From the IMG/VR virus record IMGVR_UViG_3300021958_000024: a stretch of 64,000 nt of DNA, one strand, 5' to 3'. The DNA comes from a virus. Lineage: Duplodnaviria > Caudoviricetes. Under the pieces are notes generated by a model, which ran no database searches, had not been told where the DNA came from, and worked only from the letters and a program-made list of their open reading frames with translations. Of the stretch, positions 1 to 64,000 are shown in pieces. Numbering within the stretch: the first letter of the stretch is position 1; each line of letters begins with the position of its first letter. The position numbers and the translations under genes were made by a program.

Positions 1-1
1 T

Positions 2-151
2 CCAAAAGGACTTACATCTCAAAAGAAAACTACAAGTGAGAAACCAGTTGTAAGAAATACACGAACTGGTCATGTTGCCATGGACGCTGACTATGCGAAT
101 AAGAAAATGATTCGTAAGACAGAACCTATTATTCGTAGAAAAAGGAGGTAA
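2..151 (+). CDS. 3' end of a gene truncated by the window edge (basic C-terminus ...PIIRRKRR)
   Basis: Open frame from position 2 to TAA at 149-151; AGGAGG at its end can act as RBS for the ATG at 157. Confidence 0.6.
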   Translation, partial: PKGLTSQKKTTSEKPVVRNTRTGHVAMDADYANKKMIRKTEPIIRRKRR

Positions 152-156
152 GTATT

Positions 157-2154
157 ATGGCAGATCCAAAAACTGATATAAATGAATCTTTATGTTGTAT
201 TGCTTTAAGATATATTGATAAGTATCCAACAAATAGTGTGGATGATTTTGTTGACATGATAACTACTGAGGGTAAAAAACCAGAGGAGTGGAGTGATAAT
301 GGTGTTCTGGAAAATTTGGAAATAGGAAGAGGAAAATATAGAACACATTCAACATATAGATCTGCTTATGGTCAGAAAGATTCAAATAAAAATTTAAAAT
401 ATGAAACTTGGATTAAAGGGTCATTTTATAGTGCTCAAGCAATAAGGAAAAAGTTAAATGTTGTTTTAAGTCAATACATCATATCAAGACCAGACGAAGA
501 AGAAAATAATAAATCTTATATAATTAAAGAGAAATGTGCTTCTGCAATCAAAAATTGGTCAAATGTTTTTAGCAGGACTGATGTAGCAAAAGCACAAAAA
601 TGGTCTCCGGGAATTTTATCTAAGTTAAACTCTGATAAAATTAATATTGCAGATATTATGTTAATACATAAAAATCCTGAAGTTTATGATGAACTTGATG
701 AAATTCAAGAAATAACAAATAAAGTAAAATGGAAGGATGTCTGTAATAATCCATCAATCATTAAAAATTTACTAACACCCAAAAAATATAATGAATACAT
801 GAATAGAGCATGGTTGATAAAAGATATATTCAACATTTCTTTAAAAAAAGTATTGTCTGAAAATTTTCCTGTAAAACTGATAAACTTAGACAGAAACTCT
901 GCCAAAGAATATGATAGTGATATTGACGAATTTCAATTTTTGCTAACATCATTAGTTGGTGCTGCTAAATCTGGTTCTCTTTCTAATTTTGAAAACCTAA
1001 TTAAAGAAACTATTGATTTAGAACCTGTTATTTTTTCTGCAAATGATAGATTGGAAGTTAAATATAAACTTAATATCAAAAATCTTAACTTGAATAAAGT
1101 AAAGTCATATGATTATACAATGTGGACTAATTTTGGTGGAGGTCAAAATTCTGTTTACTTTTCTCAAGCAGGCAGTAAATCTGCTTCTGGAGAAGGAGGA
1201 ATAACACTTACTTACTTTTCAAATTTGGTTAAAGATATTCCAAAGTTAAGAACGTTCCTAACATATATGAAACTAAAAAGAAAAGAATATTTTAATGCAG
1301 CATGTCAAAAATATGGTTTAAATTTTAGTGATTCTAAAATGGGAGATTCTTCACTATCAAATGCCAAATATAATTCTATTCTTTATACATCAAATGATTT
1401 CAAAAAGTTAGTTCATGTTCTATTGACTGATGAACCAGTAACACAAAAAGATGTAATCACGCCTATAAAATATATCACCAAAAGTACTGGAGAGGTGATT
1501 ATAAATGATGGTCAAAAATTAACCAAAATTGATTATAAGTCAATGTTAGTCTTGGAAGATTTTTTTAAATCATATGTTAATTTTTTATCAAACAATAGTA
1601 GTCAAATGGGAACATATTTTGGTTTGAGTGAAAAAACGAAAAAAAGTTTAATAACTCAAGGAAGAAAAATGTATCAAAAATTTGAACAAGTTTATAATAA
1701 AGAAGTTTTATCAAAGAAAAAGAAAAAATTAGATCAAAAAAAATATGAAACTTTGAAAAAAGACATTGGTAAAATTAAAGGCATTAGTGGAACAGAGACA
1801 ACAAAACTAAAAAATGAAAGAATACTTAACGCAGTTTCTTTGACAGAGAGTGAAATTAAGTCAATAAAACAATTTTCTGTCTCAGAAGCAAGAAAATGGA
1901 AAAGCAAAGAATATAAAAGTTTTAAAGAATCATATAAAAAAGGATTTGCACTTCTTGCAAATGCGGAGTTTGGTTATATGTATTCTGAATACGCAGATAA
2001 AATTAACGAATTGGTGAAAAAACAAGTATTACTATCATTATATGCCGCAGCAAGTGGTAGAGGTTATATTATATTTGAAGGAAAAAAATTTGAAATGGAT
2101 GATTATTTTGAAAAAGATGTAAAAGGTGCTCCTTATCTAAAAGTTGGTATGTGA
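157..2154 (+). CDS. Large Lys/Asn-rich hypothetical protein with a possible N-terminal PD-(D/E)xK-like nuclease core
   Basis: 665-aa ORF with AGGAGG RBS; motif pair ADIMLI...FNISLKK resembles the D...(I/V)SLK variant of the restriction-endonuclease fold; very AT-rich. Confidence 0.55.
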   Translation: MADPKTDINESLCCIALRYIDKYPTNSVDDFVDMITTEGKKPEEWSDNGVLENLEIGRGKYRTHSTYRSAYGQKDSNKNLKYETWIKGSFYSAQAIRKKLNVVLSQYIISRPDEEENNKSYIIKEKCASAIKNWSNVFSRTDVAKAQKWSPGILSKLNSDKINIADIMLIHKNPEVYDELDEIQEITNKVKWKDVCNNPSIIKNLLTPKKYNEYMNRAWLIKDIFNISLKKVLSENFPVKLINLDRNSAKEYDSDIDEFQFLLTSLVGAAKSGSLSNFENLIKETIDLEPVIFSANDRLEVKYKLNIKNLNLNKVKSYDYTMWTNFGGGQNSVYFSQAGSKSASGEGGITLTYFSNLVKDIPKLRTFLTYMKLKRKEYFNAACQKYGLNFSDSKMGDSSLSNAKYNSILYTSNDFKKLVHVLLTDEPVTQKDVITPIKYITKSTGEVIINDGQKLTKIDYKSMLVLEDFFKSYVNFLSNNSSQMGTYFGLSEKTKKSLITQGRKMYQKFEQVYNKEVLSKKKKKLDQKKYETLKKDIGKIKGISGTETTKLKNERILNAVSLTESEIKSIKQFSVSEARKWKSKEYKSFKESYKKGFALLANAEFGYMYSEYADKINELVKKQVLLSLYAAASGRGYIIFEGKKFEMDDYFEKDVKGAPYLKVGM

Positions 2155-2207
2155 CACTACACAAAGTGTCCATTGTATATTGATTTTCCTAGAGAATATA
2201 TTATACT
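2150..2207 (+). promoter_or_regulatory. Early-type promoter: palindromic element + sigma70-like boxes
   Basis: TGTGACACTACACAAAGTGTCCAT (2150-2173), TTGATT (2180), TATACT (2202). Confidence 0.65.
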
Positions 2208-2230
2208 GTCTTCATACTTAGAAAAAATCC

Positions 2231-2395
2231 ATGTCCAAAGATTTTAAAATCAATCTTGATGAACGAGAAATCAACACTATCTTGTATGCTTTAAGTTGTC
2301 TTTCCGATACTACACAAGAATGGACTGCATACAACGATAAGTATGAATATTCCGTATATTTGAAAGAAAAACTTGAAGAGATTATTGTAGAATAG
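2231..2395 (+). CDS. Small hypothetical protein (54 aa, MSKDFKINLDERE...)
   Basis: ATG-TAG frame directly behind the promoter; below ORF-track cutoff. Confidence 0.6.
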   Translation: MSKDFKINLDEREINTILYALSCLSDTTQEWTAYNDKYEYSVYLKEKLEEIIVE

Positions 2396-2398
2396 ACA

Positions 2399-2426
2399 AT
2401 CAAAAAACTGACGCCAGTTTTTTGAT
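2399..2426. terminator. Symmetric hairpin, possible bidirectional terminator
   Basis: ATCAAAAAACTG-ACGC-CAGTTTTTTGAT perfect inverted repeat just after the stop at 2395. Confidence 0.4.
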
Positions 2427-2490
2427 ATGATTCCATTGTTGACGAATGTCAAGGAGTTCAAATCAAATAACAACAAATCAAAATAGGACC

Positions 2491-2519
2491 TTGCCTAGCG
2501 GTCCTTTGGGTGCTATAAT
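2491..2519 (+). promoter_or_regulatory. sigma70-like promoter for the helicase
   Basis: TTGCCT-N17-TATAAT with extended -10 TG; lies inside the ORF-track N-terminus, implying a later start codon. Confidence 0.65.
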
Positions 2520-2544
2520 TCATTCATACGCAACAGAGACTACC

Positions 2545-3774
2545 TTGACCATCTCCCTTCGTCCTCACCAGCAACGTGCTTGCGATGCTATGCTGGCATT
2601 TGACAAGGGTCAAATCATTGTTCCTACTGGTGGAGGCAAGACTCTTGCCATTATTACTGATGTCAAAAATATCTTTGATTCCAACGATGGTGCTAAAACT
2701 ATTGTTGTAGTTGTTGCTCCACGTATTCTACTTGCAGAGCAACTTTGTTCTGAGTTCCTTGAGCATATTGATAATGTTGCTGTGATGCACGTTCACAGCG
2801 GTGATACTAAGCATTTTAGTAGCACCAAACCAAATGCTATTCACAATTGGTCATATCGAGCATACAGTAAGCAACTAATCTTTACCACATATCATTCCCT
2901 GCATCGTATTAAAGAAGCAGGTCTAAATGTTCACACCATTCACTTTGATGAAAGTCACAACTCAGTCCAGAAAAGTTTCTTTCCTGCCACAGAGTATTTC
3001 TCTGCTAATGCTAACCGCTGCTATTTCCACACTGCTACTCCCGTTCATTCTGCGGTTGCTAACAAACCTGGAATGAACGATGGTGAAGTTTATGGGGATG
3101 TAATCTACAAGGTTCCTGCACCTGAACTTGTTAATGGTGGTTTTATTGTTCCTCCACTCGTCAGTGTGAAGCAACTTGACATTGCTTCCTCTAACGTGTT
3201 TGAGAGAGATTGTAAGCACCTTCTAGAGACCATTGAGAGTGAATCTATTCACAAGGGTCTTATTTGTGCAAAGTCTACAAAAATAATCGTTGGTCTTGTT
3301 TCTAACACTAGTTTTGTGGAGGAAATGAAAGAGCGTGATTATTCTGTACTTTACATCACATCTAAGACTGGTGCTGTCATTGATGGCAAGAAAGTGAAGC
3401 GTGATGTATTCTTCAAGACTCTAAATGCTTGGGGTAAGGACAACGACAAAAAGTTTGTTGTCCTTCACCATAGCATCATTTCTGAAGGTATCAATGTCAG
3501 TGGACTAGAAGCAGTTATTTTCATGCGTTCTATGAACTACATTGGTATTCTTCAAAGTGTGGGACGCACATTGCGTCTACATCTTGAAGATGCTCAAGGT
3601 ATGCGAGATGGTACTATTCCTGCTGGACAGTACCATCTTTATCGCAAACCTTTTGGTAAAGTTGTGATTCCTGCCCATGATAAGGTTGGCATCACAACTG
3701 CCAAAAAGATCCAAAACGCACTTGACATTGTATTCCAGCAAGGTGAAGTGTGCGAAACCATTATCAAACGATGA
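2545..3774 (+). CDS. Superfamily 2 (ResIII/DEAD-like) helicase
   Basis: LRPHQ Q-motif, PTGGGKT Walker A, DESH motif II, TAT motif III, QSVGRTLR motif VI; start moved to in-frame TTG at 2545 downstream of the promoter. Confidence 0.85.
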   Translation: MTISLRPHQQRACDAMLAFDKGQIIVPTGGGKTLAIITDVKNIFDSNDGAKTIVVVVAPRILLAEQLCSEFLEHIDNVAVMHVHSGDTKHFSSTKPNAIHNWSYRAYSKQLIFTTYHSLHRIKEAGLNVHTIHFDESHNSVQKSFFPATEYFSANANRCYFHTATPVHSAVANKPGMNDGEVYGDVIYKVPAPELVNGGFIVPPLVSVKQLDIASSNVFERDCKHLLETIESESIHKGLICAKSTKIIVGLVSNTSFVEEMKERDYSVLYITSKTGAVIDGKKVKRDVFFKTLNAWGKDNDKKFVVLHHSIISEGINVSGLEAVIFMRSMNYIGILQSVGRTLRLHLEDAQGMRDGTIPAGQYHLYRKPFGKVVIPAHDKVGITTAKKIQNALDIVFQQGEVCETIIKR

Positions 3775-3805
3775 TCATGTTTAAGTATTCACCAATCATT
3801 AACAT

Positions 3806-4003
3806 ATGTCAAAGGGATTTACTATAGGAAAATGGGAATATGATACATTATATGCTGCTGTTCCTTTAGCGGGAAGCACATCTAAACTTGTAATAATACA
3901 TCAAGGTCAACAAATAAAGGTGTGTAGAAATGAACAATCTGCACGAAACTTTATTGAAAAGCATAGAAAATCAAAATCAAAGGGTGTTCTGCCAGTTGAT
4001 TAA
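3806..4003 (+). CDS. Hypothetical protein
   Basis: 65-aa ORF in gene-dense + strand run. Confidence 0.65.
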   Translation: MSKGFTIGKWEYDTLYAAVPLAGSTSKLVIIHQGQQIKVCRNEQSARNFIEKHRKSKSKGVLPVD

Positions 4004-4045
4004 CTGTTCACTCATCACCCTGCTGTCGCGGTAGGGTGATATTAT
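3988..4045 (+). promoter_or_regulatory. Early-type promoter: palindromic element + -10 box
   Basis: TCTGCCAGTTGATTAACTGTTCAC (3988-4011), TATTAT (4040), AGGTCAAAG leader. Confidence 0.6.
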
Positions 4046-4074
4046 TAAAAGGTCAAAGCACACAACACAAACAC

Positions 4075-4443
4075 ATGGCAAAAGTCGTCTACAACAACTG
4101 TATTGGTGGTTTTGCACTATCAAACGATGCACTTTATCGCATGGTGCAACTTGGTTCTCCTTACATCAAACCAAATCCTGAGTTTGAAGCAACCAATGAG
4201 TATGGTGATGGAACTACCACCAAATGGTGGGAGGCAAAGTATATTTACGACTGGGATCTTCCTCGTCACGATGAGATTCTAGTGCAAGTAGTTGCTGAAC
4301 TGGGTGATCGTGCCAACGGTCCAGGCGCATCACTTAAACTTGCTGATGTAGTCTCCCAGTATATTATTATGGACACTCGGGGTATGGAGCAAGTTATCCA
4401 ACCCCAAGAGATCCAATGGCAAACCGCAACCAATCGTCTTTGA
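4075..4443 (+). CDS. Hypothetical protein (KVVYNNCIGGFALS...RHDEILVQVV motif)
   Basis: ORF-track frame; start moved to ATG 4075 downstream of promoter. Confidence 0.7.
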   Translation: MAKVVYNNCIGGFALSNDALYRMVQLGSPYIKPNPEFEATNEYGDGTTTKWWEAKYIYDWDLPRHDEILVQVVAELGDRANGPGASLKLADVVSQYIIMDTRGMEQVIQPQEIQWQTATNRL

Positions 4444-4445
4444 TT

Positions 4446-4985
4446 ATGACCTACACATTTAACGGTGGTATTCAAACAGGCACAGTTGCAACTGATGCCC
4501 GTGCTCGCAAACTTGACGAGCAATGTAAGCATGTGAAGAAAACTATTCTTCCTATTATTTCTGCGATCTATCCTGAAGTAACTATGCAGATCAGACTTAC
4601 TAAAGCACAGATTCCTGGCAGTAAAGGTGCTTGCGAACCCGATGGTGGTTTGTGGTTCTACAAAGGCAAACTGATTTCAGTGTTTGAAGGTAAGAAACAG
4701 CAGGATCGAGGTAATGCTATCGAACGCTGGTTCAAAAACAACTATATTTGCCGAAAGATCAATTCTGAGGTGAGTTATGTCACTTTCTGTACTGGTGAAG
4801 GTGCATATGATGATGGTACGATTGGCAAAACCCTGCATGTTGCTCATCTTGCAGGAGTGAATCAGTATAATCCTGGAGATAACTCTGTATTTTACAATAC
4901 AGACTGCTTTACACGAGAGTTTATTTCTGATACAATGCTAGAAGTGCTCTCAGAGCGTATTCAATCGGTAGATCTATCTCAATGA
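4446..4985 (+). CDS. EcoRI-family type II restriction endonuclease
   Basis: PDGG...FEGKKQ catalytic PD-(D/E)xK motif followed by GNAIERWFKN, matching EcoRI PDGG...EAKHQG...GNAIERSHKN; ATGA overlap with the methylase. Confidence 0.75.
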   Translation: MTYTFNGGIQTGTVATDARARKLDEQCKHVKKTILPIISAIYPEVTMQIRLTKAQIPGSKGACEPDGGLWFYKGKLISVFEGKKQQDRGNAIERWFKNNYICRKINSEVSYVTFCTGEGAYDDGTIGKTLHVAHLAGVNQYNPGDNSVFYNTDCFTREFISDTMLEVLSERIQSVDLSQ

Positions 4986-5821
4986 AACCTTTATTCATCT
5001 GGGCAGGTGGTAAAACAAAGGTGCTAAAACATTATGCACCTTTTATGCCATCTGCCCCTTTTTCTACATATTATGAACCATTCTTTGGTGGTGGTGCAAT
5101 GTTTGTCCATGTGATGAACACATATAAACCAAAGAATGTTGTCATCAATGACATCAACGATGATGTGATGAACATCTATCGTTCGATTCGTAATGAATAT
5201 GATGAGTTTATTGATAGAGTCGATAGTTTAGAATCTCAATATCTGCCATTGAGCAAAGAAGATCGCAAGAAGTTTTATTTTGATATTAGACATCTTCATG
5301 CATGGAACTATCAAGAATGGAGCAAACCATTTGAAGCAGCAACACTATATTTTTTGATGAAGACTGGATTCAATGGTATCTATCAACTGAACAAGAATAC
5401 TAATGGAAGGTATGGAACACCTGCTGGATTGCTGAACCAGAAGGATAAGATCTATGATCGCTCTGTGATGCTATGGTGGAAACAAGCACTGCAAAGTGTA
5501 GATATTCGCTCTGGTGATTGGAAAGATGCCGTAACTGATGATCCTGATGGTTTCTTCTTCTTTGATCCACCATATCGTGATAGTTTTGCAGATTATGGCA
5601 ATGGATTTGATGAGCAGGCACTGCTAGACCTTATCGACTTTGCCGATGCACAAAATACAGTTTTTGTTGCTAACCGTGCAGATGATAACTGGTTTGATGA
5701 TAAATCAAAGTCATTAAATGTTCATTACTTTAACATCACATACACTGCTGGTCGTAGGAAGAAAACAGCAACAGGATATGCTGCAAAGCAAGCGCGTGAA
5801 ATCCTACTTTACAAACCTTGA
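4982..5821 (+). CDS. D12-class (Dam-like, alpha group) N6-adenine DNA methyltransferase
   Basis: KPLFIWAGGK, EPFFGGG SAM-binding motif, INDIN, FNGIY, DPPY catalytic motif. Confidence 0.92.
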   Translation: MKPLFIWAGGKTKVLKHYAPFMPSAPFSTYYEPFFGGGAMFVHVMNTYKPKNVVINDINDDVMNIYRSIRNEYDEFIDRVDSLESQYLPLSKEDRKKFYFDIRHLHAWNYQEWSKPFEAATLYFLMKTGFNGIYQLNKNTNGRYGTPAGLLNQKDKIYDRSVMLWWKQALQSVDIRSGDWKDAVTDDPDGFFFFDPPYRDSFADYGNGFDEQALLDLIDFADAQNTVFVANRADDNWFDDKSKSLNVHYFNITYTAGRRKKTATGYAAKQAREILLYKP

Positions 5822-5846
5822 CAGACTCATCCGTCCATACTAATCT
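5818..5846 (+). promoter_or_regulatory. sigma70-like promoter for ORF 5870
   Basis: TTGACA-N17-TAATCT. Confidence 0.5.
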
Positions 5847-5869
5847 ACCTATGTTGTCCACACTACATT

Positions 5870-6391
5870 ATGTTTGACATCAAACAAATCAATCTTGAAG
5901 AGTTTTTCGGTTGTGTAGATGCAACTAACACAACGCAGATGAAGTCTAATACCTTCAAGACCTTTCGTACATGGTTGCAAGAGAAATCATTTGCCAAATG
6001 GAGTAATAATCAACTGAAATATGTTGGTGACTATACTGATGGCACAGATTTTACATCAGATGATGGTACTCGATATGAAATGAAAGGTGCTCTCGGTATG
6101 TTCAACAAGAATGGATCTACCAAGAGCATTGTTCTTAAGAACTTTCAATCTGATAATAAAGTAATCGAAAAGACTTTTGATTACATGCTACTGGTTGATA
6201 CTAAGAACATGTCTATTGCATCAGTTGATTGGGAAACTGTAGAGAAGCGTATCTACTACACTCCCAAATCACCAACAGCAAAAGTAAAGTTTATTCCTGG
6301 TGATTTTACTATTCTAGCAACAGATATTAAACCCGCAAGTAAATCTATCAGTGCAGGTGAGATTCTAGATAAGGTTGAGGTGATTCTGTAA
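5870..6391 (+). CDS. Putative PD-(D/E)xK-type nuclease
   Basis: E (LQEK)...GTDF...RYEMKG arrangement typical of restriction-like nucleases; later FDYMLLVD strand. Confidence 0.5.
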   Translation: MFDIKQINLEEFFGCVDATNTTQMKSNTFKTFRTWLQEKSFAKWSNNQLKYVGDYTDGTDFTSDDGTRYEMKGALGMFNKNGSTKSIVLKNFQSDNKVIEKTFDYMLLVDTKNMSIASVDWETVEKRIYYTPKSPTAKVKFIPGDFTILATDIKPASKSISAGEILDKVEVIL

Positions 6392-6696
6392 TGGCAACTT
6401 GGGAAGGTGAAGCATGGTTAGGATCTGCATCTGGAAGACAAAAAGTTAGAGTTCAGTCTAACACTTTCCATGGTGCAAAAGAGCAAATCGAGCAAATCTA
6501 TGGATCTACAGATGTTTGGAATCTGAGAGAAGTTCGATCATCCTCAAGTTCTAGTTCTTCTGAAGGTGTTTTTTCACTGTTAGTTGTATTATTTGTCATT
6601 GGTTTGATTGTTCAATTTTGGCATATTGCTATGTGGATAATCTTAGGTCTGCTTATTCTTGGGGTTGTTGGTTATATCTTTGGAGATGATGAATAA
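6391..6696 (+). CDS. Small membrane protein
   Basis: Soluble N-terminus, poly-Ser linker, two hydrophobic C-terminal segments; TAATG overlap. Confidence 0.7.
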   Translation: MATWEGEAWLGSASGRQKVRVQSNTFHGAKEQIEQIYGSTDVWNLREVRSSSSSSSSEGVFSLLVVLFVIGLIVQFWHIAMWIILGLLILGVVGYIFGDDE

Positions 6697-6701
6697 TACT
6701 C

Positions 6702-6771
6702 TGTGACAGTCCTAGAAGCGTCCACAAGGCGCTTCCAACCCACCTTCCTGCCTTATACTATAAGAGTCAAC
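6702..6771 (+). promoter_or_regulatory. Early-type promoter: palindromic element + -10 box
   Basis: TGTGACAGTCCTAGAAGCGTCCAC (6702-6725), TATACT (6754), AAGAGTCAA leader. Confidence 0.7.
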
Positions 6772-6786
6772 AACACACCTCTGAGC

Positions 6787-6960
6787 ATGTCTGACGCTTA
6801 CCTGGATGAAGTTCAAGTCGAAGAACTGATGGTCGAGGAAATGATATATGATGATTACGCTCCCACAGAGGAAGATTGGGAGTCTAATCCTTTCTTCGAC
6901 GATGATGCCGATCTCGAAGCATTCTCTCTTGAATGTGCATTTGGTCCTGAAGAGTATTGA
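6787..6960 (+). CDS. Small, extremely acidic protein
   Basis: MSDAYLDEVQVEE...GPEEY; no Lys/Arg; start moved to ATG 6787. Confidence 0.65.
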   Translation: MSDAYLDEVQVEELMVEEMIYDDYAPTEEDWESNPFFDDDADLEAFSLECAFGPEEY

Positions 6961-6962
6961 TT

Positions 6963-7130
6963 ATGCTTTCAGCATTAAACAAACCACGCTCACCATCATT
7001 TTATCACGGACTAATGTTTAAGATCGCAATCACTGTCGGTCTTTTATATTTTTTTTGGGAACCACTGCGTCCCGTTCGCCATGTGACAGCAGACGCACTG
7101 TCCTTCACTGCCGAACAGATCCGCCGATAG
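6963..7130 (+). CDS. Small protein with one hydrophobic segment (55 aa)
   Basis: MLSALNKPRS...MFKIAITVGLLYFFWEPLRPVRHVTADALSFTAEQIRR; read by hand. Confidence 0.55.
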   Translation: MLSALNKPRSPSFYHGLMFKIAITVGLLYFFWEPLRPVRHVTADALSFTAEQIRR

Positions 7131-7140
7131 GGTCTAAACT
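7082..7140 (+). promoter_or_regulatory. Early-type promoter embedded in the end of the preceding ORF
   Basis: TGTGACAGCAGACGCACTGTCCTT (7082-7105), TAAACT (7135). Confidence 0.6.
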
Positions 7141-7169
7141 TACTTCAGTTCACACAACCACACCGAACA

Positions 7170-7346
7170 ATGACCAAGCAACAGTCCCTCCAGTCTGCTC
7201 GCAACGTGATCACTGACAAGCAGGATGCTAACCGCGAAGAACTGAAACGTGCTGCACTTGCAGCAGGTCGTGGTGCTCAAGCAGTCAGCAAAGCAAGCAC
7301 TCTGCGCCTTGCTTTCTGGATTTCTTTTGGTGCTTCTGCTATCTGA
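7170..7346 (+). CDS. Small Ala-rich hypothetical protein (58 aa)
   Basis: MTKQQSLQSARNV...WISFGASAI; followed by small hairpin AGGGCA-TT-TGCCCT. Confidence 0.6.
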   Translation: MTKQQSLQSARNVITDKQDANREELKRAALAAGRGAQAVSKASTLRLAFWISFGASAI

Positions 7347-7392
7347 GTAGGGCATTTGCCCTCTAGTTTCATTCACTTTATTCTTGCAAATC

Positions 7393-7806
7393 ATGGGAAC
7401 TCGCTCACGAATCGGTATCGAACTCTCTGACCAATCCATTCTTTCTGTCTATCATCACTGGAATGGTTATCCTGAATGGTTGGGTCGTATTCTAGAGACA
7501 CACTACAACACCAGAGAACTGGTGGAAGAGTTGATTGATGGTGGTGATATGTCTATCTGTTGGACTGATAAAGTGTGGGGACAACCTCGCACTGATGGAC
7601 AGAAGTATGGTCCTGAGACTTATGCTGCCCGTGGTGAACATTGCCCTCCTCGTTTGGATAAAGATATGGAAGAGTTCTTCTCTATGGGTGAAGAATACTC
7701 TTACATCTTCCGTGATGGTAACTGGTTTGCCTATGATATGCACCAGTTTGATGACACTTTAGCACCAGAACCTGTTGAAATCCCTAGTGGAGCGTTGATG
7801 GTATGA
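7393..7806 (+). CDS. Conserved-type phage hypothetical protein (MGTRSRIG...YHHWNGYP)
   Basis: ORF-track frame, start at ATG 7393. Confidence 0.75.
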   Translation: MGTRSRIGIELSDQSILSVYHHWNGYPEWLGRILETHYNTRELVEELIDGGDMSICWTDKVWGQPRTDGQKYGPETYAARGEHCPPRLDKDMEEFFSMGEEYSYIFRDGNWFAYDMHQFDDTLAPEPVEIPSGALMV

Positions 7807-8081
7807 TTATCACCAAAGATCAACTGCAAGTAAAGCGTAGTGAGTGGGAGTGCTATATTGACACTCCCGATTCTGTCATTGAAAGTATCAACAATGAATT
7901 TCTTGAGATTCTGAACACGACAAACAGTCCAGTGCTTGCTCAGAAGCGGATTTATCGGTTTTTATATAATAATCATCGAAAGTGGGGATTTAGTGATTCT
8001 GAATGTAACGAAACTGCCACAAATGTGATCAATCAATACTATAATAGTAATATAAATCGTTGGGCATCTTTAATCCTATGA
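7803..8081 (+). CDS. Hypothetical protein
   Basis: ATGA-coupled to upstream gene. Confidence 0.65.
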   Translation: MIITKDQLQVKRSEWECYIDTPDSVIESINNEFLEILNTTNSPVLAQKRIYRFLYNNHRKWGFSDSECNETATNVINQYYNSNINRWASLIL

Positions 8082-8290
8082 TTGACCGTACATTTTTAGA
8101 CAACATGACCCACGATCAGAAAGAATGTCTAGCAGAAGACTGTGAAGACTATCTTGTTCATCGTCACATTCCTCTGCATTCTCACTCTTACGATAACATT
8201 ATCATGCAGGCGATTAAGGAAGGTTATCAACTATCAAAAAATAATAGGACACTTCCCAAACCGCCCACTATTCATCCATATTTCCCCTGA
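8078..8290 (+). CDS. Hypothetical protein
   Basis: ATGA overlap at 8078-8081; C-terminus runs through the next promoter element. Confidence 0.6.
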   Translation: MIDRTFLDNMTHDQKECLAEDCEDYLVHRHIPLHSHSYDNIIMQAIKEGYQLSKNNRTLPKPPTIHPYFP

Positions 8291-8312
8291 TTTCTGCAAT
8301 ACTATAGGAGTC
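8245..8312 (+). promoter_or_regulatory. Early-type promoter (variant palindrome)
   Basis: TAGGACACTTCCCAAACCGCCCAC (8245-8268), TACTAT (8300), AGGAGTC leader. Confidence 0.55.
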
Positions 8313-8328
8313 GTCGGGATTTCACCCC

Positions 8329-8607
8329 ATGCTCACTGTTAATCTCACTGAAGATCAACTCTCGCTCCTGGAAGAACTTGTGGGTGAGAAGTTTAATGAA
8401 GTCGCACAAGCATGGTTGCCTGCTGAAGAAACAAAGGACATGAACAAACTTTGTTATGATACTATTTTGAACCTCCGTTGTGTTCGTATGTCCAAAGAGT
8501 ATGATGAAAACAAGTGTCTTAAGGGTGGACTTTTTTCTAAGAAAGAGTATCTGGTGGATGTGGGTCTTGTGACGGATGAAGAACTTGCACAGCAGGGCAT
8601 CTGCTGA
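8329..8607 (+). CDS. Hypothetical protein
   Basis: 92-aa ORF behind promoter. Confidence 0.65.
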   Translation: MLTVNLTEDQLSLLEELVGEKFNEVAQAWLPAEETKDMNKLCYDTILNLRCVRMSKEYDENKCLKGGLFSKKEYLVDVGLVTDEELAQQGIC

Positions 8608-8627
8608 TCGCATTTCTACCCTATACT
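8568..8627 (+). promoter_or_regulatory. Early-type promoter embedded in the preceding ORF
   Basis: TGTGACGGATGAAGAACTTGCACA (8568-8591), TATACT (8622). Confidence 0.6.
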
Positions 8628-8655
8628 GATTACATCAACACAGGAGACATCTCCA

Positions 8656-9099
8656 ATGATCACCGAAACCTTCTCCGAATACGTTGCTCAGCAAGATGCT
8701 CGTAACACTATTCAACTGAATGTCACCAAGCATTGTCTGATGCTGTGTGATGCTCTGCGCCAGAACTACATTGATTACAGCATCAAATCTCATCAACGTA
8801 ATGTAGAGCGTGGTGATAGCGTTGATTATCACAATGCCTGCATTACCGACCTGAAGAATGGTGAGTGTGATTACGAGTTCACTGTTGAGAGTGGACGTAA
8901 GTATCACAAAATCATGATGAGTGCCAATGGTTCTCGATCTGTTCATGCCTTCGTTGATAAGAAGACTGGTGAAGTGTATAAACCTGCCAGCATTAAGTCT
9001 CCTGCCAAAGGTATTCGTTTCGATCTGCGATTGATTAAAGATCGTGAGTGGTTGCTGGAGAATGCTGACTGGGCAGGTTCTTATCTCTACATTCGATGA
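8656..9099 (+). CDS. Conserved-type cyanophage hypothetical protein (GRKYHKI...SVHAFVDKKTGEVYKPAS)
   Basis: 147-aa ORF with AGGAGA RBS. Confidence 0.8.
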   Translation: MITETFSEYVAQQDARNTIQLNVTKHCLMLCDALRQNYIDYSIKSHQRNVERGDSVDYHNACITDLKNGECDYEFTVESGRKYHKIMMSANGSRSVHAFVDKKTGEVYKPASIKSPAKGIRFDLRLIKDREWLLENADWAGSYLYIR

Positions 9100-9188
9100 T
9101 ATACTTTCTCATCATAAGTGCTGGCGTTGCGTGGGCAATGCTAGCACTATTCTCTCCATGGTTTAATCATCTTGATAAGAAAAAATGA
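9096..9188 (+). CDS. Very small membrane peptide (30 aa)
   Basis: MIYFLIISAGVAWAMLALFSPWFNHLDKKK; ATGA overlaps at both ends. Confidence 0.5.
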   Translation: MIYFLIISAGVAWAMLALFSPWFNHLDKKK

Positions 9189-9343
9189 CTGAAATGGATC
9201 TGAAAATCAGTGACCTCGCAGAAGAGTTTGAGGTCACTTGTGATTATATCATTGATGAGTTTATCATTGATGATAAGTTGCAACCTTGCACAATGTTTTT
9301 CGTCATTATTGACGACAATCCAATAATCATTAATTTTAACTAA
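9185..9343 (+). CDS. Small acidic hypothetical protein (52 aa)
   Basis: MTEMDLKISDLAEEFEVTCDYIIDEFI...; ATGA overlap. Confidence 0.55.
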   Translation: MTEMDLKISDLAEEFEVTCDYIIDEFIIDDKLQPCTMFFVIIDDNPIIINFN

Positions 9344-9375
9344 TACTAACCAACCCTTCACTATCTAACAACATC

Positions 9376-9630
9376 ATGGCAAATCAGTTCTATTCACTCA
9401 AAGCACTGCAATCACGGGTGCAAAGTCTCATCGAAGAGCAAGGTGAAGATGCACCTTGTGCGGGTTGGATTTACACTAGCGAAGATGTTGTAAAGTATGA
9501 TGATAATGGAGATGAAGTACAACAACCCAAAGAAGTTTGTGAGAATGTGTTAATCAACTTGCAAGACTACGATTTCATCTATCAGGCAATTGTGGATGCT
9601 ATTGATACAGAACTCGGTGAGGTTAAGTAA
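9376..9630 (+). CDS. Hypothetical protein
   Basis: 84-aa ORF. Confidence 0.7.
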   Translation: MANQFYSLKALQSRVQSLIEEQGEDAPCAGWIYTSEDVVKYDDNGDEVQQPKEVCENVLINLQDYDFIYQAIVDAIDTELGEVK

Positions 9631-9670
9631 CACTAACTGTGGTGTCACTAAATGATACTCAGGTCAGATG

Positions 9671-9740
9671 CCTCCCAATCGGTAAAGTGTCACAAGGTTT
9701 CGGCACGAACCTCAAAATCGTGTATTATTAAAGAGTCAAA
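9671..9740 (+). promoter_or_regulatory. Early-type promoter (right half-site intact)
   Basis: CCTCCCAATCGGTAAAGTGTCACA (9671-9694), TG-TATTAT (9723), AAAGAGTCAAAG leader. Confidence 0.6.
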
Positions 9741-9755
9741 GAAACGAGTTCGATT

Positions 9756-9938
9756 TTGGTTTACACAGTTCACTGCCCTGAGTTTAATGAAACTGAGAAT
9801 TGTGCTTCTCAGGAACATGCTATCGATGTGGCATATTCAATGTACGAAGAATTTAATTCTATTGTCTGGGTTGAAGATTACCTAGGTCATACAGTGATAG
9901 AATTAGGTGATCATATGGGAACTTACTCACCTAAGTAA
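9756..9938 (+). CDS. Hypothetical protein (TTG start)
   Basis: 60-aa ORF behind promoter. Confidence 0.55.
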   Translation: MVYTVHCPEFNETENCASQEHAIDVAYSMYEEFNSIVWVEDYLGHTVIELGDHMGTYSPK

Positions 9939-10002
9939 CATTATTTCAAAGTGTTACAGGTCGGGCAATCTTCCACGGTTGCCCGTTCCTATCCTGTAGA
10001 AT
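9934..10002 (+). promoter_or_regulatory. Variant early-type promoter
   Basis: AGTAACA-N11-TGTTACA (9934-9958), CGGGCAA...TTGCCCG hairpin, TG-TAGAAT (9997), AAAGTCAAA leader. Confidence 0.45.
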
Positions 10003-10031
10003 AACAAAGTCAAACCAGCACACCTGAACCG

Positions 10032-10325
10032 ATGACTGACTCTACGATGATCCTTGAACCATTGGCGAGTGACCTTTACCCCATTCCGGATGCTGCCGGA
10101 ACCGTATCCTGGCAGCAAGCATTAATGTTTGCATTCTATTACGGTAATCAGTGTTCGGAAATTGTCGTTTCTTTCACTAAAGAATACGATGTTAATAGGT
10201 TCGAAAGAATCGATTTGGGAGAATTAAATGTCTGGATTAATAACATCGAGGAAGAAATGATTGAACAGTTAATGTTACCCCAAAGACGGGGTATTATGCC
10301 TGCCCTGAGCGGGTGGATTTATTAA
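10032..10325 (+). CDS. Hypothetical protein
   Basis: 97-aa ORF. Confidence 0.6.
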   Translation: MTDSTMILEPLASDLYPIPDAAGTVSWQQALMFAFYYGNQCSEIVVSFTKEYDVNRFERIDLGELNVWINNIEEEMIEQLMLPQRRGIMPALSGWIY

Positions 10326-10404
10326 GTTACACATAGATTGATTGGGCATTGATTTTATCATGTAAGTCCCACACATTGACCATTAAACCATTGCATTTTT
10401 GATT

Positions 10405-10569
10405 ATGTTTTCTCGTGAAGTAATGCTGGGCATGATTCGTCAGTGCAAGACTGGTGATCAAATGTTGGAAACGATTGATTCTATTCTGAATGCTGAATCG
10501 AGTCAAGAAGATGACAACTATGATCCTCTAGAAGATTTCAACTACGTTGGTGCTCGTTGCCATTATTGA
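10405..10569 (+). CDS. Small hypothetical protein (54 aa, ...YDPLEDFNYVGARCHY)
   Basis: ATG-TGA frame read by hand. Confidence 0.6.
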   Translation: MFSREVMLGMIRQCKTGDQMLETIDSILNAESSQEDDNYDPLEDFNYVGARCHY

Positions 10570-10573
10570 TCCG

Positions 10574-10693
10574 ATGAGAATCGCACTTTTAGTATTGTTT
10601 ACAGTGATAGGTGCTAATCTCATCAATCACACTGTAGAAACGGCGACTCGATTACAGATTCAACAGGTACAGCGATTGCATCACCAAATATGA
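10574..10693 (+). CDS. Small protein with hydrophobic N-terminus (39 aa)
   Basis: MRIALLVLFTVIGANLINHTVE... Confidence 0.45.
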   Translation: MRIALLVLFTVIGANLINHTVETATRLQIQQVQRLHHQI

Positions 10694-10721
10694 TGCAAAC
10701 TAGTTTCAAAAGTACAATCAA

Positions 10722-10949
10722 GTGAACAATCCAATGTCTGAAACTGTGATGAACATCAACGAGCAGATTAGCACTGCATTTGCTAATCTTTCTGAACTAA
10801 GTGGGATGCACTATGATTATTGGATCTCACGATTGTATGATGTAGATGGAGACATGGTTGAAGATGAGTGGTCCAATGTAACACTAACTGAAATGCAGTT
10901 AGATGTTGATGAACTGAGTAAAGATCTCATGGAAACAGTTACAAACTAA
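10722..10949 (+). CDS. Acidic hypothetical protein
   Basis: 75-aa ORF; start uncertain. Confidence 0.6.
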   Translation: MNNPMSETVMNINEQISTAFANLSELSGMHYDYWISRLYDVDGDMVEDEWSNVTLTEMQLDVDELSKDLMETVTN

Positions 10950-10956
10950 GGTATAG

Positions 10957-11035
10957 GTGGACGGTTGAGAAATCGTCCACTTTTGCTTGATCTGGGCAGC
11001 GATCTATGGGATTCTATAGGAGTCAAAGGGAACAC
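10957..11035 (+). promoter_or_regulatory. Early-type promoter with fully symmetric palindrome
   Basis: GTGGACG-N10-CGTCCAC (10957-10980), TTGATC (10987), GATTCTATAGGAGTCAAAGGGAACAC. Confidence 0.7.
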
Positions 11036-11039
11036 CCCA

Positions 11040-11243
11040 ATGCACATCTTCACCAACGCCTCAAAGATCGGAACCCTGATTCCTCGCACTGGTTTATCCT
11101 ATTGCGAGGATGATAACACTTACACAGAATATACTTTTGAGGTTAATGCTTGGGCATGTTCTCTCGATGATCGTCCTTTTTGGACATACCCCAAGAAAGA
11201 ATCTCAGGTTGATTTGTTCACTGAAATGTTTGGAGAATCATGA
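11040..11243 (+). CDS. Hypothetical protein
   Basis: ORF-track frame, start moved to ATG 11040. Confidence 0.6.
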   Translation: MHIFTNASKIGTLIPRTGLSYCEDDNTYTEYTFEVNAWACSLDDRPFWTYPKKESQVDLFTEMFGES

Positions 11244-11425
11244 CAGCATTTGTAACACCTAAGAGCAAGAAAGCACGCAACCGATTCTGTAACTTAATGA
11301 GACAAGAATCGGAGTGTGTGATTGAACAAAACAAAGGTGATCGTGTGTTTTTACGTTCACTCAATGGCAAGAACTTTTTCTGGGTTAATCTACATCATGA
11401 TAAGGATTGGAACCTGGAAATGTAA
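11240..11425 (+). CDS. Hypothetical protein (VTPKSKKARNRFCNLM)
   Basis: ATGA-coupled 61-aa ORF. Confidence 0.7.
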   Translation: MTAFVTPKSKKARNRFCNLMRQESECVIEQNKGDRVFLRSLNGKNFFWVNLHHDKDWNLEM

Positions 11426-11428
11426 CGA

Positions 11429-11504
11429 TGTGCCAGTTGGACAACCTACACACAAAATAGGCACAGCACCCCGATCTCCTGTAATTTAGAAGAGTCAAAG
11501 GAAC
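11429..11504 (+). promoter_or_regulatory. Early-type promoter
   Basis: TGTGCCAGTTGGACAACCTACACA (11429-11452), TG-TAATTT (11482), AAGAGTCAAAGGAAC leader. Confidence 0.65.
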
Positions 11505-11511
11505 GCAACTC

Positions 11512-11748
11512 ATGGCAACTCCAATCTTTAACCTCTCTCCTGAAATGCAAGCAACCTGGGATGACATCATGGGGCAAATGTGCGTCTTCGTCGATGATAC
11601 AAATGCCGATGTCGATATGGCATACGATTGGGTATGTGAAATGCTGGAAATCGATTCCTTCATTGATAACAAGGAAGCATGGGATTCTTTCTACGATGTC
11701 TGGACATCATGTGACAATCGCAATGAACTGAACATTCCCTTTCTCTGA
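11512..11748 (+). CDS. Acidic hypothetical protein
   Basis: 78-aa ORF behind promoter. Confidence 0.7.
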   Translation: MATPIFNLSPEMQATWDDIMGQMCVFVDDTNADVDMAYDWVCEMLEIDSFIDNKEAWDSFYDVWTSCDNRNELNIPFL

Positions 11749-11784
11749 ATCATCAAACGTTCAACCTAATCTAACATCAAAACC

Positions 11785-11982
11785 ATGAATCGCTACTGCA
11801 TCGAACTTGATCGAATCGAACCCAATGGTGATGTTCATACCATTGTTGAGTATCGTCAACTGAAAGCAACAAAATCTAATCGTGGTCGTGATCGTCAAAT
11901 GAACAATCTAGTTAATCAAATCATTGAGGAACTAAAGTATTATCAAGTTCCCCATAAGCGTTTCACTGTGCGCCACGTTTGA
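11785..11982 (+). CDS. Hypothetical protein
   Basis: 65-aa ORF. Confidence 0.65.
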   Translation: MNRYCIELDRIEPNGDVHTIVEYRQLKATKSNRGRDRQMNNLVNQIIEELKYYQVPHKRFTVRHV

Positions 11983-11986
11983 CCTC

Positions 11987-12244
11987 ATGACTTTTCCTTA
12001 CATTAACATCGACAATAGCACTCTTGGCAATCACACTTCTACCTTTTTCAAGGTAAGTGCTGATGCTCAAGAATCATGGATTAACGGTATCTTCCATAAC
12101 TCAAGGTATGGAATCTTCTGTCTTGCTGATGGTAAACTAGAGTTAATCTCCAAAGGATTAAATACTGCTAAGTTTCGCAAGTGTAAATGTAGTGACCAAG
12201 AGACTGCATTCAATAAGATTAAACAATGGATGGAAAAGTTTTGA
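11987..12244 (+). CDS. Hypothetical protein (WINGIFHNSRY...KFRKCK)
   Basis: 85-aa ORF followed by terminator. Confidence 0.7.
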   Translation: MTFPYINIDNSTLGNHTSTFFKVSADAQESWINGIFHNSRYGIFCLADGKLELISKGLNTAKFRKCKCSDQETAFNKIKQWMEKF

Positions 12245-12259
12245 TCTAAAATAACACTT

Positions 12260-12286
12260 AAGAGAGGATAAAACCTCTCTTTTTTT
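12260..12286 (+). terminator. Rho-independent terminator
   Basis: AAGAGAGG-ATAAAA-CCTCTCTT followed by T run. Confidence 0.75.
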
Positions 12287-12325
12287 ATATTAAATGTATT
12301 AAAAAATATAGTTAAGTGTTTTATC

Positions 12326-12369
12326 TTTTCCACAATAGGTGTGGAAAACCCTGTGTATTGTGTGGAAAA
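12326..12369. promoter_or_regulatory. Three DnaA-box-like 9-mers (TTTTCCACA)
   Basis: TTTTCCACA 12326-12334 (+), TGTGGAAAA 12340-12348 and 12361-12369 (-); all fit TT(A/T)TNCACA. Confidence 0.55.
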
Positions 12370-12387
12370 CTTATGATTTATTGTCTC

Positions 12388-12703
12388 ATTTAATGTACTC
12401 ATAAGATGGTGAAATAACTGATTTAATGTACTCATAAGATGGTGAAATAACTGATTTAATGTACTCAGGTCTTGTTAAATGTACTTAAGATCTCATTAAA
12501 TGCCTCATTAAATGCCTCATTAAATATCTCATTAAATGTACTCAGGTCTTGTTAAATGCTTCATTAAATGCTTCATTAAATATCTCATTAAATATCTCAT
12601 TAAATGTACTCAGGTCTTGTTAAATGCCTCATTAAATGTACTCAGGTCTTGTTAAATGTACTCAGGTCTTGTTAAATGCCTCATTAAATGTACTCAGGTC
12701 TTG
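12388..12703. repeat. Composite AT-rich tandem repeat array
   Basis: 2 x 33-bp ATTTAATGTACTCATAAGATGGTGAAATAACTG, then ~6 x 20-bp TTAAATGTACTCAGGTCTTG interspersed with ~9 x 12-bp TTAAATGCCTCA/GCTTCA/ATCTCA. Confidence 0.95.
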
Positions 12704-12800
12704 TGATCTTAGACCGCTCACTATCATAAAACCTCCGAAATGTCAAGCGGGTAGCATCAGGGTTTGCCAACATTCTCACAAAATCTCATAATCGTTCCGC

Positions 12801-12847
12801 ATAAATACTGAGCAACACTTGACATTCAAACCATAAGATCTTACACT
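12801..12847 (+). promoter_or_regulatory. Late-type ATAAATA plus sigma70-like promoter
   Basis: ATAAATA (12801), TTGACA (12819)-N17-TACACT (12842). Confidence 0.6.
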
Positions 12848-12878
12848 GTAACAGTCAATCAACCGCAGAGAGTTTCTC

Positions 12879-13043
12879 ATGGTCTCCTATCTTAAGGCAC
12901 AAAAGCGTCGGATACGCATTACTTTAGACATGGAAGTTATGGAGGATTTCGATCCTCGTCAGATTGATTATGAGAAGATTTTTAACCTCGAACCGACAGA
13001 AAAGGTTGAGGTTTATGTAGAAGATATGAATATTGACTGGTAA
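12879..13043 (+). CDS. Small hypothetical protein (54 aa, MVSYLKAQKRRIRITLDMEV...)
   Basis: ATG-TAA frame directly behind promoter; read by hand. Confidence 0.65.
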   Translation: MVSYLKAQKRRIRITLDMEVMEDFDPRQIDYEKIFNLEPTEKVEVYVEDMNIDW

Positions 13044-13129
13044 AATATCAATTAGCAAAACAGTATCAACCGCTACAGAACGGTGAGGCGAAATGTGGGA
13101 TTCTATAAGGGTCGAAGGGAACACACCCC

Positions 13130-13324
13130 ATGCAACTTGAGATTCACGGATGGCAGATCGAAACCCTGAAGCAGGCACTCAAGGAGTCTGATTCCCTTTG
13201 GGAGGATCGGATCCAACAGGCAGAACGTGGTGAGCGTTCCAACCTGAGCGTCGATGGCGCTCGAATGATGCAAGATGACCTGCGTGCCATCTTGGCACAG
13301 ATCAAGTGGCAGTCAGGTTCCTGA
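13130..13324 (+). CDS. Hypothetical protein
   Basis: 64-aa ORF preceded by GGGATTCTATAAGGGTCGAAGGGAACAC, near-identical to the leader at 11008. Confidence 0.65.
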   Translation: MQLEIHGWQIETLKQALKESDSLWEDRIQQAERGERSNLSVDGARMMQDDLRAILAQIKWQSGS

Positions 13325-13388
13325 ACTGTCACATAGGGTCTTTACAAGACCCCCATTATCTGCAATACTTAAAGAGTCAAAGGAACAA
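13310..13388 (+). promoter_or_regulatory. Early-type promoter
   Basis: CAGTCAGGTTCCTGAACTGTCACA (13310-13333), TTTACA (13341), CAATACTTAAAGAGTCAAAGGAAC. Confidence 0.6.
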
Positions 13389-13392
13389 ACAC

Positions 13393-13638
13393 ATGAGCAC
13401 CCTCTGCACTCAAGAGTTCGCCACCCCCGAGCATTTCGCACGTTGGGAAGCACATGCTAAAACCTGCGACATGTACACTCTAAAATATGTTATTAAGGAC
13501 TGCTATTCTGCCGCCGAAAATATGAAAGGGTGGAACCCAATTCGTGAGGGTTTCTATCTAGATCAGGCAGCAACGTATGGCATGGAGTTTACACGTAAGA
13601 ATCGGGAATTGCCTGCAGGTTTGTGTCATCGAATCTGA
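13393..13638 (+). CDS. Hypothetical protein
   Basis: ORF-track frame, start moved to ATG 13393. Confidence 0.7.
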   Translation: MSTLCTQEFATPEHFARWEAHAKTCDMYTLKYVIKDCYSAAENMKGWNPIREGFYLDQAATYGMEFTRKNRELPAGLCHRI

Positions 13639-13640
13639 GG

Positions 13641-13699
13641 TGTGACAATCACCAAACCGTCCACAACCGCTTGATCTCCTCCCTAAAACGACCTACTAT
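13641..13699 (+). promoter_or_regulatory. Early-type promoter
   Basis: TGTGACAATCACCAAACCGTCCAC (13641-13664), TTGATC (13671)-N17-TACTAT (13694). Confidence 0.7.
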
Positions 13700-13752
13700 A
13701 GGTTCATCGGGGGGAGGAAACAACCCCCGCACACATTACGTCACTTCTCACA

Positions 13753-14100
13753 ATGCGTAAGATCGAATCTCTGATGATTGCCGCCATTTCCAACAACGAG
13801 AACTGGCAGTCTGCTAACACCGCTGTAACCTACTGTGAGGAAACTGGCGAGTCTAAGGTTTACCTCCATGGCAATCACATTGCCACTGTGGGTGAAGATT
13901 TCGTGCAAATCTTCGATGGTGGGTATCAGTCAAAGACCACTAAGTCTAGACTGAATGCTATTCTCTCTGAGCACGCAATCGAGGGTGAGTATGTATTTCA
14001 ACGCAACTTTAAGTGGTTCGTTCATAAGTTCATCGGACAGGCAGGAACTTCTAAGGTTTATAACACCTTCGAGTTTAACGGTGAGTTTATGTTCGCCTGA
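13753..14100 (+). CDS. Conserved-type phage hypothetical protein (VYLHGNHIA...GGYQSKTTKSRLNA)
   Basis: 115-aa ORF behind promoter. Confidence 0.75.
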   Translation: MRKIESLMIAAISNNENWQSANTAVTYCEETGESKVYLHGNHIATVGEDFVQIFDGGYQSKTTKSRLNAILSEHAIEGEYVFQRNFKWFVHKFIGQAGTSKVYNTFEFNGEFMFA

Positions 14101-14166
14101 TAACTAATGAGAATGGGATGCGCTCTAAAGACACCCAAACCGTACACTTTGATTTCTTATTTCACA

Positions 14167-14388
14167 ATGAACTTCGCTATCTCCAACAGCACCGCAATCG
14201 AGAACATCGCTCTGGAAGATAACACCGCCACCCTCACTTTTACTGGCGGTCGTGCTTATGATTACACCGTGTCCGATGTTGCCAACTTCGTAACTTCGCT
14301 CTCTAATGTAATCGAACAGGGTCAAAGTGTTGGCAAGTTCGTCAACATCGCGATCAAGAATGAGACCCTGCAGCGTATCGCTGCCTGA
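14167..14388 (+). CDS. KTSC-domain-like small protein
   Basis: STAIENI...LTFTGGRAYDY...SVGKFVNIAIK follows the KTSC pattern S-S-x-I...F-x-x-G-x-x-Y-x-Y...S-x-G-x-(Y/F)-x-N-x-x-I-K. Confidence 0.55.
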   Translation: MNFAISNSTAIENIALEDNTATLTFTGGRAYDYTVSDVANFVTSLSNVIEQGQSVGKFVNIAIKNETLQRIAA

Positions 14389-14396
14389 GTGTAATC

Positions 14397-14438
14397 GTGG
14401 GGGCATTCGTTATACACAGTGCCCCCACTTATTCTTTA
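14397..14438 (+). terminator. Hairpin terminating the early region
   Basis: GTGGGGGCA...TGCCCCCAC stem followed by TTATTCTTT. Confidence 0.6.
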
Positions 14439-14535
14439 CACACACTCCTAAATCTTATTCGTTATTCTTTATTCGTGCAATCGCAGTTTATTCGTTATTC
14501 GTAACAGCAGCGATTACGATTTATTCGTTATTCGT
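14429..14535 (+). repeat. Cluster of ~8 same-strand TTATTC(G) repeats
   Basis: Direct reading; several occur as tandem TTATTCGTTATTCG. Confidence 0.8.
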
Positions 14536-14697
14536 ATTAACAGTAAATGCGATTTGCGGGTTATTATAATAAGCGGGCGTACCGTATAAAAACGCTTAAC
14601 TACCCTAACCTACAGAGGTGACAAAGCGCGAGAGTGATATAAGACTCTCAAAAAAAATCCGAGGGGTATAAGAGTAGTCTAAGAGGTTTTATCAGAG

Positions 14698-14841
14698 ATG
14701 AAAAAACGGCGACCGTATTGGAACTTTTGGAAGGTTGTATTAGCAGGATGGATGATTAGGTATCCGAAAGTATTTCTTCGTATCTTAGGGATTCCGACAG
14801 GCATTGCATTAGTATGCATATATAAAGCGGTAACAAACTAA
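14698..14841 (+). CDS. Small basic membrane-associated protein (47 aa, MKKRRPYWNFWKVVLAGWMIRYP...)
   Basis: ATG-TAA frame read by hand. Confidence 0.6.
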   Translation: MKKRRPYWNFWKVVLAGWMIRYPKVFLRILGIPTGIALVCIYKAVTN

Positions 14842-14874
14842 GAATGATTGAAAAAATCGGCGGTAAATTTTTAT

Positions 14875-15066
14875 ATGGATAAAGTTTATCACATATATGC
14901 AAAAGATAGATGTATTATTCATAATGTATCAGAGGAAGACTTTGATACAGTATGGAGGACTTTGAATACTCTGGTAGAGTTTTTAAATACGGAGTATAAA
15001 TCAGAGGATCTAAGTTACTTAGAGTGTTTATCTAGTAGGGACAATACGATAAACGCATCGTATTGA
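14875..15066 (+). CDS. Hypothetical protein (MDKVYHIYAKDRC...)
   Basis: ORF-track frame, start moved to ATG 14875. Confidence 0.65.
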   Translation: MDKVYHIYAKDRCIIHNVSEEDFDTVWRTLNTLVEFLNTEYKSEDLSYLECLSSRDNTINASY

Positions 15067-15116
15067 CAAGAGATAAATAAGACGTTAGAGTTTGATTTGA
15101 GGTTGATTATTCACTC

Positions 15117-15896
15117 ATGGCAAAAGGATTCACAGTAAAAGCAAAAACCCCCACAGCGGGCGCACCAGTTGAGGACTGGGATTATGAAGCAATCAAAGAG
15201 AGGATGCGAGGCAAGAGCATTGTATTCTGTCTACCAGGAAGGGGATGTTCATTTACATTTCTAAAAGCATTTGTACAGTTAGCATTTGACTTAGTACAAA
15301 ACGGAATGAGTATTCAGATTTCACAAGATTACTCATCGATGGTCAACTTTGCACGTTGTAAGTGTCTTGGTGCAAATGTACTACGTGGACCTGATCAGAT
15401 TCCCTGGGATGGAAAACTACAGTATGATTATCAACTATGGATTGATAGTGACATTGTTTTCAACACTCAAAAGTTTTGGCAACTATGTGATCTAGCAGTA
15501 CCAGCAGAAGGGGAAGAGAAAGAGATTGTTGCTGGTTGGTATTCTACAGAAGATGGTCGTACTACATCAGTAGCACATTGGTTAGAGGAGGATGATTTCC
15601 GTAGTAATGGTGGTGTCATGAATCATGAAATGGTTGATGGTATCAGCAAGCGTCGTAAGCCATTCACTGTTGATTATACAGGATTCGGATGGGTTATGAT
15701 TAAGAATGGTGTATTTGAGCATGAGGATATGAAGTATCCATGGTTTGCACCTAAGATGCAAATTTTTGAGTCTGGTGCAGTACAAGACATGTGTGGAGAG
15801 GATGTGTCATTCTGTCTCGATGCTATTGAAGCAGGATTTGAAATCTGGTGTGATCCACGTATTCGTGTAGGACATGAAAAAACCCGAGTCATCTGA
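15117..15896 (+). CDS. GT-A fold glycosyltransferase-like protein
   Basis: WIDSDIVF DxD motif, VDYTGFG, GEDVSFC, IRVGHEK; ATAAATA and GAGG upstream. Confidence 0.75.
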   Translation: MAKGFTVKAKTPTAGAPVEDWDYEAIKERMRGKSIVFCLPGRGCSFTFLKAFVQLAFDLVQNGMSIQISQDYSSMVNFARCKCLGANVLRGPDQIPWDGKLQYDYQLWIDSDIVFNTQKFWQLCDLAVPAEGEEKEIVAGWYSTEDGRTTSVAHWLEEDDFRSNGGVMNHEMVDGISKRRKPFTVDYTGFGWVMIKNGVFEHEDMKYPWFAPKMQIFESGAVQDMCGEDVSFCLDAIEAGFEIWCDPRIRVGHEKTRVI

Positions 15897-16044
15897 TCCA
15901 AGGGTTACAATCTATTATGATGGAAAGATCCTTTATAAAGATTTAACTTACGATGAAACAACTGAGATGCTTGACGAAATGGCATCTCAGTTTTATGATA
16001 ACAATGCATACGATCCAAACAAAATCGAACTGGAGATTAACTGA
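15874..16044 (+). CDS. Small hypothetical protein (56 aa)
   Basis: MKKPESSDPRVTIYYDGKILYKDL...; fills the gap between neighbours. Confidence 0.55.
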   Translation: MKKPESSDPRVTIYYDGKILYKDLTYDETTEMLDEMASQFYDNNAYDPNKIELEIN

Positions 16045-16046
16045 TT

Positions 16047-16190
16047 ATGGCAAAGCGACCTAGTTTTACTGGCGGGCAAAAGATTGAGTCCAAACCCAAA
16101 TCTACCCTTCAGGGTCAAGGGAAGAACACAAAATATGCTGCCACATCTCGTAATAATGCTCGCAAACCTTATCGTGGTCAGGGCAAGTAA
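16047..16190 (+). CDS. Small basic protein (47 aa, ...RKPYRGQGK)
   Basis: GGAGA RBS, ATG-TAA frame, TAATG overlap. Confidence 0.65.
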   Translation: MAKRPSFTGGQKIESKPKSTLQGQGKNTKYAATSRNNARKPYRGQGK

Positions 16191-16488
16191 TGAAAGTCTT
16201 TGATGAATACTCACAAATTCATCAAGATGACCTTTGGGTTTATAATAAACTTATTTTAAGTCGGAAACTTGTGGACCTTCTGGAGTCCCTGTACCCAAGT
16301 TTCCGACTTTTTTATTGTCAGACCTTGTATGAATTTTATGGGTATGGGGCGCTTTACTCGGAAAGAACCGATTTTAACCGTAAGAGGCATACAAAATCAC
16401 GGAAAAGCTCTCTATAAATGGGAAAAATGGTAAATATAAGTATATGGAAGATCCAGATTACTTAAGAAGGGGATTTTTAATAGACTGA
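16190..16488 (+). pseudogene. Frameshifted, internally deleted remnant of a cyanophage hypothetical gene
   Basis: Protein-like blocks in successive frames: DLWVYNKLILSRK / TCGPSGVPVPK / DFFIVRPCMNFMGMGRF...LYKWEKW* / EDPDYLRRGF. Confidence 0.6.
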
Positions 16489-16541
16489 TACGGGATAGAA
16501 ACCCCGTAAAAAGTTCTGTTAACATAACTAGGAGTAAAAAG

Positions 16542-16784
16542 ATGGCTATCCATCCAGAACCAGATAGAGATGTAAACTATATGAAAGAGATTTGGGGAAC
16601 AACAAGCTTAATCACCGATTATTGGGCAGGAAGATCAAAACCTAAAATGCTTCGTGAGATTGCAGAAGACGATATGACACCTAAAAAGCATGATTTTAAA
16701 GTGCAAAAAGAGGTTCATGAAAGGATTCGAAATGATGATGACTATGATGACTGGGAATATGGAACAGAACCTATATTTGGGTGA
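16542..16784 (+). CDS. Hypothetical protein
   Basis: 80-aa ORF with AGGAG RBS. Confidence 0.75.
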   Translation: MAIHPEPDRDVNYMKEIWGTTSLITDYWAGRSKPKMLREIAEDDMTPKKHDFKVQKEVHERIRNDDDYDDWEYGTEPIFG

Positions 16785-16812
16785 TAAATAAACATAGTTT
16801 AAATACTATTAA

Positions 16813-17214
16813 ATGCCATTAGAACGGGTATCAGCGGGTTTTAAGGATATTAGTGCAAGTTTTCAGTTTAACCCACTGAATAGGGACCTTATTGCAATCA
16901 AAAATGAGACCGCAATAGCCCGTTCTATTCGAAATATTGTAATGACTACCCCTGAAGAGAAACCATTTAATCCAAGATTTGGTTCTAGAGTATCAGATCT
17001 TTTATTTGAAAATATGGATTTTGCTACTGCAGCACTAATCAAGGATCAAATAAAAAATTCTATTGAAAACTATGAACCAAGGGTAAAACTTGATGAAGTT
17101 ATTGTCATTCCAGACTATGATAATAGCGAATTTAATATTACTATTAAGTATTTTATCATTGGTATAGATGCTTTACCACAACAACTATCGTTCGTATTAC
17201 AGCCTACTAGATAA
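16813..17214 (+). CDS. g25: Baseplate wedge subunit gp25
   Basis: EKPFNPRFGS...YEPRV gp25 motifs; position before g6; ATAAATA late promoter at 16784. Confidence 0.93.
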   Translation: MPLERVSAGFKDISASFQFNPLNRDLIAIKNETAIARSIRNIVMTTPEEKPFNPRFGSRVSDLLFENMDFATAALIKDQIKNSIENYEPRVKLDEVIVIPDYDNSEFNITIKYFIIGIDALPQQLSFVLQPTR

Positions 17215-19131
17215 ATGGCAATAGTAAACTTCACAAATTTAGATTTTGATCAGATAAAAGATAGTATAACGCAATATCTAAGATCAAACTCAAACTTTAC
17301 GGATTATGATTTTCAGGGATCTAATCTATCAACTATTATTGATGCTCTAGCATACAACAGTTACATATCAGCATATAATGCTAATATGATAACCAATGAA
17401 GTTTTTATTGATAGTTCTACATTAAGAGAGAACGTAGTATCTTTGGCAAAGCATATTGGATACTTACCAAGATCCAGAAACTGTTCCAAAGCTATTATAT
17501 CATTTATTGTCAATCTATCATCTGGTAATATATCACCAACTTACTTAACTTTAAAATCTGGCATTATCTGCACAACCCAAGTTGGATTCACTAAAACCAA
17601 CTATATTTTCTCCTTAAGAGATGATATTGTTGCTCCTGTTGTAAATGGGATTGCAGTTTTTAATAATGTTGAGATTCTAGAAGGAAGTCTAGTCTCACAA
17701 TCATTTACTGTTAATAGTATTCTTCCAAATCAGAGATATATTTTAGATAATGCAAATATTGATACTAATACTATTAGGGCAGTCGTAAGAAAAAGTGCCG
17801 AAAGTTCTGTTACTGAGGTTTTCAGTCTTTGTAAAGACTTTTGTGCTATTGGATCAGAATCTAGAGTATTTTTCCTACAAGAGATTGAAGACCAAAGATA
17901 TGAGATAATCTTTGGTGATGGAGTATTTGGTAGGAAACTTGAAGATGGTAATATTGTAGAACTCTCTTATATTGTTAGTGATGGTGGCGAAGAATCTAAT
18001 AATATTGAGACCTTTAAGTATGTTGGCAAGATTTATGATAATAATAACAGATTTGTAGATGCTGGCATTTCTCTAGTATCTTCTGATGGACCATCTCAAG
18101 GTGGTAGAAACATTGAATCCATTGATTCTATTAAAAAGTTTGCACCTAGATTATATTCTGCTCAAGGTAGAGCGGTCACTTCATCAGATTATGAAGCTAT
18201 AGTTACTCAGATTTATCCCGAAGCAGAATCAGTTTCTGTTTTTGGTGGTGAAGAGTTAGATCCACCACAATATGGTAAGGTTTTTATTACTATCAAACCA
18301 TATGAGGGAGATATCTTACCAATATCAGTTAAAAATAATATCAAAGATTCTTTAGGTAAATATGGTGTTGCTGGTATTAGACCAGAGATTATTGACCTTA
18401 AATACCTCTATGTTGAATATGATAGTAGTGTTTACTATGATATCAATAAAGTTGGCAGTGTAAATTCATTGAGATCAAACATTGCAGATTCTATTGAAAG
18501 ATATGCAGACTCTGTTGAGTTGAATAAGTATGGTGCTAGATTTAAATATAGTAAGTTCTTGAAGATTATTGATGATACTGATGCATCTATCACATCAAAC
18601 ATCACTAAAATTACTATAAGAAGAGATCTAAAAGCATCTATTAATGCTTTAGCTGAATATGAGATTTGTTATGGTAATAGTATACATGTTAATAACTGTG
18701 ATGGTTATAATATAAGGTCTTCTGGATTTAAGGTCTCTAACTACGTTGATACTGTCTATATTACCGATATTCCTAAAAGAGGGGGTATGGGTGAGATAAT
18801 CCTGTTTAAGTTGAATGGAGGCGTTCCTGTAGTGCTTAGAAGGAACTATGGGAAGGTGGATTATAAGAAGGGTGAGATTGTTCTATATCCAACTATTATT
18901 ACCTCTACAGAAAAAATCAAGTTCAATACCTCAGTTATTGAAATTTCTGGATCTCCATCTTCAAATGATGTTATTGGATTACAAGATCTATATCTTCAGT
19001 TAGACACTACAAATAGTATGTTAAATATGATTAGAGATTCAATATCTTCTGGGGAAGATACTTCAGGATCCTCGTTCATAACCTCATCAAGCTACACAAA
19101 CTCAACCAGCGGACAGTATATAAGAAACTAA
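17215..19131 (+). CDS. g6: Baseplate wedge subunit gp6
   Basis: LDFDQIK...FTDYDFQGS, RENVVSLAK, AQGRAVTSSDYE, PPQYGKVFI. Confidence 0.95.
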   Translation: MAIVNFTNLDFDQIKDSITQYLRSNSNFTDYDFQGSNLSTIIDALAYNSYISAYNANMITNEVFIDSSTLRENVVSLAKHIGYLPRSRNCSKAIISFIVNLSSGNISPTYLTLKSGIICTTQVGFTKTNYIFSLRDDIVAPVVNGIAVFNNVEILEGSLVSQSFTVNSILPNQRYILDNANIDTNTIRAVVRKSAESSVTEVFSLCKDFCAIGSESRVFFLQEIEDQRYEIIFGDGVFGRKLEDGNIVELSYIVSDGGEESNNIETFKYVGKIYDNNNRFVDAGISLVSSDGPSQGGRNIESIDSIKKFAPRLYSAQGRAVTSSDYEAIVTQIYPEAESVSVFGGEELDPPQYGKVFITIKPYEGDILPISVKNNIKDSLGKYGVAGIRPEIIDLKYLYVEYDSSVYYDINKVGSVNSLRSNIADSIERYADSVELNKYGARFKYSKFLKIIDDTDASITSNITKITIRRDLKASINALAEYEICYGNSIHVNNCDGYNIRSSGFKVSNYVDTVYITDIPKRGGMGEIILFKLNGGVPVVLRRNYGKVDYKKGEIVLYPTIITSTEKIKFNTSVIEISGSPSSNDVIGLQDLYLQLDTTNSMLNMIRDSISSGEDTSGSSFITSSSYTNSTSGQYIRN

Positions 19132-19135
19132 AAAT

Positions 19136-22100
19136 ATGGAAAAAGTATCTCTTAATAGTCTTGTAGAAAATCTTGTTCCCGAGTATGTTAGGGAAGAGTA
19201 TCCCCTGCTTGTAGAGTTTTTAAAAGAATACTATATCTCACAAGAAACTTCTGGGCAATCTCTAGACCTTATTCAAAATCTAGCAGAATATGTCAAGATT
19301 GATAACTTGACAAACCTAGTAGATTCTTGCAATCTAACTGCAAGTATTTCTTATTACGAAAAGGATATCTTTGTAGATACTACTAGAGGATTTCCATCTT
19401 CGCAAGGTCTTATTCAGATCAATGATGAGGTTATTTTTTATGATAGATCTGTAGAAGAGGAACCTATTGAGTTTGTTGGTAAGATTGATATTGGATTTAA
19501 TGAGATTACCAGTACTGAAGTTGAGGACACTACATCTACTGTTGGTTGGTATGTAAGAGTTTATAACTTAGATGAATCTAAATTTATTGGCGAAGGTCTT
19601 GTAACTGGCACCAATGATGGTAATAATATCAAAGTCAACTTTACACCAGTACCTTCTTCAGATATTGATGGATATGAGACTTCTGACCTATACATCTGTA
19701 AGATCACCAGATCCAAGTTTACGGGGTGTAGAAGGGGTTTCTCGGGGGTTACAGGACTAAAGGATAGTGTAACGTCGAATAAACTCATTTTCACGTCTAC
19801 GAAGGCATCTAAGCATAAGAATGGTGATGTTGTAACCAACTTAAATATCATCTTACTCAAAGAGTTTTTTAGAAAAATAAAAGTCCAGATTGCTCCTGGA
19901 TTTGAAAATGAGGAGTTTTATGACGTTATTAATGAGTCAACTTTTGTAAAAAATATTAAAGAGTTTTATAGATCCAAGGGTTCTGAATGCTCATTTGATT
20001 TATTATTCAAAGCATTATATGGAAAACCAGTAGATATTGTTATTCCAAGTAACTATCTGGTAGAACCTTCTAGTTCTAGATATTCCATCACAAAAAATCT
20101 TATTGTAGAACTTATTGAAGGTGATGCAAGCGAGTTAGAAAATAGAACATTATACCAAGATACCCAGTTTAATATTCCAAATACAAGGGGTATTATTACA
20201 AAACTAGAAAAACTGCAAAAAGATAATAAAGATTTTTATCGTTTATATATTGATAACTCTATTGAGGAAAACTACGATTCCACATATGGAAACTTTACCA
20301 TTCATCCTAAAACTAAAAATACTACACGTATAGAAAAAAATCAAACATTTGTTGATGTTGATTCAACCATTGGATTTCCTCTTAGTGGAACTTTAGTATT
20401 AAAAGATGACTTCAACCTAGAATATCGCGTAGAATATACTTCCAAAACATCTACACAGTTTTTGGGATGTACTGGATTAACAAGAGATTTTGAAGAGAAT
20501 AGTGATATTAATCTAGATGTATATTCGTATGTCAATGTTACGGGTGGTCAAGTTAAAGTACGTGTAACAGGTGTTCTTGATAATAGTATTGAATCTACTA
20601 TATTACCATCGGTAAAAAATCTAAGAAAAAATGATTATCTTCCAATAAAAACACTTGGTACTGAAATAAAAAATGATCCAAGATCTTCTTCTTGGATTTA
20701 TAACATTCCCAAAACTTATCAAGTAAAATCTATTGAGTTATTAGATAACACTGATTTTGCTTACAGAGTTTATTTTTATGAAAAGCATGATCTATCAGTT
20801 GGTCAAAACATTACTCTAACCCCAGTATCTGACATTTCTGGTTCCTATAATGGGGCTGTTGTTGAATGGAATAACCAGTTTTCTGTTATTGTAAGAGGTA
20901 GTAGAGTATTTTTAAATGAAAATATTAAATATGATTTAGAGAAAAAACTAAACAAATCAAACTTTGATGGAATAATCAACTATCCAGCTGATGTTCAGAA
21001 TACTTATTATGACAGAAAAACAGATGACATTTATGTAAACTCGCAATCTTTACCACTTTATAGACCATCTTTTGAAGTTGAAGAGTTAAATGTAAATAAA
21101 AGAATACGTGCATTTTCTGGCATATTTAAAGATCAAGACACTTTAGATATTGGTAAACATGGTTTTATAACTGGAGATGCTGTAGTATACAAACCCAGAA
21201 CTGTTTCATATATCCCAAGTTATACTCTTGATGCAAATGGTGTAAGAAGCTATAAGTTTATCAATAATGAAACTGGAGATTATGAGAATAATCCAACTTT
21301 GGTTCTAATAAGAGGTAAAAAATATACCTTTAGAAATGATATGAATCAACACCCCTTTAGGATTCAGATAGAATCCAATGGGACAGTTAGTGATCAATAC
21401 AATGATGGCATTAAAAATAATGATGTAAGTAATGGCGTATTAGTTTGGGAGGTTCAAGAAGATACTCCAGATGTTTTATATTATCAATGTTTGAACCATC
21501 AAGCAATGGGTGGTGTAATCAATATTATTGACGAAGATGAGCAAAAATCTTTAGATATTGATAAAGGAATATATTTTATTGAAAAAGTATCGCCAACTCA
21601 GATTAAACTTTATAGAAGTAGAACAAATATAGTTAAAGGTCAGTCAGTAAAATTTAGTGGCGTCGTTATCCAAGATACTATTGAATCGTATGATTATGTT
21701 TACAAAAATCTTGACAGTAGAAAGATAGAACCTCAGGATATCATCAGAAAAATAGTTCGTCACCCAGGACATGAAAATTCTAATGTATCAGCAAAGATTA
21801 CTGAATCAGGTACTATTGGTATTTGGAGAAATGGTATTGAACTATTAAACTATAAATCTAAAGATTTCATCTCTTATGGTCAAATTAAATCTCTAGACGT
21901 TCTTTCAAAAGGTTCTGGTTATGATGTAATCAATGTTCCTTATTTGCGAATTACTGATCCAAACGGTTCTGGATGTGTATCTAACCTTTCGGTAAAAGGT
22001 TATTTAAGTAGAATCGATATATTAGATAAGGGATTTGATTATATTGAAACTCCAGTGATAAAAATATCTGGGGGTAATGGAACTGGAGCAAAAGCAGAAG

Positions 22101-25100
22101 TAGAACTTGAAAAATATGTCCATTTTTCAACTTTTAATGCTTCTGAAGTAGATCTTGTAAATGATAGTATCGGTTTTTCTACTTATCACAAGTTTAAAGA
22201 TGGAGAATCCATTCAATATGAAACTTTGGGTCAAGTAGCTATTGCTGGTTTATCCACATCTTCATATTATTTTGTATCTCTTGTTGATAGTTACAATGTG
22301 AAGTTGCATAAATCCAAATCTGATGCTTTAGATAATAGAAATCCAATCAATCTGTATCAAATAGGAACTGGAAAGCACAATTTAAAGTCCACAAATAGAA
22401 AAAATAGAGTAAAAAGAGTAAATATTTCCCAAAATGGATATGGTTATGAGCAAAAATACAGATCATGTCCATCTTCTGGCATTAGTACATATAAAGATTT
22501 GATTGAAATCAAAGATCATGGTTATCAAAGTGGAGAAATAGTCACCTATAATCCAAAAATTGCTCCAGTTGCTGGTCTTTCATCTGGAACGGACTATTAT
22601 GTACTAAAAAATGATGATGATTCTTTCAGATTATGCGCTATTACAGGAATTTCAACACAAAAAGACATTTTTTATAAGCAGAAAAAGTATATTAACTTTG
22701 ATGGATTTATAGAGGGCGATCATACGTTCAAATATCAGGATATTGTAGTCACAATTGAGGGAAGATCTTCATTAAGTCAGGAAGATCTTAATGCTGATAC
22801 AAATGCTAGAATAAGACCCATTTTTAGTGGTGAAATTGATAGTGTTTTTATCGAAAATGGTGGTCAAAAGTACGGATCTCAAGTTTCAAACTTTGTTTCT
22901 CAACCAAATATTCAGATTTTACAGGGCAGAAATGCTAGATTAAAACCCATTATTAAAAATGGCGAGATTATTTCTGTAATAATCCAAGATCCAGGAAAAG
23001 ATTATTATTCCACACCAGATGTTTCTGTAATTGGTACTGGAGTTGGTGCAAACTTGATTCCAATCGTAAAAGATGGTTATATTTCTGATATTATAATCGA
23101 AAATCCTGGAATCGGATATCAATCTGAAGGTACTCAAGCACTTGTAGTCAACAGAGGAATCTCTGGTAGTATTTCTGCAAATATTCAGACTTGGAGAATA
23201 AATCTCGTTGAAAGATATGTTTCGACTGGACTGATTTCACCAGAAGATTCTTTCCTGTATGAAGGAAAAACAAAATCAAGAGGAATTCAATATGTTCATA
23301 CATATGCACCAAGAAAACTTAGAGAGATTTCTCTTGCTAGTAGATTCTTAAATGGTGTTGAAGTTTTTAATCCAGATTTAGAACTTATTAATGGAGTTGA
23401 ATCAGTTTCTTTAGCACATTCTCCAATTCTTGGATGGGCATATGATGGAAATCCAATCTATGGTCCATACGCTTATTCATCACAGACTGGTGGTAGAATA
23501 ATCCAGATGACTTCAGGATATGAATTAAGAACTGATTTAAACAAAGACAAAAATAGACCAAATCTAGTAGATTTTCCACCAGGATTTTTTATTGAAGATT
23601 ATACATTCACTGGAAATGGTACATTGGATAAACATAATGGAAGATATTGTGTTACTCCAGATTATCCAAATGGTGTTTATGCGTATTTCTGTACTGTAAA
23701 CACTGAGGTTGATTCAAATGGATTATTTAAATCATATAGAAGACCAGTTTTCCCATATGTTATTGGGAATGCATATATTTCTTCTCCTACAGAGTTCAAC
23801 TTTAAGTCAACATCAACTTTAGAATACTTTGATCTAAACACTTCTGATTTGACTAGAAATACTGCTCCATACAGCTTGCTGGCAGATACTATTAACTATC
23901 CATATTTAAAATATGATAAAGCATATAGAAATCAAAACGCAATCGTAAAATCTACAAAGTTTGGATCAGTAACTAGTGTTGGTATTGTTACTGGTGGTTA
24001 TAACTACAAAGTTGGAGATAGAGTTGTATTTGACGGACAAATTGATACATTTAAAGCAAAAGGTATGGTTAGCAAAGTAAAGGGGGTAGATGTTGAATCT
24101 ATCAGTTTACTTCACTCCGAATCGCAAAAATGCAATATTATAAAAACCAGTAAAGTATTCACTGCATTTACTGAAGACCCACATGGTTATACTCCTGGGG
24201 AGAGTGTAACATTAACATTCAATAATGAACTATTAACAACAACTGAGATAAATGTTAAGTTTAATATAATAACATTAAAGCAAAATCTTGATATTCCTTC
24301 AGTAACTGGAATTGTTACTCATATTTCTGTTGCAACTATTTTTGATTTGATTTATCCAAATGATGTTTATGAACTTAATAATGAAAAAATAAAGGTTTTA
24401 AGAGTAGAATCTAACAAGTCTAGATTATTAGTTCAAAGGGAATATGATGGTTCTATTGGATCAACTCACCAAGTATCTTCAGGATTTATTGAAGTTCCAA
24501 GAAAGTTCACCTTTAGTCCACAAAATTCTTTCATAACAACAAGTTTTACAAACTCTCTAGAAAATCCGTTATATTTTATCCCCTCAGAAAATGTTGGATT
24601 GAATACAGTAACAATCAATATAAGCAATCATCCTCTTATTACTGGTGATTTACTAGATTATTCAAATGAAGGTGGAACTTCTATAACCGTAGAAAATGAA
24701 AACGGATCATTCTTACTTTCTGATGTTGAACAGATTTATGCTGTAAAAATAAACAGCAATCTGATTGGTTTGACAACTGTATCTTCTGGAATCACCACAG
24801 ATCCACAACTATTGTTATTCACTAATGTTGGACTGGGTTCTGTTCACAGTCTAACTCCAAGATATTCAAATGTTTTAGAGTGTGATATTTCAGATGATAG
24901 AGTATTAGTTACTACAAGTACTCCACATGGTCTTTCTGTTGGCGATAGATTTGATCTTTATGTAGAATCGGGCATTTCTACAACTTATAAAGTAGAATAT
25001 AACAAACGAAACAGAGCTGTTATCATTGGAAGAAGAGATTTTGAGTCTTCTGATGTAAATACTTTAAAAAACTTCATTACAATAGAAAACCATAAGTATC

Positions 25101-28100
25101 AAAGTGGACAACAAGTAATATATCTATCATCTAATCCAGCAATAACTACTGGATTGGACCATGATAAAGTATATTATGTGTCTGCTATCACTTCTAATAG
25201 AATCAAGTTAGCAGAGCAGAAATATGATGCTCTGCTGGGCATAAACGCTGTAGATATTACAGCATCTCTTGCTGGATCAATATTACCAATAAATTCACCA
25301 CTAGAAGTTGTAAAATATGAAGATATTATTTTTGATCTTTCCGATTCTTCATTATCAATCGATAATGAGAGAGAAAAAGAGGCATTTGATTTTAGATTAT
25401 ATTGGGATCACATGTTGACCCATGAGTTCTATACAACTGCTAAACAACGTTCATTTGATCTGACATATAATGGTTCCATAGGTATTTCAAGTGATGCAAA
25501 AGCAACTCTAAGAAATAGTTCAAATCTACCAAAAGAGATTTATTATAATCTAGTTCCAAAGAGAAGATTTGGTAATAATACAGAAAATCTTGAACTTTAC
25601 ACTTATAAAAATAGATCAGATGATGGATATATTAATAACTCCATTAATGTTGTTGATAGTAAGTTTTCTAATACCTACAAAATCAACTCAAATACATCAA
25701 ATACATTTACAGCACCTATTTTTAATGACCCAGAAAGATATGAATATACTTCTGGTAGAGGAAACGTACTAAACTATTTTGTTAAATCTCCAGTTGTTGA
25801 AGGATCTATTGCTGAAATTGAGATTCAATCTAGAGGTGAAGGATATAAGAGTATCCCTAAAATAGATAAGATTGTTTCGGAAAATGGTAGTGGTGCCATT
25901 CTAAAGGTCGAAAGTAACAATATTGGTACACCATTAAATATCGAGTTTGACGATATTGGTTACGATTATTATTCTGACAATACTATTAGACCATCATCAA
26001 AAACTCCTACAATTATTGAGTTAGATTACTTGTCTTCTGTAAAGGAAGTTAAGGTTATTTCACCAGGTAAAAACTATTCTACTGCTCCAGATATCATCAT
26101 TATTGATGGATATACCAATAAGTTAGTGGAAGATTTGGAGTTTAAGTATAACATATTCACAAGAAAAGTCGATATTATTAAAAATACATATAACTTATCT
26201 GAATATTCACCAAAAATCCTCACTATAAACAACTCAAATGGCATTGGAATCAATACTATTACATTTAATGAGGATAATAAGCATGTAACTGTAGAACTTT
26301 CTCCATCATACAGTTTCTTACAAGACTTCCCATTTGAGATTGGTGATAAAGTATTGGTCGAAAATGTAAGTGTTGGTATTGCAACTACTGGTAAAGGTTA
26401 TAACTCAGAAAACTACAACTATACTACATTTACTATTATTGATAGAGATCCTGCTCTTGGTGGTATTGGAGCAACTGTTACATACAGTCTACAAAATCTT
26501 CTTGGAGAAGGAGAATCTCCTGGTAAGTTTAATGTTTTTAACTCAGTAGGAAGAATAGTTCCATTAAAATACTTACCAACTTTTGAGATTGAAACTCAAA
26601 AGAGTAAGTTCTTTAGCAATGAACCAGTTGTAGGAACCTCTGGTGCAAGAGGAAACATTCAGAGTATTGATTATGATAGAGACATTATTAAAGTTTATAC
26701 CCTGGATGATTTTAAGGTCGGAGATGTTCTTAGAGGACTAGTTTCTGGAAGAAGATCCAGAGTATTAAAAGTAGTCTCAGATGAGATAGATTTTCCAGTT
26801 ACTTCTGGATCCGTAGTTAGAAATGGATGGTCAACAAGAAAAGGTTTCTTAAATGATCCAGAACAAAGAATACACGATAGTGATTACTACCAATACTTCT
26901 CTTACTCTGTAAAATCTGAAGTTGACTATGAAACTTGGAATCCATATGTTTCAAATCTAGTCCATACTGTAGGATTTAAAAAGTTTAGTGATATTTTGGT
27001 TCCATCAGAACCAAACTCTTTTGTGGGAATAGAAACTATTCAATCATCTGGAGATATTAGTGGTATTGCTGACATCCATAGAGTTATTGACGTAGATTGC
27101 TATCAAGATTTTGATACTATTACAGAAACTACATCTATCATAAATGAGACTAGAAAATCTAAAGAGGTTATTCTAAGGTCTAGACTACTACAAGATTATA
27201 TTGAGTCTATTGGTAATAGAGTTTTAGAACTAGATGACATATCTTCAGAGTTTAATCAGGTTGTAAGATCTACAAGATATTCAACTATTGATGCATATGA
27301 AAGAGTCGTTGGATTTAGAAAATACTTTGTTATTGTTGAAAATATCGATAATCCATATGAAAGACAAGCAGGTGTAGTTCTACTACTCTCTGATGGTCTA
27401 AATGTATTTAATGTTGACTATGCAAAATTATTCCCACAAACAACTATTGGAGATTTTGATGCGGAGATTTCTGGTACTGAAGTTTTATTGAGATTCTTCC
27501 CAATCAGTTATAAAACGACAAACTACTTAGTCTTTGTAACTTCTTTAGAAATCGATGCTTCTACAGTTGGTGTTGGATCAATCTCAGAATCTATCCTTGG
27601 CGATGCTGTTCATATGTATTCTGAACAGATTCCAAGTATTGGTCCAGGTGTGTCTGAAGTCTTTAGATTATCTCTGAATGATACTACTAATAAGTTAATC
27701 ATTCACGTTGGTGCTGATAATGGATATGTGCAGACAGAAGAGTTGATTATTACTACTGATGGTACAGATCTATTCGTAAATGAATATGGATTTTTAAATA
27801 GTTCTGGTGGTGGTTCTGATAGTACTCCAGGTATTGCTACCTTTACATATTCTATAGATGGATCTGAAATCATTGTAACTGGTGCATTTGATTCACCAAA
27901 CTCAAATGAGTTCCAAGTAGATGCATCTATTACAGCATTCTCCTCGACAAATACTGGTGTAGGAACTGCTGCAGTAAATGGTGCTTTATTGGAGACTACA
28001 TACACTTCTTTCTCTGCATCACCAACACCAACCGCATCTACATTATCATCTTTTGGTGGTAGATATGATGCAACATATGTGATTGCTTCTGTACAAGATT

Positions 28101-31100
28101 TAACTAATGGTACTCATTACGCAGAAGAGTTTGTTGTAATGTCAACCTGGAATAAACAGGTCGATTATGTTGCTCCCATCGTTTCAAGTGGAACTGATAC
28201 TGGTATTGGAACGTTTGGTGCAATATCCAATGGATCTACTTGTAGTATAGTCTTTACTCCAGAACCAAATATCGATGTTGATGTTAGAACCTTCGAATAC
28301 AAGATTGGTTACTATGATCAAATAACAACTCCAGAACAAATCATTGATCTTGGAAACATGAAAGTTGATTCTGGATTTGGTGATTATGAAGGAACTGAAC
28401 TTTCAATCAAAAAATCATTTGAACTATATCATAAAGAACAACCATTATTCCAAAAAACTATTGATGCTACTCAAGCAAGTCAACTTGATATTGATAATAA
28501 TATTATCAGCACACCTGGACACTATTTTGTTACTGGAGAAGAGTTAGATTACTCATATAGATTCTCTGATGTTGGATTAACCGATAATGCTATTTCTATT
28601 GCGTCTACTACTGTTCCAGGAATAGGTCTTACCGATAAACTGCCCACAACGGTATATGCGGTTAAAGTAGACGAGTTAAGTATTCAAGTTGCAGCATCTG
28701 CATCTGATGCATTGGCATTTAATCCAAAAATCTTTGAGTTTGCGTCTTTAGGGATTACTACAGATCATAAATTTACATCTAAAAAACAAAATACAAGAAC
28801 TCTGATTTCTCTAGATAATATTGTTCAATCCCCAGTAGTTTCATCTGGAACAACTGCTCTATTGGCAATAGATTCAACTCCATTTAATGCTATCCTTGAG
28901 TTCCAATCTGTTGATGGATTCCAAGGTGGAGATCTGATTCAGATTGATAATGAAATCATGAGAATCTTTGTTATTGGATTTAATGATAATCCAAACTTTG
29001 TTTATTGTACAAGAGGATTTATTGGAACTAAGAGAAATACTCATCCAGCTGGAAGTGTAGTAACAAAAGTAACTGCAAACTATAATATAGTTGGCAATAC
29101 CATTTATTTCCCAGAAGCACCTTTTGGAAACATTCAGTTTGAAAACTCTCTCAACAAACCAGATGAAGTCGATTACTTTGGTATTGATGTAAGATCTAAG
29201 TTCAATGGTAGAGTTTTCTTAAGAAGCTCTTCTCCTGGGTCACAGTATGATCCATACAACGATAACTTTATCTTAGATACAGTATCCGATCAGTTTAATG
29301 GATATGATGATGAGTTTACTATCCAAAGTCTGGGTAGTAATGTGACAGGTATTGCATCACTAAATGCTGCAGTTCTTGTCAATAATGTTTTCCAGGTTCC
29401 AGATGGTCCATTCAATAATGGAAACTATTCAATGTTGGAAGTTGGTGGCGAAACTAAAATCAAGTTTACAGGATTTAGTAGCACCAGTTATTATGATATT
29501 AACCAATCTGGTTTACCAAGAGGAAGAATCATCCTTTCAGTTGGTTCTACTGCTGGACTTGGTTATCAACCTTTAGTTTCTGCTGGAGGAACCGCTACAA
29601 TATCTGGTACAGGATCAATTTCCAATATTTCTATTGGCAACTCTGGTTCTGGATATAGATCTGGAATCCAAACATATGTCAAGATTGGTGTTGTAACAAC
29701 ATCTTTAGATTCTGATGTAGAATACATTGGATTTGCAACTGTTTATAATGGGTCGGTGGTTTCTATTGCAATCACAAATCCAGGAACTGGTTATACCTCA
29801 TCAAATCCACCTCAAGTTATATTTGATGATCCAGAACCATATTGGAATATTCCTCTTCAATATCAAGCACCTTCTAGCGGACTGGGAACTGAGGCATATG
29901 TAGATCTTGTTGTAAGTCAAGATTCTAGTGTTTTAAGCTTTGAGGTAAGAAACTATGGTTATGGATTTAATGTTCGTGATCTATTAACAGTTCCTGTTGG
30001 TGGTGAAACTGGTATCCCAACTACATCGGATTATGGTGCATTCGAATACTTCACTATTATTGTAGATCGTTTATATGCAGATGATTTCTCTGCATGGCAT
30101 TTTGGAGAGTTGCAACCTATTGATTCTATTCAAGACCTCATTGATGGAAGTAGAAGATTCTTCCCAATCTATATTAATGGTCAACAAACAACTATTAGAT
30201 CAAAACCAGGATCTGGTATTGAAGTTAAATCTACACTTCTAGTATTTGTAAATGATATTTTACAAGTTCCAGATGAAGGTTATATTTTTGAAAATGGAAG
30301 TATTATTGAGTTCCCAGTTCCTCTAGAAATAGGAACAAAAGTAGATATAGTATTTTATAGGGGTTCTGGATCAGTTGACACTAGAAATGTAGACATTATT
30401 GAACCAATTGAAAAAGGTGATTTATTTACTATTAATAGCGATAATCCATTGTATTTGCAAAATGAACGTCAAGTATTTGATATTGTGAATACAAATACAG
30501 TTGAAACTATTGCGTATCCAGGTCCAGGATTAGATCAAAGTGAATCCATTATCAGACCTATTGCTCTTTGCCAACAAAAGAATGATATTGCAGTGAATGG
30601 TGGTTATGTTGGAAAATCTAGATCAATTTATGAACCATACATATCCCCAGTAGCAAGAGTGATTGATACTATCAATACAACTTCAACGGATATTTACGTT
30701 GATGGAGTTAAGATTTTCTTCGATGATCTTAGAGAATATTCTACTGAACAAACAAGAAAGCAAACGATAACAGTAGTATCACAAGAATCCATTACTTCAG
30801 CTGCTGGAACTGCTATTGTTTCTACTGCTGGAACTATTACTGGTGTTGTTATCAGTAATAGTGGTCTTGGATATACATTTACACCATCTGCATCTATTCC
30901 AAATCCAGACAATCTAACATTTACAAATAAAAATAACTTCTATACCAACCAAACAGTTCTACAAAGTAGCATTAGTAATGGATCAGTAGATTCAATAACT
31001 GTTGTTTCTTCTGGATCTGGATATACGGCAACGAATCCACCACAAGTCATTATTGAGTCTCCTAGAGCAATATATGAAGTTATAGAGAACGTTAGTTATG

Positions 31101-31627
31101 AAGGAGATTTTGGAGATGTGATTCAGATTAATAATGGAAATACATATCTGGACTTAGATTTATTTGTTCCATTAGATTCATATCTAAGAGATACAGATGT
31201 TGCTTCTGTTGGAGTTGCATCTACTGGTTTATCTGCACTACAAGTTGGTGATTATTTCATTTTAGATAACACAAATGTTGGTGATGGAATAACATCTAGA
31301 GATACCACAGGAACAGTAAATGTTTCTATTGGTAATAGCTTCTTAGACAATGTTTACCAAGTGCAGGCAGTTTCTACAGTATCATCTACTGTTCCAGGGG
31401 TAGGTGTTACCTTTGTAACTAGAGTGAGAGTAAATGTAGATTCTTCTACAAATAATGCTCCTGTAGGAGTAACTACCAGAGCAGGGACTTATACATGGGG
31501 TAAAATAACTAATCTAGGAAGAAGAATGCCAATGAGTTTTGTGGTTAATAGCAATCGTTTATCTGGAATAAATACATCACCTGTTGTTGTCAGGAAAAAT
31601 CGTTTAGATTATAAATCATACCTGTAA
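19136..31627 (+). CDS. g7: Giant baseplate wedge initiator (gp7-like), 4163 aa, with YHYH and repeated beta modules
   Basis: Between g6 and g8; EFYRSKGS and DSDYYQYFSYSVKS...HTVGF gp7 motifs; repeated G-x-G-Y...P modules. Confidence 0.85.
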   Translation: MEKVSLNSLVENLVPEYVREEYPLLVEFLKEYYISQETSGQSLDLIQNLAEYVKIDNLTNLVDSCNLTASISYYEKDIFVDTTRGFPSSQGLIQINDEVIFYDRSVEEEPIEFVGKIDIGFNEITSTEVEDTTSTVGWYVRVYNLDESKFIGEGLVTGTNDGNNIKVNFTPVPSSDIDGYETSDLYICKITRSKFTGCRRGFSGVTGLKDSVTSNKLIFTSTKASKHKNGDVVTNLNIILLKEFFRKIKVQIAPGFENEEFYDVINESTFVKNIKEFYRSKGSECSFDLLFKALYGKPVDIVIPSNYLVEPSSSRYSITKNLIVELIEGDASELENRTLYQDTQFNIPNTRGIITKLEKLQKDNKDFYRLYIDNSIEENYDSTYGNFTIHPKTKNTTRIEKNQTFVDVDSTIGFPLSGTLVLKDDFNLEYRVEYTSKTSTQFLGCTGLTRDFEENSDINLDVYSYVNVTGGQVKVRVTGVLDNSIESTILPSVKNLRKNDYLPIKTLGTEIKNDPRSSSWIYNIPKTYQVKSIELLDNTDFAYRVYFYEKHDLSVGQNITLTPVSDISGSYNGAVVEWNNQFSVIVRGSRVFLNENIKYDLEKKLNKSNFDGIINYPADVQNTYYDRKTDDIYVNSQSLPLYRPSFEVEELNVNKRIRAFSGIFKDQDTLDIGKHGFITGDAVVYKPRTVSYIPSYTLDANGVRSYKFINNETGDYENNPTLVLIRGKKYTFRNDMNQHPFRIQIESNGTVSDQYNDGIKNNDVSNGVLVWEVQEDTPDVLYYQCLNHQAMGGVINIIDEDEQKSLDIDKGIYFIEKVSPTQIKLYRSRTNIVKGQSVKFSGVVIQDTIESYDYVYKNLDSRKIEPQDIIRKIVRHPGHENSNVSAKITESGTIGIWRNGIELLNYKSKDFISYGQIKSLDVLSKGSGYDVINVPYLRITDPNGSGCVSNLSVKGYLSRIDILDKGFDYIETPVIKISGGNGTGAKAEVELEKYVHFSTFNASEVDLVNDSIGFSTYHKFKDGESIQYETLGQVAIAGLSTSSYYFVSLVDSYNVKLHKSKSDALDNRNPINLYQIGTGKHNLKSTNRKNRVKRVNISQNGYGYEQKYRSCPSSGISTYKDLIEIKDHGYQSGEIVTYNPKIAPVAGLSSGTDYYVLKNDDDSFRLCAITGISTQKDIFYKQKKYINFDGFIEGDHTFKYQDIVVTIEGRSSLSQEDLNADTNARIRPIFSGEIDSVFIENGGQKYGSQVSNFVSQPNIQILQGRNARLKPIIKNGEIISVIIQDPGKDYYSTPDVSVIGTGVGANLIPIVKDGYISDIIIENPGIGYQSEGTQALVVNRGISGSISANIQTWRINLVERYVSTGLISPEDSFLYEGKTKSRGIQYVHTYAPRKLREISLASRFLNGVEVFNPDLELINGVESVSLAHSPILGWAYDGNPIYGPYAYSSQTGGRIIQMTSGYELRTDLNKDKNRPNLVDFPPGFFIEDYTFTGNGTLDKHNGRYCVTPDYPNGVYAYFCTVNTEVDSNGLFKSYRRPVFPYVIGNAYISSPTEFNFKSTSTLEYFDLNTSDLTRNTAPYSLLADTINYPYLKYDKAYRNQNAIVKSTKFGSVTSVGIVTGGYNYKVGDRVVFDGQIDTFKAKGMVSKVKGVDVESISLLHSESQKCNIIKTSKVFTAFTEDPHGYTPGESVTLTFNNELLTTTEINVKFNIITLKQNLDIPSVTGIVTHISVATIFDLIYPNDVYELNNEKIKVLRVESNKSRLLVQREYDGSIGSTHQVSSGFIEVPRKFTFSPQNSFITTSFTNSLENPLYFIPSENVGLNTVTINISNHPLITGDLLDYSNEGGTSITVENENGSFLLSDVEQIYAVKINSNLIGLTTVSSGITTDPQLLLFTNVGLGSVHSLTPRYSNVLECDISDDRVLVTTSTPHGLSVGDRFDLYVESGISTTYKVEYNKRNRAVIIGRRDFESSDVNTLKNFITIENHKYQSGQQVIYLSSNPAITTGLDHDKVYYVSAITSNRIKLAEQKYDALLGINAVDITASLAGSILPINSPLEVVKYEDIIFDLSDSSLSIDNEREKEAFDFRLYWDHMLTHEFYTTAKQRSFDLTYNGSIGISSDAKATLRNSSNLPKEIYYNLVPKRRFGNNTENLELYTYKNRSDDGYINNSINVVDSKFSNTYKINSNTSNTFTAPIFNDPERYEYTSGRGNVLNYFVKSPVVEGSIAEIEIQSRGEGYKSIPKIDKIVSENGSGAILKVESNNIGTPLNIEFDDIGYDYYSDNTIRPSSKTPTIIELDYLSSVKEVKVISPGKNYSTAPDIIIIDGYTNKLVEDLEFKYNIFTRKVDIIKNTYNLSEYSPKILTINNSNGIGINTITFNEDNKHVTVELSPSYSFLQDFPFEIGDKVLVENVSVGIATTGKGYNSENYNYTTFTIIDRDPALGGIGATVTYSLQNLLGEGESPGKFNVFNSVGRIVPLKYLPTFEIETQKSKFFSNEPVVGTSGARGNIQSIDYDRDIIKVYTLDDFKVGDVLRGLVSGRRSRVLKVVSDEIDFPVTSGSVVRNGWSTRKGFLNDPEQRIHDSDYYQYFSYSVKSEVDYETWNPYVSNLVHTVGFKKFSDILVPSEPNSFVGIETIQSSGDISGIADIHRVIDVDCYQDFDTITETTSIINETRKSKEVILRSRLLQDYIESIGNRVLELDDISSEFNQVVRSTRYSTIDAYERVVGFRKYFVIVENIDNPYERQAGVVLLLSDGLNVFNVDYAKLFPQTTIGDFDAEISGTEVLLRFFPISYKTTNYLVFVTSLEIDASTVGVGSISESILGDAVHMYSEQIPSIGPGVSEVFRLSLNDTTNKLIIHVGADNGYVQTEELIITTDGTDLFVNEYGFLNSSGGGSDSTPGIATFTYSIDGSEIIVTGAFDSPNSNEFQVDASITAFSSTNTGVGTAAVNGALLETTYTSFSASPTPTASTLSSFGGRYDATYVIASVQDLTNGTHYAEEFVVMSTWNKQVDYVAPIVSSGTDTGIGTFGAISNGSTCSIVFTPEPNIDVDVRTFEYKIGYYDQITTPEQIIDLGNMKVDSGFGDYEGTELSIKKSFELYHKEQPLFQKTIDATQASQLDIDNNIISTPGHYFVTGEELDYSYRFSDVGLTDNAISIASTTVPGIGLTDKLPTTVYAVKVDELSIQVAASASDALAFNPKIFEFASLGITTDHKFTSKKQNTRTLISLDNIVQSPVVSSGTTALLAIDSTPFNAILEFQSVDGFQGGDLIQIDNEIMRIFVIGFNDNPNFVYCTRGFIGTKRNTHPAGSVVTKVTANYNIVGNTIYFPEAPFGNIQFENSLNKPDEVDYFGIDVRSKFNGRVFLRSSSPGSQYDPYNDNFILDTVSDQFNGYDDEFTIQSLGSNVTGIASLNAAVLVNNVFQVPDGPFNNGNYSMLEVGGETKIKFTGFSSTSYYDINQSGLPRGRIILSVGSTAGLGYQPLVSAGGTATISGTGSISNISIGNSGSGYRSGIQTYVKIGVVTTSLDSDVEYIGFATVYNGSVVSIAITNPGTGYTSSNPPQVIFDDPEPYWNIPLQYQAPSSGLGTEAYVDLVVSQDSSVLSFEVRNYGYGFNVRDLLTVPVGGETGIPTTSDYGAFEYFTIIVDRLYADDFSAWHFGELQPIDSIQDLIDGSRRFFPIYINGQQTTIRSKPGSGIEVKSTLLVFVNDILQVPDEGYIFENGSIIEFPVPLEIGTKVDIVFYRGSGSVDTRNVDIIEPIEKGDLFTINSDNPLYLQNERQVFDIVNTNTVETIAYPGPGLDQSESIIRPIALCQQKNDIAVNGGYVGKSRSIYEPYISPVARVIDTINTTSTDIYVDGVKIFFDDLREYSTEQTRKQTITVVSQESITSAAGTAIVSTAGTITGVVISNSGLGYTFTPSASIPNPDNLTFTNKNNFYTNQTVLQSSISNGSVDSITVVSSGSGYTATNPPQVIIESPRAIYEVIENVSYEGDFGDVIQINNGNTYLDLDLFVPLDSYLRDTDVASVGVASTGLSALQVGDYFILDNTNVGDGITSRDTTGTVNVSIGNSFLDNVYQVQAVSTVSSTVPGVGVTFVTRVRVNVDSSTNNAPVGVTTRAGTYTWGKITNLGRRMPMSFVVNSNRLSGINTSPVVVRKNRLDYKSYL

Positions 31628-31655
31628 ACCTCATAAATAGATAAAAAGTCTACCA

Positions 31656-33230
31656 ATGTCAGCAATTATAACTGATCAACTAAGAATATTTAATGCGGAG
31701 AACTTTGTCAATACCATTGGTGTTTCTTCAAACTCTTATTATGCATTCATTGGTCTCCCAAATGCAACTGAATATGACTCTGAGTGGGATATAACACCAC
31801 CATCTCCTAAAGATTGTTTTGACGAAGAGAATGATTATTGGGACACTATGACATCCTTAAAAAGGATTTCTAAAAATGATGTTAAAAGAGTCATTAGAAA
31901 GATCCAATGGGAAAGTGGATTTACTTATGACATGTATAGACATGATATAAGTAGAACAAACTTATCACAACCATCTGAAGCAACTAGTCTATATTATTCA
32001 AACTTTTATGTAGTGAATAAGGATTATAAAGTTTATATTTGTATTCACAATGGTACTGATGAAAATAACTTTTCAGGTAAACCTTCATTGGATGAACCAC
32101 TGTTTACCGATTTAGAACCAAAACCTGCTGGTAGCAGTAATGATGGTTATTTGTGGAAATATTTGTATACTATTAATCCATCGGATATCATTAAGTTTGA
32201 TGGTATTGATTATATACCACTTCCAGATGAGTGGGGTGTAGATGAATCATCTTCAGCGATCAAACTTCATGCTTCTACTAGTGGACAGATAAAAAATGCA
32301 GTAATCGCTGATAGTGGTGCAAATATTGGTCCAGCAAATCAAGTTTATAATAGAGTACCTATTAAAGGTGATGGATCTGGAGCGGAAGCTACAGTTATTA
32401 TCGATTCCGAATCTAGGTTAGATTCTGTCATCATTACTAATGGTGGATCTGGATACACATATGCAGTATTAGATTTTGCTGGTGGCGGTTTACCAGTAGA
32501 TACTATTGGTTATGAAGAACCAGATGTTGATGTTATCATTCCACCTCAAGGAGGTCATGGATACAACATTTATAAAGAGTTAGGCGCAACGAGAGTATTA
32601 GTTTATTGTAGAATTGAAAATGATTTACAAAATCCAGATTTTATTCTTGGAAATCAAGTTGCTAGATTTGGTATTGTAAAAAATCCACTAAAATATGGAT
32701 CTAATGATATCCTTGATGATGATAAAGTAAGTGCATTACATGCAATTAAGCTTATTGGAAACATTTCTGATGGTAGATATTTACCAGATAGCATTATTAC
32801 ACAAAATGTTTCAACAGGTACTACTGCTGTTGGAAGAGTAGTTTCTTACAATGAAAATACTGGGGTTCTTAAATATTGGCAAGATAGAACTCTTTATGGA
32901 TTTAACTTTGACAAATCTAGAGACTATACTCCATCATATGGATATGGTAAAGTTGATTTTACTTCCAATGTCGGTGGTGGTGGAAGTTTATTGATTATCG
33001 GTGAAGTTTCTTCATTAGAGATTGATACAGATTTCGGAACAGAATCTAATCCTGGTATAACAACTGTAATAAATAATAGGACCTACAGTTTAGGTCAAGA
33101 ATTTCAAAATGGGATATCAAATCCAGAAGTTAAAAAATACTCTGGAGACATTATCTATGTTGATAATAGACCGTCCATTACAAGATCCCAAAACCAAAAA
33201 GAAGATATCAAGGTAATCTTGCAGTTTTAA
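31656..33230 (+). CDS. g8: Baseplate wedge subunit gp8
   Basis: MSAIITDQLRI, YDMYRHD, YKVYICI, DGYLWKYLY, QKEDIKVILQF; ATAAATA at 31633. Confidence 0.93.
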   Translation: MSAIITDQLRIFNAENFVNTIGVSSNSYYAFIGLPNATEYDSEWDITPPSPKDCFDEENDYWDTMTSLKRISKNDVKRVIRKIQWESGFTYDMYRHDISRTNLSQPSEATSLYYSNFYVVNKDYKVYICIHNGTDENNFSGKPSLDEPLFTDLEPKPAGSSNDGYLWKYLYTINPSDIIKFDGIDYIPLPDEWGVDESSSAIKLHASTSGQIKNAVIADSGANIGPANQVYNRVPIKGDGSGAEATVIIDSESRLDSVIITNGGSGYTYAVLDFAGGGLPVDTIGYEEPDVDVIIPPQGGHGYNIYKELGATRVLVYCRIENDLQNPDFILGNQVARFGIVKNPLKYGSNDILDDDKVSALHAIKLIGNISDGRYLPDSIITQNVSTGTTAVGRVVSYNENTGVLKYWQDRTLYGFNFDKSRDYTPSYGYGKVDFTSNVGGGGSLLIIGEVSSLEIDTDFGTESNPGITTVINNRTYSLGQEFQNGISNPEVKKYSGDIIYVDNRPSITRSQNQKEDIKVILQF

Positions 33231-33236
33231 AGAATT

Positions 33237-36200
33237 ATGCCATCAAAAACGAATCTAAACGTCTTTCCTTATTTTGATGACTTTGATGAGGACAAAAACT
33301 ATTATAAAGTTCTTTTTAAACCTGGATATCCCATTCAGGCTAGAGAGTTATCAAACGTACAATCGATACTGCAAAATCAGATCGAACAGTTTGGAAACCA
33401 CGTTTTTAAAGAAGGATCTGTTGTAATCCCAGGTAATATTAGTTTTACCAGGATTACTGGCGTTGAGGTTCAAAATACATTTAATGCTATTGATATTGAT
33501 CAATACATTAATAATGCTAAGATGTACGGATACGTTATTGTTGGCAGAGATAGTGGTCTAAGAGCTAAAGTTGTTAAGGTACTTAGAAAAATCGATTATC
33601 CAGATTTAAATAATACTCTGGTATATTTTCAGTATTTAAATACTGGAACCAATAATGAAACTGAGTTTCAACCAGGAGAATCTCTCTACGCAGAATCTGA
33701 GATTCTTCCTGTATTGAGGCGTGGTGTAACTTCTTCCACTCTCGTAAATGTAAAAACTCAAAGTACTGAAGACATTTTTGGTGATCGTGGTGTACAAAGT
33801 ACCATTGTAACTGCTTCAAGATCATCAAGCAATATTTCTGGACAATATCAATACGAAAATGTTAGTACTATTGATGATATTACTCTTAGAAGTGGTCAAG
33901 ATTTCTTATTAGTAAAAACTCCTATTATTGGATCAGCAGCTATTATTAGCGAAGGTGTATATTTTCTAAGAGGAAACTTTGTTAATGTTGATGAAGAGTT
34001 ACTAGTTGTAGATAGGTTTAGTTTCTTAGCAAATGCAAAGATTGGACTAAGTATTACTGAGCAGATTATAACTTCAGATAATGATTCAACTCTATTTGAT
34101 AACTCTAGAGGATTTTCAAACTATGCTGCTCCTGGAGCAGATAGATTAAAAATCACAGCAAGATTAGCATCTTTAGATTTAGATGATGATCAAACAGATA
34201 ACTTTATTGAACTTACAAGAGTAGAAGACGGCAATATTGTATTCTTAAATAGAAATCCTGAGTACAATGAGCTTGGCAATGAACTCGCCAGAAGAACTTA
34301 CGATGGGTCTGGAGATTATTATATTACACCATTTACTCTAACCGTAGAGGAATCTCTAAATGACTTAGAGGGTAGCAGAGGTGTATTTAAAGAAGGAGAA
34401 GTAACTAGAGAACAAAATACACCCAAGGAAAGTATGGGAGTATTTAAACTATCTCCAGGAAAAGCATATGTTAAAGGATATGAGATTGAAAGGTTAGCTA
34501 GTACTTTAATCGATTTTGAAAAACCTAGAGATACTAAAACATTATTAAATCAGTCCATCCAATATGCCCCTGGAACAGGTCTAACTCTTAATAGGTTACA
34601 TGGAACACCAAAGATTGGTATTTCAACCTATCACGTTTCTTTGAGAGATTCTAGACTGGGATCAAATAATTTAGAAGCATCTGGCAAAGAGATTGGATTG
34701 AGCAGAGTATATGATTTTGCTCTAGAATCTGGTGCATACAACACAAGCAATCTAGATCTCAATGAGTGGGATCTAAATGCATATGATTTAGATTTCTATA
34801 CAGAGATTACATTAAACCAACCAGTAACAGAAACTGTTCCATCAAAAATTGATGGCAAATATACTGGAGCATTTTCTTTCTTAAGGTTTGGTGCATCAAA
34901 TGCAGGTGTGGTTACTGCATATAGTAGTTCTGGAAGATATTCCATTGGAGAAAAAATCACTTTTAGTAATGGAGAAACTAGAGTAATCACAAATATTAGA
35001 TCATATGGTATTGATGATACCAAATCAGTTTACGGAAATGTCGGATTATCTACATTTACTGGTGATCTAAAGCAATCCAAAAAAGTTTCTTTGGGAAGTG
35101 TTGCTATTCAAGGCGAATCTGCTGGAGTATCTACAGTAACATCACCATCAACCGTATTTACTAATATTTGTGAAGATGGAGATTTAGTATCTTATACTAT
35201 CGGTGAAAATACTGTACCAAATTTTGCAAAGATTCAATCAGTATCGACTAATAGTATTGTTATTGAACCAGTTCAATCGGTTTCTGGTATTTGTATAGGA
35301 ACTCTTCCAGTATCAACAACTACTGGATTAGATTTTGCTATTTTAACTACAGAAAGACAAGTTGGTAATAACGCATTATATACTCCGTTCCCCAAGCAAA
35401 ATATTGAATCTGTAGACCTTAGTGAGTCTAGAATTTCTATTAGAAGAGAGTATTCTGTTACTATTGCAGGTAATGGTTTTAACATTTCAGCATCTACATT
35501 ATCTGCAAATGAATCTTTCCAACCATATGATGAAGAAAGATATTCTTTGGTAACTCTTGATGGAACTATTATTCCATTAGAAAGTGGAAACTTTGCATTC
35601 TCAAATGGTGGTAGAGAAGTTACATTAACTAATCTCACTACTAATGGTCAAGCAAGATTTATTGCTTCACTGTACAAATCAACAGTTAAGAGTAGAGCAA
35701 AAGTTAAAAAGATTGAAGTTGCTACATTATCAAAATCATCTCTTGAGCAATCTGGTGTAAATATCGCTGGTGTTGGCGCAACAACTTTAAATGATGGTTT
35801 AGTATTTGGAAACTATCCATATGGCACAAGAGTTCAAGATGATAGAATCTGTTTAAATCATCCAGAAGTCATTAGATTGTATGGTGTTTTCGAATCAAGA
35901 ACTACAGAAGATCCGATTTTACCGAAGTTAACAATAACTAATATTCTAACTTCTGAAAAGTCCCCAACAACTGCAAATAACATTAAAGTTGGTGAGCGTT
36001 TAATCGGAAGCACTTCAGAATGTGTTTTAGTATGCACTAATATTATAAATCCTTCAACTATTGAAGTTGTATCGGTAAATAAAAAAACTCCTTCCACTTC
36101 TGAAGCAATAAAAGGCAAAGAAACTGGCATAACGGCAGAAGTAGTAAACTATATCGATACGCAAAGCGTTAATATCACTGATAGATATTTACTTGAGTCT

Positions 36201-39200
36201 GGAGAGACTTCTCAAGCATATACATATTCATTCTTAAAGAGAGTTTCTAGTTCAGCATCTCCAAAAAGAAGGATTAAAGTCGTTTATGACAGGGTATATA
36301 TTCCATCTGACGATGCTGGAGATGTCGTATGTGTAAACTCGTATTCCAGTATTCCCAGAAATACAATTTCATCGGCACCAGGTCAGACATCAAAAACTGA
36401 TATTTTAGATTTAAGACCTATTCCAGATCCTTTCCTCGTTTATGAGGGTCAAAGATCTCCATTTGAGTTCTTTGGAAAGAACTACAGTGAAACTAATAAC
36501 TCATTTAGGGACATTTTAGTTGCGGATGAAGATATTATCTTAAACTACACATTCTATCTCGGTAGAGTAGATAGAATATTCTTGGATATTAATGAGCAGA
36601 TTATTGTCAAGAAAGGTGTTGCATCAGAATCTCTAGATCCTCCAGAATCTCCAGCAAATGCTCTTGAGATTGCTAGAGTTACTTTTGCACCATATGCAAA
36701 AAATGCAAGAAAAGCAGCAGATATTCAACTTTTAACACATAAAAGATATAGAATGTCTGATATCTCTAAGTTAGAGAATAGAATTAAAAATCTTGAGTAT
36801 TATACGACATTAAATCTACTAGAGCAATCAACTTCAGCGTTATCTGTTCCAGATTCTAATGGACTGAATAGATTTAAGTCTGGTTTCTTTGTTGATGATT
36901 TCTCAACCAGAAATAATCAATATGTTGTTGAGGGTCAGATTAAGAACTCAAATGATAAAGTAAATAGAGAACTACGTCCAGCTTGTTATACTACAGAGCT
37001 TGATTTAACTTTAGCAAATAATATTAACTATAACACTAACAATGCTCCATCTGTTCATCCAGTAAAGGGCATTTCACGAAGTGTGTATGATGATGTTAAG
37101 TTTACTCAAATATCAAATATTATTGGAAATAATATCCAAATAACTGGTGGTGGTGGAGCTCGTAATGAAAATACAGGTAAGGGACTACTAACTTTAGCAT
37201 ATAATGAGGAGATTAGGATCAGACAATCTTTTTCCACAAGAGTAGTAAATGTTACTCCGTATCTTGTAACAAACTATTATGGTCAGATTGATTTAAACCC
37301 ATCTTCCGATGTTTGGAGCGAAGAGACTATTCTAGAACCACTAATCATTACTGGTATTGAAGGTAGAGTCATTGAAGAAAGTCCTAGTTTTACTGCTCAA
37401 GAGTTTGCATCTCAGGATGGATTTGATCCTGTAAGTTGGGGATCTTGGAGAAACAACTGGACTGGATCTTCTCAAGCAGTTATTGGTAGAGGTTCAGTTA
37501 GTAGTTCTTCAACATCGCAGAGTGGAAATACAGTAACTGTTGCCACAACAACAACTAGTGGTAATGTTGTACAAACTACTAATACTGGTACTGCAACTCA
37601 GCAAGGTACAACTACTAGGATAACTAATCCTATTGAAGATAAAAATCTAGGAAATAGAGTTGTATCAGCTTCTAGTGCTGCTTATTTGAGATCAAGAAAT
37701 GTTGAATTCATCGCTAAGAAGATGAAACCAAGCACAAGATTATACGCTTTCTTTGATGATCAGGATGTTACTGCACTTTGTACGCCAAAACTATTAGAAA
37801 TAGAAATGGTCGATGGATCATTTACTATTGGTGAAGATGTTATATTCTATGATGAAAATAACTTTGTGATAGCGGGATATCGTTGTGCAGCACCAAATCA
37901 TCAATATGGCAACATTAATGATCCAAATGCTCAAACTTTCTATGATAGAAGTCCTTATGATCAGAGTTTATTACCAACTGTTTATACAGAGTCTTCAAAT
38001 ATTTTAAATGTAGATACAACTGCTTCTGGTGATTATTCTTCTGGTTATGGTGGAAATGTTTTAATAGGTGCTAGAGCGGAAGGTGTTACGAGTGGAGCAG
38101 TTGCTACGATTTCAAATAAGAGATTATTTACAGATCAAGTTGGCGTTGTTATTGGATCATTATTTGTACCAAATCCAAACGATGATACTAATCAAAGATT
38201 TACTACTGGTGCTATTTCGTTCAAAGTTTCAAACGACCAATCTAATGATATTATTCTTGGCGTAGAGACTACAGAAGCTACTGGACAGTTCTTCTCTTCT
38301 GGATTTATTACTCAAACACAAGAAACTACAATCCAAGTAAGAAATACTCTGATTGAATCTGCTACTATTACTAGAGAAAGAGCGATTGTTTCTACATCTA
38401 CGGCATTTGTACCAACTAATACTACCACAAGTAGTTTTTCATTCACAGTATCTCCACCAGCACCGCCAAATAGACATGATCCACTAGCACAGTCATTCTT
38501 TATCCCAAATGCTGCTGGTGTATTTGTGACTCACATGGATCTTTATTTCCAGGCAAAGTCTGAAGATCTTCCAGTATATGTTGAACTGAGATCAATGGAA
38601 CTTGGACTTCCAACTACAGAAGTTTATCCATTAAGTAGAGTTGAGCTGTTACCAAGTCAGGTTAATATTTCTGATGATGCTGCTGTACCAACAAGAGTTA
38701 ATTTCCAAGGACCAGTTTACTTAGAAGGTAATAAAGAGCATTGTATTGTATTATTATCTGATGTTACTGATTATTATGTTTGGATTTCTAGACTAGGAGA
38801 AACTACATTTGGTGTTAATGGTGAAGAAATTGCTATTACTACCCAGAATGAACTAGGATCTCTATTTAAATCTCAGAATGGATCAACTTGGAGTCCAAGT
38901 CAATATGAAGATCTTAAGTTTACACTATTTAATGCAAGATTTGTAGAACAGGGTAGTGTAACTCTTGTTAATAGTGATGTTTCTCAAGTAAATAATCTCT
39001 ATAAAGATCCACTCAAAACATATTCTAAAACACAAAGAGTTTCTCTTGGTGCGACTATAACTGATACTAACTTAAGGATTGGAAATACCATATATCAAGA
39101 AGATTCTAATGCAAGTGGTGTTTATATTGGAAATGCTGGTATTGCAACTGGAAATCTTTCTTTAGCAAATGCTGGCATTGGATATACTCCTTTTGAGTTT

Positions 39201-40958
39201 GGAGCACCTGCATTTACTTTTGAAGATGTTCCTCTAGTTTCATTAACAGGTGATGGTAAGAATGCTACTGCTGATATTACAATCGATGGTGGTGTTGCTA
39301 TTGCTGCAACTATCGTAAATGGTGGTTCTGGATATGTTATTGGCGAAGAATTGACAGCATCTCAACTAGGAATCTCTTCTGTTGGAAGAAATCTTGTATT
39401 GTCAGTAACTGATATTTTTGGCATAAATCAAATCATTATGGACGAAATCCAAGGTGATTTTAATGTTTCACCTACTAAAGCACTATACTTCTACAGTAAT
39501 GATCCTGTTGTTGGATTCGGAACAACTACTATTAATGCATTAGGTAATGGTGGAAATGATACTGATGTAACAGTTGAATCTATAGAAACTGTTCATGATG
39601 GATTACATATTGAAGTTATCCATAAAAACCACGGAATGCATTCTCTACAAAATAGAGTGTTGATTTCTGGTGTAGAATCTGATGTTTCTCCTGCAACACT
39701 AGTAGGATCACTTTCAAGAACATCTACTGAGGATATTGAGTTAGATGCAGATGATATTTCAGTATTTGAAGCCTTTGAAAACATTCCAGTTTCTGCTCAG
39801 AATCCTGGTTATATTTCTATTGGAAATGAAATCATTTCATATACTGGAGTTACTGGAAGTAGTTTAACGGGTATTGGAAGAGACATTGATACATCATCAA
39901 TAGCAATTCCTCGCACTGTTAACTATAATCCAAAAGTATATAAGTATGAATATAATGGTATTTCTCTAAGAAGAATCAATAAGGAACACTTCTTACAAGA
40001 TGCTACGGTAGAAAACCCAATTGGACTAGACAAATATAACATTAAGATAGATACTTCAACTGATGGAGTAGATAGATCTACTGGAGTTACATATCCAAAA
40101 CTATTCTTAGCTGAAACTAAGAGTGGTGGTGGACCTGGAGTCTATGGTTCTAAGAACATTGCCTATGAAATGATTCATCCTATTATAAATACATTAGTTC
40201 TTCCAGATGCAACACTAACTGCTACGGTTAGAACAACAACTGGTACTAGTATTGATGGAAATGAAGAATCATTCCTTGATGCTGGAACCGTTCCATTGAC
40301 TATTAATGAAGATAACTATTTTGAATCTCCTAGAGTTATTGCTTCCAGAATCAATGAACTTGCTTTTGCAGATCAACTACCTGGAAACAAATCTCTAGAA
40401 ATTACTTTAAACTTATCAACAGATCAACCAGTTATTAGTCCTATTATTGACCTGGATCGTCTTGGTGCTGTATTTGTATCAAATAGAGTAAATAATCCAA
40501 TCAGTGATTATATTAATGATTCCAGAACATCCAGTAGTACAGAAGATCCAACCGCATTTACATATCAAACAAAACCAATCCAACTAGAGTTCCCAGCAAC
40601 TTCTATAAAAGTTCTTGTTGAAGCATATATAAATCAATATACTGATGTTAGAGCATTCTTTGCTGTTATGAAGTCTGCAGAAAAAGAACCAATCTATTAT
40701 CCATTCCCTGGATTTAGAAATAGATTGGCATCGGGTGAAGTTATTGATATTACCAAAAATGATGGAACTCCAGATAAACAATATAGTAGAAATAATGCTC
40801 TAGGATATGAGCAAGGTGGCATCAGTTATGTTGATTTAGAGTTTAATATTGATAATCTTGAGCCATTTAACTTCTTCTCAGTGAAGTTGTTAGGCACCTC
40901 AACAAATCAGGCATTCCCACCAAGATTTAGAGATCTAAGAGTTATTGGATTAGCATAG
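33237..40958 (+). CDS. Large virion structural protein (VrlC/DUF4815-like), 2573 aa
   Basis: PYFDDFD...LFKPGYPIQARELS N-terminus, RYRMSDI, FKSGFFVDDF, DPLAQSF, FKSQNGSTW; usual cyanomyovirus position after g8. Confidence 0.85.
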   Translation: MPSKTNLNVFPYFDDFDEDKNYYKVLFKPGYPIQARELSNVQSILQNQIEQFGNHVFKEGSVVIPGNISFTRITGVEVQNTFNAIDIDQYINNAKMYGYVIVGRDSGLRAKVVKVLRKIDYPDLNNTLVYFQYLNTGTNNETEFQPGESLYAESEILPVLRRGVTSSTLVNVKTQSTEDIFGDRGVQSTIVTASRSSSNISGQYQYENVSTIDDITLRSGQDFLLVKTPIIGSAAIISEGVYFLRGNFVNVDEELLVVDRFSFLANAKIGLSITEQIITSDNDSTLFDNSRGFSNYAAPGADRLKITARLASLDLDDDQTDNFIELTRVEDGNIVFLNRNPEYNELGNELARRTYDGSGDYYITPFTLTVEESLNDLEGSRGVFKEGEVTREQNTPKESMGVFKLSPGKAYVKGYEIERLASTLIDFEKPRDTKTLLNQSIQYAPGTGLTLNRLHGTPKIGISTYHVSLRDSRLGSNNLEASGKEIGLSRVYDFALESGAYNTSNLDLNEWDLNAYDLDFYTEITLNQPVTETVPSKIDGKYTGAFSFLRFGASNAGVVTAYSSSGRYSIGEKITFSNGETRVITNIRSYGIDDTKSVYGNVGLSTFTGDLKQSKKVSLGSVAIQGESAGVSTVTSPSTVFTNICEDGDLVSYTIGENTVPNFAKIQSVSTNSIVIEPVQSVSGICIGTLPVSTTTGLDFAILTTERQVGNNALYTPFPKQNIESVDLSESRISIRREYSVTIAGNGFNISASTLSANESFQPYDEERYSLVTLDGTIIPLESGNFAFSNGGREVTLTNLTTNGQARFIASLYKSTVKSRAKVKKIEVATLSKSSLEQSGVNIAGVGATTLNDGLVFGNYPYGTRVQDDRICLNHPEVIRLYGVFESRTTEDPILPKLTITNILTSEKSPTTANNIKVGERLIGSTSECVLVCTNIINPSTIEVVSVNKKTPSTSEAIKGKETGITAEVVNYIDTQSVNITDRYLLESGETSQAYTYSFLKRVSSSASPKRRIKVVYDRVYIPSDDAGDVVCVNSYSSIPRNTISSAPGQTSKTDILDLRPIPDPFLVYEGQRSPFEFFGKNYSETNNSFRDILVADEDIILNYTFYLGRVDRIFLDINEQIIVKKGVASESLDPPESPANALEIARVTFAPYAKNARKAADIQLLTHKRYRMSDISKLENRIKNLEYYTTLNLLEQSTSALSVPDSNGLNRFKSGFFVDDFSTRNNQYVVEGQIKNSNDKVNRELRPACYTTELDLTLANNINYNTNNAPSVHPVKGISRSVYDDVKFTQISNIIGNNIQITGGGGARNENTGKGLLTLAYNEEIRIRQSFSTRVVNVTPYLVTNYYGQIDLNPSSDVWSEETILEPLIITGIEGRVIEESPSFTAQEFASQDGFDPVSWGSWRNNWTGSSQAVIGRGSVSSSSTSQSGNTVTVATTTTSGNVVQTTNTGTATQQGTTTRITNPIEDKNLGNRVVSASSAAYLRSRNVEFIAKKMKPSTRLYAFFDDQDVTALCTPKLLEIEMVDGSFTIGEDVIFYDENNFVIAGYRCAAPNHQYGNINDPNAQTFYDRSPYDQSLLPTVYTESSNILNVDTTASGDYSSGYGGNVLIGARAEGVTSGAVATISNKRLFTDQVGVVIGSLFVPNPNDDTNQRFTTGAISFKVSNDQSNDIILGVETTEATGQFFSSGFITQTQETTIQVRNTLIESATITRERAIVSTSTAFVPTNTTTSSFSFTVSPPAPPNRHDPLAQSFFIPNAAGVFVTHMDLYFQAKSEDLPVYVELRSMELGLPTTEVYPLSRVELLPSQVNISDDAAVPTRVNFQGPVYLEGNKEHCIVLLSDVTDYYVWISRLGETTFGVNGEEIAITTQNELGSLFKSQNGSTWSPSQYEDLKFTLFNARFVEQGSVTLVNSDVSQVNNLYKDPLKTYSKTQRVSLGATITDTNLRIGNTIYQEDSNASGVYIGNAGIATGNLSLANAGIGYTPFEFGAPAFTFEDVPLVSLTGDGKNATADITIDGGVAIAATIVNGGSGYVIGEELTASQLGISSVGRNLVLSVTDIFGINQIIMDEIQGDFNVSPTKALYFYSNDPVVGFGTTTINALGNGGNDTDVTVESIETVHDGLHIEVIHKNHGMHSLQNRVLISGVESDVSPATLVGSLSRTSTEDIELDADDISVFEAFENIPVSAQNPGYISIGNEIISYTGVTGSSLTGIGRDIDTSSIAIPRTVNYNPKVYKYEYNGISLRRINKEHFLQDATVENPIGLDKYNIKIDTSTDGVDRSTGVTYPKLFLAETKSGGGPGVYGSKNIAYEMIHPIINTLVLPDATLTATVRTTTGTSIDGNEESFLDAGTVPLTINEDNYFESPRVIASRINELAFADQLPGNKSLEITLNLSTDQPVISPIIDLDRLGAVFVSNRVNNPISDYINDSRTSSSTEDPTAFTYQTKPIQLEFPATSIKVLVEAYINQYTDVRAFFAVMKSAEKEPIYYPFPGFRNRLASGEVIDITKNDGTPDKQYSRNNALGYEQGGISYVDLEFNIDNLEPFNFFSVKLLGTSTNQAFPPRFRDLRVIGLA

Positions 40959-40959
40959 T

Positions 40960-41187
40960 ATGGACAGATTAAAAGTAAAAGATCAATCCCATTTATATAG
41001 AGATAGTAATAGTAATGCTATTATTAATACTGATAAAGGTCAGTATGATCTCTATATAAAAAGGAGAGAGAAACGGAAAAGTGAAAACAGTAAAATTGAG
41101 CACATCGAAAATGATTTGAATAGGTTAAAATCGGACATTAATGAAATAAAATCATTATTAATGGAGATTAAGAATGGATCCCTCTGA
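40960..41187 (+). CDS. Small coiled-coil hypothetical protein
   Basis: LYRDSNSNAIIN...heptad C-terminus. Confidence 0.75.
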   Translation: MDRLKVKDQSHLYRDSNSNAIINTDKGQYDLYIKRREKRKSENSKIEHIENDLNRLKSDINEIKSLLMEIKNGSL

Positions 41188-41338
41188 CATAACTCTAGAT
41201 TCTGTTGCAAAAAACTTTGAGTATGAAAAAAATGCTAGAAACATAGATAGTATAAGTGATGTTCAGACTTTGCGAAATATTGCTAAGTCAATGCACAAAT
41301 TATACTTAAAACAGCAAGAAGTCATTTCTAAACTATAA
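41174..41338 (+). CDS. Small helical protein (54 aa), weakly NblA-like
   Basis: GGAGA RBS; MDPSDITLDSVAKNFEYEK...LYLKQQEVISKL; TAATG overlap with g13. Confidence 0.65.
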   Translation: MDPSDITLDSVAKNFEYEKNARNIDSISDVQTLRNIAKSMHKLYLKQQEVISKL

Positions 41339-42180
41339 TGGCACAACCATCAACGAGACAAGAACTAATAGACTACTGCTTAAGGAAACTTGGCGCTCCA
41401 GTTTTAGAGATAAACGTTGCTGAAGAGCAAATCGAAGATCTCGTTGATGATGCCTTGCAGTTCTTCCAAGAGCGACATTTTGATGGCGTCTACCCAACAT
41501 TCTTAAAGTATAAGATTACTCAAGCAGATATTGATAGAGGAAAAGCAAAATCTGTATCTGATGTTGGAGTAGACGTTACAGATGTTTCCACTACTGTTGC
41601 TGGAGTTGGAGTAACGTTTTCATACTTTGAAAATGGCAACTATTTAAAAGTTCCAGATTATGTTACTGGCGTAAATAAGATTTTTACATTTGAGGGTTCT
41701 AACTCAGTATCTTCTGGAATGTTTAGTATTAAATATCAACTATTTTTGAATGATATTTATTATTGGGGTTCTACTGAGTTGCTTACATATGCTATGACAA
41801 AATCATATCTTGAAGATATTGATTTCTTATTAACTACACAAAAACAAATCAGATTTAATAAAAGACAAGATAGACTTTATTTAGATATTGATTGGAACAA
41901 CGTTAGTGTTGGTCAATATTTTGTTATTGATTGCTACAGATTATTGGATCCTAGTGATTATTCAAAAGTTTGGAACGATTCTTTTGTTAAAAAATATCTA
42001 ACTTCTTTGATTAAAAGGCAATGGGGTCAGAATCTAATCAAGTTTAATGGAGTTAAACTTCCAGGAGGAGTTGAGTTTAATGGAAGACAACTTTATGATG
42101 ATGGTCAAGCTGAGATTGATGCATTAATGCAGCAAATGACATATGACTATGAGTTACCACCTTTAGACATGATAGGTTGA
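41338..42180 (+). CDS. g13: Neck protein gp13
   Basis: YCLRKLGAPVLEINV, QWGQNLIKF, LPGGVEFNG. Confidence 0.95.
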   Translation: MAQPSTRQELIDYCLRKLGAPVLEINVAEEQIEDLVDDALQFFQERHFDGVYPTFLKYKITQADIDRGKAKSVSDVGVDVTDVSTTVAGVGVTFSYFENGNYLKVPDYVTGVNKIFTFEGSNSVSSGMFSIKYQLFLNDIYYWGSTELLTYAMTKSYLEDIDFLLTTQKQIRFNKRQDRLYLDIDWNNVSVGQYFVIDCYRLLDPSDYSKVWNDSFVKKYLTSLIKRQWGQNLIKFNGVKLPGGVEFNGRQLYDDGQAEIDALMQQMTYDYELPPLDMIG

Positions 42181-42184
42181 TATT

Positions 42185-43633
42185 ATGCCATTAAATCCAT
42201 TTTTTCTACAGGGATCTAAACTTGAACAAAATCTGGTTCAAGATTTAATAAATGAACAGTTGAAAATGTATGGCATTGATGTATATTATATGCCGAGACA
42301 GTTTATAAAGAAAAACTCTATTATAAAAGAAGTTGTAAAATCAGAGTTTAATAATGCGTATCCACTTGAAGCATATTTAGAAACTTATGATGGATATGGT
42401 GGGCAAGGTACTATATTATCAAAGTTTGGTATAGAAGAAGTTGATGATATTACTCTGATCATTTCTAGAGATAGATATGAGACTTATATAAAACCATTAA
42501 TAGAAAATCTAGAAGATGCAGAGTTAGGTGATAGACCAAAAGAAGGAGATTTAATCTATTTTCCTTTAGGAGACAGATTATTTGAAATCAAATATGTTGA
42601 GCACGAAAAACCTTTTTATCAACTCAATAAAAACTATGTTTATGAGTTAAGATGCGAACTCTTTAGATATCAGGACGAAATTATCGATACAACAATTGAA
42701 GATATTGACGATAATACTAAAGATATTGGATATATCCAAACTTTACAGATGTTTACTGGTGCTGGTGTAACTGCTACAGCATATATTAGCAATGTTGTTA
42801 AAGATGGTGTTAGAAGATTTATTTTAAGTAGTGGTGGAGATGGATATACCAGTCCACCAAAAGTCAGAATATCAATGCCGCAAGATATTCTTGGATTTGG
42901 TACTGAGTTTGCGGGTGCTCCTGCTGCTGGTATTGCTAGTATGTTTGGTCCACAAACATTCCAATCAGTAAAATCTATTGAGATTACTAATAGTGGATAT
43001 GGATATACTGCATCTTCTCCACCGCAGGTTATATTCTTAGAGGGTGGTGGACAAGGAGCATCTGCAACTGTTGAGATTGGTAGAGGAGTTCTGCAAGAGA
43101 TTAGACTTATTCAAGGTGGTGGTGGATACTTAAATCCTCCTATTGTAACTATTTCTGAACCTGTTGGAACTCCAACTGGGATCACTACAAGTCAAGCAGA
43201 AGCAGTTGCAAGAATAAATGGTGCTGGTATAGTCACATCCGTTGCATTTACAAATGCTGGTTTGGGATATACAAGAACTCCCACAGTAACATTCTCCACT
43301 CCAGATTTAACGGTTCCTGGAATAGGAACGTTTAGGTATAATGAATCTATAACTGGTCAACAAAGTGGTGCAACTGGTATCGTAAAATCTTGGAATGTTG
43401 TTACTGGCATATTAGAACTTTCTAATGTTATTGGTCAGTTTAACAGTGGAGAGGATATTGTTGGTGCTGATTCGGAAGCTTCATACACATTAAGAATAGG
43501 TTATACCGATAATCTGGCAGATGCTGGAGATTCAAATAATAAATATGGTAAGTATGAAGATAACTACGACATACAAGTTGAAGCCGATGGAATACTCGAC
43601 TTTACTGAAGAAAATCCTTTTGGAAGAGTATAG
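42185..43633 (+). CDS. g14: Neck protein gp14 with inserted G-x-G-Y-T repeat modules
   Basis: EQNLVQDLINEQLKMYG, RPKEGDLIYFP, DFTEENPFG. Confidence 0.93.
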   Translation: MPLNPFFLQGSKLEQNLVQDLINEQLKMYGIDVYYMPRQFIKKNSIIKEVVKSEFNNAYPLEAYLETYDGYGGQGTILSKFGIEEVDDITLIISRDRYETYIKPLIENLEDAELGDRPKEGDLIYFPLGDRLFEIKYVEHEKPFYQLNKNYVYELRCELFRYQDEIIDTTIEDIDDNTKDIGYIQTLQMFTGAGVTATAYISNVVKDGVRRFILSSGGDGYTSPPKVRISMPQDILGFGTEFAGAPAAGIASMFGPQTFQSVKSIEITNSGYGYTASSPPQVIFLEGGGQGASATVEIGRGVLQEIRLIQGGGGYLNPPIVTISEPVGTPTGITTSQAEAVARINGAGIVTSVAFTNAGLGYTRTPTVTFSTPDLTVPGIGTFRYNESITGQQSGATGIVKSWNVVTGILELSNVIGQFNSGEDIVGADSEASYTLRIGYTDNLADAGDSNNKYGKYEDNYDIQVEADGILDFTEENPFGRV

Positions 43634-43644
43634 GGGACTAAAAA

Positions 43645-44646
43645 ATGTTTGAATATTTTTACCACTCAATAATGAGAAAAACCATTATTGGTTTTGGTAC
43701 GCTTTTTAATAATATCAAAATAAAAACTACCAATGCTGATAATGAAATAATATCGGAACTAAAAGTTCCGATTGCATATGCCCCTATGCAAAAGTTTTTG
43801 GCAAGACTTGAGCAATCACCAGATCTAGACAATCCAGTAAGAATGACTCTTCCGAAGATGTCATTTGAACTTGTAGGTTTGACTTATGATAGCTCAAGAA
43901 AAGTAACTACTACTCAATCATTCTTGGTTTCAGACAGAACTCAGAAATCAAAAATGAAGAAAGTTTATATGCCTGTTCCATATACAATGGAATTTGAGTT
44001 GAACATTATGGCTAAACATAATGACGATGCCCTACAGATTGTAGAGCAGATTTTGCCATATTTTCAACCATCATATACTTTAACAATCGATTTGATTGAT
44101 TCTATTGGTGAAAAGAGAGATATTCCATTTACTCTCAATAATATTACCATGGAAGATCGATACGATGGTGATTTTAAAGATAGAAGAGCAATTATCTATT
44201 CATTGAAGTTCTCTGCGAAAACGTATCTATTTGGACCAGTACCAAAGACAGAAGCTGGAGATATCATCAAAAAAGTACAAGTTGGTTATTTTGCTGGGGA
44301 CAAAGTAGCTTCTACAAGAGAGATTACTTATCAAACAACTCCTGTCGCATCTGTAAACTATACAAATTTTGGTGTTACAACAACTGCCTCTGATATGGAA
44401 ATATCAACAAATGAGTTCTCTGTTGTTGATCCAAATGTATTATCTGAAAATAGTTATATTACTGTGGATGGTGAAACTATGAAGATCATTCGAATCAGTG
44501 ATGTCAATGTTAGAGTTGAAAGAGGATCTTATGGAACAAAGATTACTCAACACGTTGCTGGAACGGCAATCAAAAATATTACTGTACAAGATAACGACTT
44601 GATTGAAGTTGGAGATAACTTCGGATTTGATATGTCATCTTTTTGA
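43645..44646 (+). CDS. g15: Tail sheath stabilizer/completion protein gp15
   Basis: YFYHSIMRKTIIGFGTLFNNI, QIVEQILPYFQP. Confidence 0.93.
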   Translation: MFEYFYHSIMRKTIIGFGTLFNNIKIKTTNADNEIISELKVPIAYAPMQKFLARLEQSPDLDNPVRMTLPKMSFELVGLTYDSSRKVTTTQSFLVSDRTQKSKMKKVYMPVPYTMEFELNIMAKHNDDALQIVEQILPYFQPSYTLTIDLIDSIGEKRDIPFTLNNITMEDRYDGDFKDRRAIIYSLKFSAKTYLFGPVPKTEAGDIIKKVQVGYFAGDKVASTREITYQTTPVASVNYTNFGVTTTASDMEISTNEFSVVDPNVLSENSYITVDGETMKIIRISDVNVRVERGSYGTKITQHVAGTAIKNITVQDNDLIEVGDNFGFDMSSF

Positions 44647-44654
44647 GGTAGGGT

Positions 44655-45113
44655 ATGAAAAAAGCATTTGATGGTTTAGACGATGCATTTAATATTAAAA
44701 ATGATACTGATGAAAATAAAAATGAAGAAAAAATAAAAGAAGTTGAAGTTTTACCAGATAATGATCAAAAAATAGTAAAACAAAGTAAAGAAGAACATAT
44801 TGATAAAGACTATGATTATACTAGAGGAAATCTTTACTCTATTATAGAAAAGGGTCAAGAAGCTATTAATGGTGTCTTAGAGTTAGCACAAGAAACTGAC
44901 TCTCCAAGAGCATATGAAGTTCTTGGGCAACTTATTAAAAACGTGTCTGATACCACAGATAAGTTAATGGATCTTCAAAAGAAGATTAAGGATATGGAAG
45001 AAGAAAAGCAAAAAGGTCCCACAAATGTTACTAATAATGCAATGTTTTTTGGATCTACAGCGGATCTATCCAAGTTTTTAAAACAGCAGCAAAATAATAC
45101 TGATGATAAATAA
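44655..45113 (+). CDS. g16: Terminase small subunit gp16
   Basis: DYDYTRGNL, SPRAYEV, FFGSTADL. Confidence 0.92.
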   Translation: MKKAFDGLDDAFNIKNDTDENKNEEKIKEVEVLPDNDQKIVKQSKEEHIDKDYDYTRGNLYSIIEKGQEAINGVLELAQETDSPRAYEVLGQLIKNVSDTTDKLMDLQKKIKDMEEEKQKGPTNVTNNAMFFGSTADLSKFLKQQQNNTDDK

Positions 45114-45136
45114 TACGTGGAAGATTAGTAATAAAA

Positions 45137-46006
45137 ATGTCATTCAATCATCCTATCAACAAAACAGCACATTCTTCTGCAAAAAAGCAGAACAAAATTG
45201 CTGCTATGAAAAAATCTCCAAATGAAAACGAAAGGAAGGTTGCTGACAAAAAGTTACGTCCATCCGCAAAAGTTGATGTTCCAAGCTTTCTGAAAAACGA
45301 AGTTTCATTAGTCGATAAAATCGTAGAAGAAATCATTCAAGAGAAAAAAAATAAAGGACTCTGGTCAAATATTCATGCTAAACGTAAGCGTGGAGAATCG
45401 CCAGCGAAACCTGGGGATAAGAATTATCCAAAGACTTTGAATGTTGAAGAAAAAGAAAACAAAGTAACTATAGAAGATGCTGATGGCAACACATTTTTAG
45501 AAGTTGTCGATTTAATCACTCCAGATCCACTAGTTTCAGAAGGGATTGTAAGAATCCCAGCTAAAACGGGGAACATTGTTTTAGTGGGTCTTACTTGGAG
45601 AGGAAGATATCATTCAATAAAGATGTTTTTCCCACAAACAAAGTTCCCCACAAGAACTGAAGTTCAAAATGAGATAGAAAAGGTCTACCCAGGCGCACGA
45701 GTATACAGTTTTAACGTATCCGAGTATGAGCCAGGAAAACCAATGGTCCAAGTCTCTGAAGGAGCATCTTGGACAAAAAAAGAAGGAAAGAATGAATCTG
45801 GAGGACTTAATGAAAAGGGACGAAGGTCTTATGAAAAGGAAAATCCAGGATCTGACCTTAAAGCACCTTCAAAGGAGGTTGGAAATCCCAGACGGGCATC
45901 CTTCTGTAGAAGAATGAAAGGAATGAAAACAAAACTGACCTCAAAGAAAACTGCTAACGATCCCGATAGCAGAATCAATAAGTCCCTGAGAGCATGGAAC
46001 TGCTGA
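45137..46006 (+). CDS. Modular hypothetical protein with basic C-terminal domain (WTKKEGK...KSLRAWNC)
   Basis: 289-aa ORF after ATAAATA at 45106. Confidence 0.75.
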   Translation: MSFNHPINKTAHSSAKKQNKIAAMKKSPNENERKVADKKLRPSAKVDVPSFLKNEVSLVDKIVEEIIQEKKNKGLWSNIHAKRKRGESPAKPGDKNYPKTLNVEEKENKVTIEDADGNTFLEVVDLITPDPLVSEGIVRIPAKTGNIVLVGLTWRGRYHSIKMFFPQTKFPTRTEVQNEIEKVYPGARVYSFNVSEYEPGKPMVQVSEGASWTKKEGKNESGGLNEKGRRSYEKENPGSDLKAPSKEVGNPRRASFCRRMKGMKTKLTSKKTANDPDSRINKSLRAWNC

Positions 46007-46007
46007 T

Positions 46008-46343
46008 ATGAAATCATTCAAACAGTTTTTATCTGAAAGTATCACTATTAATGGAGATTTCAACGGAACTCTTAACGTTGGAGATTCTCATCAAGAACAG
46101 ACTAAAGAAGAAAATAGTTTCTATGCTGATCTTGTTTGGGAAGGAAAAATATATAGAATACAGTTCATGACAAATGAAAATATTCTTCCAACTCCAGCAA
46201 ACTTAGCAAACCATTTGCAAGATGAGTATCCAGGGGGAATAGTTCATAATGTTTATCCGATTACAGAAAAAAATAAAAACTATAGAGTTAAATCTGTACA
46301 GAGGTATCAACCAGAAGCATTGACATGGAAAACTGAATCTTGA
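46008..46343 (+). CDS. Hypothetical protein with capsid-targeting-like N-terminus
   Basis: Begins MKSFKQFLSE. Confidence 0.7.
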   Translation: MKSFKQFLSESITINGDFNGTLNVGDSHQEQTKEENSFYADLVWEGKIYRIQFMTNENILPTPANLANHLQDEYPGGIVHNVYPITEKNKNYRVKSVQRYQPEALTWKTES

Positions 46344-46351
46344 GGTAGATT

Positions 46352-47674
46352 ATGGCACAGTGGAATAAAAATACACAAGACTTTCTCAATCAAGAAAGAA
46401 GTCTATTTGAGGTTAATGGTGTTGCAACCAGAGATGGTAAGATTGTAGATAAATTTAATAGATTTCCAGTTGATGTTCTTCCAGCAAATGCAGATGCTTT
46501 TGGAAGAACAAGAGTATCAAGTCCATTAACTCTTTTTGATTCATCTCACAGATATAAAGATAACAATCTTTGGGATAGTTTGTTAGTAGGCACAGGTTCT
46601 ACAGTTGGTTTCGTAACCACACAAGGTTTAATAAACATAGGTATTGGAACCACTGCTGGTTGTTCTGCAATTAGAGAAACCACAAAAGTATTTTCATATC
46701 AACCAGGAAAGTCATTATTAGTATTGAATACTTTTGTTCCTGCAACACCAAAAGCAAATCTAAGGCAAAGAATTGGATATTTTGGTGCAGATAATGGAAT
46801 GTATTTTGAGATTGATGGAACTACTGCATATTTCGTAGAAAGAAGTTTATCAACTGGAACAGAAACAAGAGTAGCACAGACAGATTGGAATATTGATAAG
46901 TTAGATGGAACTGGCATTTCTGGAATTACTTTAGATATTACTAAAGCACAAATCCTTTGGATGGATATTGAGTGGTTAGGACTTGGTACAGTTAGAATTG
47001 GTTTTGTGATTAACGGTCAGTTTATTCATTGCCATTCATTCCATCACGCAAATATTATTCAATCAACTTATATTACAACAGCATCATTACCTTTGAGATA
47101 TGAGATTAGTAATACTGGAATTACTACAAGTTCAAGCACACTCAAACAGGTTTGTTCTTCTGTGGTTTCAGAAGGTGGTTATGATCTTCGTGGATTACAA
47201 CAGGCAGTACAAACACCAATTACAGCACCAGTAGATTTACCTTCACCAGCAGGAACTTATTATCCAGTACTTTCAATTCGTCTCAAATCTTCTCCAAATA
47301 GATTAGATGCAATTGTTATTTTGACTGCATTATCAATTATGGGAACGGGAAATGGACCATTGTTTAATTGGCAACTGAGAGCATCAGCAACTACATCAGG
47401 TGGAACTTGGGTAAGTTCTGGGGTTGATGGTGCAGTTGAATATAAGATTGATGGTGGAACTGTGAGTGGTGGAAGAATATTAGCATCTGGATTTTTCTCA
47501 TCAACTAATCAATCACAAGCATCAGTAGATATTCTCAAAGAAGCACTCTTTAAGTTCCAGTTAGAACGAAATGGATTAACTGGAACTCCTTATGAATTAA
47601 CACTTGTTTGTTCTACTGATACTTCTGGTGCTAATGTTTTTGCTTCACTGGACTGGGAAGAAATTAGTAGGTAA
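46352..47674 (+). CDS. Beta-rich hypothetical (likely virion-associated) protein
   Basis: 440-aa ORF, DAFGRTRVS...YQPGKS...DIEWLGLG; GAGG RBS. Confidence 0.75.
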   Translation: MAQWNKNTQDFLNQERSLFEVNGVATRDGKIVDKFNRFPVDVLPANADAFGRTRVSSPLTLFDSSHRYKDNNLWDSLLVGTGSTVGFVTTQGLINIGIGTTAGCSAIRETTKVFSYQPGKSLLVLNTFVPATPKANLRQRIGYFGADNGMYFEIDGTTAYFVERSLSTGTETRVAQTDWNIDKLDGTGISGITLDITKAQILWMDIEWLGLGTVRIGFVINGQFIHCHSFHHANIIQSTYITTASLPLRYEISNTGITTSSSTLKQVCSSVVSEGGYDLRGLQQAVQTPITAPVDLPSPAGTYYPVLSIRLKSSPNRLDAIVILTALSIMGTGNGPLFNWQLRASATTSGGTWVSSGVDGAVEYKIDGGTVSGGRILASGFFSSTNQSQASVDILKEALFKFQLERNGLTGTPYELTLVCSTDTSGANVFASLDWEEISR

Positions 47675-47677
47675 TTT

Positions 47678-49324
47678 ATGAGTGACGTATATCTTGGTAA
47701 TCCTCTACTCAAAAAGGCAAACACCCCTATTGAGTTTACTGAAGAGCAGATTATTGAATTTTTAAAGTGTAAAGAAGATCCTGTCTACTTTGCACACAAT
47801 CATATTAAGATTGTCTCCCTTGATGAAGGTCTAACTCAGTTTCATCCTTACGATTTTCAGGAGAAGTTAATATGCAACTTCCACAAAAATAGATTTAATA
47901 TATGCAAAATGCCTCGTCAGACTGGAAAGTCTACAACTGTTGTATCATACCTTTTACATTATCTCATCTTTAATGATAGTGTCAACATTGGTATTCTTGC
48001 AAACAAAGCGGCAACTGCTAGAGAACTATTAGGAAGGTTAGCTACTGCATATGAAAACTTGCCCAAATGGATGCAGCAGGGTATCATTGCATGGAACCGT
48101 GGTAACATTGAGTTAGAAAATGGCAGTAAGATATTGGCAGCTTCTACATCTGCAAGTGCTGTCCGAGGTATGTCGTTTAACATCCTCTTTCTCGACGAGT
48201 TCGCGTTCGTCCCAAATCACATTGCTGACTCGTTCTTTGCATCTGTTTATCCTACTATTACTTCTGGTAAAAGCACGAAAGTAATCATGGTTTCTACCCC
48301 TCATGGTATGAACCATTTTTATCGTTTTTGGCATGATGCTGAAAGAAAAAAGAACGAATATGTTCCTACAGAAGTTCATTGGTCTGAGGTTCCTGGTAGA
48401 GATGCTGCTTGGAAAGCACAAACTATCGCCAATACTTCAGAACAGCAGTTCAAAGTTGAGTTTGAATGTGAGTTCTTAGGATCTGTAGATACCCTTATTG
48501 CACCATCAAAGTTAAAATCTTTGGTTTATTCGGATCCAATAAAAAGAAATGTTGGATTAGATATCTACGAAAACTCTAAGGAAAATCATGATTATGTCAT
48601 TACAGTAGACGTTGCCAGAGGAGTTAGTGAAGACTATTCGGCATTTATTGTTACAGATATAACAGAGTTTCCTCATAGAGTAGTTGCAAAGTATAGGAAT
48701 AATGAGATTAAACCTATGCTATTTCCAAATATCATATATGAAGTAGCAAAAAGTTATAATGGAGCATATATTTTATGTGAAGTGAATGATATTGGCGATC
48801 AAGTAGCATCATTGCTCCACTATGATCTAGAATATCAGAATGTTTTGATGTGCTCTATGAGAGGAAGAGCAGGTCAGATTGTTGGACAAGGATTTTCAGG
48901 CAAAAAAACTCAGTTGGGAGTTAAGATGTCGAAGACTGTTAAAAAGGTCGGCGCTCTTAACCTAAAAACTATGATCGAAGAAGATAAACTAATCTTCAAT
49001 GATTATGAGATTATATCTGAGCTAACAACCTTTATTTCAAAAAACAACTCATTTGAAGCGGAAGATGGGTGTAATGATGACCTTGCTATGTGCTTGGTAA
49101 TATATGCTTGGTTGGTTTCCCAAGATTATTTTAAAGAACTTACAGATCAGGATATTAGAAAAAGACTATACGAAGAACAAAAGAATCAAATAGAACAAGA
49201 TATGTCTCCATTTGGATTTATTGTGGATGGGTTAGATGATGGTCAATCTTTTGTAGATGAATCTGGAGACAGATGGTTTACTGATGAATATGGTGATATG
49301 TCATATATGTGGGAGTATATGTGA
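47678..49324 (+). CDS. g17: Terminase large subunit gp17
   Basis: PRQTGKST Walker A, LFLDEFAF Walker B, VDVARG and DDLAM nuclease motifs. Confidence 0.97.
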   Translation: MSDVYLGNPLLKKANTPIEFTEEQIIEFLKCKEDPVYFAHNHIKIVSLDEGLTQFHPYDFQEKLICNFHKNRFNICKMPRQTGKSTTVVSYLLHYLIFNDSVNIGILANKAATARELLGRLATAYENLPKWMQQGIIAWNRGNIELENGSKILAASTSASAVRGMSFNILFLDEFAFVPNHIADSFFASVYPTITSGKSTKVIMVSTPHGMNHFYRFWHDAERKKNEYVPTEVHWSEVPGRDAAWKAQTIANTSEQQFKVEFECEFLGSVDTLIAPSKLKSLVYSDPIKRNVGLDIYENSKENHDYVITVDVARGVSEDYSAFIVTDITEFPHRVVAKYRNNEIKPMLFPNIIYEVAKSYNGAYILCEVNDIGDQVASLLHYDLEYQNVLMCSMRGRAGQIVGQGFSGKKTQLGVKMSKTVKKVGALNLKTMIEEDKLIFNDYEIISELTTFISKNNSFEAEDGCNDDLAMCLVIYAWLVSQDYFKELTDQDIRKRLYEEQKNQIEQDMSPFGFIVDGLDDGQSFVDESGDRWFTDEYGDMSYMWEYM

Positions 49325-49551
49325 TGGATCTAGATGATCAGTTTCAAACCGAACACTTATATCTTACAGAAAGAAAATGCAGAACTTGTGGCGAAACTAA
49401 AGACCTTATTGATGGTTTTTACAAGATGAGAAAAAATAAATATAATCCGTCATCATATTCATATGAGTGCAAAGAATGCACAATAAAGAGAGTTGTAACT
49501 AGCAGAATGACTAATAGAGTCTTTGATAAATGGGAATATCCTGACTGGTAG
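49324..49551 (+). CDS. Small zinc-ribbon protein
   Basis: CRTC...ECKEC; start likely ATG 49324. Confidence 0.7.
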   Translation: MDLDDQFQTEHLYLTERKCRTCGETKDLIDGFYKMRKNKYNPSSYSYECKECTIKRVVTSRMTNRVFDKWEYPDW

Positions 49552-49633
49552 TTGTTCATGCATAGTTTTCGCACCTGAAAGTATAGGTTTTAATAAATAT
49601 TTTCAGATAAACTGAGATACGGAGAACTTAAAA

Positions 49634-51838
49634 ATGGCAACTCCTCAATTGTCTCCTGGCGTTTTAGTCAGGGAAGTTGACTTAACTGTAGGAAGAGCTG
49701 ATAATGTACTTGACAATATTGGGGCAATTGCTGGTCCCTTCGTAAAAGGTCCAGTTAATGAACCGATTGATATCACTACAGAGCAAGAACTTATTGATGC
49801 ATTCGGCAAGCCAAGTGGAACAGATTCTCAATATGAGTATTGGATGTCTGCATCATCATATCTATCATACGGTGGTGTTCTGAAAGTAGTCAGAACTGGA
49901 GACGATCAGTTTAAGAACGCTTCTGCTATTAGAGATGCTAGTGGCGTTTCTATCGCTTCTACTTCTAACCTTAGAATCTCAAACTACGATAACTATGAAG
50001 AGTATTGGGCAGATGATATTGCCGATTACATCTTCGCTGCAAAGAACCCAGGTTCATGGGCAAATGAGTTAAAGGTTTGTATTGTTGACGATAAAGCAGA
50101 CCAAACTCTTACTGTTGGAGGTGCTGTTGAAAACATTTCAGTAGGTTTAGCAGTAACTACTGCACTATCAAATATTCCATCAGCAGGTATTGGAACAACC
50201 TCACTATTCACTGGATACCTAAAAGGTATCGTTACTGGAGTTGGTGCTAGCACAATTGACGTTAAAATCGCATCAGTTGTTAACTCTGTTGGAGATGAAA
50301 CACCAGTTGATTACAAAGAAAGAAGTCAACTAAGATCTTTTAGACCTGGCAATGCAATTAAGTTTGTTGGTACTGGTGGGGGAATAATTGCAGTAGCAAA
50401 TACTACCCTTTCATCCTCTGAAGAGGATGTGCTAGATTGGTATGATCAACAAAAGATTGAACTAGAAAATGCTACTGTTTTCTGGAGATCTATCGCACCA
50501 AAACCAGTAACAAGTGCTTACGTTTCCGAAAGAAGCGGTAAGAACGATGCAATGCACATTGCAGTTATTGATGACACTGGATCTGTAACTGGAATCCAAG
50601 GAAATCTACTAGAGAAGCATTTATTCCTTTCAAAAGCAACTGACGCAGTTTCTGCAGAAAATGCTCCACTAAGAATCTGGTGGAAAGAATATCTTGCTAA
50701 GTATTCTGATTACATCTATGCTGGCGATAACCCTTCCGATAATCTAAATGCAAATGAAGAAGTATTTGCTACTGGATTTGGAACTGCTACTACACCAGTA
50801 ACTGATTCTGATGGTTTATGGAACGAACCAGCACAAAGCAAGATCTTTAGTGCTATTGGTAACGTAACATACAAACTAACTGGTGGTCTAGACTATAACG
50901 GCGAAGCTGACACTACAGAGTCTGGTTCACTAAAAGCAGACTTAGGAAGTCTCTTTACTTCATACAGTCTCTTTGAAAATAAAGACGAAATCGAAGTTGA
51001 CTATCTAATCATGGGTCCTGGAATGGACAATAAGTTTGCTTCACAAGCAAAAGCAAATCATCTAATCTCCCTTGCAAATGGAAGAAAAGATTGTATTGCT
51101 GTTATTGGACCACACAGAACCGATCTTGTTGGTGTAACAAATAAATCAAAACAAACTGATAGTCTTATTGAATACTTTGCTCCACTAGAATCTTCATCAT
51201 ATGCTATCTTTGATAGTGGATATAAGTACACTTACGATCGCTTCAATAATAAGTTCCGTTATATTCCTTGCAACCCAGACGTTGCAGGTCTATGCGTAAG
51301 AACTTCAATCTTTGCTTATCCATGGTTCTCACCAGCAGGTCAGCAAAGAGGTATTTTGAATAATGCTATTAAACTAGCATACAATCCATCAAAACCACAA
51401 AGAGATAAGTTATATCCATCCAGAGTTAACTCTATTGTTAATAAGCCTGGTCTTGGTATTCTACTCTTTGGCGATAAAACTGCTTTAGGTTACGCATCTG
51501 CATTTGATAGAATCAACGTTCGTAGATTGTTCTTGACCGTTGAACAAGCACTCGCTAGAACTGCAGAAGCACAACTATTTGAACTAAATGATGAAATTAC
51601 AAGAGCAAACTTTGTAAATATTGTTGAACCATATCTGAGAGATATTAAAGCTAAGAGAGGACTTTATGGATTCTTAGTTGTCTGTGATGAATCAAATAAC
51701 ACCCCCGATGTTATTGATAACAATGAGTTTAGAGCAGACATCTTCCTGAAGCCTGCTAAATCCATTAACTACGTTACTCTCACATTCGTAGCAACTAGAA
51801 CAGGTGTTGCGTTTGAAGAAGTTGTTGGTACTGTTTGA
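49634..51838 (+). CDS. g18: Tail sheath protein gp18
   Basis: SPGVLVREVDLT, PWFSPAG, FDRINVRRLF; ATAAATA at 49593. Confidence 0.97.
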   Translation: MATPQLSPGVLVREVDLTVGRADNVLDNIGAIAGPFVKGPVNEPIDITTEQELIDAFGKPSGTDSQYEYWMSASSYLSYGGVLKVVRTGDDQFKNASAIRDASGVSIASTSNLRISNYDNYEEYWADDIADYIFAAKNPGSWANELKVCIVDDKADQTLTVGGAVENISVGLAVTTALSNIPSAGIGTTSLFTGYLKGIVTGVGASTIDVKIASVVNSVGDETPVDYKERSQLRSFRPGNAIKFVGTGGGIIAVANTTLSSSEEDVLDWYDQQKIELENATVFWRSIAPKPVTSAYVSERSGKNDAMHIAVIDDTGSVTGIQGNLLEKHLFLSKATDAVSAENAPLRIWWKEYLAKYSDYIYAGDNPSDNLNANEEVFATGFGTATTPVTDSDGLWNEPAQSKIFSAIGNVTYKLTGGLDYNGEADTTESGSLKADLGSLFTSYSLFENKDEIEVDYLIMGPGMDNKFASQAKANHLISLANGRKDCIAVIGPHRTDLVGVTNKSKQTDSLIEYFAPLESSSYAIFDSGYKYTYDRFNNKFRYIPCNPDVAGLCVRTSIFAYPWFSPAGQQRGILNNAIKLAYNPSKPQRDKLYPSRVNSIVNKPGLGILLFGDKTALGYASAFDRINVRRLFLTVEQALARTAEAQLFELNDEITRANFVNIVEPYLRDIKAKRGLYGFLVVCDESNNTPDVIDNNEFRADIFLKPAKSINYVTLTFVATRTGVAFEEVVGTV

Positions 51839-51875
51839 TCATTTTTACCATAAACACTAAGGAGGCACTAAGAAA

Positions 51876-52496
51876 ATGGCAACACTAAAATCTCTATCTC
51901 AGTTTAAAACTAAACTGATTGGTGGTGGAGCAAGACCAAACCTATTTGAAGTTCAACTACCATCTGTTCCTGGTGGAATAGATCTAGATATTCAGGGAGA
52001 CGGAACTGGAATATATGATTCCGAGAACTTTACTTTTCTATGTAAAGCAGCTGCTCTCCCAGCATCAACAATGAATCCTATTGAGGTTCCTTTTAGAGGT
52101 CGCACTTTAAAAGTTGCTGGTGATAGAACCTATGATGTATGGACAGTTACTGTTATCAATGACGAAGCATTTGATCACAGAAGAGTATTTGAATCCTGGA
52201 TGCAGAATATTAACCAATATTCTGATCATAGTGGATTAACAAATCCAATCGATTATATGACAGATGCTACTGTTCTTCAACTAGGCAGAGGAAAAGTAAA
52301 TAGAGAAACTGGAACTGGTAGTGGTGGAAAAGCAAACGTTCTTGCACAATATAAGTTCAAGGATATTTTCCCAACTAACATTTCTGCTATTGAACTTAGT
52401 TATGAAACTAGCGACACCATTGAAGAGTTTACTGTAGATTTCCAAGTCCAGTTCTGGTATCCAGAAAAAGCAGGAACTAACATTGCTCAAGGATAA
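51876..52496 (+). CDS. g19: Tail tube protein gp19
   Basis: GGARPNLFEV, FRGRTLKVAGDRT, IEEFTVDFQ. Confidence 0.96.
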   Translation: MATLKSLSQFKTKLIGGGARPNLFEVQLPSVPGGIDLDIQGDGTGIYDSENFTFLCKAAALPASTMNPIEVPFRGRTLKVAGDRTYDVWTVTVINDEAFDHRRVFESWMQNINQYSDHSGLTNPIDYMTDATVLQLGRGKVNRETGTGSGGKANVLAQYKFKDIFPTNISAIELSYETSDTIEEFTVDFQVQFWYPEKAGTNIAQG

Positions 52497-52531
52497 TAAA
52501 TAGAAACAGTAAATAAGATCTAGGTTAAATA

Positions 52532-54178
52532 ATGTCGAGATTATTTGGTTTCTCTATTGAGGACGATAAAAATAAAATCTCCAAGAATGTAGTTTCCCCC
52601 GTTCCTCAAAACAATGAGGACGGGGTTGACCACTATCTTACGAGTGGATTTTTTGGTACTTCAATAGATATTGAAGGTGTCTATAAGACAGAACACGATT
52701 TAATCAAAAGATATCGTGAGATGTCGCTTCATCCAGAAGTTGATAGTGCTATTGAGGATATTGTAAATGAAGCGATTGTATCCGATACTTATGATATCCC
52801 AGTAGAGATAGAACTGTCAAACTTAAATGCTAGTGATGGATTAAAGAAAAGAATTCGAGAAGAGTTTAAAACAATATTGGAAATAATGGACTTTGATAAA
52901 AAGTCCCATGAAATCTATAGAAACTGGTATGTTGACGGAAGGATTTATTATCATAAACTTATTGATGTAAAAAATCCTCAAGAAGGAATACAAGAGTTAA
53001 GGCACATTGATGCCTTAAAAATGAGATATGTAAGAACAAAGAAGAAGAAAAATAGATTAGATATCAACATCACAAATGGAAGATCTGACGATCTCGTGAA
53101 TTTGGATTTTCCAGTTATTGATGAGTATTTTGAGTATAGTCCAAAGACTAGTGGATTAAATACACAGAATAATCCAACTGGTTCTATCAAAATTGCAAAG
53201 GATTCTATTGCATATTGCAGTTCTGGACTAGTTGATAGAAACAAAAATACAGTTCTATCGTATCTGCACAAATCAATCAAAGCAGTAAATCAACTTCGTA
53301 TGATCGAAGATTCTCTTGTAATCTATAGATTATCAAGAGCACCAGAACGTCGTATTTTTTATATTGATGTTGGAAACCTTCCAAAGATAAAAGCGGAGCA
53401 ATATCTTCGTGACGTAATGATGCGTTATAGAAACAAGTTAGTTTATGATGGAAGCACAGGGGAGATCAAAGATGACAAAAAATACATGTCAATGCTTGAA
53501 GATTTTTGGTTGCCTCGCAGAGAAGGCGGAAGGGGAACAGAAATCACAACTCTGCCAGGTGGCCAAAACCTTGGAGAAATCACTGATATTGAGTACTTTA
53601 AGAAAAAACTATACAGAGCACTTAATGTTCCACCCTCAAGAATGGATGGAGAAGGTGGGTTTAACTTGGGCAGATCTTCTGAAATCCTAAGAGATGAACT
53701 TAAGTTCACTAAGTTTGTTGGTCGTTTAAGAAAGAGATTCTCAAATCTTTTTAATGACATTTTAAAAACACAACTTATTTTGAAGAATGTTGTGACCCCT
53801 GAAGATTGGAAAAAGATGTCAGAACATATTCAATATGATTTCTTATATGATAATCATTTCTCAGAACTAAAAGAATCTGAGTTAATGGCTGAAAGATTAA
53901 ATCTTGCAGTGACTGCAGAACCTTATATTGGCAAGTATTTTTCTCAAGACTACGTTAGAAGAAAAATCATAAGGCAGACTGATGAAGAAATCGTTGAACA
54001 AGATAAACTAATCAAAAAAGAAATCAAAGATGGCGTTATTCCTGATCCAAATGCGCCAATAGATCCAGAAACTGGTATGCCTTTAGATGACACTATGAAT
54101 GGTGAAATGGGAGCTGTTCCTTTAGATCCTGGTATTAATGAAAAACCAGTAGAAGCTCCCAAAGGAGGAGAAATATAA
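52532..54178 (+). CDS. g20: Portal vertex protein gp20
   Basis: RAPERRIFYIDVGNLPK, EDFWLPRREGGRGTEI; ATAAATA at 52496. Confidence 0.98.
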   Translation: MSRLFGFSIEDDKNKISKNVVSPVPQNNEDGVDHYLTSGFFGTSIDIEGVYKTEHDLIKRYREMSLHPEVDSAIEDIVNEAIVSDTYDIPVEIELSNLNASDGLKKRIREEFKTILEIMDFDKKSHEIYRNWYVDGRIYYHKLIDVKNPQEGIQELRHIDALKMRYVRTKKKKNRLDINITNGRSDDLVNLDFPVIDEYFEYSPKTSGLNTQNNPTGSIKIAKDSIAYCSSGLVDRNKNTVLSYLHKSIKAVNQLRMIEDSLVIYRLSRAPERRIFYIDVGNLPKIKAEQYLRDVMMRYRNKLVYDGSTGEIKDDKKYMSMLEDFWLPRREGGRGTEITTLPGGQNLGEITDIEYFKKKLYRALNVPPSRMDGEGGFNLGRSSEILRDELKFTKFVGRLRKRFSNLFNDILKTQLILKNVVTPEDWKKMSEHIQYDFLYDNHFSELKESELMAERLNLAVTAEPYIGKYFSQDYVRRKIIRQTDEEIVEQDKLIKKEIKDGVIPDPNAPIDPETGMPLDDTMNGEMGAVPLDPGINEKPVEAPKGGEI

Positions 54179-54208
54179 ATAATATTATTGCATTTATAAA
54201 ATTAAACT

Positions 54209-54382
54209 ATGGATGAACTAATCGACATGATCATTGCTGATAAATCTGCTTCTAGTGTCAGTGACAAAATCAAAGACGTTTTATATTCAAAAGCGGCTGA
54301 AAGAGTAGATTCTTTAAAACCATCAGTAGCAAGTTCTATTTTTGGCGATGAAGAATCTGAAGATGACACTGAAGAAGAATAA
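54209..54382 (+). CDS. Small acidic protein (57 aa) in the prohead-core gene position
   Basis: TATAAATA at 54174; MDELIDMIIADKS...EDDTEEE read by hand. Confidence 0.7.
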   Translation: MDELIDMIIADKSASSVSDKIKDVLYSKAAERVDSLKPSVASSIFGDEESEDDTEEE

Positions 54383-54403
54383 ATATCTTAAAAAATAAGT
54401 ACG

Positions 54404-54682
54404 ATGACACAAAGAACAAGACTGATTGCAGGAGAAACTGCATTAACAACATCCAGCGGTGATGTGAATACACTTTCAAATGCTACTTGCATTCGAGTTT
54501 GGAATGGTCATACAGATACTGCAACTGTAAGCATTGCTAAGAGTACAGAATCTGGTTATGCAGGTATTGCATCATTAACGATGGCATCTAAAACTGTTGA
54601 GTTTTTAGAAAAAGATGCACAGGATATCATCTGGTCAAATAATACTGCAGTATTGGCGGCAAAAGTAGCATTCACAAACTAA
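54404..54682 (+). CDS. Hypothetical protein
   Basis: 92-aa ORF after ATAAATA at 54379. Confidence 0.7.
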   Translation: MTQRTRLIAGETALTTSSGDVNTLSNATCIRVWNGHTDTATVSIAKSTESGYAGIASLTMASKTVEFLEKDAQDIIWSNNTAVLAAKVAFTN

Positions 54683-54686
54683 TCCA

Positions 54687-55337
54687 ATGAAACTAATCAG
54701 AGAAGAAATCGAAAAAGTTGAAGTTCTTACAGAAGGAACTGGAAGAGAAGCAAAACTTTACATCAAAGGACCATTCTTACAAGCAGAATGTGTAAATCGT
54801 AATGGACGTATGTATCCTATGCCCATTATGGAGAAAGAGGTAAAGCGTTATAACGAACAATATGTCCAAAAAGGACGTGCTCTTGGAGAACTTGGTCATC
54901 CTGATGGTCCCACAGTAAACCTTGATAGAGTTTCACATAAAATTGTAGAACTTTATAAAGTAGGAAATAACTTTGAAGGTAAGGCACAAATCCTTTCTAC
55001 ACCAATGGGCAAGATCGCAGAATCTTTACTCAAAGATGGTGTAACTCTTGGAGTTTCTTCCCGTGGCATTGGTTCTTTAGTTACAACTAAAGAAGGATAT
55101 AAGCAAGTTGGTGAAGATTTTATGTTAGCAACTGCTGCTGATATCGTTGCTGATCCATCTGCACCTGATGCATTTGTTCAAGGAATCATGGAAGGAAAAG
55201 AATGGGTTTGGGATGGTGGTGTTCTTCGTGAAAAGCTCGCAGAACAAACAAAACGCAAAATCAATACCCTTGTTGATCAAAGAAGATTAGAAGAGCATAA
55301 GATTGATCTCTTCAATAACTTTTTGAATTCACTATAG
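54687..55337 (+). CDS. g21: Prohead protease gp21
   Basis: NRNGRMYP, ALGELGHP, GVSSRGIGS, DIVADPSAPDA. Confidence 0.97.
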   Translation: MKLIREEIEKVEVLTEGTGREAKLYIKGPFLQAECVNRNGRMYPMPIMEKEVKRYNEQYVQKGRALGELGHPDGPTVNLDRVSHKIVELYKVGNNFEGKAQILSTPMGKIAESLLKDGVTLGVSSRGIGSLVTTKEGYKQVGEDFMLATAADIVADPSAPDAFVQGIMEGKEWVWDGGVLREKLAEQTKRKINTLVDQRRLEEHKIDLFNNFLNSL

Positions 55338-55361
55338 CATATATGGTGGAAATCATTAAAA

Positions 55362-55369
55362 TATAAATA
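55362..55369 (+). promoter_or_regulatory. T4-type late promoter
   Basis: TATAAATA before g22; related ATAAATA boxes precede g25, g8, 45137, g18, g20, g3 and uvsW. Confidence 0.8.
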
Positions 55370-55412
55370 AATATAGATTTAATACAGTTTAACGTAAATC
55401 GGAGAGTTTTAA

Positions 55413-56555
55413 ATGTCTAGTGGAGAAAACTTACAAGAAATGGAAGTAGGCACTGCTCAATCCAAGACTGCCGTTAATTCTGGTGCTAAATCAGCAGATC
55501 CAATGCCTTCCGCAGGAAGCAATGCATCTGGTGTTTCAACTCCAGGTCAAACTGGTAGTTGGGAAGATTTAGGCGGTCCTACTCCAGAAAACTATAAGTC
55601 TGATGACGATTCAGCAAAGTTCAAAGAACCTTCACTTAAAACAGTGAAGGATGTGGTAAACAGAGGTGCTAAACCTGCTGAACCAATGCAGAAACTTACT
55701 GGAGCAGTTAAGGAAGAAGAAGAGATTGAAGATGAAGTAATCTCTGAAGATGATGCAGTCGAAACCGAAGAGGATCAAGAAGTTGTATCCGAAGAGGAAG
55801 TAGAAGAAGTAGATGCTGAAGAAGAGTATGACATCGAAGATGATGTTAATGCTATTCTCGAAACTGACGAAGTAGAACTCTCCGAAGAGTTTAAAGAAAA
55901 AGCAAAACTAGTATTTGAATCTGCACTCAAAGCTAAAGTTGGAGAAATCCAAGAAGCTCTTGAGATCAGATATGAAGAAAGACTCGCTGAAGAAGTTGCT
56001 GAAATCAAAGAAGCACTTCAAGAGCGTGTTGATTCTTATCTAGAGTATGTTGCTGATGAGTGGGTTTCTGAAAATCAACTCTCAGTAGAGCAAGGTCTGA
56101 AAGAAGAACTCTCCGAGTCCTTCATGTCAGGTATACATGATCTTTTTGAAGCACATTATGTACACATCCCTGAAGATAAATATGATGTTCTAGATAGCAT
56201 GACAGAAAAACTTGATGAAATGGAGACAAAACTCAACGAGCAGATTGAGAAGAATGTTTCCCTAAACAAGCGTCTCGCAGAGTCGGTTGCTGACGGAATC
56301 TTCGATGATATTGCAGAGGGTCTAGCACTCTCGCAAAAAGAAAAGCTCGCTTCACTTGCAGAAAGTGTTGAGTTTGGAAGTGAGACAGAATATCGTGAAA
56401 AGTTGGTAGCATTAAAGGAATCATATTTCCCTGCAAAAAATGCTAACCCCAAGGTGGTTTCCGAGAACCTTAGCGAAGAAGTAGAAACTCCTGAATTTTA
56501 TTCCAGAGAGATGGATGCTTACCTAGCAATGGTAAACAGAATCGCTAAAAACTGA
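55413..56555 (+). CDS. g22: Prohead core scaffold gp22
   Basis: Acidic coiled coil, LSEEFKEKAK, VDSYLEYVADEW; between g21 and g23. Confidence 0.93.
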   Translation: MSSGENLQEMEVGTAQSKTAVNSGAKSADPMPSAGSNASGVSTPGQTGSWEDLGGPTPENYKSDDDSAKFKEPSLKTVKDVVNRGAKPAEPMQKLTGAVKEEEEIEDEVISEDDAVETEEDQEVVSEEEVEEVDAEEEYDIEDDVNAILETDEVELSEEFKEKAKLVFESALKAKVGEIQEALEIRYEERLAEEVAEIKEALQERVDSYLEYVADEWVSENQLSVEQGLKEELSESFMSGIHDLFEAHYVHIPEDKYDVLDSMTEKLDEMETKLNEQIEKNVSLNKRLAESVADGIFDDIAEGLALSQKEKLASLAESVEFGSETEYREKLVALKESYFPAKNANPKVVSENLSEEVETPEFYSREMDAYLAMVNRIAKN

Positions 56556-56596
56556 AATCAACATTAAAACAAACACACTTTTAGAGGTAAACGCAA

Positions 56597-58033
56597 ATGT
56601 TCCATTCAGAGCATCTGCAGGAAAAGTGGGCACCCCTTCTTAATGCTGGCGATCCTATCAGGGATAACCACAGAAGAGCAGTAACCGCAGTCCTGCTAGA
56701 GAACCAAGAAAAATTCCTAAGAGAGCAACAAGCTTTCAACCAATCAGGATCATTCCTAACTGAATCACCAACCAACTCAGCTGGTACAGGTGGTTATACT
56801 GGAGCTTCCGCAGAAGGCGGTCCAGTTGCAGGTTTCGATCCAGTTCTGATCTCCTTGATCAGACGCTCCATGCCTAACCTGGTTGCATATGACCTCGCAG
56901 GCGTACAACCAATGAGCGGTCCTACTGGACTAATCTTCGCAATGCGTTCACGCTACACTGATCAGAACGGTCAGGAAGCACTATTTGACGAAGCAGATAC
57001 TCGCTTCTCTGGTCAGAACGCTGCAGGCAGCCTTGCACAAACAGGTTATACCAGCCCAACAGGCGATGTTGGTATCGGTACTACCGCAGCAGCATCTGGC
57101 AACACTAACCCTGGTCTTCTAAACGCTTCTGGCGAATATAACGTTTCTGGTGGCATGAACACTGGAGATGCAGAAGGTCTAGGTTATGGTGATAACTCTG
57201 GTTTCAACGAGATGGCCTTCTCAATCGAGAAGATCACCGTTGCTGCAAAATCCAGAGCACTCAAAGCTGAGTATTCACTAGAACTCGCTCAAGACCTTAA
57301 GGCAATCCACGGTCTAAACGCTGAAGCAGAACTTGCTAATATCCTTTCTAGCGAGATCCTTGCTGAAATCAACCGTGAGGTTATCCGTAGCATCTATATC
57401 ACTGCAGAAGCTGGTGCTCAGCAGAACGTTGCTACCGCAGGTGCATTTGACCTAGACGTTGACTCCAACGGTCGCTGGTCAGTTGAGAAGTTCAAAGGTC
57501 TACTCTTCCAAATCGAGCGCGATGCAAACCAGATCGCAACCAGAACTCGTCGTGGAAAGGGCAACATCATCCTCTGCTCTGCAGACGTTGCTTCAGCTCT
57601 AACCATGGCAGGTGTACTCGATTACACCCCTGCACTCAATGCAAACCTAAGCGTAGATGAGACTGGCAATACATTTGCTGGAACTCTAATGGGCAAGTAT
57701 CGCGTATACATTGACCCATATGCTGCAAACCTAACCAACCGTGCTGGCGGCGCTGGTAACGTTGGTGGTAACCAGTACTACGTTGTTGGTTATAAGGGTT
57801 CTTCACCTTATGACGCAGGTCTCTTCTATTGCCCATATGTACCTCTCCAGATGGTACGTGCAGTTGGCGAGAACAGCTTCCAGCCTAAGATCGGCTTCAA
57901 GACCCGTTACGGTCTAGTTGCTAACCCATTCGCTGAAGGTGGACTTGCTTCAGGCGCATCAACAACCCTTGGTCGCCTTGCAGCAGATACCAACCGCTAC
58001 TACAGAAGAGTTCTTGTTAAGAACCTCATGTGA
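56597..58033 (+). CDS. g23: Major capsid protein gp23
   Basis: GVQPMSGPTGLIFAMR, KSRALKAEYS, FQPKIGFKTRYG. Confidence 0.99.
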   Translation: MFHSEHLQEKWAPLLNAGDPIRDNHRRAVTAVLLENQEKFLREQQAFNQSGSFLTESPTNSAGTGGYTGASAEGGPVAGFDPVLISLIRRSMPNLVAYDLAGVQPMSGPTGLIFAMRSRYTDQNGQEALFDEADTRFSGQNAAGSLAQTGYTSPTGDVGIGTTAAASGNTNPGLLNASGEYNVSGGMNTGDAEGLGYGDNSGFNEMAFSIEKITVAAKSRALKAEYSLELAQDLKAIHGLNAEAELANILSSEILAEINREVIRSIYITAEAGAQQNVATAGAFDLDVDSNGRWSVEKFKGLLFQIERDANQIATRTRRGKGNIILCSADVASALTMAGVLDYTPALNANLSVDETGNTFAGTLMGKYRVYIDPYAANLTNRAGGAGNVGGNQYYVVGYKGSSPYDAGLFYCPYVPLQMVRAVGENSFQPKIGFKTRYGLVANPFAEGGLASGASTTLGRLAADTNRYYRRVLVKNLM

Positions 58034-58056
58034 TCTAAGTTCACATATAACTTCAG

Positions 58057-58082
58057 AGGGTGCCGAAAGGCACCCTTTTTTT
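58057..58082 (+). terminator. Rho-independent terminator after g23
   Basis: AGGGTGCC-GAAA-GGCACCCT + T run. Confidence 0.9.
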
Positions 58083-58109
58083 ATCTAAATAAATAAAAAG
58101 GTTATAGAG

Positions 58110-58697
58110 ATGCCCGAAAGTTACAAAAAGTTTGAATATGAAACTGTAGATAATAGAAACTTTTTATCTGCGGTAAAGTTTAGGTTTATATTAAACAGGG
58201 CACCGAAAGTTTCTTTTCTTTCAAACTCAGTCAATATTCCTGGCATGACATTGGGAATTGCTGAACAACCAACATATCTGAATGATGTTCCTCACCCTGG
58301 GGATAAGATTCAGTTTGAAGATTTTAATCTAAAGTTTTTAGTTGATGAAGATTTGACAAACTACTTAGAAATCCAACATTGGATGAGAGGACTTGGATTT
58401 CCAGAAAACTTAAAAGAGATATACGATCTTCAAGATGCTGATGATAACTATATCAGTATGAGATGGGGAGCAGCAATGAATGTATATTCAGATGGCACAT
58501 TATTAGTGAAGACAAGTAATGAACGTAATAACTATAATGTAGTATTTAAAGGAATGTTTCCTTATCGGTTATCAGAACTAAACTTTGACGCTACAAATAC
58601 TGATGAAGAATACTTCACAGCAGATGTCAGTTTTAAATATATGATGTATAATATTACAGACTCACAAGGAGAAATCTTAAGACCTAGATATGATTAG
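58110..58697 (+). CDS. g3: Tail tube terminator/completion protein gp3
   Basis: NFLSAVKF, PGDKIQFEDF, FLVDEDLTNY; usual position after g23. Confidence 0.88.
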   Translation: MPESYKKFEYETVDNRNFLSAVKFRFILNRAPKVSFLSNSVNIPGMTLGIAEQPTYLNDVPHPGDKIQFEDFNLKFLVDEDLTNYLEIQHWMRGLGFPENLKEIYDLQDADDNYISMRWGAAMNVYSDGTLLVKTSNERNNYNVVFKGMFPYRLSELNFDATNTDEEYFTADVSFKYMMYNITDSQGEILRPRYD

Positions 58698-59124
58698 TCT
58701 CGAAACCCTTCAAGAAATGTGGGAAAAAGATTCTAAAATAGATATTGATAATCTACACCACGAATCTTTGAAAATTCCATCTTTACATGCAAAATATTTT
58801 GATCTTTATAATAATCTAGTTTTACTTAGAAAACAAGCAGAGCAGCAGAAAAAAAATATAAGACATGATAGATATCAATATTATTCTGGAAGAGCAGATC
58901 CAGAGGTATATGTCGAAAATCCTTTTCCGAAAAAGGTTAGAGACAAAAGTGATATGGAACGATATCTAGATGCTGATGAAAAGTTATCTAAGATTATTTT
59001 AAAAATAGATTACTATGAGGTAATGCTTAAGTACATTGAGGATATTTTGAAGCAGATTCATAATAGATCCTATCAAATCAAAAACTCAATTGATTACATG
59101 GCGTTTCAATCGGGGTTAGGATAA
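58690..59124 (+). CDS. uvsY: Recombination mediator UvsY
   Basis: WEKDSKID, LHAKY, YLDAD, RSYQIKNSI. Confidence 0.9.
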   Translation: MISLETLQEMWEKDSKIDIDNLHHESLKIPSLHAKYFDLYNNLVLLRKQAEQQKKNIRHDRYQYYSGRADPEVYVENPFPKKVRDKSDMERYLDADEKLSKIILKIDYYEVMLKYIEDILKQIHNRSYQIKNSIDYMAFQSGLG

Positions 59125-59163
59125 GCAGATAAATAGATATAACAAAGATGATTTTTTTGTTAT

Positions 59164-60627
59164 ATGTGCGACGTAAAAATTCATAAAAAGAATGAGGTTT
59201 ACATTAAGTTAGAATGTGAACCTCATATTTTGTATGAACTATCAGAATATTTTACATTTGAAGTTCCTGGTGCAAAGTTTAGTCCTCAAATGAGGAGTAA
59301 GCACTGGGACGGAATGATTCGTCTTCTCTCAGTTCATACGGGAGAATTATATGTTGGTCTTTTAGATAAACTTATTTCAAAACTGAATATACATGATTAT
59401 ACTTACGAGTTTGTAGAAAACAAATATTATGGTCTTCCATTTGAGTATAATGAAGAGATCTCAATGGAAGGCGTAAAAGATTACATGACATCTATTTGCT
59501 CTTTTTCTCCAAGGAGTTATCAAGTTGAGGGAGTATATAGTGCATTAAGGTATAATCGAAAACTATTGATAAGCCCCACTGCCAGCGGCAAATCGTTGAT
59601 GATTTATTCTGCTGTAAGATATTATGTGGATAAAGGTAAAAAAATCCTTTTAGTTGTTCCAACGACATCTCTTGTAGAACAGATGTACAAGGATTTCCAG
59701 GAGTATGGTTGGGATGCTGAGTCATATTGTCACAAGATTTATGGTGGAAAGGAGAAATCAAATCAAGCACCAGTTACTATAACAACTTGGCAATCTATTT
59801 ACAAGCTAGATAGAAAGTTTTTTGATGAGTATGAGGTAGTGATTGGAGATGAAGCGCACTTATTTAAAAGTAAGTCTCTAGTTAGTATCATGAGTAAATT
59901 ACACTCATGCAAGTATAGATTTGGGTTCACTGGTACTTTAGACGGATCACAGACGCATAAATGGGTGTTAGAGGGTCTTTTTGGACCTTCATACAAAGTG
60001 ACCAGAACTAAAGAACTTATGGATAAAGGTCATCTTTCAAAGTTAAATATTATTTGTTTAAACTTGAAGCATAACCCCCAAAAGTTTAATACATTTGAAG
60101 ATGAAGTACAGTTTATTATAGGTAATGAAAAAAGAAACAAGTTTATTAGAAATCTAGTATTAAGTATTAATGGAAATACCCTTGTACTGTTTTCACGAAT
60201 AGAAGGTCATGGAGTGCCACTGTTTAATTTAATAAATAGTTCTACCGAAGAGGACAGAAAAGTATTTTTTGTTCATGGAGGTGTTGATACTGCTGAAAGA
60301 GAAAAGGTCAGAGAAATAACGGAAAGAGAAAGTAATGCAATTATTATTGCATCTTATGGAGTATTTTCTACTGGCATTAACATAAAAAATCTGCATAATG
60401 TTGTCTTTGCTTCACCGAGTAAGTCTAGGATTAGGAACCTACAATCAATCGGAAGAGTGTTAAGAAAAGGCAATAATAAATCAAAAGCAGTTTTATATGA
60501 TATTGCTGATGATTGTACATATAACTCACAAAAAAACTATACATTAAATCACTTCATTGAAAGAATAAAAATATATAACGAAGAAAACTTTAACTATGAA
60601 ATAATCCCAGTTAACTTATCTCTATGA
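59164..60627 (+). CDS. uvsW: RNA-DNA/DNA helicase UvsW
   Basis: PRSYQ, SPTASGKS, DEAH, QSIGRVLR. Confidence 0.96.
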   Translation: MCDVKIHKKNEVYIKLECEPHILYELSEYFTFEVPGAKFSPQMRSKHWDGMIRLLSVHTGELYVGLLDKLISKLNIHDYTYEFVENKYYGLPFEYNEEISMEGVKDYMTSICSFSPRSYQVEGVYSALRYNRKLLISPTASGKSLMIYSAVRYYVDKGKKILLVVPTTSLVEQMYKDFQEYGWDAESYCHKIYGGKEKSNQAPVTITTWQSIYKLDRKFFDEYEVVIGDEAHLFKSKSLVSIMSKLHSCKYRFGFTGTLDGSQTHKWVLEGLFGPSYKVTRTKELMDKGHLSKLNIICLNLKHNPQKFNTFEDEVQFIIGNEKRNKFIRNLVLSINGNTLVLFSRIEGHGVPLFNLINSSTEEDRKVFFVHGGVDTAEREKVREITERESNAIIIASYGVFSTGINIKNLHNVVFASPSKSRIRNLQSIGRVLRKGNNKSKAVLYDIADDCTYNSQKNYTLNHFIERIKIYNEENFNYEIIPVNLSL

Positions 60628-61019
60628 TGGAAGAAGACTTTTACGCATCAATAAAATTTAAAAGTGGTGAAGAAGTATTTGCTAAAGTACTATCTACAGA
60701 TGAAGGTGGAGAAAAACTATTAGTTGTAACTAACCCTGTTATTATTAAAGAAATAAGAACAAGACAAGGTTATGGATATAAAATAGAACCTTGGTTAAAG
60801 ACTACTGATGATGATATGTTCATTGTTAATCTAGATGATGTATTAACCATTAGTGAATCTACTAATAGTGAAATCATTAAAATGCATACTTCATTTACTA
60901 GAAGATATGACAATGTAAAGAGATTTAATAATACAACTGGTATAACTAGAGAAATGGGATATCTCTCTAGTGTATCTAGATTTAAAAAAGTATTAGAGAA
61001 TATCTATAATAATAGCTAA
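60624..61019 (+). CDS. Conserved-type hypothetical protein (Sm-like N-terminus IKFKSGEEV)
   Basis: 131-aa ORF between uvsW and g55. Confidence 0.75.
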   Translation: MMEEDFYASIKFKSGEEVFAKVLSTDEGGEKLLVVTNPVIIKEIRTRQGYGYKIEPWLKTTDDDMFIVNLDDVLTISESTNSEIIKMHTSFTRRYDNVKRFNNTTGITREMGYLSSVSRFKKVLENIYNNS

Positions 61020-61081
61020 AGCTAATCTCAATCAACCCTGTCAAAGGTATTATACCAAGAATCGATAGGTAATGTCAAGCT

Positions 61082-61109
61082 TTGATTATCTTGCTTTATG
61101 TGCTATAAT
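61082..61109 (+). promoter_or_regulatory. sigma70-like promoter for g55
   Basis: TTGATT-N16-TATAAT with extended -10 TG. Confidence 0.65.
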
Positions 61110-61123
61110 GTCTACATATTAGT

Positions 61124-61678
61124 ATGTTAAATATGGCAATGACTTTTACCACAATGACAAAAAGAAAAAGATCAGAACATTATGTGAATAACAAAGAGTT
61201 TTTATCTGCTCTTATTGATTATCAAGCTGCTGTAGAAAGGTCTTATATTGAAGAGTTCGGAGAAGTTCTGACAAAAGATAAAAAAGGACAAAAGTGGAGC
61301 ACTAAACCTGTTATCCCAAAATATATTGGAGCGTGCTTTTTAAAGATTGCTACTCATCTATCATATAAAACTAATTTCATCAACTATATTTTTATTGATG
61401 ATATGGTGTCTGATGGGATTGAAAACTGTGTGCAATATATCCACAACTTTAATCCAGATAAATCTAAAAATCCTTTTGCTTATTTTACTCAAATCATTCA
61501 TTACGCTTTTCTGAGAAGGATTCAAAAAGAAAAAAGACAGTTGGATATTAAAAGTAAGATTCTTGAAAAAACTGGATTTGATGAAGTCTTTTGGAATGAC
61601 AATAACACTATTGACAGTTCCAACTACTCGGACTACAATAGCATCAAGGAAAGTGTTCACATGAAAACCCGTTACTAA
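61124..61678 (+). CDS. g55: Late-transcription sigma factor gp55
   Basis: HYVNNKEF, NPFAYFTQIIHYAFLRRIQKEK. Confidence 0.96.
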   Translation: MLNMAMTFTTMTKRKRSEHYVNNKEFLSALIDYQAAVERSYIEEFGEVLTKDKKGQKWSTKPVIPKYIGACFLKIATHLSYKTNFINYIFIDDMVSDGIENCVQYIHNFNPDKSKNPFAYFTQIIHYAFLRRIQKEKRQLDIKSKILEKTGFDEVFWNDNNTIDSSNYSDYNSIKESVHMKTRY

Positions 61679-62728
61679 ATGAAAGTCGCTATTATCACAG
61701 ATACTCATTACGGTGCCCGTAAAGGGTCTAAAGTTTATCATGATTATTTTGAACTATTTTATAAAAACGTATTTTTTCCGACACTAGAAGAATATAATAT
61801 TGATACTGTCATCCATATGGGTGATGTCTTTGATAGTAGAAAGTCTATTGATTATACATCTTTAGAATGGGCAAAACGAGTTGTTTTTGAACCTTTATCA
61901 AAGTATAAAGTTCACATGATTATTGGAAATCATGATACTTATTATAAAAACACAAATAGAGTTAACTCTCCAAATTTACTATTAAAGTCATATTCAAATA
62001 TTAAAACATATTCTGATCCGACAGAAGTAAAAATTGGTGGACTAAATATTTTACTTTTACCTTGGATCAATGAAGACAATCAAGAACTTTGCCATAAACT
62101 CATTAAAAATACAACTAGCAACTGTGCGATGGGGCACCTTGAGCTTAACGGATTTAGAGTTAATTCGCAAATCGTCATGGACCATGGTCATGAGAGCAAA
62201 CTATATTCAAAGTTCACCAAGGTCTTCAGCGGTCACTTTCACACTAGATCGGATGATGGACGAATCTTCTACTTGGGAAACCCATACGAAATGTTCTGGT
62301 CAGATGTTGGTGATAGGAGAGGATTCACCATCTTTGATACAGAAACTCTTGAGCATTTTCCAGTAGATAATCCTTATAGTCTATATCATATTGTTGAGTA
62401 TGATGATTTGACTATGGATTCTTTTAAACTAAATCATTTTGATGTTAGTAAATATGAAGACAAAATTGTAAAGGTCATTGTCAAAAACAAAACAAAACCT
62501 AAAGTGTTTAATAAGTTTTTAGACAAAATATATCTTGCAAATCCATATGAGGTTAAAATAACCGAAATCCTTCAAGAAAGTAGTATTGAAAATGAAGAAG
62601 ATATTGACATTGAAAATACAATGACAATACTTTCAAAATATATTGAAAATGCTGATGTTGACCTAAATAAAAGTAAGGTTCAAAATCTTGTACGAAAGAT
62701 TTATAAACAAGCGTGTGACATTGGCTAG
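61679..62728 (+). CDS. g47: Recombination endonuclease subunit gp47 (Mre11-like)
   Basis: DTHYG, GDVFD, GNHD, GHLE, SGHFH phosphoesterase motifs. Confidence 0.96.
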   Translation: MKVAIITDTHYGARKGSKVYHDYFELFYKNVFFPTLEEYNIDTVIHMGDVFDSRKSIDYTSLEWAKRVVFEPLSKYKVHMIIGNHDTYYKNTNRVNSPNLLLKSYSNIKTYSDPTEVKIGGLNILLLPWINEDNQELCHKLIKNTTSNCAMGHLELNGFRVNSQIVMDHGHESKLYSKFTKVFSGHFHTRSDDGRIFYLGNPYEMFWSDVGDRRGFTIFDTETLEHFPVDNPYSLYHIVEYDDLTMDSFKLNHFDVSKYEDKIVKVIVKNKTKPKVFNKFLDKIYLANPYEVKITEILQESSIENEEDIDIENTMTILSKYIENADVDLNKSKVQNLVRKIYKQACDIG

Positions 62729-62733
62729 AAGGT

Positions 62734-62988
62734 ATGTTTATAATCACTATTGCTGGGAAAGAAGATGAAGGAGCTTATTCAGTCAAAGATGAGTTTGATG
62801 AAAAAGTTCTTTACATCTTTGAAGAAGAAGATGATGCAACTAGATTTGCTATGATGCTTGAGGATCAAGGTACTCCTGAAATGCACGTTATGGAAGTCGA
62901 GGCAGATGCTTTAACCCAAGCATGTCAAATGCATGATCATAAATATCAAATATTTACAGTAGACGATTTTGTAATCCCACCAGAATAA
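62734..62988 (+). CDS. Hypothetical protein
   Basis: 84-aa acidic ORF (FEEEDDATRFA) between g47 and g46. Confidence 0.75.
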   Translation: MFIITIAGKEDEGAYSVKDEFDEKVLYIFEEEDDATRFAMMLEDQGTPEMHVMEVEADALTQACQMHDHKYQIFTVDDFVIPPE

Positions 62989-62991
62989 AAC

Positions 62992-64000
62992 ATGATTCTC
63001 TTTGAAAAAATTCGTTATAAAAACTTTCTTTCTACAGGAAATGGTTTTACTGAACTAGATTTGAATGATTCAAATACTACACTGATTGTAGGAACAAATG
63101 GATCAGGAAAAAGTACCTTTCTTGATGCTTTAACTTTTGGATTGTTTGGAAAATCTTTTAGGGGTATTAATAAACCTCAACTAATAAACTCTACAAATGA
63201 AAAAGATTGTCTAGTTGAGATTGAGTTTACTATTGGAAGTGTTAAGTGGAAAGTTCGTAGAGGTATAAAACCTGCAATATTTGAAATCCATAAAAATGAT
63301 CAACCCCTAGATCAAGATGCTTCATCCATTGAGCAGCAAAAGTGGTTTGAACAAACAGTTTTAAAAATGAACTACCGTTCATTTACACAGATTGTTATTT
63401 TAGGAAGTAGCAACTTTGTTCCTTTTATGCAACTTACTGCAGCTAGTAGGAGAGAAGTTATTGAAGATTTATTAGACATTAAAATATTTTCTTTGATGAG
63501 TTTGGTTATAAAAGAAGATATTAAAATGCTTAAAAGCAATCTTAATAATCTGACTCTAAAACGAGAATCTTTGCATGAAAAAATATCTATGCAGAATGGA
63601 TTTCTTGAAGATATTGAAAAACGGGGCAAAGAGTTTATTGCAGAAAAATCAAATAAGGTTAACGAACTTATTAAAGAAGAAAATGAAGTTGAAAATGCCA
63701 CTGAAGAGTTACTTCTTAAACTTGAAAAGATGGATGATGAACTTCAACAGTTTTCTAACGCTAGAGAAAAACTTCGTAAGTTGGGTAATCTGAAGGGAAA
63801 AATCACTCAAAAAATATCAACGATTACAAAAGAGTATAAGTTTTTCAATGACAATACAGTATGCCCTACCTGCACTCAAAGTATTGAAGAAACTTTTCGG
63901 TTAAATAGAATAGGTGATGCCAAACAAAAGGCAAAAGAACTCAAATCTGGTTTTGAAGAACTTGAGAGGACTATTCGTGGTGAGGAAATGCGAGAACAAA
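62992..64000 (+). CDS. g46: Recombination ATPase subunit gp46 (Rad50-like), 5' part
   Basis: MILFEKIRYKNFLSTGN, GTNGSGKS Walker A, CPTC zinc hook near 63862; runs off window. Confidence 0.95.
   Translation, partial: MILFEKIRYKNFLSTGNGFTELDLNDSNTTLIVGTNGSGKSTFLDALTFGLFGKSFRGINKPQLINSTNEKDCLVEIEFTIGSVKWKVRRGIKPAIFEIHKNDQPLDQDASSIEQQKWFEQTVLKMNYRSFTQIVILGSSNFVPFMQLTAASRREVIEDLLDIKIFSLMSLVIKEDIKMLKSNLNNLTLKRESLHEKISMQNGFLEDIEKRGKEFIAEKSNKVNELIKEENEVENATEELLLKLEKMDDELQQFSNAREKLRKLGNLKGKITQKISTITKEYKFFNDNTVCPTCTQSIEETFRLNRIGDAKQKAKELKSGFEELERTIRGEEMREQ

Follow-up and report, generated by a model that had tools for sequence, protein, structure and literature searches.

A probable AATT-directed restriction-modification cassette, made up of a minimal EcoRI-family nuclease and a Dam-type methylase, in T4-like cyanophages

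Does a lytic cyanophage carry a restriction-modification system of its own, and which DNA sequence would such a system recognise? The question is raised by two overlapping genes in a stretch of 64,000 nucleotides (the window) from IMG/VR virus record IMGVR_UViG_3300021958_000024, whose source is a marine T4-like cyanophage (Kyanoviridae). The first gene (4446..4985, + strand) encodes a protein of 179 aa that contains CEPDGG...FEGKKQ...GNAIERWFKN; this length is counted from the ATG at 4446, and an alternative reading from 4416, also open, gives 189 aa. The second gene (4982..5821, + strand) encodes a complete Dam-family (D12, alpha-class) N6-adenine DNA methyltransferase of 279 aa. The methylase ATG (4982-4984) lies inside the TGA stop of the nuclease (4983-4985), creating an ATGA overlap (4982..4985, + strand) through which translational coupling of the two genes is plausible. 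The ORFs, the motifs and the overlap reported in a preliminary description of this DNA were all recovered. Its proposal of a minimal AATT-core cutter with a cognate methylase is supported by the profile and fold of the nuclease, by a Dam-type methylase without the G:C-reading residues, and by the AATT content of carriers versus non-carriers. The pair is probably a phage-borne AATT restriction-modification system, a mobile two-gene Type II cassette of T4-like (Kyanoviridae) cyanophages. Homology, residue pattern, gene linkage, presence or absence of the cassette, and AATT statistics are the observations behind this reading; from them we infer the specificities of the enzymes, the position of the cut, the timing and the biological target.

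The relationship of the first protein to EcoRI is visible only by family profile and fold, since single-sequence searches with the window nuclease found no match in Pfam, NCBIfam or PDB. The Pfam EcoRI model (PF02963) was not reached at E<=0.1 by the window nuclease, and some close homologues have a precomputed match to it. The protein is a full-length member of phrog_2400, which PHROGs labels 'unknown function'. In an exhaustive HMMER scan the family comprised 239 clusters at 50% identity, mostly of 165-230 aa and almost throughout from viral or metagenomic DNA. A search of 185,579 species genomes from cells, made with a 12-row alignment and one narrow pattern, gave a single match, on a 3-kb MAG contig, which is weak evidence that the family may be absent from cells.

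Conservation was assessed, and a profile built, from an alignment of 58 diverse family members. In it P65, G89, N90 and R94 are invariant, and conservation is 90% or more at D66, G67, G68, E81, K83, Q85, A91, E93 and N98. Searched against PDB, the profile had EcoRI chains (E=1.2e-10) as its sole matches below E 1, with the PDGG, ExKxQ and GNAIER motifs in register. By this alignment, D66 in P65-D66-G67-G68 (4638..4649, + strand) is the catalytic D91 of EcoRI, and E81-G-K83-K-Q85 (4686..4700, + strand) corresponds to E111-A-K113-H-Q115, which includes the catalytic E and K. Likewise, G89-N90-A91-I92-E93-R94 (4710..4727, + strand) corresponds to G140-N141-A142-I143-E144-R145. Between the last two motifs, profile position 84 aligns with EcoRI residue ~117 and position 85 with ~138, so that ~21 EcoRI residues have no counterpart; the nuclease is indeed shorter here, as the preliminary description had it. 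The missing segment, EcoRI ~118-138, is the inner arm and the start of the extended chain. The residue directly before GNAIER varies within the family (R/A/K/L/G), therefore no conserved reader of an outer base is apparent. In EcoRI itself, the G140-R145 element contacts the inner AT/TA pairs through Asn141, Ala142 and Arg145, and the arms make backbone contacts beyond the recognition site (PMC4081073).

The predicted structure agrees with the profile. With an AlphaFold (AF2) model of the nuclease (pLDDT 92), EcoRI filled the best five Foldseek matches (E 4e-6), and VIA-align superposed the model on EcoRI at Z 15.7, with 154 of 179 residues aligned at rmsd 2.4 A. The next unrelated fold scored Z 9.3; MunI scored Z 7.9, with 134 residues aligned. 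A homodimer model reached ipSAE 0.74 against 0.45 for the best control, a mark that 20 of 30 solved homodimers attained, as did 1 of 23 monomers; the two chains meet symmetrically at the GNAIER helix, and both score and interface may echo the model's memory of the solved EcoRI dimer. The EcoRI-family identity first suggested from motifs is thus upheld by the profile, the fold and the conserved catalytic and AATT-reading residues: by alignment and predicted structure, ORF 4446-4985 is an EcoRI-family PD-ExK nuclease. A catalytically dead protein, or one acting as a DNA-binding regulator, is highly improbable. Nothing specific speaks for this beyond the small size of the protein, and it is opposed by the conservation of D66, E81 and K83, each at 90% or more in the 58 diverse sequences and all three present in every cyanophage copy.

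The second protein matches PF02086 (MethyltransfD12, E 1e-31) and scores 138.5 bits against the Dam family model TIGR00571 (cutoff 114.85). Its FxGxG and DPPY motifs are present, the latter, by motif and alignment, at 5564..5575 (+ strand). Against the EcoDam equivalog model NF008152 it reaches 46.5 bits, where the cutoff is 441. Alignments to EcoDam and DpnM place I6 (4997..4999, + strand) at the position of EcoDam K9, the lysine preceding WAGGK. In the recognition hairpin GFNGIYQ (5366..5386, + strand), F, N and I match EcoDam Y119, N120 and L122, and Q135 stands in place of the hairpin arginine R124. An equivalent of P134 is also retained, and the inner A-T contacts are kept. In EcoDam, K9 reads the first G:C pair and R124 discriminates the fourth, C:G, pair, a requirement that the R124A change removes (PMC4417163). 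Given the two replacements, K9 to I and R124 to Q, and the score far below the NF008152 cutoff, GATC reading is not predicted for this methylase. The preliminary description was correct that it is not an EcoRI-type enzyme: the partner is Dam-type (PF02086, TIGR00571), and it has lost the residues with which GATC enzymes recognise their two G:C pairs.

The same replacements, written as F[IMVT]W..GK with GFNG[IV][YWF]Q and here called the I/Q pattern, occur in 35 of 35 cassette-linked copies from related loci; the R124 and K9 of a GATC-specific Dam orthologue are found neither in these nor in the window methylase. The pattern extends to a freshwater MAG contig (L170), where an I/Q-type methylase of 50% identity is overlapped by a partner nuclease of 41% identity. 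Judging from the residues, a switch from GATC to AATT would be expected to call for just this combination of retained inner A-T readers and replaced outer G:C readers. As these outer readers are replaced and the inner contacts retained, the methylase would be a Dam derivative that most likely makes A(m6A)TT, shielding the phage DNA. The known AATT methylase M.Tsp509I modifies the inner A of AATT (PMC3287169).

The two genes travel together. In the nearest deposited relatives, Synechococcus phages S-BM1 and S-RIM2 (nuclease 71-72% identical, methylase 79-80%), the nuclease adjoins the methylase, and in IMG/VR the methylase clade lies immediately 3' of the nuclease in about 34 of 38 nuclease loci. 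At the junction the genes either abut or are separated by an insert of 0.9-1.4 kb; the ORFs inserted there fall into three families unrelated to one another, one of them polymorphic among S-RIM2 isolates. On one contig nuclease and methylase are fused as a single 472-aa ORF, and looking for longer fused forms yielded this one again (~470 aa) and no other. Other partners also occur: a 36%-identical nuclease homologue overlaps an unrelated MT-A70 methylase, and in S-CREM2 the nuclease lies near a different Dam-type methylase.

The limits of the cassette are given by relatives that lack it. The pair is tightly packed among genes on the same strand, with an SF2 helicase (2446-3774) and small ORFs (3806-4003 and 4036-4443) on the 5' side and an ORF at 5870-6391 on the 3' side. 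The relatives with the most similar helicase (L059 and L060, 78% identity) hold no nuclease-methylase pair; in them the homologues of ORFs 4036-4443 and 5870-6391 adjoin, with an unrelated 56-aa ORF between. This empty site indicates that the pair is a discrete cassette of ~1.4 kb, which comparison with L060 places at 4444..5869 (+ strand). Two neighbours were considered as cassette members and rejected: ORF 5870-6391, which has no family match, adjoins the flank in cassette-less relatives too and is therefore outside the cassette, and the helicase is a syntenic neighbour in carriers and non-carriers alike. The ATGA overlap, the adjacency in about 34 of 38 loci, the fusion and the empty site show, as for a Type II system, two genes gained and lost together.

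The preliminary description had also called this an early-promoter cassette, a claim that finds no support here. A sigma-70 promoter/terminator scan returned 17 sites where 16.4 are expected in shuffles, which is background, and none was convincingly placed 5' of the pair. The stretch occurs as assembled contigs in metatranscriptome runs, which attests its presence in RNA libraries without demonstrating that it is transcribed, when, or from which strand.

An indel that always falls at one position between conserved neighbours, and is distributed sporadically, could also be a selfish, addictive or homing-like cassette of little benefit to the phage, in which loss of the methylase is lethal or cutting of co-infecting genomes without the cassette aids its spread. 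The three unrelated ORF families inserted at the junction fit this, as do decayed copies, namely a frameshifted nuclease in one locus (L037) and a possibly frameshifted methylase in two (L171 and L172). These last two are pilon-polished contigs in which the nuclease is intact and the methylase frameshifted, at an AATT observed/expected ratio (O/E) of 0.72. Neighbouring genes are broken up differently in each, and an assembly error is therefore suspected; if the frameshift is real, it contradicts the AATT restriction-modification model. The selfish reading is distinctly unlikely as a full account: carriage is stable across deep helicase clades, and almost every copy has an intact nuclease and an intact methylase. 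It invokes the same molecular mechanism as a restriction-modification pair and is compatible with it.

If the pair acts on AATT, the genomes that carry it might be expected to show this in their tetranucleotide content. Expected counts were taken from a second-order Markov model applied to whole records. The window holds 153 AATT sites where 540 are expected (698 in a zero-order model), an O/E of 0.28, and the controls TTAA (1.00) and ATAT (1.05) are normal, in agreement with the AATT depletion noted for this genome in the preliminary description. The depletion is five- to seven-fold in most window genes; two genes with normal AATT content, 157-2154 (29 sites) and 46352-47674 (13 sites), together hold 42 of the 153. 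Among pair carriers the ratio ranges from 0.28 to 0.69, with 0.31 in S-RIM2 and 0.62-0.69 in three others (G006, G007 and G008), and S-CREM2, with its different Dam-type partner, is only mildly depleted (0.64), which counts against the AATT model. Four non-carriers lie at 0.88-0.98: S-PM2 0.98, Syn9 0.95, the complete genome G009 0.89, and G005, the nearest cassette-less relative, 0.88. Among the 16 palindromes, AATT holds rank 15-16 in these genomes. Equal AATT depletion in relatives that lack the pair, which the preliminary description had named as an outcome against its proposal, is thus not what is seen.

The direction is the same at close range. Within the window's own helicase clade, carriers have ratios of 0.24-0.47 and the non-carriers nested among them 0.70-0.87. 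Carriage changes about three times on the helicase tree, yielding 2-3 independent pairs, which go in the predicted direction but are too few for statistical power (sign test p 0.5); with so few changes, the locus-level Mann-Whitney p of 5.5e-5 is inflated by relatedness.

Could the avoidance be imposed from outside, by AATT enzymes of the hosts or other external sources, with the methylase an anti-restriction orphan and the nuclease serving recombination, repair or homing? Site avoidance of external origin probably exists in these phages. CCGG is absent, and GGCC and AGCT are strongly depleted, in carriers and non-carriers; because it is common to both groups, this avoidance is a separate pressure, probably from hosts. 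Fragments with no detectable nuclease can also be AATT-poor, some at O/E 0.28-0.48, and a whole-record search of these 'non-carrier' fragments found no nuclease in records that are only 8-35% complete. In addition, locus L080 has an orphan I/Q-type methylase with an O/E of 0.41. Against an external source stands the comparison of S-RIM2 (0.31) and S-PM2 (0.98), both recorded on the same host, Synechococcus WH7803, as does the value of 0.88 in the window's nearest cassette-less relative. The nuclease keeps the residues with which EcoRI reads AATT; it is coupled to a methylase, with one case of fusion, and has partners from two methylase families that are unrelated. Moreover, an intact nuclease in a phage with no methylase and no AATT is what self-restriction predicts. 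Host-imposed avoidance is therefore an improbable explanation for the AATT deficit, and an AATT restriction-modification pair carried by the phage is preferred.

This last state is found in three related contigs of 74-112 kb (G002, G003 and G004), each with an intact nuclease. Their AATT counts are zero, against 340, 282 and 233 expected, and a search of the whole contigs, which are 41-63% complete, found no methylase homologue. The methylase is thus kept where AATT sites remain, and there are zero sites where it is missing, as self-restriction predicts. The three contigs represent a single lineage (IMG/VR 3300021960_000030 and relatives), which also has zero CCGG, as in non-carriers; host enzymes can therefore purge a tetranucleotide totally.

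The same contigs bear on the length of the site. A true restriction-modification pair might recognise a longer or degenerate site containing AATT (e.g. RAATTY), or an unrelated A/T-rich one, to which the AATT avoidance is only partly related. This is unlikely, and it draws on the fact that specificity is derived here from homology and k-mer statistics only, on depletion of just 0.6-0.7 in several carriers, and on the shared GNAxER element by which EcoRI relatives read GAATTC, CAATTG and AATT (PMC4081073). It is opposed by the lineage with the nuclease only, in which AATT is purged in all flank contexts (0 of 340 expected), since recognition of 6 bp would purge only a fraction of AATT. In the window, the residual NAATTN contexts show no strong flank bias. 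The residue before GNAIER is unconserved, and the methylase is without both outer G:C readers.

The bare tetranucleotide AATT is then the most likely target, as GNAIER is kept and the EcoRI segment that precedes it is missing. The nuclease would act as a homodimeric, minimal EcoRI-fold enzyme in which the catalytic D/E/K residues remain and the inner AATT is read by GNAIER; by analogy with EcoRI, it would cut 5' of the first A. With the phage DNA shielded by methylation, unmethylated DNA in the infected cell, whether the host chromosome or that of co-infecting phages, would be cut; the role would be offensive and expression may be early. Leaky self-cutting would select against AATT in the genome of the carrier, and in one lineage the methylase would have become absent, protection coming through the complete absence of AATT.

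The orphan methylase of L080, with an O/E of 0.41 where its sisters have 0.9, would fit an inter-phage contest. A wider proposal, of a graded series of self-protection with a naked restriction enzyme in the zero-AATT lineage and orphan methylases such as that of L080 as a counter-move, is a serious possibility, a little short of an even chance. If true, one end of the series is a methylase guarding a partly AATT-depleted genome, and at the other every AATT is gone from more than 100 kb and the nuclease can be used without modification. There would then be an oceanic restriction arms race between phages, legible in tetranucleotide statistics.

No paper on AATT avoidance or on an AATT restriction-modification pair in cyanophages was found in the literature. 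The only GenBank record to label a homologue of the nuclease 'restriction endonuclease EcoRI' is that of S-CREM2, and the S-CREM2 paper is silent on the label. Restriction-modification is usually viewed as bacterial defence; this is a likely case of a lytic phage wielding restriction as a weapon, and the widespread accessory cassette would serve the virus itself. The pair would offer, in a natural EcoRI-fold enzyme of 179 aa, a model for the change from a 6-bp reader to a 4-bp reader and, in its partner, a natural re-specification of Dam, located precisely where mutagenesis has mapped GATC specificity. It would explain the AATT avoidance, a strong compositional signal from which past gene acquisition by cyanophages could be inferred. 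Host-DNA breakdown and competitor exclusion could be told apart in culture, where S-RIM2 and S-BM1 grow on Synechococcus WH7803 and S-PM2 offers a natural control.

Among known systems, viruses that carry both a nuclease and a methylase are found in the chloroviruses and the Marseilleviridae. In the published account, chlorovirus restriction-modification is linked to host DNA degradation and that of marseilleviruses to exclusion of co-infecting viruses (PMC7253447). Unlike the cyanophages, these are giant viruses of eukaryotes with GATC- or CATG-type enzymes, and neither genome-wide avoidance of their own sites nor variants without the methylase were found in the available part of that account (PMC7253447). 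The bacterial AATT systems MluCI, Tsp509I, TspEI and Sse9I share the site predicted for the phage pair; they are cellular defence systems, whereas the pair lies in lytic phage genomes. MluCI has been named with EcoRI and MunI as a possible mosaic relative (PMC4081073).

MunI (C^AATTG; PDB 1D02) is, like the phage nuclease, a small EcoRI relative, with a fold match of Z 7.9 over 134 residues. It reads the inner AATT by a GNAxER-type element and the outer pair via an Arg just before the GNA motif; in the phage family the residue equivalent to that Arg varies. EcoRI (Type IIP, G^AATTC; PDB 1ERI/1CKQ) shares with the phage enzyme the fold, PD...ExK, Q115 and GNAIER, and may share dimer formation through the recognition helices, as the homodimer model suggests. 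It differs in length (277 aa as opposed to 179 aa, with other insertions besides residues ~118-138 that have no counterpart), in having its own M.EcoRI-type methylase where the phage has a Dam-type one, and in a site of 6 bp where 4 bp is predicted. The GATC enzymes EcoDam, T4 Dam and DpnM share with the phage methylase the family, the fold motifs, the hairpin with its intercalating aromatic residue and the equivalents of N120, L122 and P134, and are set apart from it by K9 to I, R124 to Q and its score far below the EcoDam equivalog cutoff. Known families thus supply the parts; what would be new is the minimal nuclease subfamily, the re-specification of Dam, self-inflicted avoidance of the site and a methylase-less state.

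The nuclease and methylase genes of the cassette are not always found as an adjacent pair. For example, an I/Q-type methylase (with I and Q at the positions of EcoDam K9 and R124) is present as an orphan in phage contig L080 (12471-13334; 55 % identity), in the syntenic position and without a nuclease; AATT O/E is 0.41 in this phage, against 0.91-0.92 in its closest sisters. In S-CREM2 (3995-7781), two genes lie between a nuclease homologue (60 % identity) and a Dam-type methylase of another kind, in which the K9 position is K and the R124 position is Q. A gene with the annotation virion SAM hydrolase lies close to the nuclease homologue, and AATT O/E in the S-CREM2 genome is 0.64.

A single nuclease-methylase fusion was found, in contig L039 (1881-3299), where one 472-aa ORF contains the nuclease (44 % identity) and an I/Q-type methylase (62 % identity) with no stop between them. 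Copies that may be decayed were also identified. In L171 (10819-11678) and L172 (10819-11669), pilon-polished contigs from separate samples, the methylase is broken by an identical frameshift in the hairpin region. Both contigs have an intact nuclease and only mild AATT depletion (0.72). Either the assembly is in error here, or the frameshift is a genuine counter-example. In L037 (1569-2140), the frameshift is in the nuclease, past the GEGAY motif. The insert and the methylase that follow are both intact; the nuclease may be decaying in this phage while the methylase is retained.

The nuclease-methylase junction is the exact insertion point, in different phages, for three unrelated families of ORFs of 300-350 aa, all with no assigned function: phrog_2558, phrog_5778, and phrog_33124 (L001, 4632-5687; L008, 1334-2389; L026, 10806-11825; L005, 4216-5127; L018, 3228-4163; L011, 1522-2562). 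The phrog_2558 insert has a weak DUF6551/ParB-like match and is polymorphic among S-RIM2 isolates, being present in most and absent from some. The junction looks like an insertion hot-spot, or the inserted ORFs like optional third components.

Downstream of the cassette is a 173-aa ORF (window 5870-6391) with no family match. In cassette-less relatives, its homologue directly follows that of ORF 4036-4443; this ORF is therefore a conserved flank, and is ruled out as a partner of the methylase.

Two genes in this AATT-poor window have close to the expected number of sites. The 665-aa ORF at 157-2154 (GC 27 %; 29 AATT sites against approximately 30 expected) had no match in a family search, is present as a 67 %-identical copy in L005, and is probably a recent acquisition. 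Likewise, the virion structural protein gene (phrog_1645) at 46352-47674 has 13 AATT sites against 14-17 expected, the neighbouring structural genes having 0-3 each, and it looks to have been recently exchanged.

AATT is not the only 4-mer avoided. CCGG is reduced to 3/27 and GGCC to 2/22 in the window (1-64000). Based on whole records, CCGG is absent or almost absent from S-PM2, Syn9, S-RIM2, and the nuclease-only contigs G002-G004 (0/92, 1/138, 0/144, 0/154). The same marine Synechococcus myoviruses, with or without the cassette, also show strong depletion of GGCC and AGCT. Avoidance of these three 4-mers is probably due to host restriction pressure. Since CCGG is near zero irrespective of the cassette, complete loss of a 4-mer is possible in such phages without a phage-encoded enzyme.

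Follow-up and report, generated by a model that had tools for sequence, protein, structure and literature searches.

EcoRI (Type IIP, G^AATTC; PDB 1ERI, 1CKQ, 1QPS, 2OXV) is a 277-aa nuclease of the PD-(D/E)XK fold that is partnered by a methyltransferase of the M.EcoRI family. The bacterial Type IIP enzymes TspEI, Tsp509I, MluCI and Sse9I cut at ^AATT, and MluCI serves as an AATT-specific reagent (PMC8919816). Restriction-modification (R-M) systems are also borne by viruses, including chloroviruses (PBCV-1 R.CviAII/M.CviAII) and phages such as P1. The chlorovirus nuclease presumably breaks down the DNA of the host. Avoidance of palindromic restriction sites has reportedly been found both in phages and in R-M-carrying bacteria. 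T4-like cyanophages, to our knowledge, lack the modified cytosine of T4, and we know of no explanation of how they distinguish their DNA from the host's while the host chromosome is being degraded.

Here we analyzed a 64,000-nt stretch of DNA (hereafter, the window) from a T4-like marine cyanobacterial virus that has purged about four in five AATT from its genes. The window encodes a 179-aa nuclease that shares with EcoRI the PD-(D/E)XK fold, a PDGG...E-A/G-K-x-Q segment and a GNAIERxxKN element, but it is much shorter, is phage-encoded, lacks a counterpart of EcoRI residues 117–137, and has a partner of the D12/Dam family, with PF13651 absent. TspEI, Tsp509I, MluCI and Sse9I resemble it by the putative site, and they are bacterial, whereas members of the phage nuclease family turned up solely on contigs of viral or metagenomic origin and in one contig of a Paceibacterota metagenome-assembled genome (MAG). 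As in chloroviruses, a short-site nuclease appears to be combined with a cognate methylase; the differences are the cyanobacterial hosts, the EcoRI family of the nuclease, and self-protection that would also involve site purging, which is complete in methylase-free relatives. As in classical palindrome avoidance, a short palindrome is depleted by silent substitutions, but here the selecting enzyme is apparently that of the phage and not of the host, and the signature follows a phage gene over lineages and reaches total absence over >100 kb. The methylase has the D12 fold and motifs of the GATC enzymes EcoDam, T4 Dam and DpnM, yet it forms a separate subfamily, distinguished by the Gln and the longer hairpin described below.

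In the literature that we searched, neither AATT avoidance nor this R-M pair is described for cyanophages. The one trace of the identity of the nuclease was the GenBank product name of S-CREM2 gp11, and the S-CREM2 paper does not discuss this "EcoRI" gene.

AATT is depleted by silent substitutions

The window contains 153 AATT against 540 expected under a Markov model (observed/expected ratio, O/E, 0.28; z = −23.3), the biggest deviation among all 256 tetramers, and AATT is the only A/T-only tetramer with an O/E below 0.79. Tetramers of identical composition, TTAA and ATAT, were unaffected, and the counts per 2 kb were 1–9 for AATT versus 4–32 for TTAA. Strong depletion was seen in the structural genes at 16813–46343 (gp6-like, gp7 at 19136–31627, gp8, VrlC at 33237–40958, and gp13–gp16; names taken from synteny with annotated S-SM2, S-SCSM1 and S-RIM8), where the maximal-order Markov model predicted 286 AATT and 58 were present (O/E 0.20), with TTAA at expectation (233 vs 234). 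The hand counts behind the original prediction were exact (1 AATT in 19141–20340 and 0 in 33241–34440, the latter with 11 TTAA), and the specific avoidance of AATT that it proposed was borne out by the Markov ratios, the codon shuffles and the TTAA counts. It had located the depletion at 16813–46343; the depletion is present there and extends beyond this span, across 2155–64000, sparing only the genes at 157–2154 and 46352–47674.

Codon-preserving shuffles, chosen beforehand as the refutation test, did not reproduce the low count. Across 38 ORFs, 583.7 ± 15.7 AATT were expected versus 134 observed (z = −28.6), the minimum over 200 synonymous-codon shuffles was 543, and the per-gene O/E on this null was 0.00–0.42 in the structural span. 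With the two AATT-rich genes excluded, coding AATT was depleted equally in the three codon frames (O/E 0.16, 0.13 and 0.20), and the 10.5 kb outside the listed ORFs contained 18 AATT versus 97 TTAA. Each of the ten NAATTN contexts had an O/E of 0.00–0.31, so the target is the 4-mer and not one hexamer, as had been suggested.

Comparison with relatives revealed how the sites were lost. Nine core genes average 88 AATT in outgroups; the window retains 18 of them by count, L010 (a 93%-identical relative) has 22 and L011 has 50, with TTAA unchanged. Twenty-one of the 23 AATT sites conserved among the outgroups are lost in the window, almost always by silent changes and irrespective of which of the three frames they occupy, in agreement with the synonymous choices predicted as the mechanism.

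Two other observations concern short palindromes. GATC had been described as abundant, which holds relative to base composition (284 vs 207), and codon shuffles place it at expectation (O/E 1.03), but under the Markov model it is mildly low (0.74). CCGG and RGCY are likewise depleted in the window and in most cyanomyoviruses.

The window encodes a putative EcoRI-like nuclease and a Dam-family methylase

The candidate selective agent is encoded at 4446–4985 (+ strand), a 179-aa EcoRI-family PD-(D/E)XK mini-nuclease with the motifs PDGG (75–78), E91-G-K93 and G99-NAIER-104. In a profile HMM alignment, the catalytic D76, E91 and K93 are in register with D91/E111/K113 of EcoRI (PDGG...EAKHQGK segment), and G99-N-A-I-E-R104 with the following xxKN aligns to AGNAIERSHKN of EcoRI. 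Conservation of the three catalytic residues over 62 family members is 90% or higher, G99, N100 and R104 are invariant in the family alignment, and the motifs are intact in all 24 viral homologues examined. EcoRI chains were the sole PDB matches of the 62-member profile (E 2.7e-11), over EcoRI 26–116 and 138–175, with 117–137 skipped and nothing aligned beyond residue 175; this match and the AlphaFold model (pLDDT 89.3, pTM 0.82) depended on the 62-sequence alignment, as the single-sequence AlphaFold pLDDT was 36 and single-sequence phmmer found no match in PDB. In a Foldseek search of PDB, ranks 1–5 were all EcoRI (prob 1.00, E 0.9–2.6e-5, TM by query 0.55–0.61), and the first match after these five entries had an E of 0.012. 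The protein matches phrog_2400 (5e-89); no Pfam family was matched at E ≤ 0.01, EcoRI PF02963 included, and no NCBIfam. It is classed as a remote, truncated relative of EcoRI outside the curated PF02963 family. The nuclease family is widespread in viral metagenomes (239 clusters at 50% identity), and all the members that we looked up are named "hypothetical protein".

A symmetric homodimer was predicted with an ipSAE of 0.73 versus 0.00 for the best control, although resemblance to EcoRI dimers of solved structure may account for this pass; the mark was reached by 20 of 30 proteins known as pairs from their structures and by 1 of 23 known as single chains. Three runs shared 100% of contacts, and the pLDDT of the partner was at least 80. 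The GNAIER element presumably contacts the inner AATT of GAATTC, as in EcoRI-DNA structures. Segments that read the outer G:C in EcoRI are not evident, so a 4-bp rather than a 6-bp site fits. Given the missing 117–137 region and the end of the match at residue 175, the protein, as a homodimer, most likely cleaves at the bare tetramer AATT, a specificity that we infer from motif homology together with the genome signature, in which AATT alone is purged where the gene is present.

Directly downstream on the same strand, and joined to the nuclease gene by an ATGA overlap at 4982–4985, is a gene (4982–5821) for a 279-aa Dam-family (D12 class) N6-adenine DNA methyltransferase. It matches PF02086 at 1e-31 (111 bits, cut-off 22) and TIGR00571 with 138.5 bits (cut-off 114.85), and its best PDB match is DpnM (E 3e-24). 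Relatives with 60–80% identity were confined to phages that also carry the nuclease, whereas no other phage Dam exceeds 33% identity. All 22 paired methylases examined have Gln where R124 of EcoDam, which we take to read the G of GATC from the EcoDam structure, and the corresponding Arg of DpnM align, and the DNA-reading hairpin is two residues longer. These features speak against GATC specificity but do not by themselves make AATT the target; the methylase most likely modifies AATT and would thereby protect the phage genome.

The methylase gene lies directly downstream of the nuclease gene in 18 of 21 IMG/VR loci and also in S-BM1. Distant lineages are paired too, the Paceibacterota MAG contig among them, and in one locus the two are apparently fused in a single 473-aa frame. 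The two genes may form an R-M cassette in the phage early region, a reading that we consider probable as part of the explanation given below.

AATT depletion co-occurs with the nuclease gene

In the phage collection, the nuclease gene was detected in 65 records only, i.e., S-RIM2 isolates, S-BM1 and S-CREM2, whose AATT O/E is 0.27, 0.25 and 0.58, respectively (AATT is the third-lowest tetramer in S-CREM2). Nine cultured cyanomyoviruses without the gene have O/E of 0.76–0.98. In IMG/VR, all 21 loci with a nuclease homologue have O/E of 0.00–0.65, versus 0.65–1.09 for 77 of 80 loci selected by terminase. The 24 nuclease-bearing viral loci tallied first were all depleted, with a median O/E of 0.36, compared with 0.87 for 165 loci without a visible nuclease (Mann-Whitney p 1e-13, samples not independent). 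Depletion follows the gene through unrelated viral lineages of 33–48% G+C and is absent from sister lineages with 89–91% identical terminases.

The relationship is not uniform. Loci with the nuclease-methylase pair have O/E of 0.10–0.81; a complete 194-kb genome with an intact pair is only mildly depleted (0.69), and two distant paired contigs have 0.79–0.81. Eight contig fragments with no visible nuclease have O/E of 0.28–0.49, and one contig (L147, 0.41) has a methylase of the paired type with no nuclease seen. Where completeness was checked, the nuclease-less depleted records came out at 6–35%, and the gene may lie outside the sequenced part. Helicase-selected loci, which were meant as matched negatives, have O/E of 0.28–1.06, a less clean contrast because most of them are small fragments.

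Nuclease-bearing lineages without a methylase contain no AATT

Records with the nuclease but with no D12, N6_N4, EcoRI-type or PF05869 methylase have zero AATT, and their nuclease is intact. G002/G003 have 0 of 339 expected AATT in 111,864 bp and G004 has 0 of 233 in 73,883 bp, these records being 41–63% complete, and an unrelated contig whose nuclease is about 29% identical has 0 of 35. Of the 8,278 substitutions that separate G002 from G004, none created an AATT, whereas the same number placed at random would create 166 ± 13. Thus, residual AATT is tolerated where the methylase is present (O/E 0.10–0.81) and none is found where it is absent.

In such lineages, with 112 kb lacking a single AATT, no substitution and no imported gene would escape the constraint set by the nuclease. 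If so, an AATT-free genome would be self/non-self discrimination written in the phage sequence, and it would be an absolute barrier to the import of foreign genes.

The phage nuclease as the probable source of selection

The original prediction traced the signature to an AATT-specific nuclease, of the phage itself (4446–4985) or of the host, that has exerted selection over a long time. This is supported, and the evidence favors the phage enzyme, including the comparison with other cyanomyoviruses that it had called for. We propose that the phage carries its own R-M cassette, in which a stripped-down EcoRI-family nuclease is translationally coupled to a Dam-family methylase of a distinct subfamily. 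The nuclease, retaining the catalytic PD...E-x-K and the GNAIER element that would read the inner AATT of GAATTC, most likely cuts bare AATT, which the methylase most likely methylates. Methylation may be incomplete or trail replication, which would leave every AATT of the phage at a small risk of self-cleavage, and selection would have removed about 80% of the sites via synonymous changes. The loss of sites despite methylase protection is assumed by analogy with palindrome avoidance in R-M-carrying bacteria. The nuclease could serve to degrade host DNA, the DNA of co-infecting phages, or both. Taken as a whole, we regard this explanation as likely.

Alternatively, an AATT-cutting enzyme of natural Synechococcus hosts (Type II, TspEI/MluCI-like) could be the selective agent, with the methylase serving as protection and the nuclease being a passenger. 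Restriction by the host is the classical cause of such signatures, the depletion of CCGG and RGCY here and in most cyanomyoviruses would fit it, and so would the depleted contig fragments in which no nuclease was seen. However, S-RIM2 and S-BM1, which are depleted, and S-RIM8, S-SKS1 and S-SCSM1, which are not, were all isolated on WH7803, and the lack of depletion in the WH7803 phages without the gene speaks against an enzyme of the host. The strain used for isolation may differ from the host in nature, so the alternative is weakened only in part. Nor would a host enzyme account readily for depletion that tracks a phage gene through unrelated lineages of 33–48% G+C, and a passenger nuclease does not predict AATT-free genomes that retain an intact nuclease and no methylase. 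Moreover, when 185,579 prokaryotic genomes were scanned for the motif with an 11-sequence alignment, the 72 matches included no relative of the nuclease. We therefore consider selection by a host enzyme unlikely.

Selection might also come mainly from nucleases of the same family in co-infecting phages, the phage's own cassette being kept chiefly for its methylase. The breadth of the family in viral metagenomes and the several depleted fragments (O/E 0.28–0.49) lacking a visible nuclease are consistent with this, but there is no clear depletion in complete genomes of cultured phages that lack the gene (0.76–0.98), and zero sites are reached precisely in those records that have the nuclease and lack the methylase. 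This possibility overlaps with selection by the phage's own nuclease, and sequence alone would separate the two only partly; we judge it somewhat less probable still than a host enzyme. A cause other than a nuclease, i.e., a mutation bias that depends on context, a structural constraint on the DNA (AATT being an element with a narrow minor groove) or codon-pair (translational) selection, is a generic alternative for oligomer biases with nothing specific in its favor and is very improbable, as frame independence (with depletion also outside the listed ORFs) and lineage specificity (undepleted sister lineages) led us to reject mutational, structural and translational causes, codon-preserving shuffles fail to reproduce the depletion, TTAA and ATAT are unaffected, two genes within the window genome escape it, and methyl-cytosine deamination cannot apply to a tetramer with no cytosine.

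If selection does come from the phage's own cassette, the combination of a phage-borne 4-bp cutter, methylation and site purging would offer a concrete and testable answer to how these phages spare their own DNA. The finding further offers a small candidate AATT enzyme (about 180 aa) and a Dam-family methylase whose target has apparently changed, and the culture of S-RIM2 and S-BM1 on Synechococcus WH7803 makes testing feasible. More broadly, minimal EcoRI-like AATT nucleases could be weapons of marine phages against host chromosomes and rival phages, with self-immunity provided by a methylase or by an AATT-free genome, an extension that we hold to be about as likely true as false.

Two genes with normal AATT density may be recent imports

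The window has no tRNA genes and no host-like genes that would hint at the host, and its genome-level figures cover 64 kb only. Two AATT-rich islands, both on the + strand, stand out within it. The ORF at 157–2154 encodes a 665-aa protein (27% G+C) and has 29 AATT versus 33.5 by codon shuffle (O/E 0.87); it had no match in Pfam or PHROG, and its homologues are metagenomic hypothetical proteins only. The ORF at 46352–47674, located just upstream of the terminase, encodes a virion structural protein (phrog_1645 at 3e-168) and has 13 AATT versus 17.0 (O/E 0.76). Both look like recent imports, which under the proposed own-cassette selection would be too new to have lost their sites. In these genomes, genes of recent acquisition can be recognized by a tetramer count, and, if the explanation is true, AATT density would date the residence time of a gene. 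The second island appears from alignment to be a swapped cassette, as 46352–47674 is unaligned in L010, which has about 700 nt in its place.

AATT is depleted throughout the window

The window, the 64 kb of this phage that the analysis covered, has a G+C content of 35.4%, and AATT occurs in it 153 times versus 540 expected under a maximal-order Markov model (observed/expected ratio, O/E, 0.28; z = −23), the largest z among the 256 tetramers. TTAA and ATAT, which have the same composition, had O/E values of 1.00 and 1.06, and AATT was the only A/T-only tetramer below 0.79. In the span 16813–46343, where the original prediction had placed the avoidance, 58 AATT were observed versus 286 expected under the Markov model, and its hand counts (1 and 0 AATT; 11 TTAA) were exact on recount. 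A codon-shuffle null, in which synonymous codons were permuted inside each of 38 ORFs, failed to reproduce the low count (134 observed versus 584 ± 16 shuffled; lowest of 200 shuffles, 543). The AATT depletion of the window is thereby confirmed.

With two exceptional, AATT-rich genes left out, the codon frames had O/E values of 0.16, 0.13, and 0.20, all ten NAATTN contexts had 0.00–0.31, and the 10.5 kb beyond the listed ORFs held 18 AATT versus 97 TTAA. Given depletion in every frame, in every context and beyond the ORFs, the target is the DNA tetramer AATT rather than any hexamer, codon, or codon pair.

The first of the two exceptional genes (157–2154; 29 AATT, O/E 0.87; 27% G+C) encodes a 665-aa protein that matched no Pfam or PHROG family and is found on many metagenomic contigs at 76–100% identity, named "hypothetical" in all of them. 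The second (46352–47674; 13 AATT, O/E 0.76) encodes a phrog_1645 virion protein. In L010, a 93%-identical relative, nothing aligns to this gene, which is thus a swapped cassette. Both genes are best read as recent imports with sites still to be lost.

The depletion is lineage-specific and arose through silent changes

Synteny and similarity to annotated phages place the window among the T4-like cyanomyoviruses (Kyanoviridae). It encodes a helicase, small early genes, gp6/gp7/gp8, VrlC, gp13–gp17 (including the terminase, 47678–49324), gp18–gp23, UvsY/UvsW, and gp46/47. Of all the ORFs, the major capsid gene gp23 (56597–58033) deviates most in composition, at 49% G+C compared with 35% for the window.

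The closest cultured relatives are only ~80% identical to the window in the terminase gene, and nine cultured cyanomyoviruses (P-SSM2, S-CAM9, RB11-B, S-RIM32, S-RIM8, S-SCSM1, S-SM2, S-SKS1, and Syn1) had AATT O/E of 0.76–0.98. Among 80 IMG/VR loci picked through terminase similarity, only L010 (97% amino acid identity, O/E 0.24) and L011 (93%, 0.46) were co-depleted, and all loci with ≤91% terminase identity had O/E of 0.65–1.09. Across nine orthologous core genes, AATT fell from a mean of 88 in the outgroups to 18 in the window, 22 in L010, and 50 in L011, while TTAA stayed flat (75 versus 72, 81, and 99, respectively). At 23 positions, AATT is conserved in half or more of the outgroups; the window retains 2 of these, and the other 21 were lost with the amino acids unchanged in nearly all cases, by AAT-T to AAC-T, xAA-TTx to xAG-TTx, or xxA-ATT to xxA-ATC/ATA changes. 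The depletion is thus specific to this lineage and arose silently.

A putative EcoRI-like nuclease

The ORF at 4446–4985 (+ strand, 179 aa) encodes a protein with PDGG, E-G-K, and GNAIER-WF-KN motifs, which matched no Pfam or NCBIfam model and, as a single sequence, no PDB sequence. Its metagenomic family comprises 239 clusters at 50% identity, and a 62-member family profile matched only EcoRI in PDB (E = 2.7e-11), covering EcoRI residues 26–116 (PDGG...EAKHQGK) and 138–175 (AGNAIERSHKN...) and skipping 117–137. The AlphaFold model built with the 62-sequence alignment had a pLDDT of 89.3, and its top five Foldseek matches in PDB were all EcoRI (probability 1.00; the following match had E = 0.012). 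Prediction gave a symmetric homodimer joined through the GNAIER helix, with an ipSAE of 0.73 (best control, 0.00), a score that likeness to EcoRI dimers may explain. Among proteins of known structure, this mark was attained by 20 of the 30 that had been solved as pairs and by 1 of the 23 solved as single chains. The dimer runs agreed in 100% of contacts with a partner pLDDT of at least 80.

In EcoRI, D91, E111, and K113 are catalytic, the inner AATT is contacted by the GNAIER residues N141, E144, and R145, and other segments read the outer G:C pairs. Counterparts of those other segments are not evident in the phage nuclease. Because GNAIER is kept and they are not evident, we reasonably infer that the enzyme would be specific for the 4-bp site AATT.

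The paired methylase

The nuclease stop codon overlaps (ATGA) the start codon of a D12/Dam-family adenine methylase (4982–5821, + strand, 279 aa). Judged by its sequence, this methylase is distinct from ordinary cyanophage Dam: 64 phage records encode a methylase 60–80% identical to it, these being the S-RIM2 and S-BM1 records in which the nuclease also occurs, and all remaining records are at ≤33%. Alignments with DpnM and EcoDam showed that the arginine of the DNA-reading hairpin (R124 in EcoDam) is replaced by glutamine and that the hairpin is two residues longer. The glutamine is invariant across 22 paired methylases and also occurs in those of distant lineages and S-CREM2. The second D12 methylases of the records G005 and G006 are unrelated (~22% identity).

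The two genes overlap directly in the window and S-BM1, and in S-RIM2 R1_1999 a 1,056-nt hypothetical gene is inserted between them (L090:20644–21699). In the IMG/VR contig L111 (1911–3254) they apparently form one 473-aa open frame, possibly through sequencing error; this would be a natural fusion, in line with functional coupling. In S-CREM2 (L202:7054–10313), the nuclease homologue gp11 adjoins a virion protein annotated "CRISPR-associated endonuclease Cas9/Csn1", and the methylase two genes away is 32% identical to that of the window and retains the FNGIWQ hairpin.

AATT depletion follows the nuclease gene

The nuclease was found in 65 of 50,697 phage records, the carriers being S-RIM2 isolates, S-BM1, and S-CREM2 only. 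S-RIM2 and S-BM1, which belong to another genus than the window and have 41% G+C, had AATT O/E of 0.27 and 0.25, and S-CREM2 has 30 AATT in 50 kb, versus 85 TTAA and 158 ATAT (O/E 0.58, its third-lowest tetramer). All 21 IMG/VR loci with a nuclease homologue (44–100% identity) had O/E of 0.00–0.65. The pooled median was 0.36 in 24 nuclease-bearing loci versus 0.87 in 165 loci without a visible copy, a contrast whose p of 1e-13 is overstated by the relatedness of the samples. Unrelated viral contigs with a methylase and a 29–42% identical nuclease had O/E of 0.40–0.81, and G005 (complete, 194 kb, intact pair) was only mildly depleted (0.69). Its AATT density is doubled at 170–190 kb, beside the cassette (~162–163 kb) and an additional N6_N4 methylase gene (~170 kb).

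Eight fragments without a visible nuclease had O/E of 0.28–0.49. The 18.9-kb L147 (O/E 0.41) encodes a paired-type methylase with no nuclease anywhere in the record, and may represent a lineage with the nuclease lost and sites returning, or have its nuclease off-contig. Its methylase (hairpin FNGIWQINQNTNGRYGTP; L147:10034–13334) lies ~1.2 kb downstream of a helicase with no nuclease between.

Three IMG/VR records (G002–G004, 41–63% complete) carry an intact nuclease and lack D12, N6_N4, EcoRI-type, and PF05869 methylases; a 2OG-Fe(II) oxygenase gene occupies the methylase position. No AATT was present in the 111,864 bp of G002 (339 expected), in G003, which is the same phage, or in the 73,883 bp of G004 (233 expected), whose nucleotide identity to G002 is 87%. 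Between G002 and G004 there are 8,278 substitutions across 65 kb, a load that at random would create 166 ± 13 new AATT (simulated without coding constraints), and none is present, so the purge is actively maintained. Likewise, 0 AATT versus 35 expected, and 40 TTAA, were counted in an unrelated phage contig of 8.2 kb whose solitary nuclease is only ~29% identical to that of the window. A solitary nuclease thus accompanies absence of sites, and a nuclease with methylase partial depletion, the pattern that would be expected of a nuclease cutting AATT and a methylase protecting the site.

Phage or host origin of the selection

The original prediction had attributed the avoidance to an AATT nuclease of either the phage or its host, and our results support this reading and narrow it to the enzyme encoded at 4446–4985. 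Selection by a host enzyme is improbable: Synechococcus WH7803 is the isolation host of the depleted S-RIM2 and S-BM1 but also of S-RIM8, S-SKS1, and S-SCSM1, which have neither the nuclease gene nor the depletion, and a motif scan of 185,579 prokaryotic genomes returned no relatives of the nuclease. The only cellular match seen was one Paceibacterota MAG contig. Since phages of WH7803 differ and the scan found no prokaryotic relative, the selecting enzyme is probably the phage's own nuclease, whose role could be host-DNA degradation, rival-phage exclusion, or selfish addiction.

Comparison with known systems

The depletion has the same signature as classical restriction-site avoidance, but here the phage's own enzyme would select against the site, up to total absence over >100 kb. 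Chloroviruses and phage P1 are known to encode restriction-modification systems; the present case differs in that it would combine this selection with a minimal EcoRI-family enzyme, predicted to read bare AATT, and a Dam-family partner whose target has apparently changed. No description of the AATT avoidance or the pair was found in the literature searched; the sole earlier mention is in GenBank, where the product of S-CREM2 gp11 is named "restriction endonuclease EcoRI".

Other tetramers, perhaps through host enzymes or further phage nucleases, are also strongly depleted in the window, i.e., CCGG (3 versus 26 expected), GGCC (2 versus 20), GGCT/AGCC (8 versus 70; 14 versus 40), and AGCT (65 versus 139), which, CCGG apart, together make up RGCY. 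Unlike that of AATT, the depletion of CCGG and RGCY is common to most cyanomyoviruses sampled (including L001–L009), and G002 has 0 CCGG versus 154 expected in 112 kb.
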